NCBI GenBank assembly: GCA_964450735.1
Contig: CAYVDC010000002.1
Span: 64,703 to 128,702, forward strand
DNA: 64,000 nt
Source of the DNA: an uncultured Candidatus Saccharibacteria bacterium
GTDB lineage: Bacteria; Patescibacteriota; Minisyncoccia; Phycocordibacterales; UBA9973
Reading direction: 5' to 3'
Of the stretch, positions 1 through 64,000 are shown piece by piece. Each line of letters starts with the position of its first letter. Positions within the stretch are counted from its first letter, which is position 1. The position numbers were made by a program, and so were the translations under genes. Below the pieces are notes generated by a model. The model did no database searches. It was not told where the DNA came from and worked only from the letters and a program-made list of their open reading frames with translations.

Positions 1-734
1 AAGTCGGAGACCTTGCTTCCATTCTCACCAACCTCGCGCCTGGCGACATTATTTTCATCGACGAAATCCACCGCTTGAACAAAATGGTTGAGGAAGTCCT
101 CTACCCTGCTATGGAATCAGGCGTTTTGGATATCATCATCGGCAAAGGACCTTCGGCTCGAACCATTCAGCTCGAACTTCCTCCGTTCACCCTCATCGCC
201 GCCACTACCCGAATTGCGCTTCTCTCCGCTCCGCTCCGCTCGCGCTTCGGCGGCGGCGTCTTTCGCTTGGAGTTTTATTCTCAAGAAGAAATCCAAAAGA
301 TCATCCACCGCTCTGCGAAAATCCTCGGCGTTACCGTCGACGATGAAGGCGTAGCAGAGATCGCAAAACGCGCGCGCTTTACTCCCCGCACCGCGAACTA
401 TTTCCTCAAGCGCTGCCGAGACTACGCTCAAGTCCACAAAAAAGACCTCGACAAGAAAACAGTCTTCCTCGCCCTCTCACTCCTCGGCATCGACGAAGTC
501 GGACTTTCAGAATCAGATCGCAACATCCTCCAGACTATTATCGAAAAATTCAACGGCGGACCAGTTGGCTTGAACACAATTGCGGCTGCAACAAGCGAAG
601 AAGAAGCGACTATAGAAGAAGTCGTAGAGCCGTACCTCATTCAACAAGGATTGCTTGAACGAACAGCACGAGGACGTATTGCGACAAAAAAAGCGTATGA
701 TCATTTGGGATTTGAAGGGTTTATGGAGAAATAA
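1..734 (+). CDS. ruvB: Holliday junction branch-migration ATPase RuvB (5-prime partial; N-terminus outside the window)
   Basis: Translation in frame from nt 3 reads ...[63 protein letters not shown].., which matches the RuvB sensor/arginine-finger region and the C-terminal winged-helix domain. The track ORF 75..734 merely starts at an internal TTG. Confidence 0.85.
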
Positions 735-737
735 AAA

Positions 738-770
738 AGAGAAGCTTTTTAGGGCTTCTCTTTTGTTTTA
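738..770. terminator. Bidirectional intrinsic terminator between convergent ruvB and the downstream minus-strand gene
   Basis: Perfect 8-bp stem agagaagc/gcttctct with an 8-nt loop, followed by a T-run on the plus strand and an A-run upstream (approximate coordinates). Confidence 0.6.
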
Positions 771-786
771 TATACTTTCTTATTTT

Positions 787-1287
787 TTACTGAACGTTAA
801 TTGTTGCAGTAAACATAGTATTAGTACTTCCACCGTCCCAATACTGCGAGCAAGTTATGGTAAGCACTGTTGTACCGCTTGATTGTGCGATAAAGTGAAA
901 AGTATCTGTACCAAAATCTCCCATTATGTATGGAGGTTGTGCCGGCTGTACTGGCCCTGTGTGCGATTGCGCACTCAAAGAAAGGATTGCTGCATTAAAT
1001 GCAGGCGGATTAATACTAAATCCTCCATCACCCGGGTTACCTAGCGTCAAAATAATCTTTTGGCCCTTAAAAACAGTAAATGTTTTATTGTTATCGCTGT
1101 GGGTCAAAACCAGTGGCGAAATTTCTGGCTTAGGTATACCAACAGTATCTACAGGTTTGGGGTGTATGGTGTCGATGTTGTAGTAGTTGTTGATAATTAT
1201 ATCCGGTTCTTTTTTGCAGCTATTAAAAGCGGCAAGGAAAACGATTGCAAGAATTGCGGCGGAAAAGGACAGGCGGAAAGTTTTCAT
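787..1287 (-). CDS. Secreted or lipo-anchored hypothetical protein (signal peptide; beta-rich)
   Basis: Start taken at the internal ATG, giving MKTFRLSFSAAILAIVFLAAFNSC (signal peptide ending in Cys) and a 166-aa product. No family is confidently recognised; a chagasin-like inhibitor fold is possible but unsupported. Confidence 0.5.
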   Translation of the reverse strand: MKTFRLSFSAAILAIVFLAAFNSCKKEPDIIINNYYNIDTIHPKPVDTVGIPKPEISPLVLTHSDNNKTFTVFKGQKIILTLGNPGDGGFSINPPAFNAAILSLSAQSHTGPVQPAQPPYIMGDFGTDTFHFIAQSSGTTVLTITCSQYWDGGSTNTMFTATINVQ

Positions 1288-1366
1288 ACTTGTTTGTTTT
1301 ATGTTTTTAAATAATGTGATGAATATCATATCACACTATTTTGTATTTGTCAATTTAGCCTATTCC

Positions 1367-1963
1367 CTATTCTTTGAGCATTTCAAGCGCCTCTTCCAAA
1401 ATCTCCGGGGTTCCATCGCCTATATCTACATGGGCAAAGTGGCCTTTATTTTTGAGAATAACCATCTTTGGATTGAGCCCTTCTTCAAAAGCCTGTTTAT
1501 TTTTTTGAACTGGAATAAGGTAATCGTCTTCGGAAAGAATGACAGTCGATCGTATTAGATTTGCTTTCACTTTTTTAAAATCTATTTTTCGGAGAAGCCA
1601 TCCAATGATAATAAGACGCGCTCCGAGGGAAATTAAAAAATTATAAGGGAATGTAACATAGTTCCATCCGCCACCCAACGCTCCCACCAGAAGAGCGCCG
1701 CCAGCTTTATTATTCTGCGATTGCAGCAAAAACATGGTTGCTCGAGTTCCGAGACTGTGCCCGATGAAATAGGTGTTCTCATCTATCACGCCAACCTTGC
1801 GACGAAGATATAACATCCAAAGCCATACCGGCGGAGTATAGGTCAGCGGCATTTTCAAGGCTTCAACCTGATATCCTCGCTCCAAAAGCTCCTTCGTAAG
1901 CCATGGAATAAAATCACGTTTCGGGCTCCCAGACCAGCCATGAATGATGAATATTCGTTTCAT
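1367..1963 (-). CDS. Alpha/beta serine hydrolase, RBBP9/YdeN-like family
   Basis: Starting at the internal ATG the protein begins MKRIFIIHGWSGSP..DFIPWL.. and contains the nucleophile-elbow motif GHSLG; the track start is an upstream non-ATG codon. Confidence 0.6.
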   Translation of the reverse strand: MKRIFIIHGWSGSPKRDFIPWLTKELLERGYQVEALKMPLTYTPPVWLWMLYLRRKVGVIDENTYFIGHSLGTRATMFLLQSQNNKAGGALLVGALGGGWNYVTFPYNFLISLGARLIIIGWLLRKIDFKKVKANLIRSTVILSEDDYLIPVQKNKQAFEEGLNPKMVILKNKGHFAHVDIGDGTPEILEEALEMLKE

Positions 1964-2047
1964 ATAAATCAGTATAACAAAAATGGAAATAAAAAATGCG
2001 CCGCATCTGTTTCCAGACGAGCGCATTAGGTAAAATCTAAATGTAAA

Positions 2048-4555
2048 TTATTGAATCGTTTCTCCTTTGTGTACATACGGACACCGTTCGTTAAACAGAA
2101 CCCATAGTTGTCTTGTTTGAGAAATGAATGTCCAAACGGTCATTGCTATTTTTTTAATAAACATGCCGGTAGGGGTAAGCACATATTGGTATAAAAGCAT
2201 TGCGGGTACGCGGATTGGGGTTGAAATAATCAGTGCCGCGTTCTTCCATTTCTGGTCGCTAACTTCCCTTTCTGCTATATATACTTTTTGTTTTTCAGCT
2301 ACTTCGGAAACCGCTTCTTCGAACGATTTTTGTTGTACGAAAACCATTTCAAAAACCCTAAAGATAAAGTACCGTTCTACTTTCACATCGCGGACGTGAA
2401 AGTAATCTGCCAGTCTTTTGGTTTGAGCACACGTCGTTTTAAACCGACCAATATTATCCTTGGTTAAAAGCGGAATAAATGTGCGCACAAACTTCGCTTT
2501 GTCATTTTTTATTTCAGAGTTTGTTGAGTATTGATAATCATTTCCGCCAAGCGATTTCGTATAGTGGTCAAATAGTAAGAACAGTCCAGTAGCTATTTCA
2601 GAAAGTACGTAATTCTTTGACTCTCCAGCTAGTTCCATAAGCCATGGGTTACTTTGTAAATCCTCAGCCGATAATACTTGTTGACCATATTGAAGTTTCT
2701 TCATAAACACAGCATTCAAAACCGAGGCATTTTTCCGGAAAATAAGCGTTTCTTCGTTTATTTTTTCGGTACCAAACCAGATGAATACCATCATTACTGC
2801 GGTCATAACCACAATTAAAAATGTTATCTGGCCATACTCTGTATATATAAGGCCTTGGCCTCCATATGTATACATTTCTTTCAGAAGAAGAAGGATGATT
2901 GCAGCCGATGTAGTTAAGCATACTTTACGTACTGACTGTGCATATTTGGCGAAACGGTCTTCGTTACTCCAAAGCCAGGTAACAAGTACAAGCGAAAGCA
3001 TGAGGAAAGCAAACGAAATTGAAACAACAAGGAACAAGCCTACTGCCAATTGAGCAAAAGCAACAATACCAGACCAAATACTTTGTATAAAGTGAACGGT
3101 CTGAAAAAGAAACACCAGAATATCCCACCACGCATACAACATTATTATCTGCTCCAGTGCGGGCAAAAAAGTAGCGAGGCTACAATACCAGAGTATTCTT
3201 TTTGCTTTTGCATGTTCACGGCCTCCAAATACATGAAGTAGTATAGCGCTGCCGGCAGTAAATACTGCTACTGTCGCCGCAACTTGCGTAAAGATATTTG
3301 CACCTATTATGCTCATACCTAAGAATACAACAAGAGTCCAGAAAAGTGCGAAAAGTATAGCAAGCACTATCACTACTCGTTTCCCCCAATACCATAAACT
3401 AACCTCGTTTGAATTAACCCAACTACCTAGTCGGTCGAAAATATCTGGTTGAGTTTTGGTAGTACTTTTGTCCCCCGCCATAAATAGAGATACAAAGTGG
3501 AGTAACCTATTTAGTATTAGGTAAGGCCCTGGGTATGCAGTTAGTGGTAGCAGCCATAAGGCCCCATTCCATCCTGTGCCTACCTTCATGCTGTAGTAGT
3601 GATGAAACACGGTAGCTCCAATAAATAGAGCTGGTGAAACAATCCAAAGCAGTATGTGTATCAACCATGTCATCCAGAATCCTGGGCAAATGGCTTTGTT
3701 TAATACAACTATTTTCTTAGGGAACCAGGCGGCATTGCTTCTGGCGCTGCGATACAGCATCCAGTAGATCCCGTCTTCCTGATTTACAGCAAAGTCACTT
3801 GCGTGGTTTTTTACCGAAAGAAATTTCTTATAACTTCTGTCTTCAAGCTCGCGGTCATCGTTCACCCCTTTATCATAAAGAGAGAATCCGAAATCTGCGT
3901 GCATGAATTCATAGGCCCAAGCTGGTTTTGTTTCGTCGCGTTTTGGTTCTAAATAATTTCCATCCAAAATTGTTTGGACAGTAATTAATTTTAACCGTAT
4001 TTTCAGCCTGTCGAGTTTGGTTTTGTAATATACTTTCGGGATCCGAGGCTTTTCGCCATACAGCGCGTCATACGCTTCGTATATTGCTTCCATTTGCACA
4101 ACAGTCAGCCTGCGTAGAGTTGATTCCATCGACATAAAGTCAATGTTTTCCCTCCATAAAAGCTTGCGGAATACTTCATCCGGCAATACTTCTAAGCGAC
4201 TGATAAGCCGTACAAAAACATTTTCGTGGTCGAAAAAGCTTTTTAGCTCATCTTTCCGTATTGCATGGTTCTGATAGGTGCCATTATGAAACCTGTGTAA
4301 ATATTTCCAAAAAGCAACTCCGGTAAGTACTGTTTCTTTGATGTGTTTACCGTTTAAAAATCCAAAGGGTTCGGTTTCCTTTTCTCCGGAAGTTTTAAAC
4401 GACGTATCAACAACTTTAGCGTCCGGTTTTTTGTTTCCGGGAAACATTTTGTTTAGGTGCAACGTGCTGTAATTAAACGTAGAAGCATTTGTGATTCTTC
4501 CAATGTTTAACTCGTAGTAATCTCTGAAATCCTGAAGTAGGTCTTTTTTATTCAT
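2048..4555 (-). CDS. Large polytopic membrane protein of unknown function (835 aa)
   Basis: ATG start. About 280 aa at the N-terminus are soluble, followed by at least 10 hydrophobic helices (about aa 300-600) and about 230 aa of soluble C-terminus. No recognisable catalytic motif. Confidence 0.6.
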   Translation of the reverse strand: MNKKDLLQDFRDYYELNIGRITNASTFNYSTLHLNKMFPGNKKPDAKVVDTSFKTSGEKETEPFGFLNGKHIKETVLTGVAFWKYLHRFHNGTYQNHAIRKDELKSFFDHENVFVRLISRLEVLPDEVFRKLLWRENIDFMSMESTLRRLTVVQMEAIYEAYDALYGEKPRIPKVYYKTKLDRLKIRLKLITVQTILDGNYLEPKRDETKPAWAYEFMHADFGFSLYDKGVNDDRELEDRSYKKFLSVKNHASDFAVNQEDGIYWMLYRSARSNAAWFPKKIVVLNKAICPGFWMTWLIHILLWIVSPALFIGATVFHHYYSMKVGTGWNGALWLLPLTAYPGPYLILNRLLHFVSLFMAGDKSTTKTQPDIFDRLGSWVNSNEVSLWYWGKRVVIVLAILFALFWTLVVFLGMSIIGANIFTQVAATVAVFTAGSAILLHVFGGREHAKAKRILWYCSLATFLPALEQIIMLYAWWDILVFLFQTVHFIQSIWSGIVAFAQLAVGLFLVVSISFAFLMLSLVLVTWLWSNEDRFAKYAQSVRKVCLTTSAAIILLLLKEMYTYGGQGLIYTEYGQITFLIVVMTAVMMVFIWFGTEKINEETLIFRKNASVLNAVFMKKLQYGQQVLSAEDLQSNPWLMELAGESKNYVLSEIATGLFLLFDHYTKSLGGNDYQYSTNSEIKNDKAKFVRTFIPLLTKDNIGRFKTTCAQTKRLADYFHVRDVKVERYFIFRVFEMVFVQQKSFEEAVSEVAEKQKVYIAEREVSDQKWKNAALIISTPIRVPAMLLYQYVLTPTGMFIKKIAMTVWTFISQTRQLWVLFNERCPYVHKGETIQ

Positions 4556-4659
4556 TGTTTTTAATTTTTTCGCATTCTACTTTGGTTTTAGGGTGTTGTC
4601 AATATTAAGCTTGGGGGCATTCTTGTCATTACAACTTCTTTTCGGTAAGCTGTACCAAT

Positions 4660-5184
4660 ATGAGCCACTCTCAATGGGAAAAGAAAAAAGGCAAAAAGGC
4701 CTCACAGGGCGACCGGATCAGCAAGCTCTATACGAAGCTTGTTCGTGTTATTACTCTTGAAGCAAAGAAGTCTGGCGGCAATCGTGAAAGCCCAGGACTT
4801 AAAGTCGCTATCCAGAAGGCGCGCGATGTTGATATGCCAAACGACAATATTGAACGGGCAATCAAGAAAGCGACCGATACTGCCGAGCAATTTGAACGAA
4901 TGACCTATGAAGCATACGGACCAGGCGGAGTTGGCATTATTATCGAAGCTCTCTCAACAAACCGAAACAAAGCTGCACAAGAAATCAAACATATTCTCTC
5001 CGAACACGGAACTGCCTTTGCCGGTATCGGTGCGGTTACTTGGGGCTTTGCCAAAACTGAAAACGAATGGGCACCGACAATGACCATTCCCCTTTCAGCG
5101 GAAGATACGGAAAAGTTGGAAGAGCTTGTTGATGAATTGGAAGGAAACGATGAGGTGCAGGCTGTGTTTACCAATGTGGAATAA
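4660..5184 (+). CDS. yebC: YebC/PmpR-family probable transcriptional regulator (compact 174-aa form)
   Basis: N-terminus MSHSQWEKKKGKKASQGDRISKLYTKLVRVITLEAKKSGGNRESPGLKVAIQKARDVDMPNDNIERAIKKA matches the YebC signature (HSKWANIKH..KIFTKL..), and C-terminal motifs YEAYGPGGVGIIIEALSTNRN are present. The middle domain is shortened relative to 240-aa homologues. Confidence 0.8.
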   Translation: MSHSQWEKKKGKKASQGDRISKLYTKLVRVITLEAKKSGGNRESPGLKVAIQKARDVDMPNDNIERAIKKATDTAEQFERMTYEAYGPGGVGIIIEALSTNRNKAAQEIKHILSEHGTAFAGIGAVTWGFAKTENEWAPTMTIPLSAEDTEKLEELVDELEGNDEVQAVFTNVE

Positions 5185-5201
5185 AATCTATACTTCGGGG
5201 G

Positions 5202-5987
5202 TTACTTTTCCTTTCCCCAAACAAACCGCGCCCATCTTTTATATATTTTTTCTTGGTTCTTGTAGTAATCCTTTTCGAATTTTGGATCTTTTTTAAAAAT
5301 ATCAATTTCCTTATATCCCTTTCCAGCTTTTGCGAGCCTAGGCAATGCCCTGACAACAACATCTTTTGGTGTAAGCCAATAAGTTGTATCAGATTGCGGT
5401 CGTACTGCCAATGCTGACTTTGTAACTGTTGAGCTAATATTAATCACCAGGCCGGAAATCCAGCTGTGGTGCCGGATTGCATTTTGTATGTACGCGCGAA
5501 CAATATTCTTAGATTCAGAAAACGACGTAAGGAATATAATATTGTGCTTATCCGCAACACTCCCTACCATTGATAGAATGAGTTTAATTCTTAGCCCTCT
5601 TTCAACCAATTGTTCAATCTTGTCAGTAACGATCCACGCTAAATACTTATAAGTGTTTACGTTTGATTGATATACAACAGGGTCTATTGTCTTAAGGGGT
5701 TCTATCTGCGGGAAGTTAACGTTTTCAAACTTATCAACTCCGATTGAATGTATGAGAGTGATTTTGTTGTATTTTGAAAAATCTACTTTTGAAAAGGCCG
5801 CCCTCAGGTCATCGGGCTTTGAGAGGTCCGCATAAATCCATAATAGGTTGTCTCTCTGTATGGATGAAATTGTTTTTCTTGATATACCAAGAACATCGGT
5901 ACCTTTCTGATTAGAAAATTTCCTTACAAACTCGGCTCCGATTTCTCCGGTTGCGCCTGCAACAATAACTAGATTTTTATTTACCAT
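5202..5987 (-). CDS. NAD(P)-binding Rossmann-fold protein (SDR/epimerase-like)
   Basis: ATG start; N-terminal dinucleotide-binding motif VIVAGATGEIGAEFV; 261 aa; substrate specificity unknown. Confidence 0.55.
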   Translation of the reverse strand: MVNKNLVIVAGATGEIGAEFVRKFSNQKGTDVLGISRKTISSIQRDNLLWIYADLSKPDDLRAAFSKVDFSKYNKITLIHSIGVDKFENVNFPQIEPLKTIDPVVYQSNVNTYKYLAWIVTDKIEQLVERGLRIKLILSMVGSVADKHNIIFLTSFSESKNIVRAYIQNAIRHHSWISGLVINISSTVTKSALAVRPQSDTTYWLTPKDVVVRALPRLAKAGKGYKEIDIFKKDPKFEKDYYKNQEKIYKRWARFVWGKEK

Positions 5988-6088
5988 AGTCTGTATTTTA
6001 CAATATTTGCGAAAATCGTCAAATTATCTTTTAAAAAACGCTAGTTAGTAGTCCTTTAGTTTACTATTATCTCTATATATGTTAACCT

Positions 6089-6925
6089 GTGTTAATGTTA
6101 GCTAAAGCATTAAAAGTAGAAGATCATATCTTGGATGTCTTGAACGAAGGTCAACAAAATACTTTGGATTTAATTCAGAAAGTTAAAGTAAGGCGGCCTC
6201 AGACAACCAAACAAGCCATCTATAAAGCCCTACGAGTCCTCAGGGGAAACGAAACGATTGTACAAAATAGAGAAGAGGTTGCGCTTTCCAGCGTATGGAT
6301 TAGGCATCTTCTAGACTTCGCCCAAAAAGCTGAGCTCAACTACAAGCATGGTGACAGGCCGAGCATTAACTTTCTCCAGCTCAAGCAAGGAGAGAAAATT
6401 TCATATACATTTACCACGTTCGAGGCTACGGACATGTTTTGGACGCACGCGGTGGACGTACTGTCGGATGTTGTGCCATCTTCATACCCTATCTTTCTCT
6501 ATAATCCTCACGAATGGTTTCTGCTCGCTCGTCACGAAACTGAAATGGATTTTTTCGATCACGCTACCAAAACCGGAAAAAAGATATTTCTCATCGCTGG
6601 CAATAAGGATCCACTTGATATACATGTATCAAAATATTTCGATGGAAAGAAAAGTAATTATTACGCTTCCCAAAAAGCGCTCTTTCCTAAAGATAATTAC
6701 TACTGCAATGTTTTCAATGATTTTGTCGTTGAAGCTTGGCTGGATCCTAAAACCTCTAAAATGATTGATGTTTTTTACAAAAAGACAAAAGGGTTCGATA
6801 AAAACATACAGCGGGATCTTTTGGAGATAATCCGGCAAAAAGGCCGGAATAAATTAGTTATCAGCAGAAATAAGCGCAAAGCGGATACGATACGGCAAAT
6901 TTTTAAAGGATATTTTTGGATTTAA
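6089..6925 (+). CDS. Hypothetical protein (278 aa), possible N-terminal winged-helix
   Basis: Long ORF with no competing overlapping ORF; no family recognised. It is divergent from the SDR-like gene across a 100-nt AT-rich promoter region. Confidence 0.45.
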   Translation: MLMLAKALKVEDHILDVLNEGQQNTLDLIQKVKVRRPQTTKQAIYKALRVLRGNETIVQNREEVALSSVWIRHLLDFAQKAELNYKHGDRPSINFLQLKQGEKISYTFTTFEATDMFWTHAVDVLSDVVPSSYPIFLYNPHEWFLLARHETEMDFFDHATKTGKKIFLIAGNKDPLDIHVSKYFDGKKSNYYASQKALFPKDNYYCNVFNDFVVEAWLDPKTSKMIDVFYKKTKGFDKNIQRDLLEIIRQKGRNKLVISRNKRKADTIRQIFKGYFWI

Positions 6926-6942
6926 TATGATACTATTCATTT

Positions 6943-7422
6943 ATGAAAATTCTAGGCATCGATCCCGGCTTTGAGCGTCTCGGCATCGCTATCATTGAAA
7001 AAGAAAAAGCTTCAAAGGAGAAGCTGCTTTTTTCTGAATGCTTTAAAACTTCCAAGTCGCTTGAATTTACCGAGCGATTAAAATTGATAGGTGCGCGAGT
7101 AGAAGAGCTGGTTTCTGGATACAAACCTGACTATCTTGGAATTGAAACGCTTTTTTTTGAAACTAATAAAACAACGGCTATGCGGGTCGCTGAAGTTCGA
7201 GGAACGATACTCTATATTGCAGCCAAGTATGGATTGAAGATCTGCGAATATTCTCCCCTTCAGATCAAGTCAGCTGTAACCGGCTATGGCAAAGCAGACA
7301 AGCAGGCTGTCATGATGATGGTGCCAAAATTGATCAAGATCGAAGGCGATCGTAAGATGATCGATGATGAGTTGGATGCTATCGCCATAGCTATTACGAC
7401 AAGTGCGTCTGAAAAACTGTAG
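6943..7422 (+). CDS. ruvC: Holliday junction resolvase RuvC
   Basis: MKILGIDPGFERLGIAIIEKE.. (catalytic Asp in the GIDPG motif), 159 aa, and ..ELDAIAIAIT at the C-terminus, typical of RuvC. Confidence 0.85.
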   Translation: MKILGIDPGFERLGIAIIEKEKASKEKLLFSECFKTSKSLEFTERLKLIGARVEELVSGYKPDYLGIETLFFETNKTTAMRVAEVRGTILYIAAKYGLKICEYSPLQIKSAVTGYGKADKQAVMMMVPKLIKIEGDRKMIDDELDAIAIAITTSASEKL

Positions 7423-7531
7423 GTTTTCCACAACTTTATCCTTTCTGTCTGTTGCGGCGCCTTTCTGTATTTGTTACAACATGTGCACGTTAGCAGTAGA
7501 GCCAAGTTTTGGCACATAAATTAAACATACT

Positions 7532-7720
7532 ATGAGTGAAGAAGAGGAAATAAAAGAACCGGTCATCGATGGAGAAGCTATTCCGAATTTGGATGATGCG
7601 TTTGAAGTTGAAGACGTAATTGTTGGAGAAGACGACCTCGGTGTTTTGACTGAAGCAGAGGAAGACGACGAAGATCTCGACACTGACTTTTTGATCGAAG
7701 ACCGCGATGGCATGCTTTAG
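7532..7720 (+). CDS. Small, extremely acidic hypothetical protein (62 aa)
   Basis: MSEEEEIKEPVIDGEAIPNLDDAFEVEDVIVGEDDLGVLTEAEEDDEDLDTDFLIEDRDGML. The ORF fills the gap between ruvC and the terminator with no overlapping alternative, but low complexity makes the call uncertain. Confidence 0.3.
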   Translation: MSEEEEIKEPVIDGEAIPNLDDAFEVEDVIVGEDDLGVLTEAEEDDEDLDTDFLIEDRDGML

Positions 7721-7730
7721 GATTTGTTAG

Positions 7731-7773
7731 CCAAAAATAAAATACCACGATTTTCGTGGTGTTTTATTTTTGG
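7731..7773. terminator. Bidirectional intrinsic terminator (convergent acidic ORF/ruvC operon versus tyrS)
   Basis: A stem of about 19 bp, ccaaaaataaaataccacg/cgtggtgttttatttttgg (one G-U), around a short loop, with U-runs on both strands (approximate coordinates). Confidence 0.55.
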
Positions 7774-7783
7774 CTTTCCGTAT

Positions 7784-9148
7784 CTAGATTGCTTTGACGC
7801 GTACGAATGTCATTTTGCCGATCTTCAAAGTTACTGTCTCAGTAACTACATATGTTGGATCGGTAATCTTTTCTCCGCTTTCAAGGTTGGTGACAGCGCC
7901 GCCCTCGATCAATCGTCGGAATTCGCTTTTTGATGGTACGAGATTGTTTGCCACGAGAATGTCAGCAAGCGATCCTTGTCCTGCAATCTCTGGGATCTCG
8001 TCTGGGATTTCTTTCTTTTGGAACTTGGTTACAAAGTCGTTTTCTGCATCGCGCGATGCTGCCTCGCCATGGTATTCAGCAACAATCTGTCGAGCAAGCT
8101 CCATTTTGAGATTCTTTGGATTTACTGAACCAGACGCAAGCTGCTCCTTGATCTCATCGAGGCGTGCATATGGCGTGTAAGTGCAGAGTTCAAAGTAATG
8201 AAGTATCGAAGTGTCAGGAATTGAAAGTATTTTGCCGTACATGTCTGCCGGATCATCGGTAATGCCGACGTAGTTATCCAAGCTCTTGGACATTTTTTCT
8301 TTGCCGTCAGTTCCTTCGAGGAGTTTGAATGAAAGCACTGCCTGCGGTTCTTTGCCATTCATGTCCATGACATCGCGTCCGACAAGCATATTGAAGTGCT
8401 GGTCTGTTCCACCAACTTCCAAATCGCATGAACCGTAGATGTCGGCAAGAACATTTGAATCAATACCCTGGAGAACTGGGTACATCATTTCATGCATGAA
8501 GATTGGCTCGCCTGCTTTGATGCGATCCTGGAACATATCGCGTTCAATCAATCGTCCATGACTGATGCGTCGGAGAACTGCGAGAATGTTGATAAGGGAG
8601 TAGTTCTTGATGCTGCCTTTTTGCATGCGGGTGCTTGCCCATGCGTTTGCCTTGGCGAGAATATTGTCGCCTGGAAGCGGTGGAGTTGTCACCTGCTGCC
8701 CATTGAGATCAATAGTAAGAGGAATACCGTCTTGCGCTACGACGTCGTTGATAGAAACAAACCAATCTGAGTTGCGGATCCATGAAAAAACTGAAGGGTC
8801 TGTTAGGAGAATTTTCCCTACCTGATCAAGATAAGTTCGCATATTGGCTTCAATTGTCTCTTGGCTGATCTCTGGACGGATCTTGCTTTTGCCGGTTGGG
8901 TCACCGATGGAACTCGTAAGATCTCCTACCAGGAAAATTACCTTACAGCCGAGATTCTGAAATTGGCGAAGCTTGCGCAAAACAACCGCATGGCCGAGAT
9001 GGAGATCTGGGCGCGTAGGATCCACACCAAATTTAATAACCACTTTTTCAGGGTTTTCGAGGATTTTCTTGCGGAATGATCCGGTTGGGTCGATGAATTC
9101 GCCAACGCCGCGGGACAATAATTCGTCTATGTCGATACTCTGTTTCAT
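7784..9148 (-). CDS. tyrS: Tyrosine--tRNA ligase
   Basis: HIGH-type motif ..GVDPTRPDLHLGHAVVLRKL..; KMSKS motif (KMSKSLDNYVGI); C-terminal S4-like tail. The track ORF starts 3 codons upstream on GTG; the first ATG is used here. Confidence 0.85.
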   Translation of the reverse strand: MKQSIDIDELLSRGVGEFIDPTGSFRKKILENPEKVVIKFGVDPTRPDLHLGHAVVLRKLRQFQNLGCKVIFLVGDLTSSIGDPTGKSKIRPEISQETIEANMRTYLDQVGKILLTDPSVFSWIRNSDWFVSINDVVAQDGIPLTIDLNGQQVTTPPLPGDNILAKANAWASTRMQKGSIKNYSLINILAVLRRISHGRLIERDMFQDRIKAGEPIFMHEMMYPVLQGIDSNVLADIYGSCDLEVGGTDQHFNMLVGRDVMDMNGKEPQAVLSFKLLEGTDGKEKMSKSLDNYVGITDDPADMYGKILSIPDTSILHYFELCTYTPYARLDEIKEQLASGSVNPKNLKMELARQIVAEYHGEAASRDAENDFVTKFQKKEIPDEIPEIAGQGSLADILVANNLVPSKSEFRRLIEGGAVTNLESGEKITDPTYVVTETVTLKIGKMTFVRVKAI

Positions 9149-9242
9149 AGAAATCACTTTAGCATATATGCGTAATTTTGTCCTTTCTCAAACGTCACCA
9201 ATAGCAAGTAGGGCCGAACACTAATATGGTATTATTAACAAC

Positions 9243-11774
9243 ATGCACACAAAGCACAAACAACCACATAAACATGACAAAAAAGTCATTGTTAGAAATT
9301 TGATCATCGGCGCACTTTCCGCCGTTCTTCTTTTTGGAGGAATTTTGATCATCTGGCTAGCAACACTCCAAGTCCCAGACCTAAAATCATTCGAGCAGCG
9401 ATCGATCGCCAAATCAACGCAGATCTATGACAGAACCGGCAAGATCCTCCTTTATGATTTTCATGGCGACATCAAACGAACTGAAATTCCTTCGAGCGAA
9501 ATGTCCATGTACGTCAAAAACGCCACGGTTGCGATCGAAGACGCACAATTTTATACCAACAGCGGCTTCCGTCCCCTCTCATTCATACGTGCAGCTCTCG
9601 TAAACCTTACGACGGGTAAATTTACGCAGGGAGGATCGACTATTACACAGCAAGTAGTGAAAAATGCTGTACTGACGCAGCAGAAAACAATCATCCGAAA
9701 GCTCAAGGAGATCGTCCTTGCTCTCAAGGTCGATCGACGGCTTTCCAAAGATGAAATTCTCCAGATTTACTTGAATGAAGCTCCGTACGGCGGAACTATT
9801 TATGGCGTCGAGGAAGCATCTCAAACATACCTCGGCAAAAAAGCGAGCGAACTTACCCTTGCAGAATCAGCATACCTCGCTGCAATTCCTCAATCACCAA
9901 CCCGTTACTCGCCTTTTGGAACACACCTCGACCAGCTTGAAACACGAAAAAATCTCGTTCTTTCACGAATGCACGAACTAGGATTTATTACTGATGCAGA
10001 ATACGCGAGCGCCAAAGCGGAAGTCGTTACTTGGCAGCCACAATCAGCTGGCGGTATCAAAGCTCCGCACTTTGTATTTTTCGTAAAGGATTATCTTGAA
10101 GAAAAATACGGTGAAGAAATTCTTGATTCAGGACTAAAAGTCGTCACAACACTTGATTACACTATGCAGCAAGACGCTGAAGAAATCACCAAGCGCCGCG
10201 CTCTCGCAAACGTCGTGAATAATGCTACAAACCAAGCGATGGTTGGTATTGATCCACGCAACGGTCAGATCCTTATGATGGTAGGCTCACGAGATTTCTT
10301 CGACAAAGAAATTCCTGGACAGTTCAATATCGTCACCGCAAAACGCCAGCCGGGTTCATCGTTCAAACCATTCGTCTATGCATTGGCATTTAACAAAGGC
10401 ATGACTCCCGACACAGTACTCTTTGATGTGCCAACGCAATTCAATCCTTCGTGTGGACCATACGAAGGCACCATTAATGCGCGAGGTTGTTATGGGCCAC
10501 AAAACTATGATGGTATTTTCCGCGGACCGCTCACTATCCGTTCTGCCCTAGGACAATCAATTAACGTTCCTGCAGTAAAGACCCTTTATTTGGTCGGCGT
10601 TCAAAATGCAATCAAGCTCGCCAATGACATGGGTATCACGACCCTCAAAAATGCATCTGACTATGGTCTCACACTCGTGCTTGGAGGCGGCGAAGTGCGC
10701 TTGCTTGATATGACATCTGCATACGGTGTATTTGCAACTGGCGGTATCCGACATGAACCAACACCCATATTGTCTGTAACAGATTCAAAAGGAAACATTC
10801 TTGAACAAGCGAACCCTGAAGACACGGGAACAGAAATACTTCCAAAGCAAACAGCGCTTCAGATCAGCGATATACTTTCTGATAACATTGCCCGACAGCC
10901 AGAATTCTCACCTCACTCTGCCTTAGTTGTTGACGGCCATGACGTAGCGGTAAAAACTGGTACTACAAACAACTTCAAGGATGCATGGATTATTGGCTAT
11001 ACTCCATCGCTCGTTGTGGGCGCTTGGGCCGGAAACAACGACAACACTCCAATGGTAAAAAAGATTTCAGTGCTGCTCGTCGCTCCAACCTGGAATGAAT
11101 TCATGACAAAAATACTGAAAAACGTTCCCAATGAGCCATTCGAAAAACCAACCAGAGATCCAAGCTATGATTCGCTCAAACCAGTACTCCGCGGAGTCTG
11201 GCAGGCTGGCGATGGATACACAATTGATACTGTCTCTGGATTGCTTGCAACAGAAAACACACCCGAGCAAACTAGAAAAGAAATTCTCTCTCCAAACGTC
11301 CACGATATTTTATTCTGGGTAAACAAAAATGACATCTTGGGACCAAGCCCTGCAAATCCGTACAACGATCCCCAGTTTAAGAACTGGGAAACAACAGTAC
11401 AAGGGTGGTGGGCAAGTCATGCTGGCGAGTACACCTTCGCGCAGCCAGGCCTCAAACCAACTGAATACGACAATGTACATGTTCCTGCAAATAAACCTCG
11501 TATCACGATTCTGGCGCCTCAGGGAGGCATTACAGTAAGCAAGACAGCTCCGCTGACCGTATCAATCAGTTCTCAAGGAATATACCAACTAGCAAAATTC
11601 GATATATTCTTCAACAACAGTTATGTTGGATCACAAACAAATGGTACATCAACATTTACTTTTGTTCCTGATGCTTCGGGAAATGTAAAACCAATAAATG
11701 AATTACGAGTTGTTGGATATGACACCGTCTTCAATACTGGAGAAGCAACAATTCAAATCAATTCTTCAAATTAA
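9243..11774 (+). CDS. Class A penicillin-binding protein (bifunctional glycosyltransferase/transpeptidase, PBP1A-like)
   Basis: N-terminal membrane anchor; GT51 motif AIEDAQFYTNSGF; transpeptidase SxxK (GSSFKPF), SxN and KTG(T) motifs; extra C-terminal beta-rich domain; 843 aa. Confidence 0.85.
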   Translation: MHTKHKQPHKHDKKVIVRNLIIGALSAVLLFGGILIIWLATLQVPDLKSFEQRSIAKSTQIYDRTGKILLYDFHGDIKRTEIPSSEMSMYVKNATVAIEDAQFYTNSGFRPLSFIRAALVNLTTGKFTQGGSTITQQVVKNAVLTQQKTIIRKLKEIVLALKVDRRLSKDEILQIYLNEAPYGGTIYGVEEASQTYLGKKASELTLAESAYLAAIPQSPTRYSPFGTHLDQLETRKNLVLSRMHELGFITDAEYASAKAEVVTWQPQSAGGIKAPHFVFFVKDYLEEKYGEEILDSGLKVVTTLDYTMQQDAEEITKRRALANVVNNATNQAMVGIDPRNGQILMMVGSRDFFDKEIPGQFNIVTAKRQPGSSFKPFVYALAFNKGMTPDTVLFDVPTQFNPSCGPYEGTINARGCYGPQNYDGIFRGPLTIRSALGQSINVPAVKTLYLVGVQNAIKLANDMGITTLKNASDYGLTLVLGGGEVRLLDMTSAYGVFATGGIRHEPTPILSVTDSKGNILEQANPEDTGTEILPKQTALQISDILSDNIARQPEFSPHSALVVDGHDVAVKTGTTNNFKDAWIIGYTPSLVVGAWAGNNDNTPMVKKISVLLVAPTWNEFMTKILKNVPNEPFEKPTRDPSYDSLKPVLRGVWQAGDGYTIDTVSGLLATENTPEQTRKEILSPNVHDILFWVNKNDILGPSPANPYNDPQFKNWETTVQGWWASHAGEYTFAQPGLKPTEYDNVHVPANKPRITILAPQGGITVSKTAPLTVSISSQGIYQLAKFDIFFNNSYVGSQTNGTSTFTFVPDASGNVKPINELRVVGYDTVFNTGEATIQINSSN

Positions 11775-12037
11775 CGAAGTTCCAAAACAACCAATGTTGT
11801 TTCAGAAGCGATCCTAGCGAGGATCGCTTCTTTTTTTGTAGCAAGAACTCCTTTTTTAAGCGGGTTGAGTTTGAGTGTAAGTACACCTTTTTTAAAAACG
11901 ATATCATTTTCTGAAAGCTTGATCTTTGTTTCTTCTAAGATGATTTTTGATATCTGCGCACGTTCAGCAAGGTGTTTTGAAAGCTTGGCGCGCAAGCCTT
12001 GAAAAAGATTACTGATGTGCTGATTTTCCATAAACAA
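11771..12037 (-). CDS. Small protein downstream of dnaN, possibly DUF721/DciA-like
   Basis: 88 aa, ..AERAQISKIILEETKIKLSENDIVFKKGVLTLKLNPLKKGVLATKKEAILARI... Its position immediately 3-prime of dnaN is where DUF721 proteins are commonly encoded. The similarity is by eye only. Confidence 0.35.
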   Translation of the reverse strand: MFMENQHISNLFQGLRAKLSKHLAERAQISKIILEETKIKLSENDIVFKKGVLTLKLNPLKKGVLATKKEAILARIASETTLVVLELR

Positions 12038-12044
12038 TATCGTG

Positions 12045-13142
12045 TTAGCGATTCATTGGCATAATGAGGTAGAGGAACGTGGTGTCTCCAACTCCCTTAG
12101 CGAGAATCGGACGTGATGGTGCTGTACATTCAAGAGCGATACTATCGGTTGGAATAGCATTGAGACAGTCGAGCAAATATCGGTAGTTAATTACAATTGA
12201 AATTGGTTCACCAGAGAGGGCGGCATCAAGATTAGCTTCGTTTTCACCAATGTCGCTGTTTTTTGCCGAAAGAACGCATGTTTTCTTTTCTGGGTTTATG
12301 GCAATAGTAATCTGGTTGAACTTGTCACTAAAGAGTGTGCTAGTTTTTACGGCGTTTTGAAGTTCAGATTTGAGAATAATCATTTCGCTTGTTTTTTCTT
12401 TTGGAAAAATCTTTCGGTAGTCTGGAAACACCCCATCAACAACACGTGACGTAATATAATAACCATTAAATGAGATAGAGAGGAGGTTTTTTGTTATGCA
12501 AAATGAGATGTCTCCTGAAACACCAGCAAGGATGCGCTGGAGTTCTACAGCATTTTTGTATGGGAGCAATATTGGCTGAAAACCATACAAGCCTTTTACT
12601 TTTATTTTCTTCTCAGCAAGCCGGAATGAATCAGTTGCTACGAATGTAAGAACATCTTCTTCGGGATAAATATAAATACTTCCAATTTCAGGTTTGATAT
12701 CTGTCTGGGCAGCGGCGTAGTAAACAGATTCAAGACCATCAAGAAATGAATTAGTAGGTATTTTAATAGTTTCTCCTTCTACTGTTGGAATAGTAGGGAA
12801 GTCTTCGTAGGGGAATGTTTTAATCTGAATGCGTGCTTGTTTGGTTTTTACTAGCAATGTTTCGCCAATCTGTTCCATTGATACTTCTTCGTTCGCTTTG
12901 CTGTTTGCAAAGAATCCAGAGAGTACTGTTCCTGAAACAGCTACAACACCCTCTTTCTCTACCTTTGCAGGAATTTCAATTTCAATACCGAGGCTCAAGT
13001 TTGTTGCGCGAAACTTTAGGGTTGATCCTGATGCAATACAAAGAACAGATGAAAGTATTGGCAACGTTAGATTTTTGCCGGTTGCTCGTTCTGCGTGTAG
13101 CAGTGCATTCTTAACTTGTTCACTGTTGCATTGTATTTTCAT
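12045..13142 (-). CDS. dnaN: DNA polymerase III beta sliding clamp
   Basis: MKIQCNSEQVKNALLHAERATGKNLTLPILSSVLC.. (typical DnaN N-terminus); 365 aa; three-domain length; located directly downstream of dnaA. Confidence 0.9.
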   Translation of the reverse strand: MKIQCNSEQVKNALLHAERATGKNLTLPILSSVLCIASGSTLKFRATNLSLGIEIEIPAKVEKEGVVAVSGTVLSGFFANSKANEEVSMEQIGETLLVKTKQARIQIKTFPYEDFPTIPTVEGETIKIPTNSFLDGLESVYYAAAQTDIKPEIGSIYIYPEEDVLTFVATDSFRLAEKKIKVKGLYGFQPILLPYKNAVELQRILAGVSGDISFCITKNLLSISFNGYYITSRVVDGVFPDYRKIFPKEKTSEMIILKSELQNAVKTSTLFSDKFNQITIAINPEKKTCVLSAKNSDIGENEANLDAALSGEPISIVINYRYLLDCLNAIPTDSIALECTAPSRPILAKGVGDTTFLYLIMPMNR

Positions 13143-13361
13143 ATATATAAACTATTACTACTATTAGTCCTGTGGATTAGTGGATAACTTTTTAAAACTG
13201 ATTTCTAAAGGATATAATCATACTTTTGAAAAACATCTGTTGGGTATAACTTTTATTTTTATTTTTTCTTGAAGAAATCTAGATTTTTTATCCACACCAC
13301 TTTTTTTATTTCCTTACCTTCTGCCTCTTTCTCCACAAACTTTTCCCAAACCTTATCCACA
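13143..13361. promoter_or_regulatory. DnaA-box cluster plus AT-rich tract in the dnaA-dnaN intergenic region (candidate oriC / DNA-unwinding element)
   Basis: A head-to-tail pair TGTGGATTA-GTGGATAAC near 13171-13188, exact consensus TTATCCACA near 13288-13296 and again near 13353-13361, plus ctccacaaac-type degenerate boxes. There is a T-rich run (..ttttatttttatttttt..) near 13245-13270. Approximate coordinates. Confidence 0.6.
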
Positions 13362-14753
13362 CTATTTGAACATAATTCGAAGCTGTTCCACCTCGCTTAC
13401 AAGTTGTGGATCAGTCTTCATGTCATTTTTAATCTTGTCGCATGAGTGGATTACCGTTGTATGGTCTTTGCCTCCAAGTTTTTGGCCGATGAGTGGATAA
13501 GAAACATTGAATTCTTCACGGAGGATATACATAACCATCTGTCGAGCTTTTACTATCTCTTTGCGGCGAGTCTTTTCATAGATAGATGCTTCCTCGACAT
13601 TATAAAAATCAGCGACGATTTTAACTACTTCTTTTGAAGAAATGTTTTTCTTTGGCTTGATGCTATTTTTTATAAGGTTTTTAACCTCTGCAAGAGCCAA
13701 GGCGCGGCCTCGAACCTGCGTTTGCATGATAAGCGTGTTGAGATTTCCTTCTAGTTCACGAATATTACTCTCTACAGACGCTGCAATATATTCAAGTACG
13801 CCTTCTTCCACTGCTATTCCCTTTTCTTTGATTTTGGAACGGAGAACGGCTACGCGTGATTCATAGTCTGGTTCAATAACGTCAACGATCATGCCCTGTG
13901 AGAATCGGGATCGTAGGCGGTCTTCGAGTCCTGGGATGAAGTTAGGGTGTTTATCTGATGAAAAGATAATCTGCTTGTTTGCTTCGTAGAAAGTATTAAA
14001 GAGGTGGAACAATTCTTCCTGGCTTTTCTCCATTTTGCCGATGAATTGGATATCATCCATGATTAAAACATCGTATTTTCGGTACTTTTCTTTGAAAACA
14101 TGAGGTTTGTTGTTTTGGACAGAGTTAATATAGTCCATGGCAAACTTCTCGAGAGTAATGTAATGAACTCGTTTTTCGGGATATTTGTTTTTGACTGAGT
14201 TTCCAAGGGCCTGAATAAGGTGTGTTTTGCCGAGACCAGTGTTTCCGTAGACGAAAAAGGGATTATACGCTCGGCCTGGCTTGGCTACTATGGCCTGGGA
14301 AGCGGCATAGGCGAGTTCGTTGAATGGTCCAACGATGAATGTATCAAAAGCGTACTTTGGGTTAAGGTTATCGTCTTTGTTTATAGGGGTTTCAGCTAGT
14401 GGAAGCTCTTGGGGAGCATCGGTTTTTGGTGCATTTGCTGCTTCTGCCTGCTTGCTGATGCGCATTTCAGGCTTCATGATCATATATTCTACGGTACGAA
14501 TATGGTCGGCAATATTCATAAGTGATTTAAGAATAAGCTTATGATATTTTTGGATGAGCCAGTCTTTGACGAATTCGTTTGGTACGCCAACAAAAACGAC
14601 GCCCTCATCCTCTCGGATAACTGCAGTGTTTTTGAACCAGGTGTTAAAGTTAGCTTTCGAAACCTCTATCTCGATGTCTTTGAGGCATCGCGCCCACAGC
14701 TCTCGTGTATCGGTTACTTCCATAGTTGGCATATTATAGTACGGCTGGAACAA
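13362..14753 (-). CDS. dnaA: Chromosomal replication initiator DnaA
   Basis: AAA+ Walker A GNTGLGKTHL, Walker B VLIMDDIQF, sensor and C-terminal HTH (..EIVKARQMVMYILREEF..GQKLGGKDHTTVIHSCDKI). The first codon of the track ORF is non-ATG; the true start may be one of the ATGs 7-10 codons downstream. Confidence 0.9.
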   Translation of the reverse strand: MFQPYYNMPTMEVTDTRELWARCLKDIEIEVSKANFNTWFKNTAVIREDEGVVFVGVPNEFVKDWLIQKYHKLILKSLMNIADHIRTVEYMIMKPEMRISKQAEAANAPKTDAPQELPLAETPINKDDNLNPKYAFDTFIVGPFNELAYAASQAIVAKPGRAYNPFFVYGNTGLGKTHLIQALGNSVKNKYPEKRVHYITLEKFAMDYINSVQNNKPHVFKEKYRKYDVLIMDDIQFIGKMEKSQEELFHLFNTFYEANKQIIFSSDKHPNFIPGLEDRLRSRFSQGMIVDVIEPDYESRVAVLRSKIKEKGIAVEEGVLEYIAASVESNIRELEGNLNTLIMQTQVRGRALALAEVKNLIKNSIKPKKNISSKEVVKIVADFYNVEEASIYEKTRRKEIVKARQMVMYILREEFNVSYPLIGQKLGGKDHTTVIHSCDKIKNDMKTDPQLVSEVEQLRIMFK

Positions 14754-14774
14754 TCCCGGTACTTTACAGAATCT

Positions 14775-14803
14775 GTGGATATTGTGGGGATATAGTGGAT
14801 AAC
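14775..14803. promoter_or_regulatory. Second DnaA-box cluster immediately upstream of dnaA (autoregulatory site or oriC half)
   Basis: Three same-orientation boxes TGTGGATAT, TGTGGGGATA and GTGGATAAC within about 30 nt (approximate coordinates). Confidence 0.5.
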
Positions 14804-14868
14804 TATTTTTTGGTAGAAAAAGAAGATTGCCTTCCCGTATCCCCTCTTTTGTTCTATTATGTATTCAT

Positions 14869-16503
14869 ATGTTGAAACAACTTTGGAAGCCGGTTGATCT
14901 TTTGATCGCCTACGTCGAAAAACATCAAGGCGTAACTGTTGGCACGGGGATAGGATTACTTGCAGCGATTACTCTTCTTCGAACTTTTTTTGAAAACTAT
15001 TCAAACCCCGAACCATTTGGCGGATTTACTGCATGGTTTATTGTTCTTGGATTCTTTTTATATTACGCAGGGGTAATGCTCCTCCTGACTGCGTTTTTAA
15101 GTTTTTTGCTTAAGAAAAAAAGCAGCATAGTATATGGCGCGCTTATCCTTACTTCCCCTATCATTATTTCTGCTCCCCTTTTTGATCTCGCTGTTTCGCG
15201 AGGTGAAGGATATTGCATGTCGTATCTCGGCGACCATGGATGGTTTTTGGTCAAAGATTTCTTTACATACTTTGGCCCGATGGCAAACTGCGGCATCACT
15301 CCAGGAATCCGCTTTGAAATTATTTTGGTTTTGATTGGGATTGCGATGCTTGTGTATCGCCTTACAAAAAGTTTTTGGAAAACTGCCATTGGTGTTATAG
15401 GTACTTATACTATTCTCTTTGCAAACTTGGCGGCTTCAGGAATTATTATCACTGTATCAAAAGGTTTTGGATATGTGGACGCTAACCTTTTCTTCAGCAA
15501 GCTGCTCCATACTAGCTTGATTCCATCTATCCAGACATATGTAACAACAACAAATATTTACCTTGAAAACTATGCAGCGGGCGCAATTTTCATGGCACGC
15601 TTTTCCTGGGTTATCTGCCTGCTCGCCCTTCTTGTCGTTTGTTACCAGCAAAATAAGCTTGCATTTAAAGCTTTTTTGAGGGATTTCCGACTTGCACGCG
15701 TTATCTACTATGCGTTCCTTGCACTCTTTGGTATGCGGATCGCATACCAAATCGGCGGCTACCCATTCATTCCGCATACTTTTGCAGATATACTGGGTTA
15801 TAGTATTTTCTTTGTTGTTATTGCGCTTAACTTTACTTTCGCAGCGACTGTTAATGATATTGTTGATGTTCCGATTGATGAAGTTTCAAATAAACATCGC
15901 CCACTTATCAGCGGAGCGCTTACCGTCGATCAATATCGATCGATCGCCCTTATTCTCGGAACAATGATTGTCACCGGCTCTCTTCTTATAAATTACACGG
16001 TATTTATTTGCACAGTGTTGTTTCATATTTGTTTTTACTTTTACTCAGTTCCTCCGCTACGGCTCAAGCGTCACTTTATTCCAGGAGGAATTCTGCTTGC
16101 CCTCGCAGGACTTATTACCGTCATGTCAGGATATGGATTCTTCTCTCTTAATACTGCTTTTCAATCCTTCCCACTAAAACTTTCTATCTTTATTTTAGTG
16201 TTCCTCTTTCTGGTTGTACACATCCGCGACTTCAAAGATATCGAGGGAGATGCGAAAGAAGGCATTCAAACACTACCTGTCGTGCTAGGAGAAAAGAAAG
16301 CTCGCATTTTAATTGGGGCACTGGTTCTCATTGGAGGAATTATTACTGGTATTGGTCTGTATAAATACTTCGAAATTTTTAGCTTGGCGATTTTTGCACT
16401 CAGCGCAACATTCTTTGTTTCAATGGTGGCTCACAAAGTAGACGAAAGAATAAGTTTTGGGCTTCTCTATATACTCGCTATTTTGGCTATCATTTTCCTT
16501 TAA
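14869..16503 (+). CDS. Polytopic membrane protein with C-terminal UbiA-family prenyltransferase domain
   Basis: First ATG used (the track starts on TTG). About 300 aa of N-terminal multi-helix membrane domain, then UbiA motifs NDIVDVPIDEVSNKHRPL (first Asp-rich motif) and HIRDFKDIEGDAKEG (second Asp-rich motif). Confidence 0.7.
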   Translation: MLKQLWKPVDLLIAYVEKHQGVTVGTGIGLLAAITLLRTFFENYSNPEPFGGFTAWFIVLGFFLYYAGVMLLLTAFLSFLLKKKSSIVYGALILTSPIIISAPLFDLAVSRGEGYCMSYLGDHGWFLVKDFFTYFGPMANCGITPGIRFEIILVLIGIAMLVYRLTKSFWKTAIGVIGTYTILFANLAASGIIITVSKGFGYVDANLFFSKLLHTSLIPSIQTYVTTTNIYLENYAAGAIFMARFSWVICLLALLVVCYQQNKLAFKAFLRDFRLARVIYYAFLALFGMRIAYQIGGYPFIPHTFADILGYSIFFVVIALNFTFAATVNDIVDVPIDEVSNKHRPLISGALTVDQYRSIALILGTMIVTGSLLINYTVFICTVLFHICFYFYSVPPLRLKRHFIPGGILLALAGLITVMSGYGFFSLNTAFQSFPLKLSIFILVFLFLVVHIRDFKDIEGDAKEGIQTLPVVLGEKKARILIGALVLIGGIITGIGLYKYFEIFSLAIFALSATFFVSMVAHKVDERISFGLLYILAILAIIFL

Positions 16504-16521
16504 TCCTATTGTTGGATGCGC

Positions 16522-16554
16522 AAAAGCCTGGCCGACTTCGTCGGCCAGGCTTTT
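16522..16554. terminator. Bidirectional intrinsic terminator (UbiA-fusion gene versus yidD)
   Basis: Perfect 14-bp stem aaaagcctggccga/tcggccaggctttt around a cttcg loop, with T-runs on both strands (approximate coordinates). Confidence 0.65.
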
Positions 16555-16561
16555 GTATTTG

Positions 16562-16801
16562 CTATACAAGCGGATCGTAATGGTTTCGCTGCCAAGGATG
16601 GCACCGAGCAATTCTTTTGGCTCCGATCCAGATTCCTTTGATTGGGCCATATTTGGCAATAGCTTCTTTGGTATATTCTGAGCAAGTCGGCGTAAAGGCG
16701 CAGTTTCCTCCTCTAGTAAGGCCTAGTTTTCTTGGTAAGCCCTGGTCAGGAGAAAGGTACTTTTGGTAGAAATTAATGCAGGCAATAAGAAATGTGCGCA
16801 T
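16562..16801 (-). CDS. yidD: Membrane protein insertion efficiency factor YidD
   Basis: From the internal ATG the product is 79 aa, MRTFLIACINFYQKYLSP..GGNCAFTPTCSEYTKEAIAKYG..RCHPW (the conserved YidD CxxxPxCSxY core). The ATG overlaps the rnpA stop (TGATG-type coupling). Confidence 0.75.
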   Translation of the reverse strand: MRTFLIACINFYQKYLSPDQGLPRKLGLTRGGNCAFTPTCSEYTKEAIAKYGPIKGIWIGAKRIARCHPWQRNHYDPLV

Positions 16802-17130
16802 CAGTTTTTTGAGAAAAAGCTTGTAAATGCTCGGTTTCTGTCGATAGGAACGGCCGAAATTGCCTCTTTTTTGAGAACAAAAGCGTACATACCCGGCTTT
16901 GGGGAAACTGAAGCTAAGGCCTGACGAAGTGATGCATACCACTTACGACGTAGTGAATTACGTAAAACCGCAGTCTTTGCAATGGTTTTTGGTGCAATAA
17001 CCGCGCATCTAATGCCAGTCTCCCCCTCTTTCGTGTATCTGGCAACAAAAAAAGGCATTCCGGTCGTTTTACCACCTTTGAATAGTTGGGTGATGTCTCG
17101 GCCAGAAAGCCTTTTTTGTTTTGGAAGCAT
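16801..17130 (-). CDS. rnpA: RNase P protein component
   Basis: MLPKQKRLSGRDITQLFKGGKT..FVARYT..RCAVIAPKTIAKTAVLRNSLRRK.. (basic, RnpA-like, about 110 aa). First ATG used; the track ORF starts on GTG 10 codons upstream and would overlap rpmH. Confidence 0.7.
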   Translation of the reverse strand: MLPKQKRLSGRDITQLFKGGKTTGMPFFVARYTKEGETGIRCAVIAPKTIAKTAVLRNSLRRKWYASLRQALASVSPKPGMYAFVLKKEAISAVPIDRNRAFTSFFSKN

Positions 17131-17140
17131 AGGTTTATGG

Positions 17141-17275
17141 TTAAACAGTGAGTTTCGCACGTCCTTTTCGGCGGCGGCGTGCTACGACTTTTTTACCCGC
17201 GGTTGTTGCCTTTCGGACGAGGAAACCGTGTGTAGTCGCGCGCTTTTTCTTTTTTGGCTGATACGTGAATGACAT
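17141..17275 (-). CDS. rpmH: 50S ribosomal protein L34
   Basis: The internal ATG gives [44 protein letters not shown] (44 aa), a near-consensus L34. Confidence 0.85.
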
Positions 17276-17361
17276 GGAGAGCATAATAGAACATTTTTGT
17301 AAGAATTGCAATAGGCACGAAGCACCTTTCAAAATACCCCTCTTTCAGGTACAATGGCTCT

Positions 17362-18081
17362 ATGCGATACCTATGGAATGTAGTGCTCTACCAGCCCCTC
17401 TTCAACCTCCTTATTTTTATAACAAACCTTATGCCGGGCAAAGATGTCGGTCTTGCTGTTATCTTGCTTACTATTCTTGTTAAGCTTGCCCTTTATCCCC
17501 TTACTAAAAAATCTATCGAAAGCCAGGTTGCCATGGCTCAGATGCAACCGGAACTTGAACGCATCAAGAAAGAATTCCCTGATAAGCAAGAACAAGCAAA
17601 GCGGACAATGGAATACTATAAAGAGCAGAAATCAAGTCCATTTGCAGGATGTCTGGTTATGCTTATCCAGCTTCCGATCATTTTCGCCCTCTATTACGTT
17701 TTCCTTGGTGGATTCACTGACATGTCCTATCTCTACTCATTCGTTGCAAATCCTGGCGTCATCAACATGAACTTCCTTGGATTCCTCGATATTTCAAAGC
17801 CGCATATTGTACTTGCAGTACTAGCTGGCGCCTCGCAGTTTCTCCAAATGAAAATTTCGTTTAGTGGTCAAAAGCCAGCATCAGCTTCGGTTGGTGGCAT
17901 GGATATGACCAAAATGATGCAGACACAGATGCAGTACGTGCTCCCTATTGTTATTATCTTTGCTGGATTGAAATTCTCAGGTGCAGTCGCCCTTTATTGG
18001 ATTACGAGCAATTTGATCGGTGCGCTTCAGGAATATTACATTCGTAAAAAGCTTGCCCCTATTCATATTAAGCTTGTCTAA
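17362..18081 (+). CDS. yidC: Membrane protein insertase YidC (short form)
   Basis: 239 aa with 5 predicted TM helices; conserved YidC/Oxa1 core (..ILLTILVKLALYPLTKKS.., ..LGFLDISKP.., C-terminal basic tail). It is immediately followed by jag, the canonical neighbourhood. Confidence 0.85.
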   Translation: MRYLWNVVLYQPLFNLLIFITNLMPGKDVGLAVILLTILVKLALYPLTKKSIESQVAMAQMQPELERIKKEFPDKQEQAKRTMEYYKEQKSSPFAGCLVMLIQLPIIFALYYVFLGGFTDMSYLYSFVANPGVINMNFLGFLDISKPHIVLAVLAGASQFLQMKISFSGQKPASASVGGMDMTKMMQTQMQYVLPIVIIFAGLKFSGAVALYWITSNLIGALQEYYIRKKLAPIHIKLV

Positions 18082-18093
18082 TATATATCACGT

Positions 18094-18582
18094 ATGCATA
18101 CCACACAGATTGAAAAAATCGTTTCAGAATTCTTCAAAGAAACCGGTATTCATTCGGGAGATGTTTCTTTTTTGTACGACGAGGACACTAAAACTATGTG
18201 GTGCTCGATCTCTGTAGCAGATGGACGGTTGCTTACTGGCAAAAATGGAGAAACGCTTGCAGCAATCAATCACCTCATTCGTAAAATTGTTGATAAAAGC
18301 CTTGGTTTCAGCGAAAGTGATAAATCCTCCGTCAATATTATTGTCGATATCAATGGTTTTCAAAAAAAGCGCGTTGACAGCATCAAAGCAGTTGCCCACA
18401 TGATGGCTGAACGGGCCCGATTCTTTAAATCAAGCATTGAAGTTGATCCAATGACTCCATTTGAACGTCGTATTGTTCACGAATTCCTCTCTACTATGCC
18501 TGATCTCAAGACTGAATCTGCCGGAGAAGGACAGAAGCGACATGTTGTCATTAAATATATCGGAAATCAAAACACAATCTAA
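18094..18582 (+). CDS. jag: Jag/KhpB-like RNA-binding protein (KH + R3H domains)
   Basis: R3H motif FERRIVHEFLSTMPDLKTESAGEGQKRHVVIKY at the C-terminus; gene order yidC-jag. Confidence 0.75.
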   Translation: MHTTQIEKIVSEFFKETGIHSGDVSFLYDEDTKTMWCSISVADGRLLTGKNGETLAAINHLIRKIVDKSLGFSESDKSSVNIIVDINGFQKKRVDSIKAVAHMMAERARFFKSSIEVDPMTPFERRIVHEFLSTMPDLKTESAGEGQKRHVVIKYIGNQNTI

Positions 18583-18621
18583 AACATAAAAAGCGCACCG
18601 ACGGTGCGCTTTTTATGTTTT
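18581..18621. terminator. Bidirectional intrinsic terminator (jag versus the minus-strand T4SS-like block)
   Basis: A 41-nt perfect palindrome aaaacataaaaagcgcaccg-a-cggtgcgctttttatgtttt, with U-runs on both strands. Confidence 0.7.
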
Positions 18622-18628
18622 AATAGTA

Positions 18629-20254
18629 TTAGATTGCTGTTTCTATTTTCGGAGTAAGATCGTATTGCCACAGTATGTCTGTATTTCTATTTATATAGTA
18701 GAGATATTTGTTTGTTGCATCTACATAAAGTCGAACACCATCTGTCGCATCTCCTCCTTCTGTGATAGGGCTAAAGAGGCGCTGATTATCATATACTCCG
18801 GTTGCATCAATAAGCCAAAATGAGTCATTGAACGGTACAGTGCCCTGGTACCAATCATCAGGATATATATGACCAGCTGGAATTGCTGTCGGTACTGCAC
18901 AATAGATGCTTAAGCTATTGGTTGACCAAACGCATTTTTCAGGCAGCGTATTCAATCCAAGGCCTCGAGTATTTTTTGTTTCAATATTCATGATAGCTAG
19001 GGCTGGACCACTTGCCGTGTTTCGGCTGATAAGCAGATATTTGCCGTCCGGGCTTCCGAGTGTCGTCAGTCCAGTGATCGGTCCAGCTACTTTTGTGAAG
19101 TCTCCTTTTGTAATGTCAGTGCTATAAGCAAAACCTGTAGCATATCCAGTCGCTTTGATTGTAAATATGAGCTTATTGGTGGTATTCCATTGGCTGAGCC
19201 AGCCAGAGAATTGTGATGAAAAGACACGTTGTTGATTTTTGCCATCAAGATCGCTTGTAAACCCAAGGAGGCTGTTTGCGGAAGGTAGTAAGAAAAGGAT
19301 ATGTTTGCCATCGGGAGAAATTGAAAGATCGGTTATGTTTTTTGGCATGGAAAGCACTGCTAGCTCTGGGAGTGAGTCTCCCCCGACAATTGGTTCAGTG
19401 ACTTTCCCAATAAGTGTATCAATTGTGGTGTTGTCTGCTTGGAGGGATCGAAGGAATACTGTTTTGCCTTGATCTGCAAAGAACGCTTCATGTACTCGAG
19501 GAATCGTCGTGCTAGAGAGGCGGCGTGTCGCGAGTGTGTCTGCGAATGCGTCAAAAATATTGCTTGTTCCTCGTACCACATATCGAACAACGTCTTTGAG
19601 TACTGTTTCTGGAGTTTCCACGGGGTATGTACAGACAAATCCAGCTTGGATTTTTTTCAGAGTTAATTCGTCCATTACGCCATTCCCTTTGGTTAGATTC
19701 TGTGGTTTGAGAATGTCATCAGTAAAAAGTTCTTGGAATGTCGTAACTGCTTTTGCCGTAGTTGGTCCATAGGTAGTTCCCTCCTTGCCAGGAGAACCTG
19801 CTCCCGTTGCCGCTATTTGCGTCTGTGGGCACTGATTCAAGAACTTTTGGAGCTCTGTTACGTCTGCGCCTTTGTCGCCGGATTTGAGTGTTTTAGAAAA
19901 TGCGTACGATGTTGTTACTGTCACTTGTTTTGGTGCCGGTATTGAGTTCGGATCGACAGGGAATTGTTTTTGGAGTGTAGTATATCCAGTAACTGGGGTC
20001 TCAGATACTTTTCGCAAGCGAGGAGTTGGTCCTGTTACTGGAGGATTCTGGTCAGGATTACTTGGTTCCCCCGTCGAGCCAGTGCCGCCTGGCGTTACTT
20101 GGGGAGTTCCAGGTCCAAATGGAAATAGGTCTCGGATAGTAATCTGTTCGCCAGGGTGATTTTTCTGGGCATTTTTGTAAAGAAAAAAGAACAAAGCAGT
20201 GAATGCTAGAATGATCGCGATGATTATGAGAATGGTGAATGATTTTTTCGACAT
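18629..20254 (-). CDS. Membrane-anchored peptidoglycan-binding beta-propeller protein (TolB-like repeats), last gene of the T4SS-like block
   Basis: N-terminal TM helix (FTILIIIAIILAFTALFFFLY); Pro/Thr-rich linker; a PG_binding_1-like segment (LKSGDKGADVTELQKFLNQ...TTYGPTTAKAVTTFQELF); then repeated SPDGKxxLF-type beta-propeller blades (SISPDGKHILFL, GSPDGKYLLIS). Confidence 0.6.
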   Translation of the reverse strand: MSKKSFTILIIIAIILAFTALFFFLYKNAQKNHPGEQITIRDLFPFGPGTPQVTPGGTGSTGEPSNPDQNPPVTGPTPRLRKVSETPVTGYTTLQKQFPVDPNSIPAPKQVTVTTSYAFSKTLKSGDKGADVTELQKFLNQCPQTQIAATGAGSPGKEGTTYGPTTAKAVTTFQELFTDDILKPQNLTKGNGVMDELTLKKIQAGFVCTYPVETPETVLKDVVRYVVRGTSNIFDAFADTLATRRLSSTTIPRVHEAFFADQGKTVFLRSLQADNTTIDTLIGKVTEPIVGGDSLPELAVLSMPKNITDLSISPDGKHILFLLPSANSLLGFTSDLDGKNQQRVFSSQFSGWLSQWNTTNKLIFTIKATGYATGFAYSTDITKGDFTKVAGPITGLTTLGSPDGKYLLISRNTASGPALAIMNIETKNTRGLGLNTLPEKCVWSTNSLSIYCAVPTAIPAGHIYPDDWYQGTVPFNDSFWLIDATGVYDNQRLFSPITEGGDATDGVRLYVDATNKYLYYINRNTDILWQYDLTPKIETAI

Positions 20255-20258
20255 AGTA

Positions 20259-21320
20259 TTACCATTGTTTTATGTGATAGTGATCAGATTCTTTGACAAA
20301 AACTGTAGATCCAACGGTGTAAAAGCCGGCTTGATTCATTGGGCATCCATCTGAAGAGGTTCCATCAATCCAATGACCACATACTTTTGTTGTTAATCCT
20401 ACGATATATGCACTTAATTCTGGCGTTATGGAAAGGTCTACGATGCCACTGCCAATTTCGTGTGATTTGTGAAGCCAGCATTCAGTACCGCCAGTGACAA
20501 CAATCTTGCAGTTTGCTTGAGCTGCTGCAGAAAGGTTGCCGCAAACCTTGGTTCGCAGGTCGCCCAGCTTGAGAAGAGCTGTATTTCCAAGTTTGTATAC
20601 TGTTGTGCAGTTTGATGCGCCAACAGTAGGACAATTACTTTTATTAACGGTGACTCCAACGCCAAGCAGTCTGCTGCGATAGTCAGCATCATTATTGTTG
20701 ATCACTGGACGGCCTCCCCATGGAGTATCTTTGTCGAGAGCAACACCGTCTGCCGCTGCAGCATTGATGCTGGTTTGTGAGCAGTTAATATTAACAACTA
20801 CTTGCTGTCCATTGATTGTTGCATTTTTAGGTACATACGGTGCGGGCAGATCATCTGCGCCAGTTGTTACAACAGCCAGTCCTTTGGGAGGATCAAGGCG
20901 AATTTCGATGAGTGCTGGGTTAATCGTGTTAAGCAGAAGCCATGATACGAGAGCCAAGATGAGGCCAAATATTGCATTTGAAATCATTTCTTTGCCACCC
21001 TCTTTTTTGGAGATAGCATCTGTTGTCATGTATTGAACACCACCCAAGACAATCATGATAACCCCCAATACTCCGATGATGCTGATGATAACTTTGATCG
21101 CGAGGTTAATATAATCAGCCGCTGTGGTTACCTTCGGGTCGTACTTGTCATAAACTTGTCCTCCCCCCATTGGTAGTGGCTCTAGGAGGCAATACTGTCC
21201 AGAACCAGTTTCTTGGCAATCAGCAGATGCTTTTTGTGGTGCTAGCACTCCAAAACCAAGGCTGGTAGCCAGGAGTATTCCGAAGACTGTAAGCGTTATG
21301 TATGAAGCAAGTTTACGCAT
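20259..21320 (-). CDS. Pilin-like (TrbC/VirB2-type) protein with C-terminal Cys-rich extracellular domain
   Basis: Signal peptide (..LAPQKASA), then two hydrophobic helices flanking a short polar loop (..DYINLAIKVIISIIGVLGVIMIVLGGVQYMTTDAISKKEGGKEMISNAIFGLILALVSWLLLNTINP..), the topology of VirB2/TrbC pilins. This is followed by about 200 aa containing about 10 Cys. Confidence 0.45.
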   Translation of the reverse strand: MRKLASYITLTVFGILLATSLGFGVLAPQKASADCQETGSGQYCLLEPLPMGGGQVYDKYDPKVTTAADYINLAIKVIISIIGVLGVIMIVLGGVQYMTTDAISKKEGGKEMISNAIFGLILALVSWLLLNTINPALIEIRLDPPKGLAVVTTGADDLPAPYVPKNATINGQQVVVNINCSQTSINAAAADGVALDKDTPWGGRPVINNNDADYRSRLLGVGVTVNKSNCPTVGASNCTTVYKLGNTALLKLGDLRTKVCGNLSAAAQANCKIVVTGGTECWLHKSHEIGSGIVDLSITPELSAYIVGLTTKVCGHWIDGTSSDGCPMNQAGFYTVGSTVFVKESDHYHIKQW

Positions 21321-21322
21321 GA

Positions 21323-22336
21323 TTATTTTAGATTAATGGTAATGCTCTTTTCTGCATCAAGGAATAATTTTGAAATATTTTCTATTCGAAGCTTCAGGTT
21401 GGATATTCCTTTTGTTTCTCCACTTTTCAATGTCAGCATGTTTGCGGTCACTGGTGTCTGCACGTCGCTTCCGTTGATTGTCCAGCTATATGCAAGTTGA
21501 GATGAAAGCGGATTTGCTGGAGAGAAGAAGTATGGGATTGCTAAAATTGTCTTTTCGGCCGTCGTGACATCGTAGTTTGTACCTAATTCATGATTCCAGT
21601 CGATGCCATTAATCGGGTCTCGATTGTACATGAGGATTTTGGGTTTGAAGACGTTTACTGTTGCTGTTCCTATCGCAGTAGATCCTGAGGAATTGTCTTG
21701 CCCTATTACTTCGATTTTTTCTGATGGATTCAAATAGTCTTGGGCGAATAAAAGGATGCTCTTGTTGTATCCAGAGTTGTTTGATAGAACGTTGTCATTT
21801 TTTTTCCATCTAAAAACGTATTTAGTTATGTCTAGCGTTCCTGCCCCGTTGTTGATTTGAGGTATGGCTAGTACGCGGATAACCCCTTCTGAGCTTGGGA
21901 GAGCTCTTCCTTTGTAAAAAGGAGGAGTGTATGAGTCAGCACCTTCCCATACTATGTTAATTTCTGATGGATTAAAAACAAAGTTTTTTTGCAGCGTTTC
22001 TCCGCTTGCAAGAAGCATCATGAGGGTAACCGTGGTTCGTTCACCAATCCCTTTGGTGGTAAAGGTGAATTTATATGCTCCTGTTTGCGACAATACTGTC
22101 TTGCCGTCTATTTTCCAAATGAAATAGGCACGAGAAACATTTGTTAGATAGCTTTCTGCTGTAATAGTGACTTCTTGAAAAGGTCCTGGTACTTCTGGGT
22201 TTGCTGAAAAAGAAATATCGTTGTCGTTGATTTGAGCTGCCTGTTCTGGAGATGATTGTGCGAGTGCAATAATAGGAGAAAACGCCACTCCTACGAGAAG
22301 CAGCCCAACGAGCATTAGTGCATGAATGCGAGTCAT
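21323..22336 (-). CDS. Secreted beta-rich hypothetical protein (338 aa)
   Basis: Start moved to the internal ATG, which gives a clean signal peptide MTRIHALMLVGLLLVGVAFSPIIALAQS; the track ORF extends 55 codons upstream into the VirB4 gene. Repetitive Thr/Asn-rich beta-strand pattern. Confidence 0.5.
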   Translation of the reverse strand: MTRIHALMLVGLLLVGVAFSPIIALAQSSPEQAAQINDNDISFSANPEVPGPFQEVTITAESYLTNVSRAYFIWKIDGKTVLSQTGAYKFTFTTKGIGERTTVTLMMLLASGETLQKNFVFNPSEINIVWEGADSYTPPFYKGRALPSSEGVIRVLAIPQINNGAGTLDITKYVFRWKKNDNVLSNNSGYNKSILLFAQDYLNPSEKIEVIGQDNSSGSTAIGTATVNVFKPKILMYNRDPINGIDWNHELGTNYDVTTAEKTILAIPYFFSPANPLSSQLAYSWTINGSDVQTPVTANMLTLKSGETKGISNLKLRIENISKLFLDAEKSITINLK

Positions 22337-22400
22337 ATTCACCTGTATAGTATACCGTGAAAAGAATAAATACAGAACCCTTTTTGTGGGTTTCTCGGCT

Positions 22401-24236
22401 TTATTTTCCCTCGGCTTGTTCGTGTTCTTGTTTAGCTTTTCGGATCGCAAGGATTTGGCTCGGATCCGAGGTAACAATCTGTTCCTCGGTATAGGACGCA
22501 ATAACTTTGATAGCTACGTGCTTAAGACCGGCAAAGAAGATGCCTTCCCCTACGCCTGATTCAAGAAGCAGGTACTTTTCCTCATCCGTCAGATGGAAGA
22601 CCTTTTGAAGGTTATCAATCGAGCTCGGCGACTGTTTGAGGAGGATTTGAATTGAAGAGTTTGAAACGATCGGAACACCGTATGGGCTCTTCATAAAGTC
22701 GTCGATGTTTTGAGTAATTGTTGAAAGTCCGAGATAGTATTTTCGTCCTCGTTTTGCGATGCCGAACAAGAATGACGCAGTATCTTCGGATTTCATCATG
22801 ATCCAGGCCTCGTCCACAACCAAGAGGCGCTTTTTGAGAGTACGGCGCACAGCGGTCCAGATATGGTGAGTAACGATGTACATAGCAACTGGCTTCAAGT
22901 CTTCTTCCATATCTCGGATCGAAAAGACGACAAGGCGCTTGTTGATATCAACGTTGGTTGGCTGGTTCAAGAATGTTGACCACGAACCTTTAGTAAACTT
23001 TTGGAGGCGCTGCAGCAACGACTCAGAGCCTTCCATACCAGCAACCACCATTTCAAAGTCAGAAAGAAGCGGAGGTTCTGCATTTGTAAGGTCACTGTCA
23101 GGAGTGATATCTTTGAGGGCGTAAGTTTCGGTGATCGCGCGGTCGACGATAGCATCTTCTTCTGGGGTCAATCCCCCGAGCATGATGCGGAACAATCCGA
23201 CAAGCTCGATAACGTTCTTGCGGATAACATCGGCGGTTGTCTCGTCTTCGGTTGCAACTGGCAAGTCAAATGGATTGATGTGGTGGTCAGATGAAAGTGA
23301 AATATTAAAATATCGTCCGCCTACCGCTTCAGCTAAATATTCATATTCTCGTTCTGGGTCGATAACGATCACGTCAGTATCGAACATGAGCGTTCGGAGA
23401 ATTTCAAGTTTTGTGGTGAAGGACTTTCCGGAACCAGAGGTTGCAATAGTAACCGAGTTGTAGTTTTCGAGAGAGAATCGATCAAAAATGATCAGTCCTG
23501 AGTTGTGGCGGTTAACTCCGTAGAGAATTCCCTTGTCTGAGGTAAGATCGAATGAAACAAATGGGAAGATGCTCGAAAGAGGCTCGGAATTGAGCTTCTG
23601 GTGGATAGAAAGCATGTCGTTTCCAATTGGAATAACGCTCTTGAAGCCTTCTTCCTGTTGGAAAAGAGCTGGTTTGAGGTACACTAGTTTGGATTCGAGG
23701 ATAGATTTGATCTCATTCTCTGTTTTGAAAAGCTCCTGTTCGTCATCGGCGTAGATAGTGATATAAAGACCGACATCGAACATTTTCTGCTGAGCCTGCA
23801 TCAGGCTGTTGCGGAGGTTTTCCAAGTCATTAACCGCGGTATCAAGCATGGGGTCTCGAACGAGACCCTTCCCCTCGCGCACATTGATCTGGCTCTGCAC
23901 CTCGGCTACTTTTTTCTGGAAGTCGCGAAGAATCTTTTCTGTTTCGATTGGGTGTATGAAAATGGAAACATCAAAAATTTTATCGAGGTTAATGACGGGA
24001 GAGAACCAGTTGTCAGTTAAAAATCGTGGGTAGGAAATAACGAAAAATGTTCGAGCAACCTTTGATCCAAGATTGATCTGTTTCGGGTCTATCTTGAGCG
24101 CTGAAGGCGCAATGATGTCGCGAAATTCAAGCGTCGCAGCCTCGTAAATTTCAGACGGCAAAACAGGCATAATGCCGCTTGCCGTCTGCGTCATGCCCGA
24201 GTTCTTTTTTCCAAATAATGCGTCGAAGATTCCCAT
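22401..24236 (-). CDS. virB4: VirB4/TraC/TrbE-family type IV secretion ATPase, middle and ATPase domains
   Basis: Walker A TIATSGSGKSFTTK; the VirB4-characteristic DPEREYEY (DPxGEY-like) motif right after it; Walker B LLVVDEAWIMM; 611 aa with about 260 aa before Walker A (..VISYPRFLTDNWFSP..SIFIHPIE.. resembles the VirB4 middle region). Confidence 0.75.
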   Translation of the reverse strand: MGIFDALFGKKNSGMTQTASGIMPVLPSEIYEAATLEFRDIIAPSALKIDPKQINLGSKVARTFFVISYPRFLTDNWFSPVINLDKIFDVSIFIHPIETEKILRDFQKKVAEVQSQINVREGKGLVRDPMLDTAVNDLENLRNSLMQAQQKMFDVGLYITIYADDEQELFKTENEIKSILESKLVYLKPALFQQEEGFKSVIPIGNDMLSIHQKLNSEPLSSIFPFVSFDLTSDKGILYGVNRHNSGLIIFDRFSLENYNSVTIATSGSGKSFTTKLEILRTLMFDTDVIVIDPEREYEYLAEAVGGRYFNISLSSDHHINPFDLPVATEDETTADVIRKNVIELVGLFRIMLGGLTPEEDAIVDRAITETYALKDITPDSDLTNAEPPLLSDFEMVVAGMEGSESLLQRLQKFTKGSWSTFLNQPTNVDINKRLVVFSIRDMEEDLKPVAMYIVTHHIWTAVRRTLKKRLLVVDEAWIMMKSEDTASFLFGIAKRGRKYYLGLSTITQNIDDFMKSPYGVPIVSNSSIQILLKQSPSSIDNLQKVFHLTDEEKYLLLESGVGEGIFFAGLKHVAIKVIASYTEEQIVTSDPSQILAIRKAKQEHEQAEGK

Positions 24237-24237
24237 G

Positions 24238-24885
24238 TTATTGTTGCAACTTTATTGAACTTGATATTTCGCCTGGGTTGAAGACCTTGTAGTACAGCTC
24301 GATCGCTTCTTCTGTTCCAACCTGCACTGATCGTACGCCAACTCGAGTAAGTCCTTGCTGTACGACGCCGATGCGTTGGTCGAGCTGCGTGCGATGCTCC
24401 TCAAAGCTGATGAGCGCATCGCTCTTTGCTCCCTGACTTGGGGCTTTGGTTCCGCCAAACAATGATTTGCTCAGAGTTCCAGCAGATCCAAGCGGCGAAG
24501 AGCTATATGGGACTACGACAATAAATGTCTTTGTCATGATGGCAACTTCATTGGTGAAATTTTCTATGAAGTGCGTGTACTCTTCTGTCTGAATCTTGAG
24601 CAGTGGTTCGAGCTGCGCCTTTTTGCGTTCTTTGAGAAGTGCGATGTATGGGCGGATATCAAGACGGCGAGACTGTACAACGATCTGTACTGAGAAGTCG
24701 AGCGAGTTCAAAAAGTTTTGGAACTGCATGATCGTTCCCTGCTGTTCGTCTGCAGACTTGAGTGAAAGGTTAACTGACGAAGCAAGCAAAAGAGCGCGCA
24801 TGCTGCCATCATTCAAAATAATGATGCCGTCGCGCACCTCCCTGATCGGAACGAACTCTTGAGTTGCTTTTGCGTTGAGTGCCAT
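24238..24885 (-). CDS. VirB4 N-terminal domain-like protein (separate ORF abutting the ATPase ORF)
   Basis: 215 aa, ..FVPIREVRDGIIILNDGSMRALLLASSVNLSLKSADEQQGTIMQFQNFLNSLDFSVQIVVQSRRLDI.. resembles the N-terminal region of Gram-positive-type VirB4 proteins. Its stop is separated by a single nucleotide from the ATG of the 611-aa ORF, in a different frame. Confidence 0.5.
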   Translation of the reverse strand: MALNAKATQEFVPIREVRDGIIILNDGSMRALLLASSVNLSLKSADEQQGTIMQFQNFLNSLDFSVQIVVQSRRLDIRPYIALLKERKKAQLEPLLKIQTEEYTHFIENFTNEVAIMTKTFIVVVPYSSSPLGSAGTLSKSLFGGTKAPSQGAKSDALISFEEHRTQLDQRIGVVQQGLTRVGVRSVQVGTEEAIELYYKVFNPGEISSSIKLQQ

Positions 24886-24914
24886 CTGGTACTTAGTATA
24901 TCATAAACCCATTG

Positions 24915-25337
24915 TTAGCTCTTCTTGTTCTTGTCCATATCAAGCACATCGAGGCTCCACGAAAGATCCTTGAGCTTAGAATTGGAGAGTTTGGGTATAT
25001 AGTTGAAATTCGCCAAGCTGTCCTCTTCTTTCTTTTCCTCGGGCTTCTTTTTCTTGGCTTGTTTTTGCTTCCATACGTACAGCTTTGCCCCAATATAGTA
25101 ATTGAATGCTGATTCCATTATAGAAATGAACGGGCGATTGTTGACCTTGTAGAATGTGAGTGCGAGAGCAAGCGTTGCGATAGGAATAATGAGCGGAATC
25201 GCAATATAGAATGGCAAGAGTTTCCAGAGCACAAAAGATCCTCCTGCTCCTCCAAGGAGATAGATGAATTGCTTGAACGTGAACGGTCCAAAGATTTTAT
25301 CCTCCACATCGATAAACTGAGGAACTTGAAATTGCAT
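24915..25337 (-). CDS. VirB3/PrgI-like small membrane protein
   Basis: 140 aa with two adjacent TM helices (..FIYLLGGAGGSFVLWKLLPFYIAIPLIIPIATLALALTFY..) then a basic tail. It sits directly upstream of the VirB4 ORFs, the VirB3-VirB4 (PrgI-PrgJ) arrangement. Confidence 0.45.
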   Translation of the reverse strand: MQFQVPQFIDVEDKIFGPFTFKQFIYLLGGAGGSFVLWKLLPFYIAIPLIIPIATLALALTFYKVNNRPFISIMESAFNYYIGAKLYVWKQKQAKKKKPEEKKEEDSLANFNYIPKLSNSKLKDLSWSLDVLDMDKNKKS

Positions 25338-25404
25338 GAATATAGTATAGCAGTTCCCAAAAGAAAAATCAGGGTTGTCCCTGATTTTTCGTGGTATACA
25401 TAGA

Positions 25405-26223
25405 TTATTCTATCGGTTCTCGGTACGAGTCACCTGATTTTGGAACAGATGCTCCACCTACGTTTTGTATCGAGTGGTCTGTTTCTTTTGCAGGGACTGA
25501 GAATGTTCCTCCGAGCTTGCCTGCGAGGATATCGCCTGCTGGTTTTGCTGTCATTGGAATTGGCTGCCTGATCGCGTCTACGGTTGGAGCGCCTCCTGCG
25601 TATGGAGCTCGCGGAACAGGAATGCTTGCAGAAGCTGACTTCGCGATTGGCATGGTTGATGGAGCTTGTGCTGCCACCTGAGGCTTAGGAGTGATTTCAT
25701 TGAGCACTCGAGGCTTTGACGGCGTAGGATTTTCAATGCTTGCGAGCATGTCGCTGCGGTTTTCGGAAACAGATGCTGTCGGTGTTGTCGCTGGTGCATC
25801 GCTTTCGATAGAAACGCCAGACTTTGCAAACATGCTTGCTTCAGTAGGAGTAGTTTCTGTGGTTTCTTCGTCAGAGGTCTCGTCGTTTTTGTAGAGATTC
25901 ATGAGCGATGTATGGATAGGACCAAAGATTTGGTTTTTGATTTCCTCGATCATCTCAGAAATTTCCTCTGGCTTTTTTTTGAGCTCTCCGGCTACTGTAG
26001 CCTGATAGTTGTTTGGGTTTGATGTGCCGAGCAAGACCATTGTTGTTTCAAGTTCAAGTGTCCCAAGCTGTTCATAGGTAAGTTTGTACTTCTTGGCTAA
26101 TTCGAAAAGCTTGATCTGGTAGTCGCTTGAAGAAACAATGTCTTGGATTTCTTGCGGCAAAAGAGCAAACCGAGTTTGGAGGTCTTGGCGCACATCTTCG
26201 TAGTTGTCTAGTGTGTTGTCCAT
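25405..26223 (-). CDS. Hypothetical protein, folded N-terminal domain plus disordered Pro/Ala/Thr-rich C-terminus (272 aa)
   Basis: No TM segment; the C-terminal 150 aa are low complexity. Co-oriented within the T4SS-like block. Confidence 0.5.
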   Translation of the reverse strand: MDNTLDNYEDVRQDLQTRFALLPQEIQDIVSSSDYQIKLFELAKKYKLTYEQLGTLELETTMVLLGTSNPNNYQATVAGELKKKPEEISEMIEEIKNQIFGPIHTSLMNLYKNDETSDEETTETTPTEASMFAKSGVSIESDAPATTPTASVSENRSDMLASIENPTPSKPRVLNEITPKPQVAAQAPSTMPIAKSASASIPVPRAPYAGGAPTVDAIRQPIPMTAKPAGDILAGKLGGTFSVPAKETDHSIQNVGGASVPKSGDSYREPIE

Positions 26224-26262
26224 ATAGAATGTATTACTTGATAATTATATCATGTGAATTGA

Positions 26263-29200
26263 TTAGTGGTGTGCTCCGTGATCGTCGTGTCCGCCTCCAT
26301 GGTCATCATGGCCTCCTCCCCCACCACCTCCGCTGCCTACTTTGGTAAAGGCATCAAAGAATCCAGCGCTCGGTCCCTTGTATGTGTCTTTCGGATGCGC
26401 ATGATCGTGCTTCTCTGTGCTTATTGCATGGTGAACAGCATCATGTTGAACATCACCAAGGTTTAATGCCTGAGGTAAATGTCGGACTTGGCTCGCTACT
26501 GCTGCAAGTCCACCTGCGAGTACTCCAATACCAATTGTTGCAGGTCCTCCCACAACCGCGCCAGCTAGTCCTGCAGCCAAACCTGCTTTGAGCCCAGTCT
26601 TTATGTCGTTGCCCATATTTCTGTATGCTCGACTCCATCGATCGTTGCTGCTATGATCATGATCCATTTCTCCAAGATCTTTGATGTTTCCAAGTTCGTC
26701 TCGTTTCATACCTGTAATTCCGAGGCCAGTGCCTTTCATCAAGTTATGATGGTACTCTTTCATGCGTGCAACCTTGATGTTTTCAAGATTTTTCTGCATC
26801 TTATCCAAACCTCTCGAGGATTCAACTTCCTCAAGGGTAACCTTTCTGACGGATGAAGTCCCATCAGCCTTAAGAACCTCAAGTGATTTACCTTCATCTT
26901 CTTTCGTAAGAGCTCGAGTTGTAGGATTGCCCTTGGCATCTTTACCTGTTATCACTTTTTCTCCTGAACCCTTCTTCATTTCGCGGAGTTTCTGCTTGTC
27001 AGTGTTTACCTCACTTTGTTTAGCAGCAACATCCGCGTTGATCTTAGCTTTCTCTTTAGTCTTATTTTTAGGAAGAGCTCTTTCTTGGGCTTTTAATTTT
27101 TCTATCTCCTCTTGTTTTCTGGATATCTTGTCTTCTTGGTTAGAAATATCTGTTTCTTTTGCTTCTATCTTTTTCTTTTCCTCATCGTATTGTTTCTTGT
27201 CGTATCCGCTTCCAAAGATCTTTGCCTTTCTCTCCATTTCAACTTTTTCTCGCTCAACATGTGCGTCATATCCGCCAGCTCGTGCTCCCGTGCTGAAGTC
27301 TGCACCAGTAACTGACTTGAGAGCGCCTGCTCCCATGTTCATGTTTACCCCAGTTGCTTTTGAGAGACCGTTTCCGAGACTAGTCTGGCGAACATCAAAA
27401 CTAGATCTCTTGAGCTTGTCAGCAGCAAGGAGCTGTCCTTGAGCCTTGAATTTTTCCCACTTTGTAGATGGGATTTGTCCTGAAGCGATACCTTTGAGTT
27501 TGTCATCGTTAGCAACTCGATTTGCCATGCCTCCGATTGTTCGTGCACCCAGTGCGGCCGCTCCGCCAGTGATAGCCATAGCTCCCAATCCTGCGCCTGC
27601 TGCAACGATACCTGCAAATGCCGCACCAAATTCACCCGCCATATCCTCGGCGATCTTTTTGGCTGCCATAAGGAGTCCGACGACAATCATCGTTGGGAGG
27701 AGAATAGCAACGAGGAATGTCACCCAGTTGCCACTATTTGCATTGGTGACGGCAGCAATTGTCGTGCCCATTAGTCCTTTGTCTCCCCCTCCTACAAGGT
27801 TTACGATCAAGTAAAGGAAGAAGAAAAATATTGGTGCGTTGAAACATGCCTTCATAAAACCAGAAAGCCATTGATGCCAGCCGAGCTGCTTGAGATTTTT
27901 CTCGAGCCCTGGAACGATGCTAGTCACAAACGCTAGTGGCGCAAAAATCATCGAGAACCAGATAACGCCGATACGCCCAGCAAAGAATGCCGCGCACATA
28001 AAGAATATCCACGCCATGATCAAGTTCAGTATGAACGAGATAAGTAGGATAGTAAGAATACTACCTGTTCCCATATCTGCTTTCCCCAAGCTTTCTGGAC
28101 TCAAGAGTTTCTGTGGCTGAACACCTTCGATGATTGCTGCTGAGATAGGCTGCTCGACTGGACCTGCTTTTGTTGCCGCAACGTTTCCTTTTGAGGAAAT
28201 ATTCATTGCATTGTAAAAGACACGCGATAAGACGTTTGATGTATCAACCATGATCCTACAGAAGAACAGACTGAAGTTGATGATGATGGCTATAATGATA
28301 ACTTGGGCGACGATCTTTTTGGTGTCGAAATGGTGCAAGGAAAGAACTAATCCGATCGCTGCGTAGAGAAGAATAAAGATGAAAAAGATGTTAGAAATGT
28401 CACGAACCAAACTCCAGCCGTTTTCTACGAATGATGCGATCCCCGCGCCGTTTACCCCCTGGCCATAAATGGTGCTACCAAGCGATACTGCAGCAAATGC
28501 GTCAAAAAGCGAACCTGTTAACCGGTTAATTCGGACTGCTACTGGAACAAGAAGGTTGTTGAAGAGTTCGGCAAAACAACCGCTCACATCGAGACTTGGA
28601 AGGATTGCTCCCTTCTCCACCCAAAAACACTTCAAGTGATCTGCAATCTGTTTGTTTCCCTGAGTTGCATTTACTACTTGGTTTGTTTCCGCATATGCCT
28701 GTGTAACTTCATTACTGATATCGGTATTTGTTTCTGCAGCCGCAGCGTCGGTTAGGGTGGTAATTTTTTGGACTGGACCGAGAGCAACAGAGTGAACGCC
28801 AGCTATGGTGTCTTCCTTGAGGGCGAGCTGAACATAATAGTCTTTGCCAGGGAGGATTTGTGGACCGCTGATACGAATTGGCGCAGCGGTAACTGTTGTT
28901 TGATTAAAGAAACGATGGCCAGGATCTAGTCTCCAGAGGTATACACCGATGTTGGTTGCAAGTGTTTTACCTTGGGAAAAAACGAAAGCATTGCCTTGTT
29001 TTGGAGTAAGACTAGTATTGGCTCCCCCGCCGCTGACCTGGAGGGGTTGAACTGTATAGACAAGATCACCGACTACTGTAGAAAAAGGAGCTCCTTGGAA
29101 ATCTGCAACGATATCCGCTGTGCTAGTACCAACAAGCAAAAAGATTCCTTCTGATATGCTATTTTCGAGCCTATCTCTATCTAGAATTTTGTCCCATGCT

Positions 29201-29475
29201 CCCAAGTCATCGCCATAGCTATCAAGCTTATCTACAACTGAACCTGAATCTTGTGCCGCAGGGGTCGCCAAGATCTTTATATCGGCAACAATGTTGTGTG
29301 CGTCGGAATGAAGCACCATGTTGCCACCAATAAATTTAAAGAGATTGCTCTGTACTTCTGTTACTGGAAAACCGGTAAATTCAGCAGCGTAAGCTTTCTG
29401 TGTTCCGCCAAAGGGAAAAATCATACTAGCGAGTATGAACAGCAACAATATTCCTGCGCGGATTTTGCTTCGCAT
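26263..29475 (-). CDS. VirB6/TrbL-like giant polytopic membrane protein (1070 aa) with His-rich C-terminal tail
   Basis: Signal peptide (..GGTQKAYA). About 370-aa extracytoplasmic domain. At least 6 TM helices (..IFFIFILLYAAIGLVLSL.., ..ILTILLISFILNLIMAWIFFMCAAFF..FSMIFAPLAFVTSIVPG.., ..WVTFLVAILLPTMIVVGLLMAA..). Gly/Ala-rich segment. About 300 aa of K/E-rich coiled coil. Terminal GGGGGGGHDDHGGGHDDHGAHH. Confidence 0.5.
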   Translation of the reverse strand: MRSKIRAGILLLFILASMIFPFGGTQKAYAAEFTGFPVTEVQSNLFKFIGGNMVLHSDAHNIVADIKILATPAAQDSGSVVDKLDSYGDDLGAWDKILDRDRLENSISEGIFLLVGTSTADIVADFQGAPFSTVVGDLVYTVQPLQVSGGGANTSLTPKQGNAFVFSQGKTLATNIGVYLWRLDPGHRFFNQTTVTAAPIRISGPQILPGKDYYVQLALKEDTIAGVHSVALGPVQKITTLTDAAAAETNTDISNEVTQAYAETNQVVNATQGNKQIADHLKCFWVEKGAILPSLDVSGCFAELFNNLLVPVAVRINRLTGSLFDAFAAVSLGSTIYGQGVNGAGIASFVENGWSLVRDISNIFFIFILLYAAIGLVLSLHHFDTKKIVAQVIIIAIIINFSLFFCRIMVDTSNVLSRVFYNAMNISSKGNVAATKAGPVEQPISAAIIEGVQPQKLLSPESLGKADMGTGSILTILLISFILNLIMAWIFFMCAAFFAGRIGVIWFSMIFAPLAFVTSIVPGLEKNLKQLGWHQWLSGFMKACFNAPIFFFFLYLIVNLVGGGDKGLMGTTIAAVTNANSGNWVTFLVAILLPTMIVVGLLMAAKKIAEDMAGEFGAAFAGIVAAGAGLGAMAITGGAAALGARTIGGMANRVANDDKLKGIASGQIPSTKWEKFKAQGQLLAADKLKRSSFDVRQTSLGNGLSKATGVNMNMGAGALKSVTGADFSTGARAGGYDAHVEREKVEMERKAKIFGSGYDKKQYDEEKKKIEAKETDISNQEDKISRKQEEIEKLKAQERALPKNKTKEKAKINADVAAKQSEVNTDKQKLREMKKGSGEKVITGKDAKGNPTTRALTKEDEGKSLEVLKADGTSSVRKVTLEEVESSRGLDKMQKNLENIKVARMKEYHHNLMKGTGLGITGMKRDELGNIKDLGEMDHDHSSNDRWSRAYRNMGNDIKTGLKAGLAAGLAGAVVGGPATIGIGVLAGGLAAVASQVRHLPQALNLGDVQHDAVHHAISTEKHDHAHPKDTYKGPSAGFFDAFTKVGSGGGGGGGHDDHGGGHDDHGAHH

Positions 29476-29533
29476 TCTGTTGTAAGTATACCCTAGATAC
29501 TATTTTTTAGGAATGCATAGAAGGCTTGGGGAT

Positions 29534-29567
29534 AAACAAAAACACCCACAGCGGGGTGTTTTTGTTT
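29534..29567 (-). terminator. Intrinsic terminator between the 950-aa gene and the VirB6-like gene
   Basis: Perfect 14-bp stem aaacaaaaacaccc/gggtgtttttgttt with a 6-nt loop. On the minus strand it is followed by a U-run (approximate coordinates). Confidence 0.6.
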
Positions 29568-29574
29568 ATGTGTC

Positions 29575-32427
29575 CTAATAGCTTATACGATAGTCGCTTT
29601 CTCTTGAATCATAGAACTTGCTGCACTGGATCTCCACTTTGTCTCGCTTGAACAATGAGTAGTAGATGCCTCGTGCTTTGTTGCTCTGGTCATCATTAGA
29701 GTCGATGATGGATTGGCAATAGAAGACGCGTTCAGCATTTTGAGGGATTATTGTCGATGTGGCACCATTGTAATCCGCTACCAGGTCAAGGGCCCGGCGA
29801 AGGCGATCCACCCCTGTTGCGGCATTATCCCAGTCGCCTCCTAGGTCGTCGTATTGTACTGTTGATGTGACCAACGAGTATGCAAGGGTAAGGTTTGAAT
29901 CGCTCAGATCATTCAAAATGTCTTTGTGCTCAGCATCAAGCGAATCAGAATCATAATTGTCGTGGAATTGCTGGATGATCTGGGCTCTTGTTGTTGTGGA
30001 ATTGATCGTTACTTGTGAGAACCCGGAGCCGTTTCCTTCAGTGATGCCTGGTATGTTTCCTTGTGTGGAACCAACAAACGTGCTGCCATTTTGAATCTGG
30101 GCGATATCAGGGATTCCTCCCAGAGGCGAAATTAGAATAGTGGTGCTATTGATGACATAGTTGCCCGTTGCTCTAATCTGATTTATCTGAGCTATAGAAA
30201 GAGTGGTAGGATCTATCTTCTCAAATAACTGTGGCAGGTTTTGGTCTGTGTTTACAAAGAGGTTATGTCGTCCGCCGAAAGTAACTTTGTAGATATTATC
30301 CCTGAAAAACTGATCTTTTTCCTGGAGCACCTGAATCAAAGTTAGCGTAATGCTGTCGTACTGTGCCTTTACTTGAGCATATGTTGATTCCGCTTCGGCT
30401 ATTGTCGCCGTGTTTGGAAGATCTTTCATTAGAAGTCCATATGCCTTTGTGATCGATTTGAGCACTTGTTTTCCTCCTTCGTCGAGATAGTTGAATGGGT
30501 TTGGCGTTGGAGCTACTGTTCCTGGGTGTTCTGCAAGGAACTGTTGAAGATCCGTATCAATTGTTGTTCCTGTATAAAGAGGTGTGGTGTTATTGGCGAT
30601 AATGGAATCAAGTCTGCTCTTTATATTTTTGAGTCTGGATAGAATAGCCAAGGATTCAGTATAGCTGGTAACGTACTGGCTTTCTCGTGTGCTGAATGCC
30701 AAGCTATTTCTAATGAGCGCTTGTGTGTCAGGATATGAAGGGATGTTTGCAGCCAAGATTTGAAGTTTAATTTCTTGAGGCATTTCTGTCGTCAAATCGC
30801 CGAGTCTATCTGCTACTTCTGATGCATCTTCCTTTTTAGATTTGATAACAAGGGTTTGTGCCTTTTGTGCAAATCGCTGTTGTGCGCTTGCAATTCTATC
30901 TCCGAGACGTCGCTCCCAGCCAAATTTTGGTCCCGGAACTGCGTAATCAAGCTGAAGGATTCTATTGTAGAAGCTGAGGTTGCTTGAATCGCCGGTTAGG
31001 ATTTTGACAAGGCTCTTGTATGCATCGACTTGTCGTTGTGCTTGGTCGATGATGGTCATGCGAACTGGATTGCCGTCGTCATCTGTAAGTCCAATGTCTT
31101 CTCCAGTATAGAAGAGCTCTTGGAAATTGATATAACGGTCAGGAGCACTAGCCCAGTTGTCCCCGCTCAAGCTGTCGCTAGGAATTCCTGAAAGCGTGAG
31201 ACCGTCGTAGCTCCATGAGCTGCTGACTGGCTCCCCTTTAGTCAAGCTTGAAAGCGCGCTCAGGCCTTTGTTAAGAAGTGATGTTGTAAGCGCATTAATG
31301 ATGCTTGAAAGGCTGTTTCCCAATGCTTGTGCAAGTTCGCTCTGTGAAGTTTTTGATCCAAGAGCTTTGTTGATCTGTGATTGTACAACTGAACCTGGTG
31401 AAAGTTGTTTCCATTCGAGACAGTCTGCGTCAGTTTGAGCACCACCGAGCATGAATGAATGAGCCCCTCCAGATGTTCCCCCAGATGTTCCTCCAGATGT
31501 TCCACCTGTGGTTGTGCCTCCGGTTGTTCCAGTGCCTGAACCATCAGCGGTTGGAGGACTAAAACCTGTTCCGCCGCCTGTCCACTGTCCTGAGCCGCCG
31601 CCTGTTCCTCCAAGTTCAATTTCTTGCTGGCCAGCTGAAAGTTGTGGTGCTTCTACTGCTTCGCCTGCCTGAACCGCACTCATATTATTGTTGTAGTTTA
31701 CTGGGTCTCGGTACTGCGTACATGTTTTTTGTGACAAAAATCCTTGTCCTTGTGCCAGTTCATTTTGTACAAGAGCTGTTCCCTTTGCAGTTTGTTTTGC
31801 CGCCTCATTGATTCCTAGGAAGAGCGATCCAAAAGCGTTGTTTGCTGGGTTTGAGATAGATGCTTCGTAGCCGGCCCATCCTCCAACACCAAAGTCGGTT
31901 GGGAATTTTTTCCATTCTGATCCAATGATCTGGTCAAGAGTAGCCTTTGCTTTGTCTTTGTAGTCAGCTCGGTCATATATTGCGTCGTAGATCAAAAGCT
32001 TTGAAACCTCTCGTCCATATGGGAATTTTGCGGCATTATAGCCAATACCGTCAACGATGTTTTTAAGTTGAGTGTCGCCAATATCTTTGAAGAATGATTT
32101 TGGGTTCTCTACAAATTTTGGGCTTCCTTGGAATCCTCCGTTAATCCAGTTAACAGTAGCTTCGGTCATTTTGTTCAAAAGCACTTTAGCGATAGCCATT
32201 CCAACCTGCTTGAGCATCTGTAATGCGAAGTCTTTCCAAGTTGCAGCAGTGTTAGATGCTTGCGATCCAGCGTTGGTTCCGTGGGTACCAGCGTTTCCTA
32301 CGTCAGTTACGGGCCAGCCGGCATGTGCAACCTGCGATAATGGCGCAGTGTACATTCCTACGACTAGAAAGAGGCTTGCGACGGCAAGTCCGATCTTTTT
32401 TGTGAGAGGAGAGAAATAGTTGAACAT
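29575..32427 (-). CDS. Large secreted protein with Gly/Thr/Ser-rich linker (about 950 aa), unknown function
   Basis: First ATG used (the track starts on TTG 7 codons upstream). N-terminal hydrophobic anchor/signal (..IGLAVASLFLVVGMYTAPLSQVAHA). Central ..GGTGGGSGQWTGGGTGFSPPTADGSGTGTTGGTTTGGTSGGTSGGTSGG.. linker. Long C-terminal region with no recognised motif. Confidence 0.55.
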   Translation of the reverse strand: MFNYFSPLTKKIGLAVASLFLVVGMYTAPLSQVAHAGWPVTDVGNAGTHGTNAGSQASNTAATWKDFALQMLKQVGMAIAKVLLNKMTEATVNWINGGFQGSPKFVENPKSFFKDIGDTQLKNIVDGIGYNAAKFPYGREVSKLLIYDAIYDRADYKDKAKATLDQIIGSEWKKFPTDFGVGGWAGYEASISNPANNAFGSLFLGINEAAKQTAKGTALVQNELAQGQGFLSQKTCTQYRDPVNYNNNMSAVQAGEAVEAPQLSAGQQEIELGGTGGGSGQWTGGGTGFSPPTADGSGTGTTGGTTTGGTSGGTSGGTSGGAHSFMLGGAQTDADCLEWKQLSPGSVVQSQINKALGSKTSQSELAQALGNSLSSIINALTTSLLNKGLSALSSLTKGEPVSSSWSYDGLTLSGIPSDSLSGDNWASAPDRYINFQELFYTGEDIGLTDDDGNPVRMTIIDQAQRQVDAYKSLVKILTGDSSNLSFYNRILQLDYAVPGPKFGWERRLGDRIASAQQRFAQKAQTLVIKSKKEDASEVADRLGDLTTEMPQEIKLQILAANIPSYPDTQALIRNSLAFSTRESQYVTSYTESLAILSRLKNIKSRLDSIIANNTTPLYTGTTIDTDLQQFLAEHPGTVAPTPNPFNYLDEGGKQVLKSITKAYGLLMKDLPNTATIAEAESTYAQVKAQYDSITLTLIQVLQEKDQFFRDNIYKVTFGGRHNLFVNTDQNLPQLFEKIDPTTLSIAQINQIRATGNYVINSTTILISPLGGIPDIAQIQNGSTFVGSTQGNIPGITEGNGSGFSQVTINSTTTRAQIIQQFHDNYDSDSLDAEHKDILNDLSDSNLTLAYSLVTSTVQYDDLGGDWDNAATGVDRLRRALDLVADYNGATSTIIPQNAERVFYCQSIIDSNDDQSNKARGIYYSLFKRDKVEIQCSKFYDSRESDYRISY
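31469..31504. repeat. 12-nt tandem repeat (3 copies, ccagatgttccN) inside the 950-aa gene, encoding (GGTS)n
   Basis: Three consecutive ccagatgttcc units, each followed by a variable nucleotide, read directly on the plus strand (approximate coordinates). The repeat is in frame, so copy-number change would alter linker length without a frameshift. Confidence 0.55.
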
Positions 32428-32451
32428 ACGATGGTGTAAGTATAACAATCT

Positions 32452-33330
32452 TTAGAGATTGTCGGTATCGCTAGTGTTAATAAGTGTGCTATAAGGGATT
32501 TTTGTTGTAAATGGGCTGATGAATTCTACAAGGTTGCTGAGCGTTTCAGGATAGTTTACGAATGTGCTCATCGCCAATACTGGGTTTACAAAAGCGTTTC
32601 GCATTGTTTCAATCTGTCCACGAGCTGTTCCAAGAATGTTCAAAAATCCCAGATGGTCAAGCTTGTGGGATTCTGGCACAGGAAGCGCTTTGAATGCTGC
32701 GATTAGGTTTTTGTATCGTTCTGAAATTGGTTGAAGCCCAGCTAACTGCGAAGGGTCTTCTGCATCGAGTGCAGTTTTGAGAATAACGAGGGAAGTGTCA
32801 ACATTTAGAGGATATTTCTTGTCGAGGAGGTTGGTGATGCTTGCAACGTATGCGTCTTCATTCTTTTTGCTGTCAGGAACAGTTTTGAAGTCGCTAGTAT
32901 CAAATGTTTCTCCTGTTTGAGTTGCCGCAATACGGTCTGCAACCTGGGCTGCTAGATCGTTTACTCCTTGTTCAGACAAAGGTGCGATCTGTCCAGTTGA
33001 TGCGGCAGTAGTGAAGATGTCTCGAGCAAGTTGTTCTGTTTCGTTTACTTCTGCTTGAGCATCTCCCGACTGAGTTGGTACGGTATCGCCGTTTAGATGT
33101 TCAATCCAGTCTGCAACAGAGTTCTGATTCCCGTCGAGGGTTGCAATGTCGGTTAGGAGAATTGGTTTTGCCGTCGCCGCATTTTCGGTAATTGCTTTGA
33201 TTGCTTGTCGTTTTGAAATATATCGTACTAGTAACGCAACGCCGAAGCAGAGCAAAAGTACTGCGATCAAAAAACCGACTTTTTTTACAAAAGATTTGCT
33301 TGGAAGGTACGCTTCAATATTCATCGCCAT
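32452..33330 (-). CDS. Membrane-anchored extracytoplasmic hypothetical protein (292 aa)
   Basis: ATG start; single N-terminal TM (..VGFLIAVLLLCFGVALLVRYI..) followed by a soluble domain; first gene of the 18.6-33.3 kb co-oriented block. Confidence 0.5.
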   Translation of the reverse strand: MAMNIEAYLPSKSFVKKVGFLIAVLLLCFGVALLVRYISKRQAIKAITENAATAKPILLTDIATLDGNQNSVADWIEHLNGDTVPTQSGDAQAEVNETEQLARDIFTTAASTGQIAPLSEQGVNDLAAQVADRIAATQTGETFDTSDFKTVPDSKKNEDAYVASITNLLDKKYPLNVDTSLVILKTALDAEDPSQLAGLQPISERYKNLIAAFKALPVPESHKLDHLGFLNILGTARGQIETMRNAFVNPVLAMSTFVNYPETLSNLVEFISPFTTKIPYSTLINTSDTDNL

Positions 33331-33381
33331 ATGTGGAATAAGTATAACTTATTTTTATATGCAATACTATTTTTTAAAAAG

Positions 33382-34173
33382 TTATTTTTGCAGCTGTGCG
33401 TAAAACTTTTTCCAATCTTCGATGCCAAGTTCTTCTGCGCGAGCCTGTTCCCCTTTAGTGAGCTTGTGAAGCACCTGCTTTATTGCTTCTTTTGGGTATG
33501 TTCCGCCCAAATTGTGCATAATAGTCTTTCGTTTATGGCCAAAAGCAAGTTTTATAAGCTCAAAAAAGGCTTTTTCGTCTTTTTCATTATAAAAATGACC
33601 GATATTCCCTATATATAGTATAGCCGAGTCCACCTTTGGAGCAGGGCTAAAATAGCGTTTTGAGACAGTTCCCCCGTACTTTGGAACTCCAAAAACCTTT
33701 ACAGATATGGATAAAATGCTTTCTTTGCCGTCTTTGGTGACAATCCGCTCTGCTACTTCCTTTTGTACCAAAATAGTCATGGATTCTGGCTGATTTGCTG
33801 ATTCGAGGTACCGGCGGATGAGCATTCCCGTTATATAGTAAGGGATATTTGCTACGAGCTTCCATTTTCCTGGTTTGAGCTTGAGGTCTGCGACATCAAA
33901 CTCTAAAGCATCTCCGTGTATCAGAGTAAGTTGCTTATTGGCTATTTCCGCGGCAAAAAGCTCCTCCAATACTGGAATAAGGCGATCATCCTTCTCAATT
34001 GCTATGACGGTAGCCCCAGTTTCAAGCAATTCCGTTGTTAGCGCGCCTTTGCCGGGGCCGATTTCAAGAACAGTATCGCCCTTTGCGATATTTCCAGAAG
34101 AAACCATCTTTTTGAGGGCTGGCTTAGATTTGAGAAAGTTTTGTCCAAGGGATTTTTTTGCGCGGTGTTCCAT
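33382..34173 (-). CDS. rsmA: 16S rRNA (adenine1518/1519-N6)-dimethyltransferase RsmA/KsgA
   Basis: MEHRAKKSLGQNFLKSKPALKKMV.. (the KsgA N-terminal signature GQNFL), SAM-binding motif VLEIGPGKGALT, 263 aa. Confidence 0.85.
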   Translation of the reverse strand: MEHRAKKSLGQNFLKSKPALKKMVSSGNIAKGDTVLEIGPGKGALTTELLETGATVIAIEKDDRLIPVLEELFAAEIANKQLTLIHGDALEFDVADLKLKPGKWKLVANIPYYITGMLIRRYLESANQPESMTILVQKEVAERIVTKDGKESILSISVKVFGVPKYGGTVSKRYFSPAPKVDSAILYIGNIGHFYNEKDEKAFFELIKLAFGHKRKTIMHNLGGTYPKEAIKQVLHKLTKGEQARAEELGIEDWKKFYAQLQK

Positions 34174-34178
34174 AATGC

Positions 34179-36116
34179 TTAATCTAAGTAGATAGTTTTT
34201 ATTCTACCACCCGTACGGACTTCCCGCTCGGTCAGTTCTTCTGGGATGTCATAAAAGAATTCTGATGGTGTTGTGACCTGCCGCATGCCAAACAATGTGC
34301 GGATTGTTGCGTAGGTCAGATATAATTTTTCTCCTGCTCGAGTGATCGCTACATAAAACAATCGGCGTTCTTCTTCTCTGTGTTCTGCGCTCTGATTTTC
34401 CCGCGGCGCATGCGGAAAGAGATCCTGCTCAAGTCCAGTAACAAATACATATTTGAATTCCAAACCTTTTGATGCGTGGACGGTCATGAGGCGAACGCTT
34501 TCGTGCTCGTCTTTGATTCCATCCTGGTCAGATGCAAGTGCTGCATCGTCAAGCATTTTTTCGATTCCTTCCTCGATTGGAAATGCGTCGTATCGAGTCG
34601 CAAGTGAAACCATTTCTTGGATATTTTCTAATCGTTCTAAATCAGTCGCATCCCCCGCTTTGAGTTCTGCCTCAATGCCGGAAATTTTGATGACTTCGCG
34701 GATAAGTTCAGAAGGGTGTAGTTGTTCAGCCAATCCTTTTATTGTTTCGAGGATCACGTAGAATGATTGGATTTTTTTCTGCATTGCCGGCGGGAGATTT
34801 GCTTGTTCGCCAGCGAACAATTTTGCCAATGTTGTTTTGCCAATCCCTCTCGCGGGGAAATTGATAATGCGCTTGATATCTGAAAGATTGTCTGGATTTC
34901 GAGCTGCGCGAATATAGGCAAGCATGTCCTTGATTTCTTTTCGATCGTAGAATTTTGTTCCCAATACCTGGTATGGAAGATTTTTGCCGATAAGCGCTTC
35001 TTCGAGCACGCGCGACTGGAAGTTTGCTCGATACAGCACAGCAATGTCTCCTGCGCGAACACCTTTTTCTACGAGCTTGTCGATGGTCGTTGCAACAAAG
35101 TCTGCCTCGTCGTTCTGATCATACGCTTCAAAAATGCCGACTTTTTCTCCGTCGAGATTTTCGGTGAACAATGTTTTGTCCACGCGCACGGTATTTTTCT
35201 TGATGATGGCGTTTGCCGCTGAGAGAATAGTCTTGGTAGAACGGTAGTTTTGTTCAAGGAAAAATACTTTTGTTCCCGGAAAATCTTTTTCAAAATGCAA
35301 CATGTTTTTCAATCGTGCTCCTCTCCAGCTGTAAATGTTTTGGTCTGTATCTCCCACTACGCAGATGTTAAATTCTCCGTTGGCGTCAGGACCTGTCAGC
35401 AGTTTTGTAAGTTCATATTGAACCTCGTTCGTGTCTTGGTACTCGTCGATATGAATATATTTAAAGCGCTCTTGGTAGTGCTTTCGTACTTCAGGATGTT
35501 TCTTGAGCAGCAGAACTGTTTCGAGAAGAAGGTCATCAAAATCAAACGCTTTTTCGAGTTTCAATCGCGCTTCATATTTCTCCCATACCTTGCCGACGGT
35601 TTCTTCGACAAAGCTGTTCGCCTTTGCTTTGTATGATGCGGCTGTTATGAAATCTCCTTTCGCATGAGAGATGATGTGCTTGAATTTTTTCGCATCGTGG
35701 ACTTTTGGATCCAATCCAAATGAAATAATGCATTCCTTGATGATGCCGATGGCGTCGCTTTCATCGAGGATTCCGAAATGCCGATTGCGTCCAACAAGCT
35801 GGCAGTTGTCGCGAAGGATGTGCACACCGAGCGAGTGAAATGTTGAAACATGCGGCAATGTCGATAGACGGTCTTTCTCCAATGCTTTTCGAACACGGTC
35901 GCGCATTTCTGCTGCAGCCTTGTTCGTGAATGTAATTGCAAGAATATTGTGCGGAGCGACGCCATGATGAACGAGGTTCACGATGCGTGAAGTAATTGTT
36001 TTTGTTTTTCCCGCTCCTGCGCCGGCTACGATCAATAGCGGTCCGGAAAGCGTTTCGGCCGCTTTGCGCTGTGGTACGTTTAGTGTTGAGAGATGCTCGT
36101 GCATGAACGTCATCAT
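34179..36116 (-). CDS. uvrD: ATP-dependent DNA helicase UvrD/PcrA family
   Basis: ..LNVPQRKAAETLSGPLLIVAGAGAGKTKTITSRI.. (helicase motif I), motifs TFHS (Ia), DEYQDTN (II) and VGDTDQNIYSWRGA (III). The track starts on GTG; ATG 6 codons downstream is used, which also clears the terminator hairpin. Confidence 0.85.
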   Translation of the reverse strand: MMTFMHEHLSTLNVPQRKAAETLSGPLLIVAGAGAGKTKTITSRIVNLVHHGVAPHNILAITFTNKAAAEMRDRVRKALEKDRLSTLPHVSTFHSLGVHILRDNCQLVGRNRHFGILDESDAIGIIKECIISFGLDPKVHDAKKFKHIISHAKGDFITAASYKAKANSFVEETVGKVWEKYEARLKLEKAFDFDDLLLETVLLLKKHPEVRKHYQERFKYIHIDEYQDTNEVQYELTKLLTGPDANGEFNICVVGDTDQNIYSWRGARLKNMLHFEKDFPGTKVFFLEQNYRSTKTILSAANAIIKKNTVRVDKTLFTENLDGEKVGIFEAYDQNDEADFVATTIDKLVEKGVRAGDIAVLYRANFQSRVLEEALIGKNLPYQVLGTKFYDRKEIKDMLAYIRAARNPDNLSDIKRIINFPARGIGKTTLAKLFAGEQANLPPAMQKKIQSFYVILETIKGLAEQLHPSELIREVIKISGIEAELKAGDATDLERLENIQEMVSLATRYDAFPIEEGIEKMLDDAALASDQDGIKDEHESVRLMTVHASKGLEFKYVFVTGLEQDLFPHAPRENQSAEHREEERRLFYVAITRAGEKLYLTYATIRTLFGMRQVTTPSEFFYDIPEELTEREVRTGGRIKTIYLD

Positions 36117-36125
36117 ACCATAAAC

Positions 36126-36156
36126 AAAAAACACTCCCGAATCGGAAGTGTTTTTT
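36126..36156 (-). terminator. Intrinsic terminator downstream of the 937-aa gene
   Basis: Stem aaaaaacactcccga/tcggaagtgtttttt (one mismatch) with A/T runs on both sides (approximate coordinates). Confidence 0.5.
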
Positions 36157-36169
36157 GGTTGAGCTAGCC

Positions 36170-38983
36170 TTATCTAAAGAATCCGTGTCTACTGAGCCAG
36201 TTTTGACGATCAACGTTTACCTGGGCCCAAGCGTCTTGTGATTCGATCTTGGCTCGTCCGAGGTATTCTGCAACGCTTTCACCATTTCGCATTGGAACTG
36301 ATCTTTGCATGTGTCTCAAAGTCTCATAGAGAGGTCTTGCAGGATCATTTGCATGCTGCGCAAGGTATTCTTTGTCGATGTAGCGTACGTGACGATTCAA
36401 AATTCGGTCTACTCGTTCATTATCAAGCGGCTGAAGTGTTGGATCATGAGGCTGAGGCGCGTGATGAGTTGGATCATTGTAGTATTCGTCATCCCATTCA
36501 GCATCATATGGACCTGGTTTGCCTGGAGCATTGTCTGCAACTGATTGGCTTCCATGTTCCTGGTGGTGTTTGTACCAACGCTTGGTGTGGCCTTCTGCAT
36601 CATGGGTCTTGTACCAATGTTTGCTGTGATGTTTGCCGTCATGCCAATTATCGCGAGGATCATTCGGATCAGCTGGAGGCGGAGTAGGAGCAGGAGTATC
36701 ATGTGAATGATCGATGTGGCTCTGGAACTGGTTGTGATTCAATCCGTTATTGCCCATAAATCCGTTGGCATTAGTTTTGCCAAAGTTTGGGTCTTGCGGA
36801 TCATGAGTAGTGATGCCACTTCCAAAGTTTGGATTCTGAGGAGCAGCAGGAGCTGCTGCTGGAGCTTGTTTATAGTCGACATAGCGTTCATTGGTCTCAG
36901 CACCGTACGTTGCATTTCCTTTAGCATCAGTAGTTATAAGATTGTGGTCCTCGGCTGCACCACTAGCATTTCGCAAGCTGTGCGATACAACATTTCCATG
37001 ATCATCAAAGGTAATACCCGATCCCTCGAGCATGTTCAAGCTTTTACCAGTGCTATCTATGCCGCCAAATTCTTTTGCGAGCTGAAGTGGAGTCTTATCC
37101 AAAATATGCTGGTAACCGGAAGGAATTTTGCTTGCGTCAATAAGTTTTCCGTCTGCCCCAGTGTAAGCAGCTTTAATGTTGTCCTGCACATGTTTCCAAG
37201 TCGCGATAGCTCCATGGCTGTCGTACTTTACTTCGGCGAGTGGCTTGTATATATGTGTATCAACTGGTGCTGGAGGTGGAGTCGGTGCAGCAGGAGGTGT
37301 ATTCTTTATTGGATCTGGCGCATCTGTCTTTGCAGCGTGCTTATCGTCGCCATCTCCCATAAGTTTGTGATACCATTTTGAAACAAAACCTTGGTTTTCT
37401 GGTGTGCCACCCTTTACGTTGTCATGTGAATGATTAACATCATGATTTCCAGCGCCATGTTCTGCTGCATTACTGCCGCCCAAACCAAACCATCCGTTAT
37501 GTCCCACGGCATTGAGTCCAGCACTTGTTGCGCCCATGGTTACGCCTCGGATGACAAAGTCTGCGATAAGGTGTTTGAGTCGAGCGTTCTGTTCAGCGTC
37601 CATTCTTTTTTGAACAGCTGCTTCAAGTGCTTCGAATGACTTCTGATCCATCATTCCCTCATTAAACATTCCTACCTTCTCTCTCACCATTCCTTGTACT
37701 TCCTGAGCTCCTTTTTCTTGGATTTTCTTTACTGATTTTTCTGCGCTCGTGAAAAAGTTTTTAGCGGATACGGCAAGTTGTCCAGCAGCTCCACCTGCGA
37801 TGATTCGAGCTGCCCGGGTTGCGCCATATCCAAGCACGCCAATTGTAACTCCCTTTGCCGCAACCGCCGCGAAGCCCATAGCGAGAACCGTTGAAGTAGC
37901 CATTCGAACTGGTTTCGGGATTTTTGTGTAGTATTCCGCAGCAGTCCTTCCAATGCTTCGAATGCGTTCAGGAACAATCGGTTCGATGAGATCTTTTTTT
38001 GCTTGGAGTTCAGTATAGATCATGATCTCAATCTCTGCAGGTGTTGAACCGCCTCTAATCATTTCGTTTACTTTTTCGCCGAGGAATTTCTGGTATACCT
38101 TCTCAGCATCAACATTTTTGTCGATGAGCTTTTTCCCCTCTTCCGTATCAGGTGCGAAGAATAAGCTCTCCGCTTTTGTTCTTCCAAATATTTTGCGCTC
38201 TACTTTTGCTTGCCAGCCCATCTGTTTTTCGAGGTTTCCGTATGCTTCAAAATACGCTGTCTTTGCTTCTTCAAGGTTCTGCGCTTCTACCCAGTTTCCG
38301 TTTCCTACTTGTGCAGGTGCGCCGGTGGGATTTTGTTGTGGTCCGCCATTATTTGCTGCACCCTGGGCTCCTCCAGATGTATTTTGTTGAGTTCCAGAAG
38401 TTGTCTTAGTCTTCTTTTTTGGGCCTCCTGATGTAGTTTTTTTCGAACCCTTCTTGTTGGTCGTATCTTCTGGGTCGGCTGCTCCCCCCGCTCCACCAGG
38501 AGCAGTTGCGTCAGGATCATCTACTGGTTGATCTCTCAAAGCTTCCATGTGCGCCAAATTCTCCTCGCTGTAAGGCGCCTCGTATTTTTCTCCAACACCT
38601 TTTTTTGCTTCAGGTGTAGCGGTTGCCTCATTTGATGAAGCTTCTGCATCCTCGTCTTTTTCTTCTGTTCCTTTGCCGTGCTTCTTCTCGAAATCCTCGG
38701 CTTCTTGTTGGGTTTCTGCTGCTGATTTTTGTAACTCAGCTTCTGCAGCTTCGGTTTTGGTATCAACCTTTGTTGCGATTTTTGGGTTTTTCTTTGCTTG
38801 GGCTTTTTTCTTGGTTTCCTTTCCGATCTTTTCTATATTCGCCCCAAGGGTAACTATCATATTATTGAAAGCCTCCTTTGCCTTGAATTTTACCGCTTCT
38901 TTTCTAAATCGATTAAGCTCAGGTCCGTCTTTGGCCGAAGCGATCTTTTCATTAATATTGTCTTTTGTGATTTTTTCTGACAT
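36170..38983 (-). CDS. Large membrane protein with His-rich and Pro-rich extracytoplasmic C-terminus (937 aa), unknown function
   Basis: ATG start. About 330 aa N-terminal K/E-rich region with a GGxxTSGGxKKKTKTT stretch. Two Gly/Ala-rich hydrophobic segments (..TSTVLAMGFAAVAAKGVTIGVLGYGATRAARIIAGGAAGQLAV.., ..IRGVTMGATSAGLNAVGHNGWFGLGG..). His clusters (HDVNHSHDNV, HIDHSHDTP, HHSKHWYKTHDAEGHTKRWYKHHQEHG). Confidence 0.55.
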   Translation of the reverse strand: MSEKITKDNINEKIASAKDGPELNRFRKEAVKFKAKEAFNNMIVTLGANIEKIGKETKKKAQAKKNPKIATKVDTKTEAAEAELQKSAAETQQEAEDFEKKHGKGTEEKDEDAEASSNEATATPEAKKGVGEKYEAPYSEENLAHMEALRDQPVDDPDATAPGGAGGAADPEDTTNKKGSKKTTSGGPKKKTKTTSGTQQNTSGGAQGAANNGGPQQNPTGAPAQVGNGNWVEAQNLEEAKTAYFEAYGNLEKQMGWQAKVERKIFGRTKAESLFFAPDTEEGKKLIDKNVDAEKVYQKFLGEKVNEMIRGGSTPAEIEIMIYTELQAKKDLIEPIVPERIRSIGRTAAEYYTKIPKPVRMATSTVLAMGFAAVAAKGVTIGVLGYGATRAARIIAGGAAGQLAVSAKNFFTSAEKSVKKIQEKGAQEVQGMVREKVGMFNEGMMDQKSFEALEAAVQKRMDAEQNARLKHLIADFVIRGVTMGATSAGLNAVGHNGWFGLGGSNAAEHGAGNHDVNHSHDNVKGGTPENQGFVSKWYHKLMGDGDDKHAAKTDAPDPIKNTPPAAPTPPPAPVDTHIYKPLAEVKYDSHGAIATWKHVQDNIKAAYTGADGKLIDASKIPSGYQHILDKTPLQLAKEFGGIDSTGKSLNMLEGSGITFDDHGNVVSHSLRNASGAAEDHNLITTDAKGNATYGAETNERYVDYKQAPAAAPAAPQNPNFGSGITTHDPQDPNFGKTNANGFMGNNGLNHNQFQSHIDHSHDTPAPTPPPADPNDPRDNWHDGKHHSKHWYKTHDAEGHTKRWYKHHQEHGSQSVADNAPGKPGPYDAEWDDEYYNDPTHHAPQPHDPTLQPLDNERVDRILNRHVRYIDKEYLAQHANDPARPLYETLRHMQRSVPMRNGESVAEYLGRAKIESQDAWAQVNVDRQNWLSRHGFFR

Positions 38984-39002
38984 GAAGAGGTTGGATAGTA
39001 GG

Positions 39003-39167
39003 TTAGGCTTTTAATTGTTCGTTAAGCTCCTTGATCTGTTCCTGGCGCAGCTCCTCGAGACACTCGTCCATTTCCCGTTTGTGCTTGGCTGCGATAGCTT
39101 CGAGCCGCTCTATGCCTCTTTGATAGATAGCTTCAAGGGAGTCATTGTTCGACGAGCTTTGATTCAT
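39003..39167 (-). CDS. Candidate small coiled-coil protein (54 aa) immediately upstream of the 937-aa gene
   Basis: Hand-translated ORF MNQSSSNNDSLEAIYQRGIERLEAIAAKHKREMDECLEELRQEQIKELNEQLKA. It is below the 60-aa cutoff of the supplied track, co-oriented with and ending about 19 nt before the 937-aa gene ATG. Approximate coordinates; no clear RBS. Confidence 0.25.
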   Translation of the reverse strand: MNQSSSNNDSLEAIYQRGIERLEAIAAKHKREMDECLEELRQEQIKELNEQLKA

Positions 39168-39411
39168 GCATATAAGTATATACCAAAGACCCCGTTTACG
39201 CCTAGCTGTCTATGGGTTTTCCTGGGTATTGTGATAATTATAGCCCATTTGAAACCTATTGACAAGACTATCCAAAAGTGCTATACTACAGCTAACATTC
39301 ATTGATATGTGTTTATGTGGAGAAAAGTCTGCCGACATCGTTGTGGGCCTGCTTTTCTCTCATCATAAACATTCATAAATAAATATTCACGAAAACTAAA
39401 ACCGATCTACT

Positions 39412-40071
39412 ATGACAAAGTTAACTTCCCTTTTCGCCCTACTGTTTGTACTTTTTACTGTTAACGCTTCAGCCCAAAATCCGGGCAATAGCTTGCAGTT
39501 CACAAACCAAACACCGCCGGTGGTGAACAAACCGGGTACTACCACATCCGATCCAATGCTGCAGCAAAGGTATGCACAACAAGCACAGCAGGCCATGATG
39601 GCATATATGATGGATTCAATAAGCAAAGCGCTTAGCCATGATATTGATGCCAAGGTAAATGCTAAAGTAACTGCTATTGTTGGCGCCAAGCTTAAAAAAT
39701 CCGAAGCGCAGCAAAAGAAAATAATTTCGGGTATGAGAAGTGAGCTTACCTCTACGCGCAATGATTTTGCGTATAAATTAAAACAAAACAATCAGGCTCT
39801 GGTAGATATGAACGCTTCGGTTGATGCCAAGAAAGCAGATATTGAGAAAACTCTTACCACCTTTCAGGAAACTGCTAAGGGTATAGACAAAAAACTTGAT
39901 TCTTTTAATTGGAAACTATACGGTACTTGGGGTGGAGTTGCTATTCTGTTTATAATTTTGATTTTGGCTGGATTTAAGCTGAACACCAGAATTAATTTAG
40001 CAAGCACAAAGTATGACGCTAATATGAATAAATTAGTTGCCGACTACAACGCACGTCACAACCCAAGCTAA
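39412..40071 (+). CDS. Secreted/C-terminally anchored hypothetical protein (219 aa), lone plus-strand gene inside the minus-strand block
   Basis: Signal peptide MTKLTSLFALLFVLFTVNASAQN; Q/A/K-rich helical body; C-terminal TM helix (WGGVAILFIILILAGF). The gene appears more AT-rich than its neighbours by eye. Confidence 0.55.
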   Translation: MTKLTSLFALLFVLFTVNASAQNPGNSLQFTNQTPPVVNKPGTTTSDPMLQQRYAQQAQQAMMAYMMDSISKALSHDIDAKVNAKVTAIVGAKLKKSEAQQKKIISGMRSELTSTRNDFAYKLKQNNQALVDMNASVDAKKADIEKTLTTFQETAKGIDKKLDSFNWKLYGTWGGVAILFIILILAGFKLNTRINLASTKYDANMNKLVADYNARHNPS

Positions 40072-40096
40072 TACAAACAATAATTAGATAAAATAC

Positions 40097-40128
40097 AAAG
40101 GCCAGCAATTTATTGCAGGCCTTTTTTC
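40097..40128. terminator. Bidirectional intrinsic terminator (219-aa gene versus the 1120-aa gene)
   Basis: Hairpin aaaggcc-a-gcaat / attgc-a-ggcc followed by a T6 run, with an A/T-run on the opposite strand (approximate coordinates). Confidence 0.5.
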
Positions 40129-40142
40129 TTGCACCTATTTTG

Positions 40143-43100
40143 TTATGGTCGCAACACTCGTGGGAGCTTGTCTCCAAATCTATCTTTCATAGCTTTGTTA
40201 ACCGCTTCATCAATGCGACGTTCTTCTTCTGATACGATTCTTTCTCGTCGCTCAACATCACGCACGAACTTTAGTCTGCCGATATTCTTGTCTACGAAAC
40301 CTTCGTTCGAGACATAGCTCAGGTCGCCCTCCTCAATGTGGGTTGAGAATAGCGGGTCATCTTTTCTTGGGAAATTAATTCCTCCCTCAACTCTTATGCC
40401 CGTCCCGTCAGGAGTAACCATTTCATATTTAAACACAGAACCATATTGATCAAACCCTCGTAGTTTTAGGTTTCTGAATTTGAGACTTTCAGTTTCTGAC
40501 GATGCAAGCGTGTCCTTTAATACAGTAGAGATGAATTCAGTCATCTGTTCGGCAGTCACGGCTTCTGTTTCAAGATCACCCGCCTTTTTGTTTTCAGTTG
40601 TGTTCGCTTCAGAAGCTAAAAGATTTTCTGGTGTAACGTCTTTTGGTTTCTTTACGGGAGCAACGAGATTGTTAACTTCGTCCTGATTTGTTCGATACAG
40701 TAATCCTTCTGGTGGAGTAAGCGGCTCTTCTTTTTTTATTTTTTCAGCGATCTCTTGAAGACGTTCCTTGAGGGATTTAACAGGTGCTTCTGGCTGATTG
40801 GGCTCTTCAGTATTTTCTGGACCATCATCAGCTTTCTTTCCTGGAGCTAAATTTTCAGGAAGCGGCTCGGTTACTTCTTCTACTACTTCTTCTTTCTTCT
40901 CTTCCTCTTTTACGACAGGTTCTTCTTCCACTTCAACGACTGGAGCTTCTTGTGTCGCGGCTGCTGCTGGAGCTTTTGCTTTTGCATCTTTGATGATGTC
41001 GGACAAATGATTCTTATGGAATTCTGCCCACGTAAGTTCCTTTGGCTGCTCGCCCTTTGCCCCGTTCTGCAGGTAGTACGCCATATTGTAGAGATTGAAG
41101 TGGCGAAGAGACCATTCTTTCACTTCTTCAAGCGTGTTGCCTTTTGAGCCAAGCTTTTCAGTAAGGTCGTTGTATTCAACCATTACTTCTGCGTGCTTTG
41201 CTTCAATTTCCGCTGCGGTTAGTTCAAGTTTCTTGCCGAGGAGGTCTTTCGGCTTTTCATTTGTTCCAGTTCGCATCTTGCTGCGGTCAAGAATGCTCCA
41301 GTATGCTTTTGGATTATTTTTTATCTTTTCAAGTCCGGCGAGCTTTGAGGCCCAGGCGTTTTTTTCTACAGTAAGTACTTCAATTTTCTTTTCGAGATTC
41401 TTGAGTTTATCAGGAGTGTCGAAGCTGGTGTCTTTCTTTTTCTTTTCAATTGCCGCGAGATATGCGTCAATGTTTGCATTAATACGAGTGATGTTCGTTT
41501 CAATCATGTCTCGCACCCCAGCAATCTGGTTCTCATATGTCATGAGCACTCGGCTCTGAGAGTAGAGAATATCATTGAGTTCGTATTCTACTGTTCGTTC
41601 AGCTGCTGCAAACGATGTTGGAATGCTGATACCGATGAGGTTGGCCAACTGCTGTTCGGTCAATCCAATTTTTGAATTTGGATTTTCTTTGTCAGCTTGG
41701 CTGATTGCCATTCCTCCGCGAACAGGACGAATATTTGGATCAAATGCTTTGACATCCTCTATCCATGGACGGAGCTCGTCGCCTGGCTTGGAGAAGAAGT
41801 ATGATTTTGTGTCAGGCTGGTAGCGGCCGTATGCGTCATATCCCATATTGTATGCGGCATGGCTTCCGTGCGGGATTCTCCACTGGGCTTCATTGACTGA
41901 GTTTGGCTCGTAGAAAAGAACTCTTCCAAATCTGTTTGAGTATACTTTTCTTCCCTCTGCGATTGCTTTAGCTTCGTATCGTTCGACGTTGTAAATGCTT
42001 TTCTCTACGCGATTCTTTTCATTTTTGACAAGTTCGCTGATAGCTATTTTGCCATCTGGAGATTTCTTGATGTTTGGTCGATCTGGTCGTGTATCGGCAA
42101 TTCGGATTTCCATCTGTTCATCAGTAAATGGTTCGTACGGGTTTTTTCCTGCTTTGAAAAATTCAACAATGATTTCAGTCGGCAAAACATCTCGGAGTCC
42201 GAGGATTGTTTTCGGATATTCATTGCGGAACTGCTCCTTGCCTCCGCGAGGGTAAGACATGTTGTCGAAGTCAGTGACGAACTCCATGTACTTTTGCATC
42301 CATGGTTCGATGGTTTCGAGTTTACCAGAACGGTGGAGCACGCCCATCAAGATTTCAGCTGCAGATGTTTTGATTGAACGTCCTTCGAAGTGGTGATCGA
42401 ACTCCGCACGGCCTTCGGTGATAGTGGCGATTTCTTCTGATCCTCCCACATCGATCAAGATGCCGCGCTCGAATGTGCCGCCTTTTTCTATGGCAATGAT
42501 CTCTCTTCCCTCCAAGAGTCCTAATGAATCAAGAGTGTACAGTGCTGCTTTGGAGTCAGTATCGGGATTTTTGTGCGTTACAATTGGAACTGTCTTGTCT
42601 TCGAGAAGTTTGTTGACGATCTCGAGCATCTTTGCGTCAAGGATACGATTGAGTTCCCTGTTTGTAGGGCTCTGCTGGATCAAAGATTCTCTGATCTCTG
42701 CAATAGACATCTTGCTTCGCTTCTCAGCTTCGGCAATCTTTGCTTCTTTTGTTGTCAGTGTTTTGAACTTCCAATCAGGAATCTTGTTTTTGAGGTATTG
42801 CTCGGCAGTCGCAGCGTCTTGGGAGAGCTGGTACTCTTTGGAACCAACACGTTCATTGGTGGCTTTAGCGAGCAAATCTTCGAGTTCTGCCTCAGTTTTG
42901 CCCTTGAGTTTTGCTTCGCTGTGCCCTGCTGCCTTGAGTTCAGCAATGCGAAGTTCCTTGGCAAATTCTGCCGCTGCCTGTTTGTTGATCTTTACTTTTT
43001 CGTAGGATAGTTTTTCTTCAGTCGCTTCTGCTTTCTTTTCTTCTTCTCCGATCAGCTCAAATTCTCCCTCCGCAATATCGTAATTATCAGGATTAATTTT

Positions 43101-43505
43101 TTGCTTTTTTTGTGGTGTGTGAGTAACTTTTGCTTGGTTCGCCGACGCCGCTTTTTTCTTCCTTGAAGCTTCCGCTGCTTCTTTTTCGAGTCTCTCTTTT
43201 TTGGCGAGCAGTTCCTCATGTTCCTGCTTCATTGCATCGAACATGATCTTCATTCCACGTTTTGCTCGGTCAACTCCTTTTGCGTCTTTACTGGTTTCAG
43301 AAATTTTCTTTAGGAATGTGTATGCTGCGGCCTGAGGGTCGCTTTCTTCGGCTTCCAAAAAATTCTTGTACGCTTCTGAGTTTTTTCCAAATAATTCCTC
43401 GGCAATTTTTTTGTCAGCAGTCTGCTCTTTAAACCACTTCATTACTTCCGCCGCTGCGTCGTTTTTTTGCTCAGGTCCTGTTTGGTTGGGTTTTTTTTCT
43501 GCCAT
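40143..43505 (-). CDS. Giant soluble coiled-coil protein with internal DHH-family phosphoesterase-like motifs (1120 aa)
   Basis: No TM segment; extremely K/E-rich. Residues about 300-390 read ..TVPIVTHKNPDTDSKAALYTLDSLGLL..ILIDVGG..AEFDHHFEG.., which matches DHH motifs I (HxNPDxDS), II (D) and III (DHH). No clear GGGH (DHHA1) motif was recognised afterwards. Confidence 0.6.
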   Translation of the reverse strand: MAEKKPNQTGPEQKNDAAAEVMKWFKEQTADKKIAEELFGKNSEAYKNFLEAEESDPQAAAYTFLKKISETSKDAKGVDRAKRGMKIMFDAMKQEHEELLAKKERLEKEAAEASRKKKAASANQAKVTHTPQKKQKINPDNYDIAEGEFELIGEEEKKAEATEEKLSYEKVKINKQAAAEFAKELRIAELKAAGHSEAKLKGKTEAELEDLLAKATNERVGSKEYQLSQDAATAEQYLKNKIPDWKFKTLTTKEAKIAEAEKRSKMSIAEIRESLIQQSPTNRELNRILDAKMLEIVNKLLEDKTVPIVTHKNPDTDSKAALYTLDSLGLLEGREIIAIEKGGTFERGILIDVGGSEEIATITEGRAEFDHHFEGRSIKTSAAEILMGVLHRSGKLETIEPWMQKYMEFVTDFDNMSYPRGGKEQFRNEYPKTILGLRDVLPTEIIVEFFKAGKNPYEPFTDEQMEIRIADTRPDRPNIKKSPDGKIAISELVKNEKNRVEKSIYNVERYEAKAIAEGRKVYSNRFGRVLFYEPNSVNEAQWRIPHGSHAAYNMGYDAYGRYQPDTKSYFFSKPGDELRPWIEDVKAFDPNIRPVRGGMAISQADKENPNSKIGLTEQQLANLIGISIPTSFAAAERTVEYELNDILYSQSRVLMTYENQIAGVRDMIETNITRINANIDAYLAAIEKKKKDTSFDTPDKLKNLEKKIEVLTVEKNAWASKLAGLEKIKNNPKAYWSILDRSKMRTGTNEKPKDLLGKKLELTAAEIEAKHAEVMVEYNDLTEKLGSKGNTLEEVKEWSLRHFNLYNMAYYLQNGAKGEQPKELTWAEFHKNHLSDIIKDAKAKAPAAAATQEAPVVEVEEEPVVKEEEKKEEVVEEVTEPLPENLAPGKKADDGPENTEEPNQPEAPVKSLKERLQEIAEKIKKEEPLTPPEGLLYRTNQDEVNNLVAPVKKPKDVTPENLLASEANTTENKKAGDLETEAVTAEQMTEFISTVLKDTLASSETESLKFRNLKLRGFDQYGSVFKYEMVTPDGTGIRVEGGINFPRKDDPLFSTHIEEGDLSYVSNEGFVDKNIGRLKFVRDVERRERIVSEEERRIDEAVNKAMKDRFGDKLPRVLRP

Positions 43506-43517
43506 ATAAATGTAATA

Positions 43518-45065
43518 TTATTTTACCACACGTTCGAAATGTTCAAAAATCTTGTTGCGGCGAGCGATCTTCTTTTGGAGCTCCTCAAGTTCTTTTTCTA
43601 TTTCTTCTAGTTTTCTTTCTTTCTGTTCTTCAGGCTCGTTTGATTCTTCTATAGTTTCTTTTACTTCTTCTTTTTCCTCTACTTGCTCCTTTGGTGTTTC
43701 CGGTTCACTTGAATTCTCGGTCACTTCTTTTTTAGTTTGCTCCGCAGGTGTTTCTGGAATTGCTGGAAGATTTCGTTGCTGATCACCCTCAGCTTCTTCT
43801 TTGGCTGCTGCGTTAAGCTCTGCAACATCTTCTACACCGAGGTTTGTTTCAGGAATTTCAACCGTAGGAGTTTCAGGGATTTCTTCTGTTTCCTCGATTG
43901 GTGTTTCTTCAATTGCTGGAGCTTCTTGTTCTATTGGGGTGAACATGTAAGAGTCACCTTCCTCATCTGTCATAAGTACTGAATCAGTGTATGAATCCCA
44001 TTCTTTGAGGACGATTGCATCTTGCTCGCCATTCTCACTTTTTATTGCGATCTTGTATTTTTGCTCTTTTGGCAATGAAAGGATTCCCGTGACTGTCCAC
44101 TTCTCATTGTTGATATCAGTGTATGACTGTCCTCTTTCTAGTTTGAAAGCCGCATCTCCTGTGGTAAGCGTAAGAGAACTGATAGTGTATCGCTCTGGAG
44201 ATTGGTCAACGAGGTTTGCGGATTCAGGATCCATCACTCCGCTCACACTTCGAATAAGTGTCATGCGGTCGCCAAGGGTTCGCAAAACTTCTGAATTATT
44301 TTTATTTTCCCAGTCGCGGATATATACACGCTCATGTTCACCAAAAGCGTTTTCTACTTCAACAACAACCGAGCCATTATGCTCATCGATCTTGCCGATT
44401 TTCCACGGAGTATTTTTGCCATCCAGGAATGTTTGTCCGACATCGATGCTGATGATTCCATGAGAATGTTCAAGATCAATTCCTTCATGTGTTGCATGAG
44501 CAGGAACTGACAACCATAATCCGATTTCCTTTTTTCCGTATATGACTGTGATATGGCCTTCTTCCGAAGATGTAATTTTACATCCAGTAAGATATTTCCC
44601 TTGTTCGTCTACGACGTCGATTGTTCGAGGACCGTTATTGATCTTCTTGACCATAATCGGTTCATCTTTCTCGTTATAGAGTATGGTACCGATTTTTATA
44701 CCTAAATCTTGGATAGTCCCCATCTTCTCTTCTTGTTGTGGAGATTTGGTTTTAGGAACGAATGGAACTTTTTCATCGCTAATGTCTGTCGGTATATTCA
44801 TGAGCTTGTCTAGATCAGCTGAAAGCTTTTTGATTACCGCCTCGGTTGTATAGTCCTTGTATTGATACAAGAGGGATTCGATCTTTGCAGTATTTTTCTG
44901 CTTAACAAGTTTAGTAAGATCTCCTAGTAAGACAGTGTTAAATAATTCGGCTGTATTTTTGTTCTGAATAGACGAAATAGCTTTTCCAACTTCCAGGGAA
45001 ACATCTATGTCTTTTTTGGTTTCTACCGTATCGTTTTTTTGAACGATTGGGGTTTTTTCTGGCAT
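43518..45065 (-). CDS. Acidic hypothetical protein (515 aa)
   Basis: ATG start; no TM segment. The C-terminal 150 aa are E/P/T-rich (..EETPIEETEEIPETPTVEIPET..) ending in a K/E coiled coil. Co-oriented 12 nt upstream of the 1120-aa gene. Confidence 0.55.
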   Translation of the reverse strand: MPEKTPIVQKNDTVETKKDIDVSLEVGKAISSIQNKNTAELFNTVLLGDLTKLVKQKNTAKIESLLYQYKDYTTEAVIKKLSADLDKLMNIPTDISDEKVPFVPKTKSPQQEEKMGTIQDLGIKIGTILYNEKDEPIMVKKINNGPRTIDVVDEQGKYLTGCKITSSEEGHITVIYGKKEIGLWLSVPAHATHEGIDLEHSHGIISIDVGQTFLDGKNTPWKIGKIDEHNGSVVVEVENAFGEHERVYIRDWENKNNSEVLRTLGDRMTLIRSVSGVMDPESANLVDQSPERYTISSLTLTTGDAAFKLERGQSYTDINNEKWTVTGILSLPKEQKYKIAIKSENGEQDAIVLKEWDSYTDSVLMTDEEGDSYMFTPIEQEAPAIEETPIEETEEIPETPTVEIPETNLGVEDVAELNAAAKEEAEGDQQRNLPAIPETPAEQTKKEVTENSSEPETPKEQVEEKEEVKETIEESNEPEEQKERKLEEIEKELEELQKKIARRNKIFEHFERVVK

Positions 45066-45100
45066 ATGTTAATTATACAATATGTATATAAAAAGTCAAA

Positions 45101-45406
45101 TTACCCTACCTGGCTCATGATTGCGTCTCGTTCTGCTTTGAGTCCTGCTGCTTCTTCGGCAACAATGGCCTCAAAGTTAGGTACTTCGCTGTTCATGAAA
45201 GCCAACAATTCATCAGGTGCAGTGTTTGTTGAGAGGAGAGATTCGAGCTTGTCCTGAGCCTGTTCGCTCATGCCTGGGGCAACGCGCAAGATTACTGCCT
45301 GGAATACCAAGCCACCGATTTTCTCAACAAGCGCATCCTGTTCTTCGGGAGTTGCGTTTTCGAGGTTGTAGGTTTTGATGAACATGTCGCGAAGTGTGGT
45401 ATCCAT
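45101..45406 (-). CDS. Small helical hypothetical protein (101 aa)
   Basis: MDTTLRDMFIKTYNLENATPEEQDALVEKIGGLVFQAVILRV..; first gene of the 36.2-45.4 kb co-oriented block; preceded by a 300-nt intergenic region. Confidence 0.45.
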   Translation of the reverse strand: MDTTLRDMFIKTYNLENATPEEQDALVEKIGGLVFQAVILRVAPGMSEQAQDKLESLLSTNTAPDELLAFMNSEVPNFEAIVAEEAAGLKAERDAIMSQVG

Positions 45407-45708
45407 ATATATTGTATGTTTCCGCCAAAGCGGAATGATTAGTGATTAAGTTGCTGGAATAAGTATATCACACCACAGTATTGGTACTATTGGGGTTTTG
45501 ATTGTTATCCACATCGTGGGGATTACTAAGTTGACTAGATGGGCGTCTCGCGATACCCTGGATGAGCTAGGCACTTTTTACTTCACATTCGCCCGGCCCA
45601 CCGCACACAGTTAGCAAAAAAGCCTTATATAACAAGGTTTTCTAGCATCCAGAACGACAGTAACGCATTTGACCTTATATTTCAATACTCATTTGGGTAT
45701 TTGGCCAT

Positions 45709-46923
45709 GTGCTTTTAGATAGGCTTATAGAACAAAACCCACAAGAACCTGGAGAATACGCCTTTGGCAAGCCTTCTCCGGCGAAAAAACCTTTATTTTC
45801 CAAGCTTTATCTCATAAAGCTTATTCTTTCGTCCCAAGTTATCCTTTCCTCTGTACTCTTTCCAGTACTGGCTCAGGCATCCTTTCTCTCTATATTAGGT
45901 ATTGGAGGCGATGCTCTCCCCGTTCAGGCTATTACAGCGTCAGCTACGCTTAACTCTCAAACCCTTGCTTTGCCGCAAGCGCAAGCAATTCTTGCATTAC
46001 AAAATCCAGACGAAGATACTGATCTCACTGTTGCAGATAATGCTCTCATCGCCGAAACAGGACCGCTTGGTACTCAGGCTGATGTAGTAGAAGATGAACC
46101 TGATGCAGCAGACATTTATACCTATGTTGTCCGAAACGGAGATACTTTGCCTGTTGTGGCAAAAATGCTCAATGTTTCAGTTGGAACCATCGTTTGGGCA
46201 AACGACCTGCCAAGCAAAAACGCAAAACTCACCCCAGGGCAGGTTCTCACTATTCTCCCTGTTTCTGGTATCTCATATACAATCAAGAAGAATGATACTG
46301 TTTCCTCAATCGCAAGAGCATTCAAGGTAGATGCAGATGAAATCGGACGTTTCAATGGACTTGAGTCTGATAGCAAACTTCAGTCTGGTGCAACTATCAT
46401 TATCCCAGGCGCAGAACTTGCTTTGCCAACAAATACTTCAACAAAAACTTCTGGCGGAACTTCTGGCGGAACCAAGACCAATTCACAGTTGCCGCTCGTT
46501 GCATATGGAGCTACTCGATACCTCCCTGGTCATGATGGTCCTGACCTAGGCGGCTACTTTATCCGACCAACGAAGGGATGTACTCGAACACAAGGTCTTC
46601 ACGGAGCAGATGGCGTAGATATCGCTTGTCCAAATGGAGTTGATACTCCGATATTGGCTGCGGCAAGCGGTACAGTCTTGATTGCGAAAAGTTCTGGATG
46701 GAATGGAGGCTTCGGTGAGTATGTGGTTATCAACCATTCAAATGGCTCTCAGACACTCTATGGACATATGAGCCGAGTAGATGTTTCTCCTGGACAAGTC
46801 GTTACACAAGGACAACTGATCGGACTCATGGGCGCAACCGGACGCGCAACTGGAAAGCATCTTCACTGGGAAGTTCATGGTGCTATGAACCCTGTCGGAA
46901 AAGATCCACGATACGGACTATAA
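45709..46923 (+). CDS. LysM-domain M23 family peptidoglycan endopeptidase
   Basis: N-terminal signal/TM. Two LysM repeats (YTYVVRNGDTLPVVAKMLNVSVGTIVWANDLP; YTIKKNDTVSSIARAFKVDADEIGRFNGL). M23 catalytic motifs HGADGVDIA...GYMSRV-type HxxxD and HLHWEV (HxH). Confidence 0.8.
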   Translation: MLLDRLIEQNPQEPGEYAFGKPSPAKKPLFSKLYLIKLILSSQVILSSVLFPVLAQASFLSILGIGGDALPVQAITASATLNSQTLALPQAQAILALQNPDEDTDLTVADNALIAETGPLGTQADVVEDEPDAADIYTYVVRNGDTLPVVAKMLNVSVGTIVWANDLPSKNAKLTPGQVLTILPVSGISYTIKKNDTVSSIARAFKVDADEIGRFNGLESDSKLQSGATIIIPGAELALPTNTSTKTSGGTSGGTKTNSQLPLVAYGATRYLPGHDGPDLGGYFIRPTKGCTRTQGLHGADGVDIACPNGVDTPILAAASGTVLIAKSSGWNGGFGEYVVINHSNGSQTLYGHMSRVDVSPGQVVTQGQLIGLMGATGRATGKHLHWEVHGAMNPVGKDPRYGL

Positions 46924-46937
46924 ATCGAAATAAAAAT

Positions 46938-46966
46938 AAAAACGCCTTCGGGCGTTTTTATTTTTC
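46938..46966 (+). terminator. Intrinsic terminator after the M23 peptidase gene
   Basis: aaaaacgcc-ttcg-ggcgttttt: an 8-9 bp GC-containing stem with a UUCG tetraloop and a T-run (approximate coordinates). Confidence 0.65.
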
Positions 46967-47016
46967 CTACAACCGCATTTCATTTTTCTTTCATGAGTTT
47001 TGTTTAGTATACATAT

Positions 47017-48552
47017 ATGTCATATGCTCGCATCAACAGCGCTCAACCGCACTTGCTTGAAGGAAAGATAGTTACTATCGAAGTGGATTTATCTCGAGGA
47101 CTGCATTCTTTTTCAATTGTCGGTCTTCCTGATAAAGCAGTTGAGGAGGCAAAAGACCGCATGAGCTCTGCAATCAAAAACAGCGGCCATGATTCACCGA
47201 AAGCCAAGAACCACAAAATTGTCATCTCGCTTTCTCCAGCAGATATCAAAAAAGAAGGCGCCTATTTTGATCTCGGCATGGCGCTTGGATACTTGCTTGC
47301 TGCTGAGGTTATCGAGTTTGATCCGGCAGGAAAATTATTTCTTGGCGAGCTCAATCTCTCAGGAGACATTTTGCCAATCAAAGGCACGCTCGCATTAGCA
47401 GAAGCTGCACGCAATGGCGGAATGAAAGAAATTTTTGTACCAATGAAAAATGCTGCAGAAGCTGCATTGATCGAAGGCCTCGTTGTGTACGGAGTGCAAA
47501 GCTTGAGGGAAGTGATTGATCACATAACATCCACCAAAAAGAAATCGAAACTAATAACCCCAACGCCAAAAACAGAAATCTCTGTTGCACCAAAGCAATT
47601 TTCTGTAGACATCAAAGAGATTCGTGGACAAGAAGGAGCAAAACGAGGACTAGAGATAGCGGCGGCGGGCGGGCACAATATTGCAATGTCGGGCCCGCCC
47701 GGAACTGGCAAGACGATGCTTGCTCGAGCGTTCATCTCGCTCTTACCGGAACTCACACTTTCAGAAATGCTCGAAGTTACTCGCATCCACTCTATCGCCG
47801 GCAATCTTGATGCCACGCTTGTCACGCACCCGCCGCTTCGTTCGCCGCACCACACTGCTTCGTATGTTTCTATTATTGGCGGCGGAACGATTCCTCGGCC
47901 AGGCGAGGTTACGCTGGCGCACAAAGGCGTGCTTTTCCTTGATGAGTTCCCTGAGTTTGAAAAGAGAGTGATAGAGTCGCTCCGCCAGCCGCTGGAAGAT
48001 AATGTTGTTACTATTTCCCGCGCACGAGGTTCTGCTTTGTTTCCTTCAAATTTTATTTTAGTAGCAGCTATGAATCCATGCCCGTGCGGATATCGAGGAT
48101 CGCGCATCCGTGCTTGTAGATGCAACGGCACGGACATGGCTCGGTATGGCCGCAAACTCTCCGGTCCGATTCTTGATCGTATTGATTTATGGGTAACAGT
48201 TGCGCCAGTTGAATATGAGAAGTTGATGGAGAATACAACAGAAGGAGAATCAAGCGATATGGTTCATGCAAGAGTTGCGCGTGCTCGTACGATCGCCAAA
48301 GAACGATTTGCTAATCACCCTAACAACATCCAAGCCAACTCAGACATGCGCGCCAAAGACATCGCAAAATATATAGTTCTTGGTGATGAAGTTAAAAAAA
48401 TTCTTCATGACAGCGCCAAAAAATTGCAGCTCTCAGGCCGTGCCTATCATCGAGTGATCAAATTGGCGAGAACGATCGCTGACCTCGCTGGTTCTCAGAC
48501 AATAGAAATTTCTCATGTGCTTGAAGCATTGCAGTATCGACCCAAGATATAG
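47017..48552 (+). CDS. comM: YifB/ComM-family Mg-chelatase-like AAA+ ATPase (competence protein ComM homologue)
   Basis: N-terminal Lon-protease-like domain (..GKIVTIEVDLSRGLHSFSIVGLPDKAVEEAKDRM..), Walker A GPPGTGKTMLA, Walker B VLFLDEFPEF, C-terminal Mg-chelatase ChlI-like tail; 511 aa. Confidence 0.85.
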   Translation: MSYARINSAQPHLLEGKIVTIEVDLSRGLHSFSIVGLPDKAVEEAKDRMSSAIKNSGHDSPKAKNHKIVISLSPADIKKEGAYFDLGMALGYLLAAEVIEFDPAGKLFLGELNLSGDILPIKGTLALAEAARNGGMKEIFVPMKNAAEAALIEGLVVYGVQSLREVIDHITSTKKKSKLITPTPKTEISVAPKQFSVDIKEIRGQEGAKRGLEIAAAGGHNIAMSGPPGTGKTMLARAFISLLPELTLSEMLEVTRIHSIAGNLDATLVTHPPLRSPHHTASYVSIIGGGTIPRPGEVTLAHKGVLFLDEFPEFEKRVIESLRQPLEDNVVTISRARGSALFPSNFILVAAMNPCPCGYRGSRIRACRCNGTDMARYGRKLSGPILDRIDLWVTVAPVEYEKLMENTTEGESSDMVHARVARARTIAKERFANHPNNIQANSDMRAKDIAKYIVLGDEVKKILHDSAKKLQLSGRAYHRVIKLARTIADLAGSQTIEISHVLEALQYRPKI

Positions 48553-48558
48553 TGACGC

Positions 48559-48594
48559 AAAACAAAAACCGCACTTGCGTGCGGTTTTTGTTTT
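48559..48594. terminator. Bidirectional intrinsic terminator (comM versus the DksA-like gene)
   Basis: aaaacaaaaaccgcac-ttgc-gtgcggtttttgtttt: a long near-perfect palindrome with U-runs on both strands (approximate coordinates). Confidence 0.65.
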
Positions 48595-48954
48595 TTATTG
48601 TTGTACGTGCTCGATCTTGGTGCGTGCTGCTGGATTTGCTCGCAATCGCTCGATGTCGATCTCTTCGCCAGAGACTTCGCAGATGCCATAACCGCCCTTT
48701 TCGATCTTCTCGAGCGCATCGTTAACATCTTTGAGTCGTGCCTCAAGGGTGTTCATGGTTGCAGTTCGTTCTTCATATCCCTGGAATCGGTCTGCCATGT
48801 CGTTTTCATCGGAGTCCTCTCCCACGTCTACTGGAGGAGGAACGGCCTCCCAGTCCTTGTTTGCGGGATTCATAATGCCGAGATTTCCGAGTTCGTCCAT
48901 AAGGACCTTCTTTTCTGCTTCGAGTTTTGTCTTGAATTCTTGTGTGTCTTTCAT
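48595..48954 (-). CDS. DksA/TraR-family protein (non-canonical zinc finger)
   Basis: 119 aa; coiled-coil N-terminus with acidic tip (..DVGEDSDENDMAD..); C-terminal ..GGYGICEVSGEEIDIERLRANPAARTKIEH.. resembles the DksA/TraR C4 finger but has only one Cys. Confidence 0.6.
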   Translation of the reverse strand: MKDTQEFKTKLEAEKKVLMDELGNLGIMNPANKDWEAVPPPVDVGEDSDENDMADRFQGYEERTATMNTLEARLKDVNDALEKIEKGGYGICEVSGEEIDIERLRANPAARTKIEHVQQ

Positions 48955-48977
48955 GTGCCTAATGGTAGCACGTTCTT

Positions 48978-49952
48978 TTAATGGCGCAAGGTATTGGCCG
49001 TGAGGCGGTTGAGGACTTCTTCAAGGGTGTCGGCATTGTTAGTGATGATAAGGGTGCTCTTGTCTTCACCGATAAATGTGTAGAACAATACGACATTTCC
49101 TTTGCTATCAAGCAGGGCCCGAGTGTCTTGGTTTTTGATTGTCTTGTCTTTGAATTGTGCAGCAAAGAGCGCGGCACCATCCCCAGAAACATCGATATTA
49201 AAGACATTATAGAGCTCGTCGAACATATGCTGTTCCCATTCCAGCATGCCTGCGAGAGCGGTTGTATATGAATTTGTCTTGAATGCAAAGAAGAGTCCGT
49301 TGCCATTGAAAGAATGAACAGCAAGCGTGTATGTTGGATCAAGCGATCTGACTAGTCGATCAGGTACAACTGATTCGATAGATTTGAAGAATTCTTCGGT
49401 GGTGAGGATGTGCTGAGCGCTTGTTCCTGTTTCCTGGGTAAAAGGCAGGATTCTTGCGATTGTGTTGATGGTCTGTGTCGCATTTTTGTATTGCAGCCCG
49501 ATCTGGGTGCGAACATTGTCGCGTGTGAGGCCGGTAATGTTCAATCCAGAAACAGAATCAACTTTGATGATGCTTGATGAGCCAGTAGGATTTTGAGTGA
49601 TCGGAACTGTTTGTGGAACGCTCCGATATAGGGCGTAGCCGATTATTCCTAAAGCAACAAAAACAATACAGAGTCCCCCGATTATATACATTCTGTTTTT
49701 GCCTGACTGAGGATCAACATTTTCTTTCTCTCGCTCGTTGCGCTCGTTTTCGGCCATGGCGATTTTGATAAGCGATCCCTCGCCGGACTTGATCGTGTCA
49801 GCTAAATCGCTTTGAAATGTTCGCAGTGTTTGCAGGTTTGCGTTTTTGCCGGTTAGGCCGAGCGGCGCGCGCGAAACCTCCGAAGAAACTGGAGTTTCTT
49901 TTTCCTCATCCACTCTACCGTTTAGTTTTGGCATGCCCTCGAAACCTTCCAT
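48978..49952 (-). CDS. Single-pass membrane protein with extracytoplasmic domain (324 aa), unknown function
   Basis: ATG start; cytoplasmic N-terminal about 85 aa, TM helix MYIIGGLCIVFVALGIIGYALY, then a roughly 220-aa domain; 23 nt upstream of the DksA-like gene. Confidence 0.5.
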   Translation of the reverse strand: MEGFEGMPKLNGRVDEEKETPVSSEVSRAPLGLTGKNANLQTLRTFQSDLADTIKSGEGSLIKIAMAENERNEREKENVDPQSGKNRMYIIGGLCIVFVALGIIGYALYRSVPQTVPITQNPTGSSSIIKVDSVSGLNITGLTRDNVRTQIGLQYKNATQTINTIARILPFTQETGTSAQHILTTEEFFKSIESVVPDRLVRSLDPTYTLAVHSFNGNGLFFAFKTNSYTTALAGMLEWEQHMFDELYNVFNIDVSGDGAALFAAQFKDKTIKNQDTRALLDSKGNVVLFYTFIGEDKSTLIITNNADTLEEVLNRLTANTLRH

Positions 49953-49985
49953 ATAGATACATCATACTCTATTTGGCATAAACAG

Positions 49986-50014
49986 AAAAATGCTCGATAC
50001 TATCGAGCATTTTT
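49986..50014 (-). terminator. Intrinsic terminator downstream of pnp
   Basis: aaaaatgctcgata / tatcgagcattttt palindrome, with a U-run on the minus strand (approximate coordinates). Confidence 0.5.
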
Positions 50015-50030
50015 CTTGGTCTGTGTGCAG

Positions 50031-52211
50031 TTATATTTTTGGTGCAGCTGACGGATTGATTAGTGCTGCTGGAGGTGTGGGCGGCTTGATGAAGTTAGGA
50101 TCTGCTTCTTTGATTGAGAATGAGATGCGTCCTTTTTCTTTATCTACGTTTACTACCTTCACTGGAACCTTCATTCCCTCTTTCAAAACATCGGCTACGC
50201 GAGCAACTCGGAACGGTGCGATTTCAGAAATATGCACAAGTCCGTCAGCGAATTCTGAGACTTTCACAATTGCTCCAACTTCGATGATCTTCACGACAGT
50301 GGCTTCAGTGATATCGCCAACTTTCCATTCGTGCGTCATTTCCTGAATGATTGCGAGAGCAGCATCAGCTGCTCCGTTCTTTCCAGAAACATAAATCGTT
50401 CCGTCGTCTTCAATAGTGATTTCAGCGCCAGTCTTTTCGCGAATAGCTTTCACTGTTTTTCCTCCTGAACCGATGATCAAACCAATCTGATCAACCTGTA
50501 CTTTTGCAACCAAGATCTTTGGAGCGTTTGGAGAAATATCAGGACGAGCTTTTGGAATTTCCGCTTCGATGACATCGAGGATCTGCATGCGAGCTTCGCG
50601 TGCTTGTGCAAGAGCTTCTTTCAAAGCCTTCACTGGAACTCCGCCGACTTTGATGTCGAGCTGGATTGCCGTGACGCCTTCGCGTGTTCCTGCAACTTTG
50701 AAGTCCATGTCGCCGTAGTGATCTTCCGGTCCTTGGATGTCGGTAAGGATTTTGTACTCTGTAGGATTTTCAACATTAAGAATAAGTCCCATGGCGATAC
50801 CCGCTACCGGGCGCTTGATTGGAACACCGCCATCCATGAGGGCAATTGATGATGCACAGATAGATGCCTGTGAAGTCGAACCGTTTGAAGCGGTTGATTC
50901 TGATACGACACGGATGGTGTACGGGAAATCCATCTTATCTGGGATCACGGGAGTGAGCGCTTTCTCAGCGAGCATTCCATGGCCCATTTCGCGGCGGTTC
51001 ATTCCGCCAACGCGTCCTGTTTCACCGGCAGAGTATGGAGGGAAATTGTAATGGTGCATGAAACGCTTGGTTCCACGGACTTCCATTCCTTCGATGACGA
51101 GTGCTGTTTCAGGTCCGCCAAGTGTAAGGATTGAAAGCACATGAGTCTGTCCTCGGTAGAAGATTCCTGTTCCGTGCAATACAGGTGAAATGCCTCCTGC
51201 TTTTGCATAGAGTCCTCGAACTTGGTTCATTGCGCGTCCATCAGCACGGCGATTTTCCTTGAGAGCTTTTTCATGCACGAGATCATCGAGTGCTGCTTCC
51301 AAATAATCTTTTGAGTGTGAAACAAGTTCTTCATTGTCTGGAAACTTTTCGGCGACGATAGTATTCCATTCGTGTTCAAGCTCAAGGAATTTTGTTTTTC
51401 CAAGTGTTGGGTCGTCTCCTTCTTTCAAAAAGATAGCGTCAGTTTTTGTTCCAACAGTTGCCTTAAAGAGATCGCTGACTTCAGCAGGCACTTCAGGTTT
51501 TGGGAATTCCAATTTCTTTTTGCCGAGCTCAGCAATGATTCCTTTCTGCCAGTTTTCGATTTCCGCGATGTGCTTCATTGCAAAATCAATGTAGCTACCG
51601 ACATCTTCTTCCTTGTCTTCGTATGCCATCGCTTCGATCATGACGACATTGCCGTCTTTTCCGCAAACCGTAAGATCAAGTTCATAATTTGTTTCGCCAG
51701 TGTTTGCAGCGAATGGATCGTACACAACTTCTGTTGATCCTTTCACTCGTCCGATATGCGCTGCGCCAACTGGTCCTGCCCATGGAATATCAGAAACTCC
51801 GAGTGCGAGTGACGCTGCGTTGATTCCCAAAACTCCTGGGTCGCATTTTCCAACTGAGAGAACAGTGACGATTACCTGAACTGCATTTTTGATGTGATGT
51901 GAGAACAATGGTCGGATCGTTCGGTCGATAATGCGTGATGAAAGCACGGCCTCATCTGACGGTCGTCCTTCTCGCTTGTTATATTGACCGCCGAGGATCA
52001 ATCCAGAAGCGTAAAACTTTTCCATGTATTCGACAGTGAGGTTAAAGAACCCTCGATTCTCTTTGCCGTCCTTTGAAATGACGACGTTCGCAAAAACGAC
52101 AGTGTCTTCACACTTGAGCATGACCGAGCCATTAGCCTGATCTGCCAAGTCAGAAAACACGGCAGTCATCACTTTTCCGCCCACTGTGAGCGTAAATTCC
52201 TTGCTATGCAT
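50031..52211 (-). CDS. pnp: Polyribonucleotide nucleotidyltransferase (PNPase)
   Basis: 726 aa; two RNase PH-like domains, KH (..IGLIIGSGGKTVKAIREKTGAEI..) and C-terminal S1 domain (..KVGDITEATVVKIIEVGAIVKV..); N-terminus MHSKEFTLTVGGKVMTAVFSDLADQANGSV typical of PNPase. Confidence 0.9.
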   Translation of the reverse strand: MHSKEFTLTVGGKVMTAVFSDLADQANGSVMLKCEDTVVFANVVISKDGKENRGFFNLTVEYMEKFYASGLILGGQYNKREGRPSDEAVLSSRIIDRTIRPLFSHHIKNAVQVIVTVLSVGKCDPGVLGINAASLALGVSDIPWAGPVGAAHIGRVKGSTEVVYDPFAANTGETNYELDLTVCGKDGNVVMIEAMAYEDKEEDVGSYIDFAMKHIAEIENWQKGIIAELGKKKLEFPKPEVPAEVSDLFKATVGTKTDAIFLKEGDDPTLGKTKFLELEHEWNTIVAEKFPDNEELVSHSKDYLEAALDDLVHEKALKENRRADGRAMNQVRGLYAKAGGISPVLHGTGIFYRGQTHVLSILTLGGPETALVIEGMEVRGTKRFMHHYNFPPYSAGETGRVGGMNRREMGHGMLAEKALTPVIPDKMDFPYTIRVVSESTASNGSTSQASICASSIALMDGGVPIKRPVAGIAMGLILNVENPTEYKILTDIQGPEDHYGDMDFKVAGTREGVTAIQLDIKVGGVPVKALKEALAQAREARMQILDVIEAEIPKARPDISPNAPKILVAKVQVDQIGLIIGSGGKTVKAIREKTGAEITIEDDGTIYVSGKNGAADAALAIIQEMTHEWKVGDITEATVVKIIEVGAIVKVSEFADGLVHISEIAPFRVARVADVLKEGMKVPVKVVNVDKEKGRISFSIKEADPNFIKPPTPPAALINPSAAPKI

Positions 52212-52402
52212 ATATATAGTATGTAAGTCCCCGGACTTTAGTATTGAAACCGGTGTTTCACTACTACCTGTCCGAGGGCTTACGGAGCTTAAAAAGCTTA
52301 ATTAATAACATTCAAAATATACCACACAAGCAAGAAAACTCAATCGACGGCTTATTTGACACTACCTATAGATAAAGCTATTCTAAAAAGAAAACAGAAA
52401 CC

Positions 52403-52957
52403 ATGAAAAACAGCGACAGAACTCCTTTCAAAAACCAACAACTTTTGGCAGAAAACGGATTTGTATTTGATCCATTCAACAACTTCCCGATAGATATTAA
52501 CTTATCGCGGGTGGAAGAATTTGAGAAAAAATCTTACCGTGAACTTTTTAACTTACTAAAAGTTACTAAAGATTCTACAAAACGCTTATTGCCCGAACAA
52601 CAAATCGAACGTGATGAGATAACAATGGCATTGTTTAACAACATAACAACTGCTGAGGTTGATCCCATTCCCGTGGATGCTCCATTGCTTGCAAAAGGTG
52701 ACATTGTGGAAGTAAAAAGACTTGAGGACAGAAAACTCAACCCAACGTTCCATAAGCCTATTGCAAATGAATTCTTCCAGGTAATACCTAGTAGATACCA
52801 ACGCCGTGCACGCCAGCTACTTCTTCTGACTGGGCATTATTCCCAGGTAAACAGAACTACCTATGTAGCAGTATGCGCAGCACAAGGAGAAACCCTTGAG
52901 CTCGAAGCGTATCAGTTTTTAGATTCGTTACAAGTCCCCCTTGAACAGGCGGCATAA
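52403..52957 (+). CDS. Hypothetical protein (184 aa)
   Basis: Clean ORF with no overlapping competitor; no recognisable motif. Confidence 0.45.
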   Translation: MKNSDRTPFKNQQLLAENGFVFDPFNNFPIDINLSRVEEFEKKSYRELFNLLKVTKDSTKRLLPEQQIERDEITMALFNNITTAEVDPIPVDAPLLAKGDIVEVKRLEDRKLNPTFHKPIANEFFQVIPSRYQRRARQLLLLTGHYSQVNRTTYVAVCAAQGETLELEAYQFLDSLQVPLEQAA

Positions 52958-53018
52958 AGTATAACTACAGCATAGTATCTCATTCATAGCCCTGCACAAC
53001 AGCGGGGCTATTTTTTAT

Positions 53019-53543
53019 TTGACAAAAGTGATACGTGTGATAGTTTGTAGAAAAAAGACTTCTATGATAATCCAACTAGCTACAACGATAACTTCCCCAA
53101 TACAATCTCCAATCTTGTTAATCGCTACCCCGGTCATTGCTTTCAATGGGACACTGAGCACAAAACGCTATCATAAATTCAAAAAAGAAATGGAAAGCAA
53201 AGGTTGCGACTTTTCTTTTTTTCAGAAGCCTTTGATCCACCGCATAAAACAAAACGGAAATTTCGGACTGTTTTATTCGCTTAATGGTTTGGAAAATAAA
53301 AAGATGCTCGCGATTTTCTGGCACAACCAATATGCTAAACACGGAGAACGCTTGGAGGCGTATATTACCGCACTTGCATCAATCGAGCAGATCGTAAAAA
53401 CCGGAACAGCTTTTGATGACGATGTGACCATCGCTGTCGATCTTGCTAACGTTTGCCTTGGCGAAAGCATCAATAAGCAACGTGAGTGGCTAGATTTCTT
53501 TGCCAACTCAAAACGCGGATACGAAGTGTATTCCAAAATTTAG
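53019..53543 (+). CDS. Hypothetical protein (174 aa; start uncertain)
   Basis: ORF with several candidate internal starts (MIIQ.., MESKG..); no recognisable motif. Confidence 0.4.
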   Translation: MTKVIRVIVCRKKTSMIIQLATTITSPIQSPILLIATPVIAFNGTLSTKRYHKFKKEMESKGCDFSFFQKPLIHRIKQNGNFGLFYSLNGLENKKMLAIFWHNQYAKHGERLEAYITALASIEQIVKTGTAFDDDVTIAVDLANVCLGESINKQREWLDFFANSKRGYEVYSKI

Positions 53544-53570
53544 ATTTACCTACAACAAGAACTATTATAT

Positions 53571-53598
53571 AAAAGGCCGTCGCATGCGACGGCCTTTT
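53571..53598. terminator. Bidirectional intrinsic terminator (174-aa gene versus the NYN gene)
   Basis: Perfect palindrome aaaaggccgtcgcatgcgacggcctttt (approximate coordinates). Confidence 0.65.
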
Positions 53599-53610
53599 CT
53601 TCTATCTCTA

Positions 53611-54114
53611 TTATCTTCCGAGCAGATACTTTTTGGGATTCTCTGACATATCAATGAAGTCATCAACGACTTCTTTTAATTTCATACTTGTAGATTTTCC
53701 AAATGAAATCACTTCTACCTGCGTCATTGTCTGGAGATATTGCACAAGTGGAATAAAGTCACCGTCGCCTGATGCGAGAATAATTGCATCGAGTCGCGGC
53801 GCCATCTTGATAGCATCAACTGCCATGCCGACGTCCCAGTCTCCTTTCTTTGCTCCTCCTGCAAAAACTTGCAGGTCTTTTGTTTTTGTCTCAATGCCCA
53901 TTTTGGTAAGAGCATCGAAAAAGTTTTTTTCATCTCCTGCTTCAGAGGTGATAACGTATGCGATCGCGCGAACGAGTTTTCGTCCCGCTACTGCGTCTTT
54001 CAAAATCTGTGCGAAGTTTACGCGCGCCTTGTATAAGTTTCTTCCGCTGTGATAGAGATTCTGTGTGTCGATAAAAAGTGCGACGCGCTGTTCTTTGTGT
54101 TTGATTGCTGACAT
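53611..54114 (-). CDS. NYN-domain (LabA/DUF88-like, PIN-fold) putative ribonuclease
   Basis: ..RVALFIDTQNLYHS.. (acidic active-site start), ..AIAYVITSE.., ..GDWDVGMAVDAI.., ..ILASGDGDFIPLV..: the conserved Asp pattern of LabA/NYN domains; 167 aa. Confidence 0.7.
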   Translation of the reverse strand: MSAIKHKEQRVALFIDTQNLYHSGRNLYKARVNFAQILKDAVAGRKLVRAIAYVITSEAGDEKNFFDALTKMGIETKTKDLQVFAGGAKKGDWDVGMAVDAIKMAPRLDAIILASGDGDFIPLVQYLQTMTQVEVISFGKSTSMKLKEVVDDFIDMSENPKKYLLGR

Positions 54115-54317
54115 AAAAATAAAATACTAATGAGTCCGTTTATAAAAAAATCGATTCTAAGTAAAGTATACAGGATTAATCTCTTTCCTACACTTTGTGG
54201 CTGCACGCGCTTTGTTGCTAAAACCTAATGTACCACGTCGTGCGCGGTGTTTGCCTAAAGGCAAACATAAAACCCGTCTGTCTGCGTGAGCAAAACTGAC
54301 GGGTTTTATGTTAGAGC

Positions 54318-54584
54318 TTACGCTTCTACTTTGACTTTCTTCACAATAGCTTCGTGACGAGCCTTGTTGGTTCGTTCGAGGTATTTGAGGTGAGTTCGTC
54401 GGTCTGCAACCATCTTGATCAAACCGCGTCGTGAGTGGTTATCCTTCTTGTGCTTCTTGAGGTGGATAGCAAGCTCGTCGATGCGTGCTGAGAGCATAGC
54501 AACCTGTACTTCTGGAGATCCAGTGTCAGTAGCGTGGAGCTGGCTTTTCTTGATGACTGTTGTCTTTTTCTTTGTTTTTAACAT
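54318..54584 (-). CDS. rpsO: 30S ribosomal protein S15
   Basis: The internal ATG gives 88 aa, MLKTKKKTTVIKKSQLHATDTGSPEVQVAMLSARIDELAIHLKKHKKDNHSRRGLIKMV.., a near-consensus S15; the track ORF has a 15-codon N-terminal extension overlapping the promoter. Confidence 0.85.
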   Translation of the reverse strand: MLKTKKKTTVIKKSQLHATDTGSPEVQVAMLSARIDELAIHLKKHKKDNHSRRGLIKMVADRRTHLKYLERTNKARHEAIVKKVKVEA

Positions 54585-54619
54585 ATGTATATAAATTAGC
54601 TTGCGAAGGCTGTGGCTGT

Positions 54620-54648
54620 ATAATAACATACTTCAATTAAAATTGCAA
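54620..54648 (-). promoter_or_regulatory. Putative sigma70-type promoter of rpsO
   Basis: On the minus strand: TTGCAA (-35), a 17-nt spacer, TATTAT (-10), about 30 nt upstream of the rpsO ATG (approximate coordinates; by eye). Confidence 0.35.
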
Positions 54649-54688
54649 TACCCCACCCTTTAGGGCCTGTCAATGGTGTCTTTGTCAT

Positions 54689-54715
54689 AAAAAAAGCCAA
54701 AACTAGGGTTTTGGC
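54689..54715 (-). terminator. Intrinsic terminator of the 292-aa gene (its stop codon lies in the hairpin loop)
   Basis: On the minus strand, stem gccaaaac/gttttggc with a 4-nt loop containing TAG, followed by a U7 run (approximate coordinates). Confidence 0.6.
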
Positions 54716-55581
54716 TTTTGCTTGATAAGTTTGGTTTCTAAAATTTTGTAGGCATACTCTAGTGCCTTCTCTTTTGTTGCAGCAGTAGCAGTGCTAGTAA
54801 GAACTATTCCATTACGACGTGCCGCAAGATTGATTTTTTTTTGCGAATGCTTTGCTTCGTGGAATACATGGTAGAAATTCCAATCTTGCTCAATGTATTT
54901 AGTAAACATATCATGAACAATCAATTCACCAAGTAAATCACCAAATTTCAGCTTCTTCTTCTTTTTTTTAGAAGTATCCTGGCTTGCAGGTTGTTCTGGT
55001 TGTTTTTTCTCAGGAATAACTATTATTGCCGTTTTGGGTTCAAAATCGGTAAATGTTGTATGGTCCAAGAAAGTAGATAATACATTGATATTGTAACGGT
55101 CCAAGGTCTCACGCAGCGGAGCGCTGAATCTTGGATTACCACTTTTTCTCGCGCGACATTCCAAATTGTTAACCGTAGCAAATTCAGCAAGTGCCATGTT
55201 AACAAGAACGCTGGCGCTTTGTATCCACTGATGTACTTTTGAAATACCTTTCGGGGAATACGGATCCGTGTTGCATGCTTGAGCAAAGTGCTCTATCTGC
55301 GTTTTCCAAAATAGTTCTTCTTCGTTTTCAGACTGAAGATGTTCTATTGAATGGAACCTGCGTTCATGCATAACCGTATCTGTTGTTCCAATGCGCATGT
55401 GGGAAATAAATCCTTTGCCGATTGAATCTGCGGCAAGCTCCACCACCAAAAACATATTCTTTGTAATTGTTGGATTGGGTATCGGCAGAATGAAGTAAAG
55501 GCTCCCCTTTGAAAAATGTAGTAGCTGATCCGCAATAATTGTATATTGATCATCAAAGGAAAAAGTTCTGTATATTCTCAT
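54703..55581 (-). CDS. Hypothetical protein (292 aa from first ATG)
   Basis: The only ATG in the track ORF is 36 codons in (MRIYRTFSFDD..). Contains a poly-Lys stretch (SKKKKKKLKF); no recognised domain. Divergent from the recombinase gene. Confidence 0.45.
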   Translation of the reverse strand: MRIYRTFSFDDQYTIIADQLLHFSKGSLYFILPIPNPTITKNMFLVVELAADSIGKGFISHMRIGTTDTVMHERRFHSIEHLQSENEEELFWKTQIEHFAQACNTDPYSPKGISKVHQWIQSASVLVNMALAEFATVNNLECRARKSGNPRFSAPLRETLDRYNINVLSTFLDHTTFTDFEPKTAIIVIPEKKQPEQPASQDTSKKKKKKLKFGDLLGELIVHDMFTKYIEQDWNFYHVFHEAKHSQKKINLAARRNGIVLTSTATAATKEKALEYAYKILETKLIKQKPKP

Positions 55582-55671
55582 GGTAAAGGTGTTTTGCCGT
55601 ATTTTAACACATTTTATATAAAAAGTCAATAAACATTGTGCGACATCATTGTATCCCTTATACTTATATAT

Positions 55672-56643
55672 ATGTATGATCTCCAAAAACTCAAACGTGA
55701 ATTTCTCGAGTACATGGAGATCGAGCGCGGTTCAAGCCTCAAGACCGTTCGTAACTACGAACTCTATGTCACCAAGTTTTTAGAATTCGCAAAAGTCTCT
55801 GATCCCAAAGACATTACCGATGATGTTGTTCGAGAATTCCGTCTTCATCTCAACCGCTCCCCCGGATTGTTCATCAAAGGACAAGCGCGAGCAACAATGA
55901 AAAAAAATACGCAGAATTATTATCTCATCGCCTTGCGACGATTTTTAAAGTATTTGATGAAGCGCGGTATCACTACCCTTTCTCCTGATCGGATCGAGCT
56001 CGCAAAAGTTGGCGCACGACACCTCGATCTCATTTCCGTAGAAGAATTGAAGCGCCTAATGAAATCTCCGGAGCTAGTATTTGCTTCGGTAAATAAAGAA
56101 GATCCAAAAGCAATTGCTCGAGGCGAACTTATGATGTATCGCGACATGGCGCTATTTGAATTATTTTTCTCAACTGGCCTTCGTCTCGCAGAACTCTGTT
56201 CGCTCAATCGCGATCTCGATCTTTCCAAGGACGAGTTCTCAATCCGCGGAAAAGGAGAAAAGATCCGCGTGGTGTTTCTCTCAGATGAAGCAAAAAGCGC
56301 AATCAAGAAATATTTAGCAAAGCGAGTTGATATGGAAGAAGCAATGTTCGTGAGCGTCGTTGAACGGCACGGGAAAGCAGGAAGTACAAACGATCCACGT
56401 CTCACTCCTCGCTCAATTGAACGCATCGTCAAACAGCATGCCATCAACGCCGGCATTTCCCGCAAAGTCACCCCGCACGTACTTCGTCACTCATTTGCAA
56501 CCGACCTTCTCTCTAATGGCGCAGACATTCGTTCCGTGCAGATGATGCTCGGCCACGCTAACATTGCTACCACCCAGGTGTACACGCACGTCACCGACAA
56601 GCAGCTTCGAGACGTGCACAAGAAGTTTCATAGCAAACGATAA
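55672..56643 (+). CDS. Tyrosine site-specific recombinase, XerC/XerD family
   Basis: First ATG used. N-terminal SAM-like core-binding domain; C-terminal catalytic motifs ..GLRLAELCSL.. (Arg), ..HVLRHSFATDLL.. (HxxR), ..GHANIATTQVYTHV (Tyr nucleophile). Confidence 0.8.
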   Translation: MYDLQKLKREFLEYMEIERGSSLKTVRNYELYVTKFLEFAKVSDPKDITDDVVREFRLHLNRSPGLFIKGQARATMKKNTQNYYLIALRRFLKYLMKRGITTLSPDRIELAKVGARHLDLISVEELKRLMKSPELVFASVNKEDPKAIARGELMMYRDMALFELFFSTGLRLAELCSLNRDLDLSKDEFSIRGKGEKIRVVFLSDEAKSAIKKYLAKRVDMEEAMFVSVVERHGKAGSTNDPRLTPRSIERIVKQHAINAGISRKVTPHVLRHSFATDLLSNGADIRSVQMMLGHANIATTQVYTHVTDKQLRDVHKKFHSKR

Positions 56644-56681
56644 AGGTACACTACGAACATTAGATACGTGACGCCGAAGCA

Positions 56682-56769
56682 CCCCGCGATTTTCGCAGAC
56701 CCAAACTGTTCGAGCAAGCCGCGCAAGCGGCCCTGATCGCGAGTTTTTGGGTCAAGATAAATCGCGGGG
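56682..56769. other. GC-rich nested inverted-repeat element (candidate structured RNA, complex terminator or recombinase-associated site)
   Basis: An outer 11-bp pair ccccgcgattt / aaatcgcgggg about 65 nt apart, an inner pair agacccaaac / gtttttgggtc, and a central hairpin gccgc-GCAA-gcggc (GNRA loop). The atcgcg motif occurs twice, allowing alternative pairings. GC content is clearly above the AT-rich flanks. Approximate coordinates. Confidence 0.3.
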
Positions 56770-56831
56770 CGCGCAGGCATGAGCTCTCAAAGTTCGTTCC
56801 CTATTTATACATTCTGTTCTATACTATTCCC

Positions 56832-57482
56832 ATGGATTACTCCTCACAGAAAAAGTCATTTCAGACCTCATACGCAACAGGCAACGATTACTGGACAAGC
56901 CTCCCCTTTTTGCTCAAAGGAGGCGAACTGATCCAGTCGCTCAAGCCAGGCGATATCGTTCTTGATGTCGGAAGCGGCCGCGGCCGATTCCCCTTTGAAC
57001 TCGCAAAGCACGGATTGAAGGTTATCGGCATCGATGTCGTTCCAGCAATCGTCGAAAAGAACAATGAAGAAGTAAAAAATTTCAAGCTAGAATCAAAGAT
57101 CAGATTCATCGAAGGCGACGTGCTCGATATTCCACTTGCAGATGCAAGCTTTGACGCCGTAGCAGATGTCGGCTTGCTCCAGCACATTCACCCAGAAGAT
57201 TGGACTGAATACCGAAACGAAGTTTCTCGAGTGCTCAAGCCAGGCGCCTACTTTTTCCTGATCACGCTTTCCAAAAATACGACTTCATATCTTACCTGGA
57301 AGCCAAAGCAGAATCCATTCGGAGACTTCGCGCATGACGGAGTTTTTTACCACTTCTTTTCAAAAGAAGAATTGAATGTACTTTTTGAAAATGATTTTGA
57401 AATCCTCTCTGAGCGCATAGAAACTGTCTCACTTCATAACGACCAAGTTTCATACGTTGTCACACTAATGAAGAAAAAATAG
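56832..57482 (+). CDS. Class I SAM-dependent methyltransferase
   Basis: Motif I VLDVGSGRGRF, post-I acidic residue (IGIDVV), motif II/III ..FDAVADVGLLQHI..; 216 aa. Confidence 0.7.
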   Translation: MDYSSQKKSFQTSYATGNDYWTSLPFLLKGGELIQSLKPGDIVLDVGSGRGRFPFELAKHGLKVIGIDVVPAIVEKNNEEVKNFKLESKIRFIEGDVLDIPLADASFDAVADVGLLQHIHPEDWTEYRNEVSRVLKPGAYFFLITLSKNTTSYLTWKPKQNPFGDFAHDGVFYHFFSKEELNVLFENDFEILSERIETVSLHNDQVSYVVTLMKKK

Positions 57483-57483
57483 T

Positions 57484-58296
57484 ATGCGAATCATTTCATG
57501 GAACACCAACGGTTTGCGTTCGACAATCAAGCAGGATTACTTTGCTCCATTATTTACGCAGTTCAAACCAGACATACTTTGTTTGCAGGAAACCAAAGCG
57601 ACGCCTGAACAACTCCCTGACGAGGTTCGAAATGTTCCTGGTTACGTTTCATACTTTACACATCCTAAATTAAAGAAAGGCTACAGCGGTGTTGCGCTCT
57701 ATTCCAAAGAAAAACCGATTTCAGTGTCATATGATTTTCCAGCAGCTATTTTGAAAAAGTATGATATGTCCGGAGACAAATACGGCGACCCTGCGCATGA
57801 AGGAAGATTGCTCGTAGCAGAGTTCAAGGATTTGTACGTAGTAACTGTATATACGCCAAACTCCAAAGGAGACCTTTCTCGAATTCCTCTTCGCTTTAAT
57901 CACTGGGATCCAGCTTTTCTCGAACTTTGCAAAAAGCTGGAGAAGAAAAAGCCAGTTGTTTTTTGCGGAGACCTGAATGTTGCTCACCAAGAAATAGATC
58001 TGGCTCGCCCAAAGCAAAACGATGGCTCGCATGGATTTACTAAAGAAGAACGAGAAGGTGTTGATAAAATTATGAAGGCAGGATTTGTCGATACGTTCCG
58101 CTATTTATATCCAACAAAGACAGAAGCATATACGTATTGGGATCAATTCAGTCATGCCCGCGACCGCAATATCGGCTGGCGCATTGATTACTTCTTTATT
58201 TCAAAAAAACTTGTACCGAAATTAAAAAAGGCAGAGATACTTGGTGATTACTATGGAAGCGATCACTGCCCTATCCTGATAGAACTCGGAAAATAA
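57484..58296 (+). CDS. xth: Exodeoxyribonuclease III / AP endonuclease (Xth family)
   Basis: MRIISWNTNGLRS.. (N-terminal NxNG), ..DILCLQETK.., ..FCGDLNVAHQEID.., ..WDQFSHARDRNIGWRIDYFFIS.., ..SDHCPILIEL (catalytic His), the complete ExoIII motif set. Confidence 0.85.
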   Translation: MRIISWNTNGLRSTIKQDYFAPLFTQFKPDILCLQETKATPEQLPDEVRNVPGYVSYFTHPKLKKGYSGVALYSKEKPISVSYDFPAAILKKYDMSGDKYGDPAHEGRLLVAEFKDLYVVTVYTPNSKGDLSRIPLRFNHWDPAFLELCKKLEKKKPVVFCGDLNVAHQEIDLARPKQNDGSHGFTKEEREGVDKIMKAGFVDTFRYLYPTKTEAYTYWDQFSHARDRNIGWRIDYFFISKKLVPKLKKAEILGDYYGSDHCPILIELGK

Positions 58297-58303
58297 CAAT
58301 ACT

Positions 58304-58337
58304 AAAACCCTGTGTCTACGCATTGACACGGGGTTTT
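58304..58337 (+). terminator. Intrinsic terminator after xth
   Basis: Stem aaaaccctgtgtc / gacacggggtttt with an 8-nt loop, then a T-run (approximate coordinates). Confidence 0.65.
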
Positions 58338-58373
58338 ATTTGGCGTATTGTTAATCAAACAAATTATTTTACT

Positions 58374-58838
58374 ATGAACGTAATACTTTTAATGGTGACC
58401 GCAGCGATAGCTGTAGGCCACCAAATCGCGATTGCAATAATCGTGCCAGTATCAGTTTTAGGATTAATTTTATTCTTAACAAAGTGGCCAACAAAACACA
58501 ACAAAAAACTGGACCCCGAGATGGATGGTACAGCTGTTGAAAATAATGTGGGCACTACTTTGGAGAAGCTACAGGAGAATCTTGCACTTTTAACTACAGA
58601 ACTTAAAGATTGCGATTCAGAAACAGACCTGCCAGCGATTGCCACGAAATCCGAAACATATGAACGGATGCTGCAAGAGTTAACAGACCCTGAATTTTGT
58701 ACCATGACTGCCAGACAACAGGTAGTTCACCGTAAATTAACCAAAATATCAGGCGACCTTGCTTTGTCAATTTTCACCAAACAAAGATCATTTCAGGGTG
58801 TAACTGTTTTTAGAGGAGCCGGCTTGCAAACCACGTAA
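58374..58838 (+). CDS. Small membrane protein, unknown function
   Basis: First ATG used (the track ORF begins on TTG inside the xth terminator). N-terminal TM helices MNVILLMVTAAIAVGHQIAIAIIVPVSVLGLILFL, then a helical soluble tail. Confidence 0.45.
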   Translation: MNVILLMVTAAIAVGHQIAIAIIVPVSVLGLILFLTKWPTKHNKKLDPEMDGTAVENNVGTTLEKLQENLALLTTELKDCDSETDLPAIATKSETYERMLQELTDPEFCTMTARQQVVHRKLTKISGDLALSIFTKQRSFQGVTVFRGAGLQTT

Positions 58839-58901
58839 CTAACTTGCATTTAGATTTTTTTAAAATGGCCCTCATCTTTCGATGCAGGGCTATTTCTTTA
58901 T

Positions 58902-59570
58902 TTAGTTCTTCTTTATTTTAAATACTCCCGGTATCCATGTGCGCTCAGCCTTGGTCCCCGTTCGTGACAATGAGTACTCTCCAAATGTTATGTCTCGAAT
59001 GAATTTGGAAATGGCAATGAGTGCGAGGATGCCAATAACAATAAGAATGATGTTTCGGACAGTTCCAATTCCGCTGACAATATACTCAAGACGGTTTTGA
59101 AAATAATTTCCAAGGACCAAGAGTACTGGTACATAGATAAGGAGTGCGGCTAATTCGTACGCAAGAAACTTGAGATACGGCATCTTCTTTTGTCCTGCCA
59201 AAAATGGTCCGAGAAATCGAAACTGCATCATGAACCTTGTGAAAAAAATAACTCGTCCGGGATGCCGATCGATCCAAGCTTGTTTTGATTGAAGGGTTTT
59301 GGCAAAGAAGCGGTCATAAAAGGCAGTAAGAAGCCTTGCTCCCTTTCGGGCGAAGAGATACATAACTGTATCGCTCAAGATAAGTCCGGCAAGAATGATG
59401 GGAAATGCAATAAGTGCGTTGATATGCCCTGTTCCGATGACGTATCCCATGGCAAGAATGACGATTTCTTCTGGGAATGGCACTACGACATTGGCGAGGA
59501 TGGCGGTAATGAATATGCCGAGGTATGAGTATGCGCTCAGGTTTTGTATGAGGATCTGTGTTTCGGTCAT
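58902..59570 (-). CDS. DedA/VTT-family membrane protein
   Basis: 222 aa; ..LGIFITAILANVVVPFPEEIVILAMGYV.. (the DedA signature: F/Y-x-x-x-R-x-x-P followed by the re-entrant PGE-like region); multiple TM helices. Confidence 0.75.
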   Translation of the reverse strand: MTETQILIQNLSAYSYLGIFITAILANVVVPFPEEIVILAMGYVIGTGHINALIAFPIILAGLILSDTVMYLFARKGARLLTAFYDRFFAKTLQSKQAWIDRHPGRVIFFTRFMMQFRFLGPFLAGQKKMPYLKFLAYELAALLIYVPVLLVLGNYFQNRLEYIVSGIGTVRNIILIVIGILALIAISKFIRDITFGEYSLSRTGTKAERTWIPGVFKIKKN

Positions 59571-59647
59571 GGGGAAAGTATAGCAAAAGAGTAGTCCTTT
59601 GCCACTAGGATTTTTTTTATTGTTTCTTAATGTGATATACTTTACCC

Positions 59648-59905
59648 ATGCAAGACATTCTGCATGCGAATATTTTCTTCTTTATCACTGCGATCAGTGT
59701 GGTGGTCATCACCATACTCCTAGCTATTCTCCTCGTCTACGGGATAAAATTCATCAGAAATCTATCTGATATTTCCAACGAGGTCAAAGAAGAAGCGCAT
59801 GAATATGTCGAAGCATCTCGATCTGTTCGAGAAAAGATAGCATCGCTTCCTCTGATCTCATTCTTCACAGGAGGTAAACGTACTCGTAAGTCAAAGCGAG
59901 ATTAG
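59648..59905 (+). CDS. Small membrane protein (85 aa)
   Basis: Single TM helix IFFFITAISVVVITILLAILLVYGI, then a charged tail; no family recognised. Confidence 0.4.
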   Translation: MQDILHANIFFFITAISVVVITILLAILLVYGIKFIRNLSDISNEVKEEAHEYVEASRSVREKIASLPLISFFTGGKRTRKSKRD

Positions 59906-59926
59906 CAGTAATACTCATTTATATAT

Positions 59927-60310
59927 ATGGCAAAGAAAGCAATGTCTACAGGCACAAAGGTAATGGTTGGAACAGGATTGGCAGCTCTCGCAGTTGCAGG
60001 AGCAGCAGGCGCATATTTCCTTTACGGCAAGAACGGTGCAAAGAACCGCAAGGCAGTAAAGACATGGGCAATGCGTGCAAAAGCTGACGTTATCGACAAA
60101 TTGGAAAAAGCTAAAGTTGTTTCAGAAGAGAACTACCACATGATCGTTGATGGCGCACTCACCAAGTACGCAGCAATGAAAGGAGTTGCTCCAGAAGAAC
60201 TCGCAGCTCTCTCAAAGGAATTAAAGTCACACTGGAAGAGCATCAAGAGCCAGCTTTCTCCAAAGAAAGCAGTCAAAAAAGCAAAGGCTGCAGTAAAAGG
60301 AAAGAAATAA
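59927..60310 (+). CDS. Lys/Ala-rich hypothetical protein with N-terminal hydrophobic helix (127 aa)
   Basis: MAKKAMSTGTKVMVGTGLAALAVAGAAGAYFLY.. then a K/A-rich helical region; followed by a strong terminator. Confidence 0.45.
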   Translation: MAKKAMSTGTKVMVGTGLAALAVAGAAGAYFLYGKNGAKNRKAVKTWAMRAKADVIDKLEKAKVVSEENYHMIVDGALTKYAAMKGVAPEELAALSKELKSHWKSIKSQLSPKKAVKKAKAAVKGKK

Positions 60311-60323
60311 TTTTCTAAAAATA

Positions 60324-60366
60324 CAAACTAAAAGAGCGGCGCCTACGGCGCCGCTCTTTTAGTTTG
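60324..60366. terminator. Bidirectional intrinsic terminator (127-aa gene versus the 171-aa minus gene)
   Basis: 20-bp perfect palindrome caaactaaaagagcggcgcc-tac-ggcgccgctcttttagtttg (approximate coordinates). Confidence 0.7.
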
Positions 60367-60371
60367 TACTA

Positions 60372-60887
60372 TTACTTCATCACGTTAACCGAAAGCGTAT
60401 CCGGATTTCCTTGTCCAGAAACATCCTCTTCTTCAAATACGATCGTGAGCGGTCCAGTATATGAAGGATTTGTAAGAGTTGCGATCGTTGCTGTGAATAC
60501 TACTGGTCCCGTGGTCATCCAGTTGCCAGTCGTTTTTAGGTATGACTGGCCAAGTACGTTTCCGTTCGCGTCTTTGACGGTAACGCTTCCTGCCTGCGCT
60601 TCAAATACTGTCCATGAACAGCCAAGTGATTGCGACTGGGTATTGTCGACTGTCGCGCTAACTGAGAGTGGGAATGAAACAGTGCTGCCAGCGAGCGGGC
60701 TGTTAACAGTTAGTCCGCAGTGTGAAACAGGCAAGCTTGGCTGCTGCTGTCCCGCCGTTGTTGAAACGATTGGATCGTTTTGTGATGGGGCTACTGCTCT
60801 ACGCTGCATGATGGTGTACGCACCAAGAATAATGACGATGACCACGAGGATTCCCATAAGGGTGTTGTTTTTCATGTGTATGTTCAA
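60372..60887 (-). CDS. Membrane-anchored secreted beta-sandwich-like hypothetical protein (171 aa)
   Basis: N-terminal TM (LMGILVVIVIILGAYTI), then a Thr/Ser/Val-rich beta pattern with two Cys; no family recognised. Confidence 0.5.
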   Translation of the reverse strand: MNIHMKNNTLMGILVVIVIILGAYTIMQRRAVAPSQNDPIVSTTAGQQQPSLPVSHCGLTVNSPLAGSTVSFPLSVSATVDNTQSQSLGCSWTVFEAQAGSVTVKDANGNVLGQSYLKTTGNWMTTGPVVFTATIATLTNPSYTGPLTIVFEEEDVSGQGNPDTLSVNVMK

Positions 60888-60931
60888 CTAATTACTGCTA
60901 TGCATATAGTATATCATTCCAAGACCCCTAT

Positions 60932-61678
60932 TTGACAATACTCCGTATTGTAGTTAAGGTAAAAGAAAAACAATATATGAGACCAATCTACCACGAGATA
61001 ATCCCGACTCCAGTACCCGTTCCTTTACAAATTTTTATACTATTTTCAGGCGGTGCAAGCTTGATACGCTGGTTGATCATCAATGATCCAAACTACGGTA
61101 AACTATATGTTTTCGTTGGAGCATTGTGCGACAAAGCAGATGCTTCAGGAATTGCGTTCCTTACTGAACACAATATTCCCATAATCGTTGCCCCAAGAGG
61201 AAAATATGTTGCAGAAAATCCAGAGTCGCTTCCCGACTGTGTCGATCTTAAAATCGCATATTTTCTGTATTACGGCAAAAAGATTAAAACGGAGTACGAT
61301 CCGCATATCATTCTTTGCTCGGGGTTTATGAAAATAATTCCGGAGCCGTTTTTGAAATTATTCCCCAACCGCATACTAAACGTACATCCGGCTGACCTGT
61401 CGGTAAAAGACTTGGACACCGGTGAACGGTTATTTACCGGAGCAGATGCTGTTGCCAAAGCGTACAACCGCAGCGTAAAGCAAATGCGTTCTACTATCCA
61501 CATTGTAACAACCGAAGTGGACGGTGGTCCGATTGTCGCGCTATCACCAGCCTATGATGTTAATTATCACAAAAAACCTGCAGAAATTCAGGAGATAATG
61601 AAAATCGTATGCGATGGTCCTGCAGGCAAAGAAGCATTAGAAAAAATCTGCAAAAGCGAGAAAATTAAGATGAGCTAA
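60932..61678 (+). CDS. Formyltransferase-family protein (PurN/Fmt-like catalytic domain)
   Basis: ..ILFSGGASLIRWLI.. (PurN-like SGxGS(N)L motif) and ..ILCSGFMKIIPEPFLKLFPNRILNVHPADLS.. (catalytic N-x-HP-[SA]-x-L motif with Asn/His/Asp). The start is uncertain (an internal ATG 15 codons in is possible). Confidence 0.55.
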   Translation: MTILRIVVKVKEKQYMRPIYHEIIPTPVPVPLQIFILFSGGASLIRWLIINDPNYGKLYVFVGALCDKADASGIAFLTEHNIPIIVAPRGKYVAENPESLPDCVDLKIAYFLYYGKKIKTEYDPHIILCSGFMKIIPEPFLKLFPNRILNVHPADLSVKDLDTGERLFTGADAVAKAYNRSVKQMRSTIHIVTTEVDGGPIVALSPAYDVNYHKKPAEIQEIMKIVCDGPAGKEALEKICKSEKIKMS

Positions 61679-61705
61679 CTACAACAGTAACGTATATTTT
61701 TATGT

Positions 61706-61737
61706 AGTCCTTCTACCAAGAGGGACTTTTTTATTTG
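61706..61737 (+). terminator. Intrinsic terminator after the formyltransferase-like gene
   Basis: Stem agtccttc / gagggact (one G-U) with a 6-nt loop, followed by a T5 run (approximate coordinates). Confidence 0.55.
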
Positions 61738-61767
61738 CGGTATCCTGTTTTTTATGGTATTAAGTAA

Positions 61768-62175
61768 GTGATACTTATTTCAAAAACCCTTTTAACTTTT
61801 GACAACATGGCAAGAAAGAACGTGATGCTCCTTGGTGATACCCAAGGAAATTTTTATTCCCAACTTTTTACGCTCCTGTCCTCGGACAAAAAAATTAACC
61901 TCGAACCGCATCCAATTCCCCCGCACAATCTGGGGACTCCGAGCTTTGAGCAAAATTGCATTATTGAGGAAATCGATGTAGTTATTTTTTGTGGAAAAGA
62001 ATACTCAGATGAGACCAAAAAATCTTTTGCCAAAGAGAATGCAACAAAACCAATCATGGTAGTTTTGCCTGACGAAGCTGTAACACTGCATTTACAGGAA
62101 GGTGAAAAATTTTCAGAAACCATAATTGCTTTACACAACAAGCACATTGGTAGACGGCCTGTCCCTAAATCATAA
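61768..62175 (+). CDS. Hypothetical protein (135 aa; start uncertain)
   Basis: ORF with a candidate internal start MARKNVMLLGD..; no recognised motif. Confidence 0.4.
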   Translation: MILISKTLLTFDNMARKNVMLLGDTQGNFYSQLFTLLSSDKKINLEPHPIPPHNLGTPSFEQNCIIEEIDVVIFCGKEYSDETKKSFAKENATKPIMVVLPDEAVTLHLQEGEKFSETIIALHNKHIGRRPVPKS

Positions 62176-62242
62176 CCCAACCTATTGCAGATTATTTCTG
62201 CATCAATCATATCTGTCGCTTTCAAAAAAAGCGGCAGATTTT

Positions 62243-63001
62243 TTATTTCTCTACCTCCCATAATTTTTTAAATACTTCTCGCATGTTGTGCGCCAGCACC
62301 GCATCATGAATTTCTACGAGATAGAATGGCCGCTGTCCTGTTACTACAAGAATGATGTAATCTCCGCAGACCCATTGTGTTCCGGTGAATTGATTCTCTC
62401 CTTTCCAAAATTTTATAAATCGTTTTTCTGCATATCTACCTTCCATCATGTCTTCGGCTGCGGATTTGTTGCTCAATAATTTCAATATGATTTCTTTTGG
62501 CGCTCGATTCCATTCCCAATCAATAATATGCTTGAAGTGTTCGACATAGGTGTGATCCTGGAAACCCCAGTATGTTTTATCATGCAGCATCATGCTGTCG
62601 TGCCATCGTGGGATCGCTTCATAGAAATATGATTCAAGATCCGCTTCGTCAACGAATCTGATTTTTGGAATTGAAAACGTCTTGGATTCTGGAATGTTTT
62701 TGAGAACATCTTGGAGTTCGTGAATGGAATTTTCTTTTTCTTTCAATGCTTCCCTTTCCCGAGCAATGATTTTTTCAAGTTCTTCCTGTCGGGCAGGCAT
62801 ATAATAGAGCACTTTGCCGCCGAGGTCTTCGATGATCAGGCCTTTTTCTTGAAGTTCCTTGGCAACACTATATACAGTAGTTCTATTTATTTTAGTTAGA
62901 CGAGAAACAAGAGCTGGAGCAATCTTGCCCCGTTCGAGTATCAATTTGTAGATGATTTGCTCTTTATTTCCGAGCCCAAGCTTGGAGAGGATTTGTTCCA
63001 T
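62243..63001 (-). CDS. TrmB-like winged-helix transcriptional regulator with C-terminal effector domain
   Basis: N-terminal HTH MEQILSKLGLGNKEQIIYKLILERGKIAPALVSRLTKINRTTVYSVAKELQEKGLIIED.. (the TrmB/ArsR-type pattern), coiled-coil linker, about 130-aa C-terminal domain. Confidence 0.6.
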   Translation of the reverse strand: MEQILSKLGLGNKEQIIYKLILERGKIAPALVSRLTKINRTTVYSVAKELQEKGLIIEDLGGKVLYYMPARQEELEKIIAREREALKEKENSIHELQDVLKNIPESKTFSIPKIRFVDEADLESYFYEAIPRWHDSMMLHDKTYWGFQDHTYVEHFKHIIDWEWNRAPKEIILKLLSNKSAAEDMMEGRYAEKRFIKFWKGENQFTGTQWVCGDYIILVVTGQRPFYLVEIHDAVLAHNMREVFKKLWEVEK

Positions 63002-63159
63002 ATAGGCTTACTGTAGCAGAGTTGTTGAAAAACTGCCAACACTATTTGCAGAAATATGGATTTTATATTGATAAATAAGGTTATTTTAGTCATATATTTA
63101 TTGACATAATGTAGTTTTGTGATTAAATGAAGAAAATTCATTCAATAAAATTATAAATT

Positions 63160-63495
63160 ATGAAAGCTAAAGACTACCCTCTTTTATTAGTAATGCTACT
63201 AGGCACAAATTTACTGGTATTACATAAGTGGCATTATCCTGAATGTAGTTGTTTCTATAGTTCTTTAGTTGTAGGCATGGACGCTGCTATCAAATTTGCC
63301 TGCATGCAATGGACCAGCTTTTTTGCCCCTACCCTAAAAATTACTGTAGAACCCCGCGACACTATTTATTACTACGCATCTATGGCTATGCTCGTTATCG
63401 CCCTCTGCTGCTATTTTTTACCAGCCTTGATCGGTATCAGTATTGTCTTAGTTCTTTGTCTGTTTTTTATGATAGGTGGATATTTGTTTTCCTAA
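63160..63495 (+). CDS. Small polytopic membrane protein (111 aa)
   Basis: Three hydrophobic helices; no family recognised. Divergent from the TrmB-like gene across a 158-nt AT-rich region. Confidence 0.4.
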   Translation: MKAKDYPLLLVMLLGTNLLVLHKWHYPECSCFYSSLVVGMDAAIKFACMQWTSFFAPTLKITVEPRDTIYYYASMAMLVIALCCYFLPALIGISIVLVLCLFFMIGGYLFS

Positions 63496-63597
63496 ATACA
63501 GAAGTAATTCGTCATTAGGCGAATTACTTCCATTCTTCAGCTCACGAATTCTATACGAGCATTCGCTGGCTGATTATGGGATAATGGATTTACCAAT

Positions 63598-64000: not shown

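Follow-up and report, generated by a model that had tools for sequence, protein, structure and literature searches.

Among T4SSs, to our knowledge, only that of Patescibacteria has been reported as essential to the growth of its bearer. The T4SS of Southlakia epibionticum (SEML1_0006-0019) was described by Wang et al. 2023 (PMC10633639), who found it to be essential by Tn-seq during epibiotic growth. Quinonero-Coronel et al. 2025 (PMC12102498) delineated a Patescibacteria clade derived from MPF_FATA, encoded near dnaA/dnaN/rnpA/ksgA with no nearby relaxase or T4CP, the described parts of which are an MPF_FATA-type VirB4, TrsD, PrgI, VirB6 and VirB2-like pilins. According to the same study, VirB1-like proteins of the M23/LysM type accompany virB4 in Paceibacteria, most Patescibacteria genomes encode VirD4 homologues at a distance from virB4, and in the class ABY1 comF/recG/radA adjoin the T4SS. 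In Saccharibacteria, deletion of comEC abolishes competence and not viability, and the T4SS is essential (PMC12857230, a 2025 FEMS review); in Southlakia, comEC and the distant T4CP are dispensable (PMC12857230, PMC12102498). Both PMC10633639 and PMC12857230 read the system as non-conjugative.

Here we analyzed a 64-kb stretch of DNA (the window), in which a preliminary description had proposed a T4SS-like apparatus of ~27 kb with a component set unlike any described architecture. The architecture is in fact already published (PMC10633639, PMC12102498, PMC12857230): the locus encodes an origin-proximal, non-conjugative Patescibacteria T4SS, which is real and conserved and is no new kind of system. 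Relatives are encoded at 580 loci, from Patescibacteria/Paceibacteria/Nomurabacteria MAGs, and the locus itself is that of a Paceibacteria ('Ca. Nomurabacteria'-type) genome.

Extent and gene order of the locus

ORF calls in the window gave nearly gapless minus-strand ORFs from 45406 down to 18629, in agreement with the ~27-kb co-oriented block first proposed, except that co-orientation is broken once by a genuine plus-strand gene at 39412-40071. The proposal that the 27 kb form one unit did not survive: synteny and a terminator-like hairpin divide a conserved unit (18629-36134) from a separate variable slot (36170-45406), and the conserved machine is only ~15-17 kb of the claimed block. The features of the conserved unit and its borders are as follows.

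18580..18622, no strand: inverted repeat of 21 nt with perfect pairing, resembling a terminator on either strand and separating jag (plus) from the final gene of the T4SS unit (minus)
18629..20254, minus: p541, beta-propeller protein anchored by an N-terminal TM and bearing a peptidoglycan-binding-like domain; its gene closes the unit and is conserved
20259..21320, minus: extended VirB2-like pilin, 353 aa (PF18895)
21323..22336, minus: p337, N-terminal TM and three ~105-aa repeats (W-x-x-N/D-G in the family alignment)
22401..24236, minus: VirB4-family ATPase without the N-terminal ~180 residues (NCBIfam, Pfam and PDB matches)
24238..24885, minus: p215, detached VirB4 N-terminal domain (TrsD/TraC-like), 215 aa (profile matches and BLASTP)
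24915..25337, minus: PrgI/VirB3-like small membrane protein, 140 aa (PF12666)
25405..26223, minus: p272, no predicted TM, small N-terminal domain and Pro/Ala/Ser-rich tail; position conserved
26263..29475, minus: p1070, extended VirB6-like polytopic membrane protein
29575..32448, minus: p957, large secreted or anchored protein directly upstream of the VirB6-like gene; position conserved
32452..33330, minus: p292, N-terminal TM and ~250-aa outside domain; conserved first T4SS-specific gene
33382..34173, minus: rsmA/ksgA 16S rRNA dimethyltransferase, conserved immediately upstream (PF00398, 4e-50)
34179..36134, minus: uvrD/pcrA-type helicase, conserved, with which the co-directional unit starts (PF00580, 9e-84; PF13361)
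36125..36157, minus: terminator-like hairpin of 15 pairs, at a sharp border between conserved and variable DNA

In more than 100 related loci the gene order is comM / M23-LysM / variable slot / uvrD-rsmA-p292-p957-VirB6-like-p272-PrgI-TrsD-like-VirB4-p337-pilin-p541 / jag-yidC / dnaA-dnaN. It is kept next to dnaA in 44/44 full-length genome loci and in about 40 metagenome loci, so that the expectation of a block conserved, and neither absent nor scattered, in relatives holds for the 18629-36134 unit. At the other border, blastn similarity to a related locus (L082) breaks at 36156, within the hairpin. The earlier identification of rsmA and uvrD inside the block, and of comM beside it, was correct; from short gaps and consensus hairpins only, we infer that uvrD-rsmA are co-transcribed with the T4SS genes. 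Also as previously remarked, the window has neither a tRNA nor repeats flanking the block, no integrase marks a boundary of the block, and none of the scanned ORFs encodes a relaxase, a VirD4/T4CP or VirB11. The block shows no GC anomaly.

The variable slot and the genes beyond it comprise the following.

36170..38983, minus: p937, charged N-terminally, with a TM/Gly-rich segment, His-rich stretches and a conserved domain at the C terminus
39412..40071, plus: p219, signal peptide, coiled coil and C-terminal TM; interrupts the co-orientation
40143..43505, minus: p1120, large, no predicted TM; rare slot family with 8 members
43518..45065, minus: p515, acidic and without predicted TM; its only counterpart is in the closest relative
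45101..45406, minus: p101, small DUF5663-like protein (PF18908, E 0.005); 20-member family
45709..46923, plus: LysM and M23 peptidase, conserved neighbour (PF01551, 3e-29; LysM, 5e-22)
47017..48552, plus: comM (Mg-chelatase-like), a neighbour that is conserved but lies in the opposite orientation to that in relatives
55636-56643: tyrosine recombinase, XerC/D-like, 10 kb from the block and past unrelated housekeeping genes

About half of the uvrD-anchored loci with a full core have an empty slot (0.35-0.75 kb), and the slot proteins of the window are 35-43% identical to those of the closest relative, compared with 78-96% for core and housekeeping proteins. The p937 family has 38 members by single linkage in the M23-to-uvrD slot; p937 itself is 34% identical to the product of L081 703-3420 and shows no homology to p1070. 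A positional counterpart of p219 with a like build lies at L082 4776-5558, and members of the p101 family usually lie directly upstream of uvrD. In p1120, a DHH-like motif order noticed by eye found no support in follow-up comparisons. Judged by these patterns, p937, p1120, p515, p101 and p219 are weakly constrained and probably not part of the conserved machine. The preliminary description had woven four giant proteins into one apparatus as a single set; p1070 and p957 belong to the conserved core, and p937, p1120 and p515 sit in the often-empty slot and show little conservation even between the window and its closest relative. The LysM/M23 gene adjoins the slot in nearly all uvrD-anchored loci, and its product is a candidate for cell-wall remodelling with a VirB1-analogous function, while the orientation of comM varies among relatives.

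Components of the apparatus

The VirB4-family ATPase, recognized at the outset, matched NCBIfam conju_CD1110 (NF045971) with 391 bits (cut-off 325) over profile positions 182-733 of 752, Pfam P-loop_TraG with 97 bits (1.3e-27) and PDB 4ag5 with E 6e-40, and its Walker A (SGSGKS) and Walker B (LLVVDEA) motifs are legible; a partial match to CedB (E 5.8e-10) reached 38 bits against a cut-off of 700. The CD1110 and 4ag5 matches assign the protein to the MPF_FATA lineage. Identity is 77-92% in the best 80 of the 580 related loci, all 80 from Patescibacteria MAGs, compared with 28-36% for the nearest plasmid VirB4s, which are monoderm and lie in a matching local order (VirB6-PrgI-x-VirB4), and is strongly suggestive of membership of the monophyletic Patescibacteria clade. 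Across relatives, the median identity of VirB4 is 78% versus 64% for DnaA.

The missing VirB4 N-terminus is encoded separately. The 215-aa product of the gene between PrgI and VirB4, found in 44/44 loci, matched NCBIfam VirB4_plasma at positions 102-217 (E 1.2e-8), CD1110 at positions 2-104 and, by BLASTP, the unsplit VirB4 of pCDC3875 (residues 23-197, E 7e-9), with a weak match to the NCBIfam TrsD model (E 1.3e-3, 18.5 bits against a cut-off of 200); its homologue in locus L081 is PF26593 TraC-like. By these matches p215 is the TrsD-like N-domain of a split VirB4, a point that the first reading had missed. The PrgI/VirB3-like protein, which that reading placed immediately upstream of VirB4, is confirmed as to family (PF12666, 37.4 bits against a cut-off of 27; gene found in 44/44 loci), and the p215 gene intervenes between the two.

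The VirB2/TrbC-like pilin was likewise upheld, by Pfam T4SS_pilin PF18895 (32.4 bits, cut-off 26.6), with a further match to the NCBIfam Mbov_0395 pilin-like model (E 4.7e-4). It consists of a signal peptide and two TM helices (the T4SS_pilin region, residues 69-133), extended at the C terminus by a Cys-rich stretch of 220 aa, and in 56/62 relatives the pilin slot is a single gene of 313-774 aa. The proposed membrane-anchored peptidoglycan-binding beta-propeller protein corresponds to p541 (found in 43/44 loci), in which a TM segment is accompanied by matches to PD40 (21.6 bits, cut-off 20.9), the TolB propeller (E 1.8e-6) and the propeller-blade designs 8prj (E 7.6e-8), and by a PG_binding_1 match just below threshold (22 bits, cut-off 23).

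The VirB6/TrbL-like identity first proposed for the 1070-aa protein, present in 44/44 loci, is reached only by an indirect route. Scanning p1070 and 45 locus homologues with the Pfam PF04610/VirB6 profile gave no match, nor did p1070 have a direct PDB sequence match to VirB6; hhalign against single VirB6 sequences was weak, and NCBIfam MMCAP2_0566 matched with E 0.02. Its homologues P0057 and P0083 (E 1e-25 and 3e-12) score 26.4 and 30.4 with the Pfam TrbL/VirB6 profile, above the gathering threshold of 25.9, and residues 290-640 of p1070 matched P0057 by BLASTP with E 1e-39. An AF2 model of the core (pLDDT 85.5) had TrwI/VirB6 as its top three PDB matches in Foldseek (E 0.014, prob 0.99). The link to VirB6 is thus only indirectly drawn, being transitive through these homologues and structural through a predicted model. 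The N-terminal part comprises a signal or anchor segment, a ~260-aa outside domain and a core of 6-7 TM (residues ~290-640), and the C-terminal part a coiled-coil/charged region, a Gly-zipper segment and a His-rich tail.

Directly upstream, p957 belongs to an unannotated Patescibacteria family of 5,174 cluster representatives (50% identity clusters) at E<=1e-3, whose gene always directly precedes that of the extended VirB6-like protein. It had no match in Pfam or the PDB and no similarity to the 957-aa SLT protein of pCDC3875, and its AF2 fold model was poor. DUF4141 matched 6/32 N-termini of the family (best 30.5 bits, cut-off 30), p957 of the window itself being unmatched. After signal-peptide cleavage, many family members carry the VirB5/TraI-type motif A-x-A|Q-[FW]-V-V-x-D-P; hhalign against the VirB5 N-terminus gave E 0.0037 and prob 9%, a likeness limited to ~30 residues. 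On the basis of this short N-terminal motif only, we tentatively propose p957 as the missing VirB5-like stalk/tip subunit, an assignment that we consider possible but doubtful.

Three further envelope genes are conserved and unannotated. The p337 gene directly follows VirB4 (start set at ATG 22336, as a longer TTG ORF would overlap virB4) and was found in 43/44 loci; its product had no match in a sequence search of the PDB and approached PKD_3 (25.5 bits, cut-off 26.3), and its repeats are probably Ig/PKD-like. In p272, detected in 33/44 loci at ~31% identity, Pfam and NCBIfam profiles found no match. A DxDxDG-type motif occurs in relatives of p292, which had no match in the PDB and was seen in every locus whose flank extends to it. 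No VirB8-like protein was identified at the locus.

Comparison with described systems and probable function

The closest counterpart is the Patescibacteria-clade T4SS, with which the locus shares an MPF_FATA-type VirB4, TrsD-like, PrgI/VirB3 and VirB6-like proteins and a VirB2-like pilin near virB4, a chromosomal position near dnaA/dnaN/rnpA/ksgA with no relaxase or T4CP nearby, and the M23/LysM hydrolase of Paceibacteria. In contrast to the array of short divergent pilins in Saccharimonadia, the locus has one extended pilin; p957, p337, p292 and p541 are neither named nor given a role in PMC12102498 or PMC10633639. Essentiality was shown in Saccharibacteria only.

Among monoderm systems of the CD1110/CTn2-pCF10 type (MPF_FATA), C. 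botulinum pCDC3875 has a VirB4 33% identical to that of the window, which is above the CD1110 cut-off, the same local order of VirB6-like, PrgI, x and VirB4, and no outer-membrane core (VirB7/9/10). Its own features are a VirD4 (CD1115), a MOBP relaxase, a 957-aa SLT transglycosylase, a single-chain 797-aa VirB4 and no pilin, whereas in the window VirB4 is split, the VirB6-like protein is extended to 1070 aa, a pilin is present, and T4CP, relaxase and SLT protein are lacking. The pGO1/pIP501 TrsD/TraD arrangement likewise places a small separate protein related to the VirB4 N-terminus just upstream of the ATPase, although p215 fits the VirB4 N-terminus better than the TrsD model. With the stalk module of the diderm VirB/R388 system the locus shares the T4SS_pilin signature, the TrwI/VirB6 match of the p1070 core model and, upstream of the VirB6-like gene, a gene many of whose family members carry the VirB5/TraI-like mature N-terminal motif; unlike that system, the window lacks VirB7-11, and VirB6 and VirB5 are exceeded three- to fourfold in length by p1070 and p957. 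Extended VirB6 proteins (Rickettsiales paralogues; monoderm TcpH/PrgH/ConG; PMC12857230) similarly combine a polytopic core with large hydrophilic extensions, which in the p1070 family are an FN3-like outside domain (some relatives), a coiled coil, a Gly-zipper and a His-rich tail; the likeness observed is one of layout.

We therefore read the locus, with a probability of roughly 0.8, as a chromosomal, origin-proximal Patescibacteria T4SS derived from monoderm MPF_FATA conjugation machinery, non-conjugative and most likely serving host contact and/or protein translocation. The evidence is the identity of the components, their order and the conservation of that order; assembly, pilus formation and substrate are proposed here by analogy with solved T4SSs. 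VirB4 with its detached N-domain would dock on the membrane via PrgI/VirB3, and the two would use ATP to pull the pilin out of the membrane onto the VirB6-like platform, yielding a short pilus or a conduit through the cell wall, which the M23/LysM peptidase may open while the peptidoglycan-binding propeller protein may brace the structure. Given the lack of T4CP and relaxase in the window and vertical inheritance, the most likely role is host contact and/or protein translocation by an epibiont, and not conjugation; the genome may nevertheless encode a T4CP outside the window, as with the distant VirD4 homologues of PMC12102498.

A DNA-transfer machine, either a Ced-like importer or an exporter with T4CP and relaxase elsewhere, to which comM and uvrD would be functionally linked, is unlikely. 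In its favour, these two genes are conserved neighbours, VirB4 has its weak partial CedB match, comF/recG/radA adjoin the T4SS in ABY1, and most genomes encode VirD4 homologues at a distance (PMC12102498). However, the window has no T4CP, relaxase or CedA-like gene (an NCBIfam scan of the ten proteins at 18629-33330 gave no CedA-like match), the orientation of comM is not conserved, and uvrD-rsmA are housekeeping genes. The Southlakia T4SS is essential, unlike comEC and the distant T4CP (PMC12857230, PMC12102498), and the Saccharibacteria data on comEC and the T4SS (PMC12857230) weaken DNA uptake, which the preliminary description had considered, as a leading reading.

We also regard as improbable that all 27 kb encode one apparatus, with p937, p1120, p515 and p101 as structural or accessory subunits or effectors of the T4SS. 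The slot genes adjoin the core in the same orientation, many relatives carry members of the p937 and p101 families in this slot, and large weakly constrained proteins beside secretion systems are often substrates; against this, loci with an empty slot keep the full core, the hairpin and the plus-strand gene part slot genes from core, slot identity to the closest relative is far below that of core and housekeeping proteins, and p1120 and p515 have neither a predicted TM nor an apparent signal peptide. Very improbable is a decayed integrative conjugative element with recently lost mobility genes: VirB4 is of the conjugative MPF_FATA/CD1110 type and a tyrosine recombinase lies 10 kb off, but the dnaA-adjacent position is identical in hundreds of species-level genomes, VirB4 is better conserved than DnaA, GC anomaly, tRNA and repeats are lacking, and the recombinase is XerC/D-like and beyond unrelated housekeeping genes. 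The view that the apparatus is chromosomally fixed and monoderm-style, and not a conjugative element, is accordingly retained.

Conserved gene list and the p957 lead

The locus yields a clean class-wide gene list for Paceibacteria, in which twelve conserved co-directional genes (uvrD, rsmA, p292, p957, p1070, p272, PrgI/VirB3, p215, VirB4, p337, the pilin and p541) stand apart from a dispensable variable slot, and reveals the split VirB4. The five conserved unannotated envelope proteins (p292, p957, p272, p337 and p541) are the parts most deserving of structural and genetic study, with p957 as the first candidate because its family is large and its gene adjoins that of the VirB6-like protein. 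The VirB5 candidacy of p957 is the one new lead at the locus. If true, these monoderm T4SSs would possess a complete VirB2-VirB5-VirB6 pilus-assembly module, as in diderm systems, and the variable C-terminal extension of the single pilin and the likewise variable C-terminal domains of p957 would be host-recognition surfaces.

Gene layout and the split VirB4

Open reading frame calling in the window returned nearly gapless minus-strand genes from 45406 down to 18629, in the transcription order p101, p515, p1120, p219 (plus strand), p937, uvrD, rsmA, p292, p957, p1070, p272, p140, p215, p611, p337, p353 and p541, where the p numbers name proteins by their length in amino acids. From uvrD to p541 the intergenic gaps are 1-99 bp. 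The opposite-strand gene and the flanks are as follows:

12045-14753, dnaN and dnaA, housekeeping flank
14827-16503, UbiA-family gene, a 558-aa prenyltransferase between dnaA and rnpA
17362-18582, yidC and jag, housekeeping flank
39412-40071, plus strand, p219, the sole opposite-strand gene in the series
45709-46923, LysM/M23 peptidase gene
47017-48552, comM
past comM, PNPase gene and, 10 kb away, a XerC/D-like recombinase gene

A tRNA search found none in the window, no Rfam family reached its gathering score there, the window showed no GC anomaly, and no direct repeats were found flanking the block. Within 12000-36134, the conserved unit is opposite in strand to yidC-jag and transcribed towards dnaA, and cumulative GC skew reaches its minimum at about 10-12 kb of the window; if oriC sits by dnaA/dnaN, about 17.5 kb of origin-adjacent conserved genes would face replication head-on. 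In five distant relatives (L146, L149, L154, L158, L161), a UbiA homologue separates rsmA from the first type IV secretion system (T4SS) gene. Outside the T4SS, three minus-strand ORFs had no Pfam match (2048-4555, 835 aa; 48978-49952, 324 aa; 54703-55686, 327 aa).

The ATPase p611 is a VirB4-family protein, matching Pfam P-loop_TraG (97 bits), the NCBIfam model "VirB4-like conjugal transfer ATPase, CD1110 family" (391 bits, cut-off 325) and PDB entry 4ag5 (E 6e-40), and its translation shows a Walker A motif (SGSGKS) and a Walker B motif (LLVVDEA). Its alignment to the CD1110 profile begins only at position 182. The preceding gene, p215, covers positions 2-104 of that profile and positions 102-217 of the NCBIfam mycoplasma VirB4 model, and also matches TrsD; against the 797-aa VirB4 encoded by the C. 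botulinum plasmid pCDC3875 it aligns collinearly over residues 23-197 of that protein (E 7e-9). Because p215 supplies the N-terminal regions that precede the start of the p611 match, VirB4 is split into a TrsD-like N-domain (p215) and an ATPase (p611). The preliminary description, which missed this split, had placed the PrgI/VirB3-like gene directly upstream of VirB4; p215 intervenes.

Its assignments of the 611-aa, 140-aa and 353-aa proteins to VirB4, PrgI/VirB3 and pilin families were upheld, since p140 scores above the Pfam PrgI cut-off (37.4 versus 27) and p353 above that of T4SS_pilin (32.4 versus 26.6), as p611 does for VirB4. The propeller protein p541 combines a TM segment at its N-terminus with PD40/TolB/propeller-blade matches and a PG_binding_1 match close to threshold, and p337 consists of a TM anchor and three probably Ig/PKD-like repeats; PDB profile searches with the p337 and p292 families returned nothing meaningful, and p272 matched no family.

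In 56 of 62 relatives the pilin position holds a single pilin-domain gene of 313-774 aa. Because tblastn matches in more distant relatives mostly span just a short stretch of this gene, the sequences suggest a conserved pilin module with a variable C-terminal extension. The lineage of the window (20259-21320, and the related loci L001-L080) has one pilin gene with a long variable C-terminal extension, whereas short-pilin arrays have been reported for Saccharimonadia and Microgenomatia.

VirB6-like and VirB5-like candidates

The preliminary reading of p1070 as VirB6/TrbL-like is supported indirectly: neither p1070 nor any of its 45 homologues in related loci had a direct VirB6 match in Pfam or PDB sequence searches. 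In a database homologue search, P0057 and P0083 matched p1070 at E 1e-25 and 3e-12, respectively, and each scores above the Pfam gathering threshold for TrbL/VirB6; residues 290-640 of p1070 align with P0057 at E 1e-39. From an 88-sequence alignment AlphaFold2 gave a confident model of residues 270-700 (pLDDT 85.5, pTM 0.76), and Foldseek against 350,542 PDB chains ranked TrwI/VirB6 of R388 in the top three places (prob 0.99), at an E value of only 0.014 and TM scores of 0.25-0.35. Comparison by hhalign of family profiles with single references (CD1112 VirB6, A. fabrum VirB6 and an SLT protein) was weak or negative.

For p957, no match was found in Pfam, NCBIfam or PDB, and profile searches of PDB with the family and with its N-terminus yielded nothing meaningful. 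When 1.84 billion proteins were searched with its 19-sequence profile, 5,174 cluster representatives matched at E<=1e-3, most widely over the N-terminal ~390 positions. The AlphaFold2 model from the 19-sequence alignment was poor (pLDDT 55), and with it Foldseek found generic helical bundles only (best E 0.13). DUF4141, a 53-position Pfam model that we take to represent the CTnDOT TraI family, is matched by 6 of 32 p957-family N-termini, one of which reaches the cut-off, over a stretch that takes in the last part of the signal peptide together with a motif like AQWVVTDPGN. DUF4141 proteins adjoin traJ/traG in Bacteroides conjugative transposons (PMC10434189), and CTnDOT TraI has been reported as a VirB5 homologue (PMC4027160). 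A. fabrum VirB5 begins with ARA followed by QFVVSDPATEAE, and hhalign pairs this start with the p957-family consensus (E 0.0037, probability 9%); the motif of p957 itself is degenerate (AHA followed by GWPVTDV). This short N-terminal motif, together with a fixed place upstream of the VirB6-like gene, suggests a possible VirB5-like role for p957. An SLT/VirB1 analogue was rejected for p957, the hhalign comparison with the SLT protein being weak or negative. In the p957 gene, a 12-nt tandem repeat in three copies (31466-31513) codes for a portion of the Gly/Thr/Ser linker that separates two conserved segments with Cys residues.

Conserved core and variable slot

Scanning VirB4 relatives with one genome per species gave 580 loci, the best 80 of which are 77-92% identical and all come from Patescibacteria MAGs (Paceibacteria, Nomurabacteria, Minisyncoccia or, in one submitter's naming, Saccharibacteria). 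The order uvrD-rsmA-p292-p957-p1070-p272-PrgI-p215-VirB4-p337-pilin-p541, followed by jag-yidC and dnaA-dnaN, recurs unchanged in the 44 loci whose 10-kb flanks are complete and in the further related locus L081, and uvrD-anchored metagenome loci carry it into more distant lineages, with comM and the LysM/M23 peptidase as conserved neighbours on the far side. An ICE remnant was rejected on the grounds of this synteny. Median identity among the species-level relatives L001-L080 is 78% for VirB4 and 61% for the detached N-domain, versus 64% for DnaA, 53% for DnaN and 49% for YidC; VirB4 and its N-domain are conserved as much as or more than these three proteins. The comM gene, which adjoins the M23/LysM gene, has the opposite orientation here to that in almost all uvrD-anchored relatives.

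Such constancy does not extend to the slot between the M23 gene and uvrD (36170-45406). This interval measures only 0.35-0.75 kb in about half of 46 loci and holds one to five large co-oriented ORFs in the remainder. When the slot ORFs were clustered, the p937 family proved recurrent, with 38 members, and the p1120 family rare, with 8; the 20 members of the p101 family usually adjoin uvrD on its upstream side, and p515 has a counterpart only in the closest relative, L082. Against L082, blastn gave one 5.8-kb HSP at 78% identity from 36156 downwards and patches of 67-69% only above it, the breakpoint coinciding with a 15-pair terminator-like hairpin (36125-36157). At its other end, the unit is closed by a perfect 21-nt inverted repeat (18580-18622).

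Because the slot is often empty and the breakpoint lies at the hairpin, p937 and p1120 fall outside the core. Of the four giant proteins proposed to form one apparatus, p1070 and p957 are retained in it, whereas p937 and p1120 belong to the slot, which is dispensable and weakly constrained. Likewise, the proposed 27-kb unit resolves into a conserved machine (18629-33330), with uvrD-rsmA co-directional to 36134, and the separate slot. Slot divergence is not read as diversifying selection, since synonymous sites are near saturation between the window and L082, as seen where UvrD, at 96% amino-acid identity, is encoded by DNA of 78% identity.

L082 carries a counterpart of p219 of the same build (4776-5558, minus strand), and p219 is therefore a genuine gene. 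Both have a signal peptide, a coiled coil and a C-terminal TM segment and lie between p1120 and p937 homologues; the two share no detectable sequence similarity. Non-coding stretches upstream of p937 (39003-39425) and just downstream of p1120 (40089-40132) belong to the small part of the slot that still aligns with L082 (69% and 85%, respectively) and may be regulatory or terminator elements. A paralogous relationship of p937 to the p1070 C-terminus was rejected. In p1120, residues ~310-380 show the order HxxPDxD(S/T), ID(V/T)xG, DHH in 6 of 8 family members (alignment A7), reminiscent of DHH phosphoesterases; searching for homologues with the p1120 core gave no hit, and Pfam on sub-sequences and a PDB profile search gave no support for this by-eye motif.

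Relation to known systems and proposed function

Among plasmid systems, the nearest are CD1110-type T4SSs of monoderms, whose VirB4 is 28-36% identical to that of the window and which share its local order VirB6-PrgI-x-VirB4. They additionally carry VirD4, a relaxase and an SLT hydrolase. They lack a pilin, and their VirB4 is a single chain, in contrast to the split VirB4 of the window. A survey of 3,035 Patescibacteria genomes (Quinonero-Coronel et al. 2025, PMC12102498) described a VirB4 clade that is monophyletic and lies within MPF_FATA, with TrsD, PrgI/VirB3, VirB6 and VirB2-like pilins abundant near virB4, relaxases rare and T4CPs distant; in Paceibacteria, M23/LysM VirB1-like proteins were associated with virB4, and the genes lie near dnaA, dnaN, rnpA, ksgA and rpmH. 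The core interpretation, that a CPR bacterium here carries a T4SS of monoderm type, fixed in the chromosome and non-conjugative, is borne out, while the claim of novelty falls: the locus is a further member of this already published system.

Transposon sequencing found the T4SS and pilins of Southlakia essential, and protein export or another non-DNA role was argued for (Wang et al. 2023, PMC10633639); a 2025 FEMS review summarises this essentiality and the dispensability of comEC (PMC12857230). By analogy, and from these essentiality data from another class, we infer a mechanism of three steps, in which VirB4/VirB3 would drive extraction of the extended pilin onto the VirB6-like platform, the M23/LysM peptidase would remodel the wall while the peptidoglycan-binding propeller protein would brace, and the apparatus would serve host contact and/or protein translocation.

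Follow-up and report, generated by a model that had tools for sequence, protein, structure and literature searches.

Among the few machines that a cultivated CPR bacterium has been shown to require for growing as an epibiont is the T4SS (PMC10633639). Its role, and the way in which a pilin-bearing T4SS works in a monoderm, are regarded as open (PMC12857230). For the only CPR T4SS that has been tested, the pilin genes proved essential and a pilus was proposed (PMC10633639, PMC12857230). No pilus has been reported for the PF18895 family of VirB2-like pilins in three published studies (PMC10633639, PMC12102498, PMC12857230), the last of which treats a pilus as a possibility. Short pilins and pilin arrays are treated in these studies, and enzyme fusions go unmentioned. 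A novel CPR pilus described in a preprint (10.64898/2026.03.03.709456) belongs to an unrelated chaperone-usher-like system. In the T4SS operons of Gram-positive conjugation systems, wall enzymes occur as VirB1-like peptidoglycan hydrolases, such as PrgK of pCF10, TraG of pIP501 and TcpG of pCW3, which are extracytoplasmic and anchored in the membrane by a single TM.

The window (the whole 64-kb stretch of DNA that was analysed) contains a chromosomal, origin-proximal and dnaA-adjacent, Gram-positive-type (MPF-FATA-like) T4SS cluster of an ultra-small Paceibacteria (CPR) bacterium, which adjoins yidC, yidD, dnaA and dnaN and fits the published description of Patescibacteria T4SSs (PMC12102498). 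Two genes downstream of the VirB4-like ATPase gene, an ORF with an ATG start (20259..21320, minus strand) encodes a protein of 353 aa; it begins 2 nt past the stop of the upstream gene and ends 4 nt ahead of the start of the downstream gene. Because the protein has 210 homologues (E <= 1e-3; the nearest ones with 54–66 per cent identity across the full length) and the surrounding gene order is conserved, the ORF is a real gene and not a chance ORF. Among GTDB representatives, which do not include the genome of the window, the best match to the protein has 64 per cent identity. The other genes of the cluster, in order of position, are as follows:

18629..20254 (−): downstream partner gene, 541 aa, with a TM, a Pro-rich linker, a PG_binding_1-like segment and a TolB/PD40-like beta-propeller
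21323..22501 (−): upstream partner gene, about 337–392 aa, with an N-terminal TM and a weak PKD-like match (PKD_3, E = 1.8e-5)
22401–24236 (−): VirB4-like ATPase (P-loop_TraG, E = 1.3e-27; weak, sub-threshold match to the VirB4 N-terminal region)
24238–24885 (−): TrsD/TraC-like gene (weak, sub-threshold TrsD match)
24915–25337 (−): PrgI/VirB3-like gene (PrgI, E = 3.8e-9)
26263..29475 (−): VirB6-like candidate, a 1070-aa polytopic membrane protein (weak match to NF045848, MMCAP2_0566 conjugal transfer, E = 0.021)

The order of the VirB4-like, TrsD/TraC-like and PrgI/VirB3-like core genes (22401..25337) is repeated in two related loci (L001 and L003), where the VirB6-like candidate, a protein with multiple hydrophobic segments, also occupies an equivalent position. 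In 74 loci, a homologue of the upstream partner directly precedes the pilin gene (median gap 0–6 nt); in the window, the true start of this partner is probably the ATG at 22336. The downstream 541-aa protein matches PG_binding_1 (E = 1.9e-4; 22 bits, against a cut-off of 23), PD40 and a TolB propeller (E = 1.8e-6), and a gene of its type follows directly 3' (median gap 6–9 nt) whichever C-terminal domain the pilin has. Additionally, the window contains a class A PBP gene (9243–11774), which indicates that the organism makes peptidoglycan.

The 353-aa protein itself can be divided into the following parts:

21222..21320 (−): residues 1–33, predicted Sec signal peptide (MRK, a hydrophobic core and a terminal KASA followed by D), covering hydrophobic segment 4–28 and AlphaFold2 (AF2) helix 2–25
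21126..21221 (−): residues 34–65, mature N-terminal segment with C35, C44 and a Y-x-L-L-E-P-L-P motif (residues 43–50)
20907..21125 (−): residues 66–138, VirB2-like two-helix hairpin (T4SS_pilin module), which ends in an L-N-T-I-N-P motif
20841..20906 (−): residues 139–160, flexible Pro-rich linker (AF2 pLDDT < 50 at 140–153)
20262..20840 (−): residues 161–353, globular C-terminal domain rich in Cys and His, from a family without annotation; a predicted extracytoplasmic metallo-hydrolase
20436..20492 (−): residues 277–295, invariant motif G-G-T-E-C-W-x-H-x2-H-x7-D (E280, H284, H287, D295)
20274..20291 (−): residues 344–349, E-x2-H-x-H motif (E344, H347, H349)

The N-terminal part of the protein has the features of a VirB2/TrbC-type pilin module. 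The hydrophobic stretches that were quoted in the original prediction are present; Kyte–Doolittle analysis gives three hydrophobic segments, at residues 4–28, 66–100 and 111–138, and AF2 predicts helices at residues 2–25, 67–99 and 103–133. Hydropathy and AF2 together give the leader and hairpin of VirB2-like pilins, and the A-x-A pattern points to the probable cleavage site of the signal peptide. The HMM search for similarity to T4SS pilins was positive: residues 69–133 match the Pfam family PF18895 (T4SS_pilin) with 32.4 bits, above its gathering score of 26.6, and the same family is matched by 61 of the 64 relatives. PF04956 (TrbC/VirB2) is matched by 36 of the 64 at a lenient cut-off of E <= 10 (best E 1.3e-5), and the match to NCBIfam NF045849, a Mycoplasma ICE pilin-like family, is under the cut-off of that family (E = 4.7e-4). 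With VirB4 two genes upstream, the VirB2/TrbC-like nature of the N terminus, as originally predicted, is supported, and the result that the original prediction had named as its refutation, an N-terminal 110 aa without HMM similarity to such pilins, did not occur. No second pilin-like ORF was found in the 64-kb window.

Two motifs of this module are strongly conserved. Among 60 aligned homologues, Y43, L46 and P48 of the Y-x-L-L-E-P-L-P motif, where AF2 predicts a beta-hairpin (residues 43–60), are near-invariant, and L130, T132, I133, N134 and P135 are at least 90 per cent conserved. Both motifs are found in bare pilins too, in which the hairpin is likewise closed by an LNTINP-type motif and the protein ends 10–25 residues later, inside the region that in the 60 homologues forms the variable linker.

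The protein thus shares a signal peptide, a two-helix hairpin and an above-threshold HMM match with the described VirB2-like pilins of Patescibacteria (PF18895; PMC12102498, PMC10633639, PMC12857230). Like theirs, its gene is dnaA-proximal and lies beside VirB4, PrgI and VirB6 homologues, with no recognisable relaxase or coupling protein nearby. Unlike them, it carries a separate C-terminal globular domain of 195 aa, and at 353 aa it departs from the small single-domain pilin (a precursor of about 100–150 aa). The view that such an extension is unusual for T4SS pilins holds in comparison with classical VirB2, TraA and TrbC, but not within Paceibacteria, where the fused form is widespread and the family of the extension comprises 2,348 clusters at 50 per cent identity. 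No description of a fusion between a pilin and a wall-enzyme-type domain was found in the literature searched.

Modelled alone, the C-terminal domain has a pLDDT of 96.7 and a pTM of 0.91 (AF2), and is predicted to be an autonomous, confidently folded unit. In 233 of 245 CPR members of its family, the domain is located behind the pilin module, at the end of the protein. Stand-alone secreted homologues were found in Actinobacteria, and their genomic context was not informative. The domain has no match in Pfam (in searches with the protein, with its 64 relatives at E <= 10 and with family consensus sequences), in NCBIfam, in PHROGs, among PDB sequences (searched with the single sequence and three profiles) or in 50,697 phage genomes (tblastn). 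A Foldseek search of PDB and BFVD with the high-confidence model returned no LAS enzyme or other match at E < 0.06.

The protein has 10 cysteines, in line with the approximate number in the original prediction, which had placed them in the extension; C35 and C44 are situated ahead of the hairpin, and the extension has eight (C180, C230, C238, C260, C271, C281, C314 and C326). Across 64 homologues, C230 co-occurs with C238 in 63, C314 is always accompanied by C326, and C260 by C271, which fits paired cysteines. The gene has a position within a T4SS operon, and the topology of its product and the eight cysteines suggest that the C-terminal domain is extracytoplasmic.

In alignments of 60, 64 and 38 sequences, residues T239, G277, E280, H284, H287, D295, H347 and H349 of the C-terminal domain are invariant and E344 is about 90 per cent conserved, and this constellation is kept at about 25–60 per cent identity between members. 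Judged from conservation, E280, H284, H287, D295, H347 and H349 (together with E344) look like a metal-hydrolase site, and the domain is most likely a cell-wall-cutting enzyme.

The arrangement of these residues is similar to that of LAS/M15 proteins (the MEROPS M15 enzymes VanX/VanY and 1LBU, a DD-carboxypeptidase from S. albus, and the Hedgehog N-domain), with which the domain has in common a strand ending in G-G-x-x, an upstream His, H-x6/7-D, and E-x2/3-H-x-H near the C terminus. Specifically, the motif at residues 277–295 is collinear with VTEGW..H134..H140-x6-D147 of human SHH-N and with GGFR..H154-x6-D161 of 1LBU, and E344-x2-H347-x-H349, the counterpart of the third-ligand/catalytic H-x-H motif of LAS enzymes, aligns with E176-x3-H180-x-H182 of SHH-N and with H195-x-H197 of 1LBU. 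The order of helix, strand, loop, strand, helix and strands in the AF2 model agrees with that of the LAS fold. The actinobacterial homologues share the canonical H-x-x-G-x-x-x-D spacing (H-x6-D) with LAS enzymes and have E-x2-H-W-D near the C terminus, whereas H287-x7-D295, invariant in the CPR branch, exceeds the H-x(3–6)-D of LAS enzymes by one residue. The domain further differs from LAS proteins in a predicted extra N-terminal subdomain, in predicted extra disulfides, and in the absence of the conserved Arg of M15, which is replaced by the invariant E280 (G-G-T-E versus G-G-F-R138 of 1LBU).

Statistically, the collinearity with the Hedgehog/DD-peptidase (LAS) zinc site is only suggestive. 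With hhalign, the domain was aligned in the expected motif register with 1LBU, with SHH-N and with the VanY domains that sister fusions of the pilin carry, but the profile–profile scores against LAS members do not reach significance (P = 0.11–0.2 with the CPR profile, and P = 0.024 when SHH was compared with the actinobacterial profile). Hedgehog was not ranked at all in a PDB-wide profile search with the domain. Because the alignments with the CPR profile are not significant, we did not assign the domain to M15/LAS, and the search for a Hedgehog/DD-peptidase fold was negative.

The same position in the operon is occupied by different proteins in related genomes. In 79 species-representative loci, which were retrieved with patterns biased towards this subfamily, the syntenic slot contains 12 ORFs with the bare module, 28 with the C-terminal domain and 42 with another extension. 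Synteny is strict (median gaps of 0–9 nt to both conserved neighbours in the 79 species), and proximity to virB4 is kept in 76/82 loci. The bare orthologues, proposed in the original prediction as something to look for, are 130–153 aa in length. Enzymatic domains recognised among the 42 other extensions include NlpC/P60 (five), SLT (four), YkuD (three) and VanY (three), as well as Peptidase_M15_4, Amidase_5, Lysozyme_like and Phage_lysozyme2. All recognisable enzymes act on peptidoglycan; roughly half of these other extensions have no annotation. Fusions to VanY, YkuD and SLT were also among the homologues retrieved by sequence search with the 353-aa protein, and in four loci (L030, L037, L045 and L077) tandem pilin genes bear different enzymes. 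By guilt by association, these replacements suggest a function on peptidoglycan; in combination with a residue constellation that is invariant down to about 25 per cent identity, they argue for the C-terminal domain being an enzyme rather than a binder.

We therefore favour, with modest confidence, the explanation that the gene encodes a VirB2-like T4SS component that carries a wall-remodelling (VirB1-like) function in its C-terminal enzyme domain. The protein would be exported by Sec and its signal peptide cleaved, after which the two hydrophobic helices would enter the membrane as a hairpin whose ends both stay outside, as in VirB2 topology. The flexible linker of about 25 residues would hold the disulfide-stabilised domain in the cell-wall zone. 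There, the H284/H287/D295/H347/H349 site, most likely of the LAS/Hedgehog–DD-peptidase zinc type, with E344 as a candidate base, would cleave peptide bonds of peptidoglycan. Such a wall-opening activity would let the T4SS pass through the wall of its own cell, that of the host cell on which it sits, or both. Like PrgK, TraG and TcpG, the protein is predicted to be a membrane-anchored, extracytoplasmic wall enzyme encoded in a T4SS operon, and its same-slot relatives share SLT and NlpC/P60-CHAP-like domain types with these hydrolases. It differs from them in its anchor, a VirB2-like hairpin instead of a single TM, and in a putative catalytic domain that belongs to no recognised hydrolase family; no recognised lytic domain (SLT, CHAP/NlpC-P60 or LytM) was found in the 353-aa protein with Pfam.

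Several other explanations share part of this evidence. If VirB2-like modules polymerise, every subunit could display its C-terminal enzyme on the surface of a filament, which would be a wall-degrading probe against the host bacterium, an 'enzymatic drill' that cleaves peptidoglycan and opens the host wall at the contact site, with lineages swapping cassettes (the new domain, NlpC/P60, SLT, VanY, YkuD and others) to match host wall chemistry. We consider such a pilus unlikely, yet several observations are in its favour. Both termini of known VirB2/TraA pili are outside, and a C-terminal domain on a flexible linker is topologically possible; the gene is the only pilin-like gene of its cluster; and the high turnover of C-terminal enzymes at one slot, together with the tandem genes, resembles host-directed diversification. 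The essential pilin genes and the proposed pilus of the tested CPR T4SS (PMC10633639, PMC12857230) point in the same direction. However, a 22-kDa domain on all subunits would be sterically demanding, and we know of no PF18895 protein for which filament formation has been demonstrated. Moreover, the variable domain is not accompanied by a variable immunity gene, as the downstream gene is conserved. The conservation of that gene in all three classes also led us to reject a polymorphic toxin with a cognate immunity gene. In polymorphic toxins, too, a locus pairs a conserved N-terminal module with C-terminal enzymatic domains that can be exchanged, but the recognisable variable domains here are wall enzymes and not nucleases, deaminases or similar.

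The original prediction had read the Cys-rich domain as an adhesin or receptor-binding module, that is, a non-catalytic module that attaches the T4SS or a pilus to the host surface. The domain is indeed predicted to be extracytoplasmic, disulfide-rich, globular and linker-borne, it matches no known enzyme family, and LAS-fold proteins such as Hedgehog-N act as ligands too. Nevertheless, we find this reading improbable and do not retain it: four His, an Asp and a Glu are invariant, and a further Glu is about 90 per cent conserved, in very divergent members that include stand-alone actinobacterial proteins, a pattern that marks a catalytic metal site and not a binding surface, which normally varies, and the domains recognised in its place at the same slot are enzymes and neither lectins nor Ig adhesins. 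We give similarly little credence to a pro-protein that is cut after L-N-T-I-N-P or in the linker and frees a mature short pilin and a secreted enzyme or effector. C-terminal processing occurs in classical TrbC and VirB2 pilins, the linker is disordered in the AF2 model, and both the conservation of the LNTINP-type motif in fused and bare pilins and the ends of bare pilins shortly after it would be in line with such a cut; however, no protease was identified in the cluster, and packing of the helix ends explains the conservation of the motif equally well. Finally, the hairpin could be a plain two-TM anchor of a housekeeping wall enzyme that has no role in the T4SS, given that two hydrophobic helices are a low-information feature and that the chromosomal cluster adjoins housekeeping genes. 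This is very improbable in view of the HMM match over a curated threshold, the strict T4SS-operon synteny in 79 species with gaps of 0–9 nt, and the bare versions in the same slot.

In a comparative survey, genomes with VirB2 homologues were mostly without VirB1 (PMC12102498). The preferred reading, a VirB2-like component with a VirB1-like domain, offers a simple answer for Paceibacteria, in which the pilin-like protein would itself bear the predicted wall-remodelling activity. A further outcome is a large family of candidate hydrolases without annotation, made up of the 2,348 clusters and the stand-alone actinobacterial homologues, with clear residues to mutate. The target of the CPR T4SS thereby becomes testable, in terms of whose peptidoglycan, and which bond in it, the predicted enzyme cuts. 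If the less likely filament with an enzyme on every subunit were true, it would be a pilus of a new class and would explain how CPR epibionts get access to their hosts.

The gene under study lies where the original prediction placed it, at 20259–21320 on the minus strand, and encodes a 353-aa protein (hereafter, the fusion protein) in which a pilin-like hairpin and a linker precede a C-terminal domain (C-domain; residues 161–353). It is tightly packed between co-directional neighbours (2 nt from the upstream stop and 4 nt from the downstream start). A search at E ≤ 1e-3 gives 210 homologues, of which the 11 closest cover the full length with 54–66 per cent identity to the fusion protein; such sequence conservation shows that the ORF is a real gene. 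Hydrophobic segments span residues 4–28, 66–100, and 111–138, and the protein contains 10 cysteines (2 before the hairpin and 8 in the extension) but only 5 histidines. Its neighbourhood comprises the following features:

9243–11774, class A PBP
12045–13142, dnaN
13362–14753, dnaA
14827–16503, plus strand, UbiA-family prenyltransferase
downstream of the fusion gene, 541-aa protein with TM, a PG_binding_1-like segment, and a TolB-like propeller
21323–22501, minus strand, upstream of the fusion gene, 392-aa TM protein with a weak PKD-like match
22401–24236, minus strand, VirB4-like ATPase of 611 aa (P-loop_TraG, E = 1.3e-27)
24238–24885, minus strand, 215-aa protein with weak sub-threshold matches to TrsD and to the VirB4 N-terminal region
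upstream, minus strand, PrgI/VirB3 (E = 3.8e-9)
upstream of the fusion gene, minus strand, 272-aa protein
26263–29475, minus strand, VirB6-like candidate, polytopic, 1070 aa
upstream of the fusion gene, minus strand, 957-aa and 292-aa proteins without annotation

Further downstream, the order is jag/R3H, yidC, yidD, UbiA-family prenyltransferase, dnaA, dnaN, and class A PBP, and the T4SS cluster directly abuts the dnaN-to-jag/R3H block (12045–18582). The cluster is the origin-proximal, MPF-FATA-like T4SS on record for Patescibacteria (PMC12102498). The nearest GTDB genomes are labelled Candidatus Paceibacterota, Nomurabacteria, Zambryskibacteria, and similar (best match, 64 per cent identity). 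Because the 215-aa protein, with its weak matches to the VirB4 N-terminal region, precedes the VirB4-like ATPase, VirB4 function seems to be split over two genes; the arrangement is kept in two loci from related genomes (L001 and L003), where the orthologues of the 215-aa protein carry the TraC-like family PF26593. The long TTG start of the 392-aa ORF is probably wrong, since it overlaps the virB4 3′ end by 101 nt and an internal ATG at 22336 (MTRIHALM...) gives 337 aa, in agreement with the 341-aa orthologue in L001. The VirB6-like candidate, which matched no Pfam family, contains a long coiled-coil-like stretch rich in Lys and Glu, and its C-terminal tail is rich in His, Asp, and Gly (…HDDHGGGHDDHGAHH). 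Elsewhere, large ORFs without a Pfam family lie at 36170–38983, 40143–43505, 43518–45065, and 2048–4555 (937, 1120, 515, and 835 aa, respectively), the 937-aa protein having many low-complexity and His-rich stretches. A tyrosine recombinase at 55636–56643 on the plus strand (Phage_integrase, E = 1e-38) could be XerC/D-like or a mobile-element marker. An Rfam scan of the window gave no match at or above gathering score.

The N-terminus had been proposed to have pilin topology, and it does resemble pilins by HMM, so that the outcome named as refuting the proposal did not arise. In Pfam, PF18895 (T4SS_pilin) matches residues 69–133 (32.4 bits against a gathering score of 26.6) and is found in 61 of 64 relatives; with the cut-off set leniently at E ≤ 10, 36 of the 64 also match PF04956 (TrbC/VirB2), the best at E = 1.3e-5. 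In NCBIfam, the fusion protein matches NF045849, a pilin-like family of Mycoplasma ICEs, below threshold (E = 4.7e-4). The full-length AlphaFold2 model, built on a 60-sequence alignment (mean pLDDT 87.9), consists of a leader helix (residues 2–25), a short beta-hairpin (43–60), two long helices (67–99 and 103–133), a disordered linker (140–153, pLDDT < 50), and a compact C-terminal domain (pLDDT ~97). Together, the HMM matches and the modelled helices uphold the proposed topology. The hairpin is flanked by two motifs, Y-x-L-L-E-P-L-P before helix 1 (residues 43–50; window 21171–21194) and L-N-T-I-N-P after helix 2 (residues 130–135; window 20916–20933), within which conservation in the 60-sequence alignment is 90 per cent or more at Y43, L46, P48, L130, T132, I133, N134, and P135. 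These motifs may be processing or assembly signals. When the 64 kb window was searched with a profile of the pilin module, this gene was the only pilin-like ORF detected.

The C-domain alone (residues 155–353) is modelled very confidently by AlphaFold2 (pLDDT 96.7, pTM 0.91). Pfam gave nothing for it in 64 members at E ≤ 10, nor with consensus sequences; NCBIfam, PHROGs, and phage genomes yielded no match; PDB sequences, queried with one sequence and with three profiles, left it unrecognised, and Foldseek of the model in PDB and BFVD reached no better than E = 0.07. Nevertheless, when 38 trimmed domains were combined into a profile and searched against 1.84 billion cluster representatives, 2,348 matched at E ≤ 1e-3, of which 1,666 did so at E ≤ 1e-10; in these, the domain nearly always forms the C-terminal end of 280–600 aa proteins. 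The pilin module is present in 233 of the 245 CPR-type members examined, always first, with the C-domain last (233 of 233). Outside CPR, a stand-alone version of ~165 aa with a signal peptide is common in Actinobacteria, including Micromonospora, Streptomyces, Catellatospora, and Kribbella (proteins P0141, P0142, and P0270–P0388; loci L083 and L084). All 246 matches are ‘hypothetical’ at NCBI and JGI and lack Pfam domains, and they have no conserved neighbourhood; their gene context is uninformative. By profile comparison, homology to the CPR C-domain is secure (hhalign Prob 99.3 per cent, E = 5e-20). Some CPR bacteria have Actinobacteria as hosts.

The strongest functional evidence for the C-domain comes from comparing the same slot across 79 loci, found by scanning GTDB species representatives. 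The pilin-like gene slot is strictly syntenic, with a 392-aa-type gene upstream (median gap 0–6 nt), a 541-aa-type gene downstream (median gap 6–9 nt), and VirB4, TrsD, PrgI, and dnaA nearby. It holds 28 ORFs with the C-domain, 42 with a different extension (total length 244–734 aa), and 12 bare pilins, proportions that are not an unbiased census because the loci were fetched with patterns from this subfamily. The bare pilins, such as those of L048 (130 aa), L052 (135 aa), and L040 (137 aa), are the extension-less orthologues that the original prediction suggested seeking; they stop 10–25 residues past the LNTINP-type motif and carry related forms of the hairpin-flanking motifs. Among the 42 other-extension proteins, Pfam identified NlpC/P60 (5), SLT (4), YkuD (3), VanY (3), and Peptidase_M15_4, Amidase_5, Lysozyme_like, and Phage_lysozyme2 (1 each); the sole non-wall domains were an N-terminal Ig-like Pur_ac_phosph_N (3) and Annexin (1), and about half of these extensions are likewise without annotation. 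VanY, YkuD, and SLT fusions also occur among database matches to the N-terminal module. Wherever an enzymatic partner of the pilin module can be recognised, it is one that acts on peptidoglycan. Some Paceibacteria (L030, L037, L045, and L077) have two pilin-like genes in tandem whose C-terminal extensions differ, reminiscent of the Saccharimonadia pilin arrays; in L045, one of the pair has the C-domain and the other a different extension.

Alignments of 60, 64, and 38 sequences (roughly 25–60 per cent identity) show invariant T239, G277, E280, H284, H287, D295, H347, and H349, the histidines being four of the protein's five; conservation is 90 per cent or more at C230, C238, C271, and E344. 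Such a constellation is what catalytic metal sites typically show, whereas binding surfaces typically do not. Its spacing, G-G-T-E280 ... H284-x2-H287-x7-D295-x48-E344-x2-H347-x-H349, is collinear with T-E-G-W ... H134-x5-H140-x6-D147-x28-E176-x3-H180-x-H182 of the human Sonic hedgehog N-domain (SHH-N) and G-G-F-R138 ... H154-x6-D161-x33-H195-x-H197 of the Streptomyces albus zinc DD-carboxypeptidase, both members of the LAS group of zinc enzymes (sequences identical to PDB chains 6E1H_C and 1LBU_A; numbering computed). These motifs include the zinc ligands and catalytic residues of the two LAS proteins. In hhalign, all three motifs of the CPR C-domain are in register with LAS members over 80–108 columns, but not significantly (P = 0.15 against 1LBU, 0.2 against SHH, and 0.11–0.12 against VanY). 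In the actinobacterial branch, the spacing is the canonical H-x-x-G-x-x-x-D and, among about eight targeted comparisons, the match to SHH-N is better, both in hmmsearch (8.5 bits; E = 8e-5 for that single comparison; score equalled in 2 shuffles out of 20,000 and in none of 1,100 natural decoy ORFs) and in hhalign (P = 0.024). LAS membership is argued against by the H-x7-D of the CPR branch, by a Glu where M15 enzymes carry their Arg, and by the lack of a Foldseek match to the model. Given the number of targeted comparisons and that Hedgehog was unranked PDB-wide, a LAS-like zinc peptidase is the best lead for the C-domain rather than an established membership. The same genome also encodes a separate LAS-type wall enzyme, a LysM and Peptidase_M23 protein (45709–46923, plus strand; E = 3e-29), ~24 kb away and outside the T4SS cluster.

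On the most economical reading, the fusion protein would be exported and lose its leader, and its hairpin would sit in the membrane like VirB2-type proteins, with both ends outside; the linker would tether the hydrolase, stabilised by disulfides, within the wall layer beside the T4SS channel, where the C-domain would provide VirB1-like wall-opening activity. In Gram-positive T4SSs, this activity comes from separate membrane-anchored hydrolases (PrgK, TraG, and TcpG), whereas here the hydrolase would be carried on a VirB2-like hairpin protein.

The target may be the bacterium's own wall, in keeping with its having a PBP, or that of a host. The pilin module may also polymerise, so that the enzyme would decorate a pilus, or the precursor may be cut at the linker. 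A classical polymorphic-toxin system is argued against by the absence of a variable immunity gene in the same-slot loci.

VirB2-like pilins, essentiality in one strain, and pilin arrays are already known for CPR T4SS clusters (PMC10633639, PMC12102498, PMC12857230), and these three papers do not mention fusion of CPR pilins to wall enzymes. A full-text literature search found no report of a pilin-to-wall-enzyme fusion, an absence that is not proof, as subscription journals lay outside its coverage. The known part is a T4SS component in a known system; the new part is the large, undescribed domain family on it. The fusion is an instance of a general pilin-plus-wall-enzyme architecture of which the literature searched gave no report.

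What the first reader, a model, noticed from the sequence alone, without database searches (positions are those of the whole stretch)
22401..24885. VirB4 ATPase encoded as two abutting ORFs (N-terminal domain, stop, one nucleotide, then ATG of the ATPase part, in a different frame)
The 215-aa ORF (24238..24885) resembles the VirB4 N-terminal domain. The 611-aa ORF (22401..24236) carries the middle region and the Walker A/DPEREY/Walker B ATPase core. Together they make 826 aa with Walker A near residue 475, the normal VirB4 layout. The junction reads TAA-N-ATG with a frame change. It could be a genuine split gene with termination-reinitiation coupling, a programmed frameshift, a recent pseudogenising indel, or an assembly error. 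Each has different implications for whether the machine is functional.
Basis: seen in the sequence. Interest (0 to 1): 0.6.

Follow-up and report, generated by a model that had tools for sequence, protein, structure and literature searches.

The report
Naturally split VirB4 ATPase (TrsD + VirB4)
The secretion-machine ATPase VirB4 really is encoded here as two back-to-back genes, but this is the normal, conserved and already published arrangement (a TrsD-like protein followed by a short VirB4) in this group of ultra-small bacteria, not an error, a dead gene or a frameshift.

Summary
A 215-aa ORF (24238..24885, minus strand) ends in TAA, one base follows, and the ATG of a 611-aa VirB4 ATPase ORF (22401..24236) comes next in another frame.

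It is a fixed gene split. In 80 of 80 related species genomes (Paceibacteria/Nomurabacteria) the same two genes sit in the same order with a stop between them. The spacers range from 1 to 451 nt and fall in all three phases.

- **ORF1 is a TrsD-family protein.** It aligns along its whole length with TrsD of the staphylococcal plasmid pSK41.
- **The breakpoint matches pSK41.** ORF2 begins at the same point as pSK41 TrsE.
- **Fused relatives exist.** In a sister clade (Colwellbacteria) the pieces form one ~790-aa VirB4. ORF1 aligns to its residues 1-212 and ORF2 to residues 232-796, so nothing is missing.
- **The fold is complete.** The fused model superposes on full-length R388 TrwK/VirB4.

Assembly error, recent pseudogene and programmed frameshift are rejected. 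Termination-reinitiation coupling is plausible in this genome but is not conserved in the family.

TrsD homologues next to virB4 in Patescibacteria, and their remote homology to the VirB4 N-terminus, were published in 2025. The finding is real, ordinary and already known.

The parts
24915..25337 (-). PrgI / VirB3-like small membrane protein gene, immediately upstream of ORF1
   Evidence: Pfam PF12666 PrgI, E 3.8e-09, 37.4 bits against a cutoff of 27. The order VirB3-like then TrsD then VirB4 is the same as trsC-trsD-trsE in pSK41.
24895..24900 (-). TATACT -10-like box, 9 nt upstream of the ORF1 ATG
   Evidence: The same hexamer lies 6-12 nt upstream of the ATG of most genes of this cluster. 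This is a consensus match only; function is inferred.
24238..24885 (-). ORF1, 215 aa: TrsD-family protein, the detached N-terminal subdomain of VirB4
   Evidence: NCBIfam: VirB4_plasma positions 102-217 (E 1.2e-08), CD1110 positions 2-104 (E 8e-04), TrsD/TraD (E 1.3e-03). A profile of 71 homologues against pSK41 TrsD gives E 4.3e-05 over 174 columns. ORF1 is 38% identical to residues 1-212 of the fused VirB4 P0211. The top 9 Foldseek PDB hits of the AF2 model are TrwK/VirB4.
24237..24237 (-). One-nucleotide spacer (C) between the ORF1 TAA and the ORF2 ATG
   Evidence: In 80 related loci the same spacer is 1-451 nt, with a median of 7.
22401..24236 (-). ORF2, 611 aa: VirB4 body (second half of the N-terminal domain plus the ATPase domain)
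   Evidence: NCBIfam CD1110 family, 391 bits (cutoff 325), profile positions 182-733 of 752. Pfam P-loop_TraG, AAA_10 and DUF87. PDB 4AG5 VirB4 C-terminal domain, E 6e-40, on residues 233-589. ORF2 is 55% identical to residues 232-796 of fused P0211.
23421..23435 (-). Walker A (GSGKS), ORF2 residues 268-272
22803..22826 (-). Walker B region (LLVVDEAW), ORF2 residues 471-478
20259..21320 (-). Downstream gene carrying a T4SS pilin domain, part of the same T4SS locus
   Evidence: Pfam PF18895 T4SS_pilin, E 9.6e-08.

Best explanation
This is a chromosomal type IV secretion locus of a Paceibacteria-type (Patescibacteria/CPR) bacterium. In it, VirB4 is made as two polypeptides from two adjacent genes. 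ORF1 is a TrsD-family protein and corresponds to the first ~210 residues of a canonical VirB4, the N-terminal half of its N-terminal domain. ORF2 carries the rest of that domain plus the RecA-like ATPase domain. The break falls in a variable linker, at the same place as the TrsD|TrsE break of staphylococcal plasmids pSK41/pGO1. The sister clade Colwellbacteria has the same two pieces fused into one ~790-aa protein. What is shown: the homology, the collinearity, the conservation of the split and the existence of fused relatives. What is inferred: that the two proteins reassemble non-covalently into a VirB4-like protomer, and that ORF1 supplies surfaces that in R388 belong to the VirB4 N-terminal domain (dimer contact, membrane association, VirB3/VirB8 contacts). 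Also inferred for this genome: ORF1 and ORF2 are co-transcribed from the TATACT box 9 nt upstream of ORF1. Ribosomes finishing ORF1 at TAA would then re-initiate one base later at the ORF2 ATG, because ORF2 has neither a Shine-Dalgarno sequence nor its own -10 box.
For: Conservation of the split: all 80 species-level loci have the ORF1 homologue, a stop and then the ORF2 homologue, and both ORFs are intact in every locus. ORF1 has more than 7,800 homologues, and the best 120 are 188-236 aa with 59-100% identity. 149 of the best 150 representatives of 50%-identity clusters are not full-length VirB4 (116-443 aa), against 2,998 hits in total.

Complementarity: ORF1 matches CD1110 positions 2-104 and ORF2 matches positions 182-733. 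In VirB4_plasma the two match 102-217 and 293-892. ORF2 residue 39 aligns with PrgJ residue 225, and ORF2 residue 40 aligns with pSK41 TrsE residue 36.

Fused relatives: ORF1 aligns to P0211 residues 1-212 (E 2e-47) and ORF2 residues 40-603 align to P0211 residues 232-796. 118 of the 120 best hits to P0211 are 775-807 aa. The AF2 model of P0211 superposes on full-length TrwK (E 2e-28, TM 0.63, ~840 columns).

TrsD identity: hhalign E 4.3e-05 over 174 columns. The gene order VirB3-like, TrsD, VirB4 is the same in pSK41.

Literature: TrsD homologues occur in 2,221 Patescibacteria assemblies, 1,664 of them next to virB4. They are remotely homologous to the VirB4 N-terminus, and the homologue in Southlakia ML1 is essential (PMC12102498). 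The roles of the VirB4 N-terminal domain come from PMC12857230.

Coupling: 0 of 46 long ORFs in the window have a Shine-Dalgarno motif. TATACT lies 9 nt upstream of ORF1 and no such box precedes ORF2. 42 of 80 relatives have spacers of 7 nt or less.
Against: No physical interaction between ORF1 and ORF2 was tested, and no heteromer model could be computed. The Foldseek match of ORF1 alone to TrwK is weak (E 0.02, TMq 0.41), and the ORF1 model is only moderately confident (pLDDT 72). ORF1 scores far below the curated cutoff of the NCBIfam TrsD model (18.5 against 200 bits). A 71-sequence profile of ORF1 against a single PrgJ sequence was not significant. Coupling is not conserved: 23 of 80 relatives have spacers longer than 30 nt, several with TATAAT-like boxes just upstream of virB4, so linked translation is not required for function. 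Short same-strand gaps are common throughout this compact genome, so the 1-nt gap is not special.
Confidence: 0.85

Rival explanations
1. ORF1 is an independent accessory or regulatory paralogue of the VirB4 N-terminus that acts apart from the ATPase. It would not be a structural piece of a split VirB4.
For: [quoted passage not shown] TrsD homologues in Gracilibacteria are mostly not adjacent to virB4. Some homologues carry long disordered C-terminal tails.
Against: ORF2 lacks exactly the ~150-185 N-terminal positions that canonical VirB4, TraC and PrgJ have. ORF1 fills them collinearly in the fused relatives, and the fused model has a complete TrwK-like fold.
Confidence: 0.1
2. A programmed +1 ribosomal frameshift near the junction produces a fused 826-aa VirB4, alone or together with the two separate products.
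For: ORF2 is in the +1 frame and the two ORFs abut.
Against: The ORF2 frame is open for only 5 codons before its ATG. In 80 relatives the spacer is 1-451 nt, in all three phases (17/39/24), often with further stop codons and with no conserved shift site. The ORF2 ATG and its N-terminal residues (MGIFD...) are conserved as a start.
Confidence: 0.02
3. A recent pseudogenising indel or nonsense mutation split a formerly fused gene.
For: Fused versions exist in a sister clade.
Against: The split is present in 80/80 species with both ORFs intact and 59-92% protein identity. Truly broken fused genes look different. In L083 and L084 the frame changes fall inside the conserved TrsD domain, with missing residues.
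Confidence: 0.01
4. An assembly or sequencing error (a 1-nt indel) artificially split one gene.
For: None beyond the frame change itself.
Against: The same architecture was assembled independently in 80 genomes from many studies. An identical ORF1 protein is present in an NCBI contig of 131,987 bp. Removing one base would not fuse the frames, because of the TAA.
Confidence: 0.01

Closest known systems
TrsD + TrsE of Staphylococcus aureus conjugative plasmids pSK41/pGO1 (MPF_FATA, pGO1 subclass)
   Same: The gene order is VirB3-like (trsC), trsD (227 aa), then the VirB4-like trsE (672 aa). ORF1-family profile aligns with TrsD over 174 columns (E 4.3e-05). ORF2 residue 40 aligns with TrsE residue 36, so the breakpoint is the same. 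The intergenic spacer is short, 14 nt in pSK41.
   Different: The pSK41/pGO1 system is a plasmid conjugation system with a relaxase and coupling protein, whereas this locus is chromosomal and lies near dnaA/dnaN. Sequence identity is very low (~17-21%). ORF1 is far below the curated NCBIfam TrsD cutoff.
TrsD homologues next to virB4 in Patescibacteria (Quinonero-Coronel et al. 2025, Microb Genom, PMC12102498)
   Same: This is the same thing. That paper calls TrsD the most abundant T4SS component in Patescibacteria, mostly adjacent to virB4 and remotely homologous to the VirB4 N-terminal portion. It also places the T4SS near dnaA/dnaN in Paceibacteria. In the window, dnaA is at 13362-14732 and dnaN at 12045-13142.
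   Different: My term searches of the paper's main text found no mention of 'split', 'truncated' or 'shorter', no statement that the neighbouring VirB4 lacks this portion, and no mention of fused TrsD-VirB4 relatives. Its only fusion mention is that no VirB3-VirB4 fusions were seen. I did not read the whole text or the supplements. It says no function has been assigned.
Fused VirB4 of Candidatus Colwellbacteria (P0211 and about 118 relatives, 775-807 aa)
   Same: ORF1 is 38% identical and ORF2 55% identical to the corresponding segments. The layout is collinear.
   Different: These are single polypeptides. The linker is 19 residues (213-231), compared with 47 residues of tail plus head in the split form.
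Canonical one-piece VirB4 (R388 TrwK; pCF10 PrgJ; F TraC)
   Same: The ATPase core and the overall fold are shared: the fused relative superposes on TrwK with TM 0.63. A VirB3-like gene lies immediately upstream.
   Different: The canonical protein is a single polypeptide. In some systems VirB3 is even fused to VirB4, which is the opposite tendency.

Membership tests
VirB4-like conjugal transfer ATPase, CD1110 family (NCBIfam NF045971), for ORF2 | Whole-protein score above the curated cutoff | tested here: met
   391 bits against a cutoff of 325, E 1.1e-116.
VirB4-like conjugal transfer ATPase, CD1110 family (NCBIfam NF045971), for ORF2 | Walker A and Walker B ATPase motifs | tested here: met
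   GSGKS at residues 268-272 and LLVVDEAW at 471-478. PDB 4AG5 VirB4 C-terminal domain, E 6e-40.
VirB4-like conjugal transfer ATPase, CD1110 family (NCBIfam NF045971), for ORF2 | Full-length coverage of the profile, including the N-terminal ~180 positions | tested here: not met
   ORF2 covers profile positions 182-733 of 752 only. ORF2 residue 39 aligns with PrgJ residue 225. ORF1 supplies the missing positions (2-104).
TrsD/TraD family conjugative transfer protein (NCBIfam NF041427), for ORF1 | Score above the curated cutoff of the model | tested here: not met
   18.5 bits against a cutoff of 200, E 1.3e-03. ORF1 is a distant homologue, not a member of the narrow NCBIfam subfamily.
TrsD homologues in the broad sense (as used for Patescibacteria in PMC12102498) | Detectable homology to TrsD along the whole protein | tested here: met
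   hhalign of the 71-sequence profile A2 against pSK41 TrsD: E 4.3e-05, probability 69%, 174 columns, residues 7-202 against 33-217. The CONJScan/MacSyFinder TrsD profile used in the paper was not available here.
TrsD homologues in the broad sense (as used for Patescibacteria in PMC12102498) | A free-standing protein of ~200-230 aa encoded between a VirB3-like gene and virB4 | tested here: met
   Window order: PrgI, ORF1, ORF2. pSK41 order: trsC, trsD, trsE. 80/80 related loci show ORF1 followed by ORF2.
VirB4 N-terminal domain, for ORF1 | Sequence homology to the N-terminus of one-piece VirB4 proteins | tested here: met
   VirB4_plasma profile positions 102-217, E 1.2e-08. 38% identity to residues 1-212 of fused P0211, E 2e-47.
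VirB4 N-terminal domain, for ORF1 | Fold similarity to the N-terminal part of a solved VirB4 | tested here: inconclusive
VirB4 N-terminal domain, for ORF1 | Physical association with the VirB4 body and with VirB3 | not testable with these tools
   No multimer prediction or experiment was available.
Programmed ribosomal frameshift genes (prfB- or dnaX-like) | A conserved shift site and a conserved overlap or phase relation of the two frames across relatives | tested here: not met
   Spacers are 1-451 nt in phases 0/1/2 = 17/39/24, with no overlap window. The ORF2 frame is closed 6 codons upstream of its ATG.

The most novel reading that the evidence does not exclude
TrsD is not merely homologous to the VirB4 N-terminus: it is the detached N-terminal subdomain of VirB4. 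This VirB4 architecture would have switched between split and fused states more than once (split in pGO1-type plasmids and most Patescibacteria, fused in Colwellbacteria). That would assign a function to the 'function unknown' but essential TrsD of Patescibacteria. It would also suggest that separate expression of the VirB3-docking or dimerising module is used to control assembly or stoichiometry of the inner-membrane complex.
Probability: 0.35. Interest if true: 0.4.

Novelty: already known. Interest (0 to 1): 0.2.

Why it matters
For annotation, this junction should not be flagged as a frameshift, pseudogene or assembly problem, and the T4SS of this genome should be scored as intact. For biology, the comparison adds a modest point to the literature. 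TrsD is listed as abundant, essential in Southlakia and of unknown function. Together with the short VirB4, it adds up exactly to one canonical VirB4, and natural fused forms exist. That gives a concrete, testable function for TrsD: the N-terminal subdomain of VirB4, likely involved in VirB3 docking or protomer pairing.

Tried and rejected
- Pfam gave no hit for ORF1, even at E 10. The precomputed label PF26593 is not in the Pfam copy I could search, so I cannot name it.
- A sequence search of the PDB with ORF1 found nothing meaningful.
- hhalign of the shallow profile A1 against pSK41 TrsD was weak (E 0.027, probability 1.8%). It became significant only with the more diverse profile A2.
- hhalign of A2 against the single PrgJ sequence was not significant (E 0.58), although it aligned to the expected N-terminal region. 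I do not count it as evidence.
- Guglielmini et al. 2014 (PMC4027160) is cited by the 2025 paper for the TrsD-VirB4 homology. Its main text does not contain 'TrsD', so I cite only the 2025 paper for that statement.
- A neighbour-joining tree of TrsD domains places the fused N-termini in one neighbourhood nested among free-standing TrsDs. This would suggest secondary fusion. The tree is star-like, has no bootstrap and has free-standing sequences interspersed, so I treat the direction of change as unresolved.
- Two 600-aa 'split-looking' relatives of the fused clade (P0292, P0388) turned out to be broken fused genes, not clean splits.
- The sigma-70 consensus scan found no more promoter-like sites than in shuffled sequence.
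Full report
**1. The observation**

The coordinates and the junction are exactly as described. ORF1 (24238..24885, minus strand, 215 aa) ends in TAA. One base (C, 24237) follows. ORF2 (22401..24236, 611 aa) then starts with ATG in the +1 frame. The ORF2 frame is closed by a TAA only six codons upstream of its ATG. In ORF2, Walker A (GSGKS) is at residues 268-272, DPEREY at 293-298 and Walker B at 471-478. These are residues 483-487, 508-513 and 686-693 of the 826-aa sum.

**2. What the two ORFs are**

ORF2 is a VirB4-type ATPase.
- It scores 391 bits against the NCBIfam CD1110 family (cutoff 325).
- It also hits the Pfam families P-loop_TraG, AAA_10 and DUF87.
- It matches the solved C-terminal domain of Thermoanaerobacter VirB4 (4AG5, E 6e-40) on residues 233-589.

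ORF2 covers only the later part of every full-length profile:

| Profile | ORF2 residue where match begins | Profile position where match begins |
|---|---|---|
| CD1110 | 33 | 182 of 752 |
| F-type TraC | 82 | 249 of 800 |
| VirB4_CagE | 95 | 276 of 792 |

ORF2 therefore lacks roughly 150-185 N-terminal positions of a canonical VirB4.

ORF1 has no hit in my Pfam copy. It does match the N-terminal positions of the same VirB4 profiles: CD1110 positions 2-104 (E 8e-04) and VirB4_plasma positions 102-217 (E 1.2e-08). It also matches the TrsD/TraD family (E 1.3e-03).

The upstream gene (24915..25337) is PrgI/VirB3-like, and a downstream gene carries a T4SS pilin domain. dnaA and dnaN lie 8-10 kb away. 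This is a chromosomal T4SS locus near the replication origin.

**3. Is the split real?**

ORF1 has more than 7,800 homologues. The best 120 are all 188-236 aa free-standing proteins at 59-100% identity, with natural and variable C-terminal ends.

A scan of one genome per species returned 80 loci, from Paceibacterota, Nomurabacteria and 'Patescibacteria group' MAGs produced by many studies. In all 80:
- the ORF1 homologue is followed by a stop and then the ORF2 homologue;
- the spacer is 1 to 451 nt, with a median of 7; 42 loci have 7 nt or less and 23 have more than 30 nt;
- the spacers fall in phases 0/1/2 in 17/39/24 loci;
- the ATG and the first residues of the VirB4 body (MGIFD...) are usually conserved.

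This pattern excludes an assembly error, a recent pseudogene and a programmed frameshift.

Two 600-aa relatives of the fused clade (L083, L084) show what real damage looks like. Their frame changes fall inside the conserved TrsD domain, and residues are missing.

**4. Is ORF1 really the missing piece?**

A profile search of 1.84 billion cluster representatives found 2,998 relatives. Of the best 150, 149 are not full-length VirB4 (116-443 aa) and one is a 797-aa protein, P0211 from Candidatus Colwellbacteria.
- ORF1 aligns to P0211 residues 1-212 (38% identity, E 2e-47).
- ORF2 residues 40-603 align to P0211 residues 232-796 (55% identity).

Between these blocks the fused protein has 19 residues. 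The split pair has 8 + 39 = 47 residues there. Nothing is missing, and the break lies in a variable linker.

The fused form is not a one-off: 118 of the 120 best hits to P0211 are 775-807 aa. An AlphaFold2 model of P0211 (pLDDT 73) superposes on full-length R388 TrwK/VirB4 (E 2e-28, TM 0.63, ~840 columns). The ORF1 model alone (pLDDT 72) has TrwK chains as its nine best PDB hits, but only weakly (E ~0.02, TMq ~0.41).

**5. Known precedent**

Plasmid pSK41 has trsC (VirB3-like), trsD (227 aa) and trsE (VirB4-like, 672 aa) in the same order as the window.
- A 71-sequence profile of the ORF1 family aligns with pSK41 TrsD over 174 columns (E 4.3e-05).
- ORF2 residue 40 aligns with TrsE residue 36, so the breakpoint is the same.
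- In pCF10, by contrast, PrgI is followed by a one-piece 796-aa PrgJ, and ORF2 residue 39 aligns with PrgJ residue 225.

Quinonero-Coronel et al. 2025 (PMC12102498) report TrsD as the most abundant T4SS component in Patescibacteria. They found 2,272 homologues in 2,221 assemblies, 1,664 of them next to virB4. They describe TrsD as remotely homologous to the N-terminal portion of VirB4, with no assigned function, and as essential in Southlakia epibionticum ML1. They place the T4SS near dnaA/dnaN.

The feature is therefore already described. My term searches of that paper's main text found no statement that the adjacent VirB4 lacks this portion, and no mention of the fused Colwellbacteria clade. 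I did not read the whole text or the supplements.

**6. How it most likely works**

Shown here: the homology, the collinearity, the conserved split and the fused relatives.

Inferred: ORF1 and ORF2 assemble non-covalently into a VirB4-like protomer. In R388 the VirB4 N-terminal domains pair the protomers, associate with the membrane and contact VirB3 and VirB8 (PMC12857230). ORF1, encoded right after the VirB3-like gene, probably supplies part of these surfaces.

Expression:
- None of 46 long ORFs in the window has a Shine-Dalgarno motif.
- A TATACT box lies 6-12 nt upstream of the ATG of many genes. These include ORF1 (9 nt), the PrgI gene and four other genes of the cluster. ORF2 has no such box.
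- In this genome ORF2 is therefore most likely translated from the ORF1 transcript by re-initiation after the TAA. This is inference, based on general knowledge of termination-reinitiation at short distances.
- The mechanism is not conserved. In relatives with longer spacers, TATAAT-like boxes appear just upstream of virB4, so the two genes can also be expressed separately.

**7. Direction of evolution**

A rough neighbour-joining tree of TrsD domains, rooted on pSK41 TrsD, puts the fused N-termini in one neighbourhood nested among free-standing ones. This hints at a secondary fusion. The tree is unsupported, so I leave the direction open.

**8. Verdict**

The 'genuine split gene' reading is supported and the other three readings are rejected. 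The arrangement is ordinary for this lineage and already published as TrsD + VirB4. Interest is low. The small added value is the explicit demonstration that TrsD plus the short VirB4 equals one canonical VirB4, and that natural fusions exist.

Noticed in passing
whole window; e.g. 24895-24900, 25344-25349, 22349-22354, 29485-29490, 32439-32444, 33341-33346 (all minus strand): None of 46 long ORFs has a Shine-Dalgarno-like motif within 20 nt of its ATG. An exact TATACT hexamer lies 6-12 nt upstream of the ATG of about 10 genes, including most genes of the T4SS cluster. This suggests leaderless or very short-leader mRNAs, each with its own promoter. TATACT is not enriched overall (43 observed, about 51 expected), but 15 of the 43 have an ATG 4-13 nt downstream.
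   Followed up: partly
L037:4670-4799, L065:4640-4755; L012, L021, L024, L048; L013, L044, L057, L073; L009, L010, L022, L032, L038, L079 (trsD-virB4 spacers): In relatives with long spacers, the gap between trsD and virB4 holds small repeated elements. There is a long palindrome (cccgttagaagccgcggtcgc...gcgacctgcttctaacggg) in two genomes, a hairpin 'ctaggcaagacct...aggtcttgcct' in four, TAGGC-type tandem units in four, and 'agttataaagt'-type units in six. These may be miniature mobile or regulatory repeats.
   Followed up: no
P0226, P0209, P0187, P0249 (proteins): Some TrsD homologues, of lineage unknown to me, are 406-443 aa. They carry long Pro/Gln/Ala/Thr-rich, apparently disordered C-terminal tails after the conserved ~210-aa domain.
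   Followed up: no
L083:1282-1850 and L084:1362-2253: Two members of the fused Colwellbacteria clade have the fused virB4 broken by frame changes inside the TrsD-like domain. L083 lacks residues 90-192. In L084 the shift falls in the disordered loop at residues 148-178. These are either true pseudogenes or assembly errors in TPA MAGs.
   Followed up: partly
window 12045-14732 (minus strand): dnaN (12045-13142) and dnaA (13362-14732) lie about 8-10 kb from virB4. The T4SS locus is therefore close to the presumed replication origin, as reported for Paceibacteria in PMC12102498.
   Followed up: partly
window 26263-29475 (minus strand): A 1070-aa protein just upstream of the cluster has a signal-like N-terminus, a long block of hydrophobic helices, a Lys/Glu-rich coiled-coil-like stretch and a Gly/His/Asp-rich C-terminal tail (GGGGGGGHDDHGGGHDDHGAHH). 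It has no Pfam hit. It might be the VirB6-like component, but this was not tested.
   Followed up: no
window 21323-22501 (minus strand): The mechanical ORF call starts at a TTG and overlaps the 3' end of virB4 by 101 nt. The ATG at 22336, which has a TATACT box 12 nt upstream and begins 'MTRIHALMLVG...', is the more likely start. That leaves a 64-nt gap after virB4.
   Followed up: partly
literature: PMC12857230 section 12: The 2025 FEMS review states that pIP501 traC is immediately adjacent to traE (VirB4). From my own recollection (not checked here), traD lies between them in pIP501. In the related pSK41 locus, which I did inspect, trsD lies between trsC and trsE. The TrsD/TraD piece seems to be overlooked in that description.
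   Followed up: no
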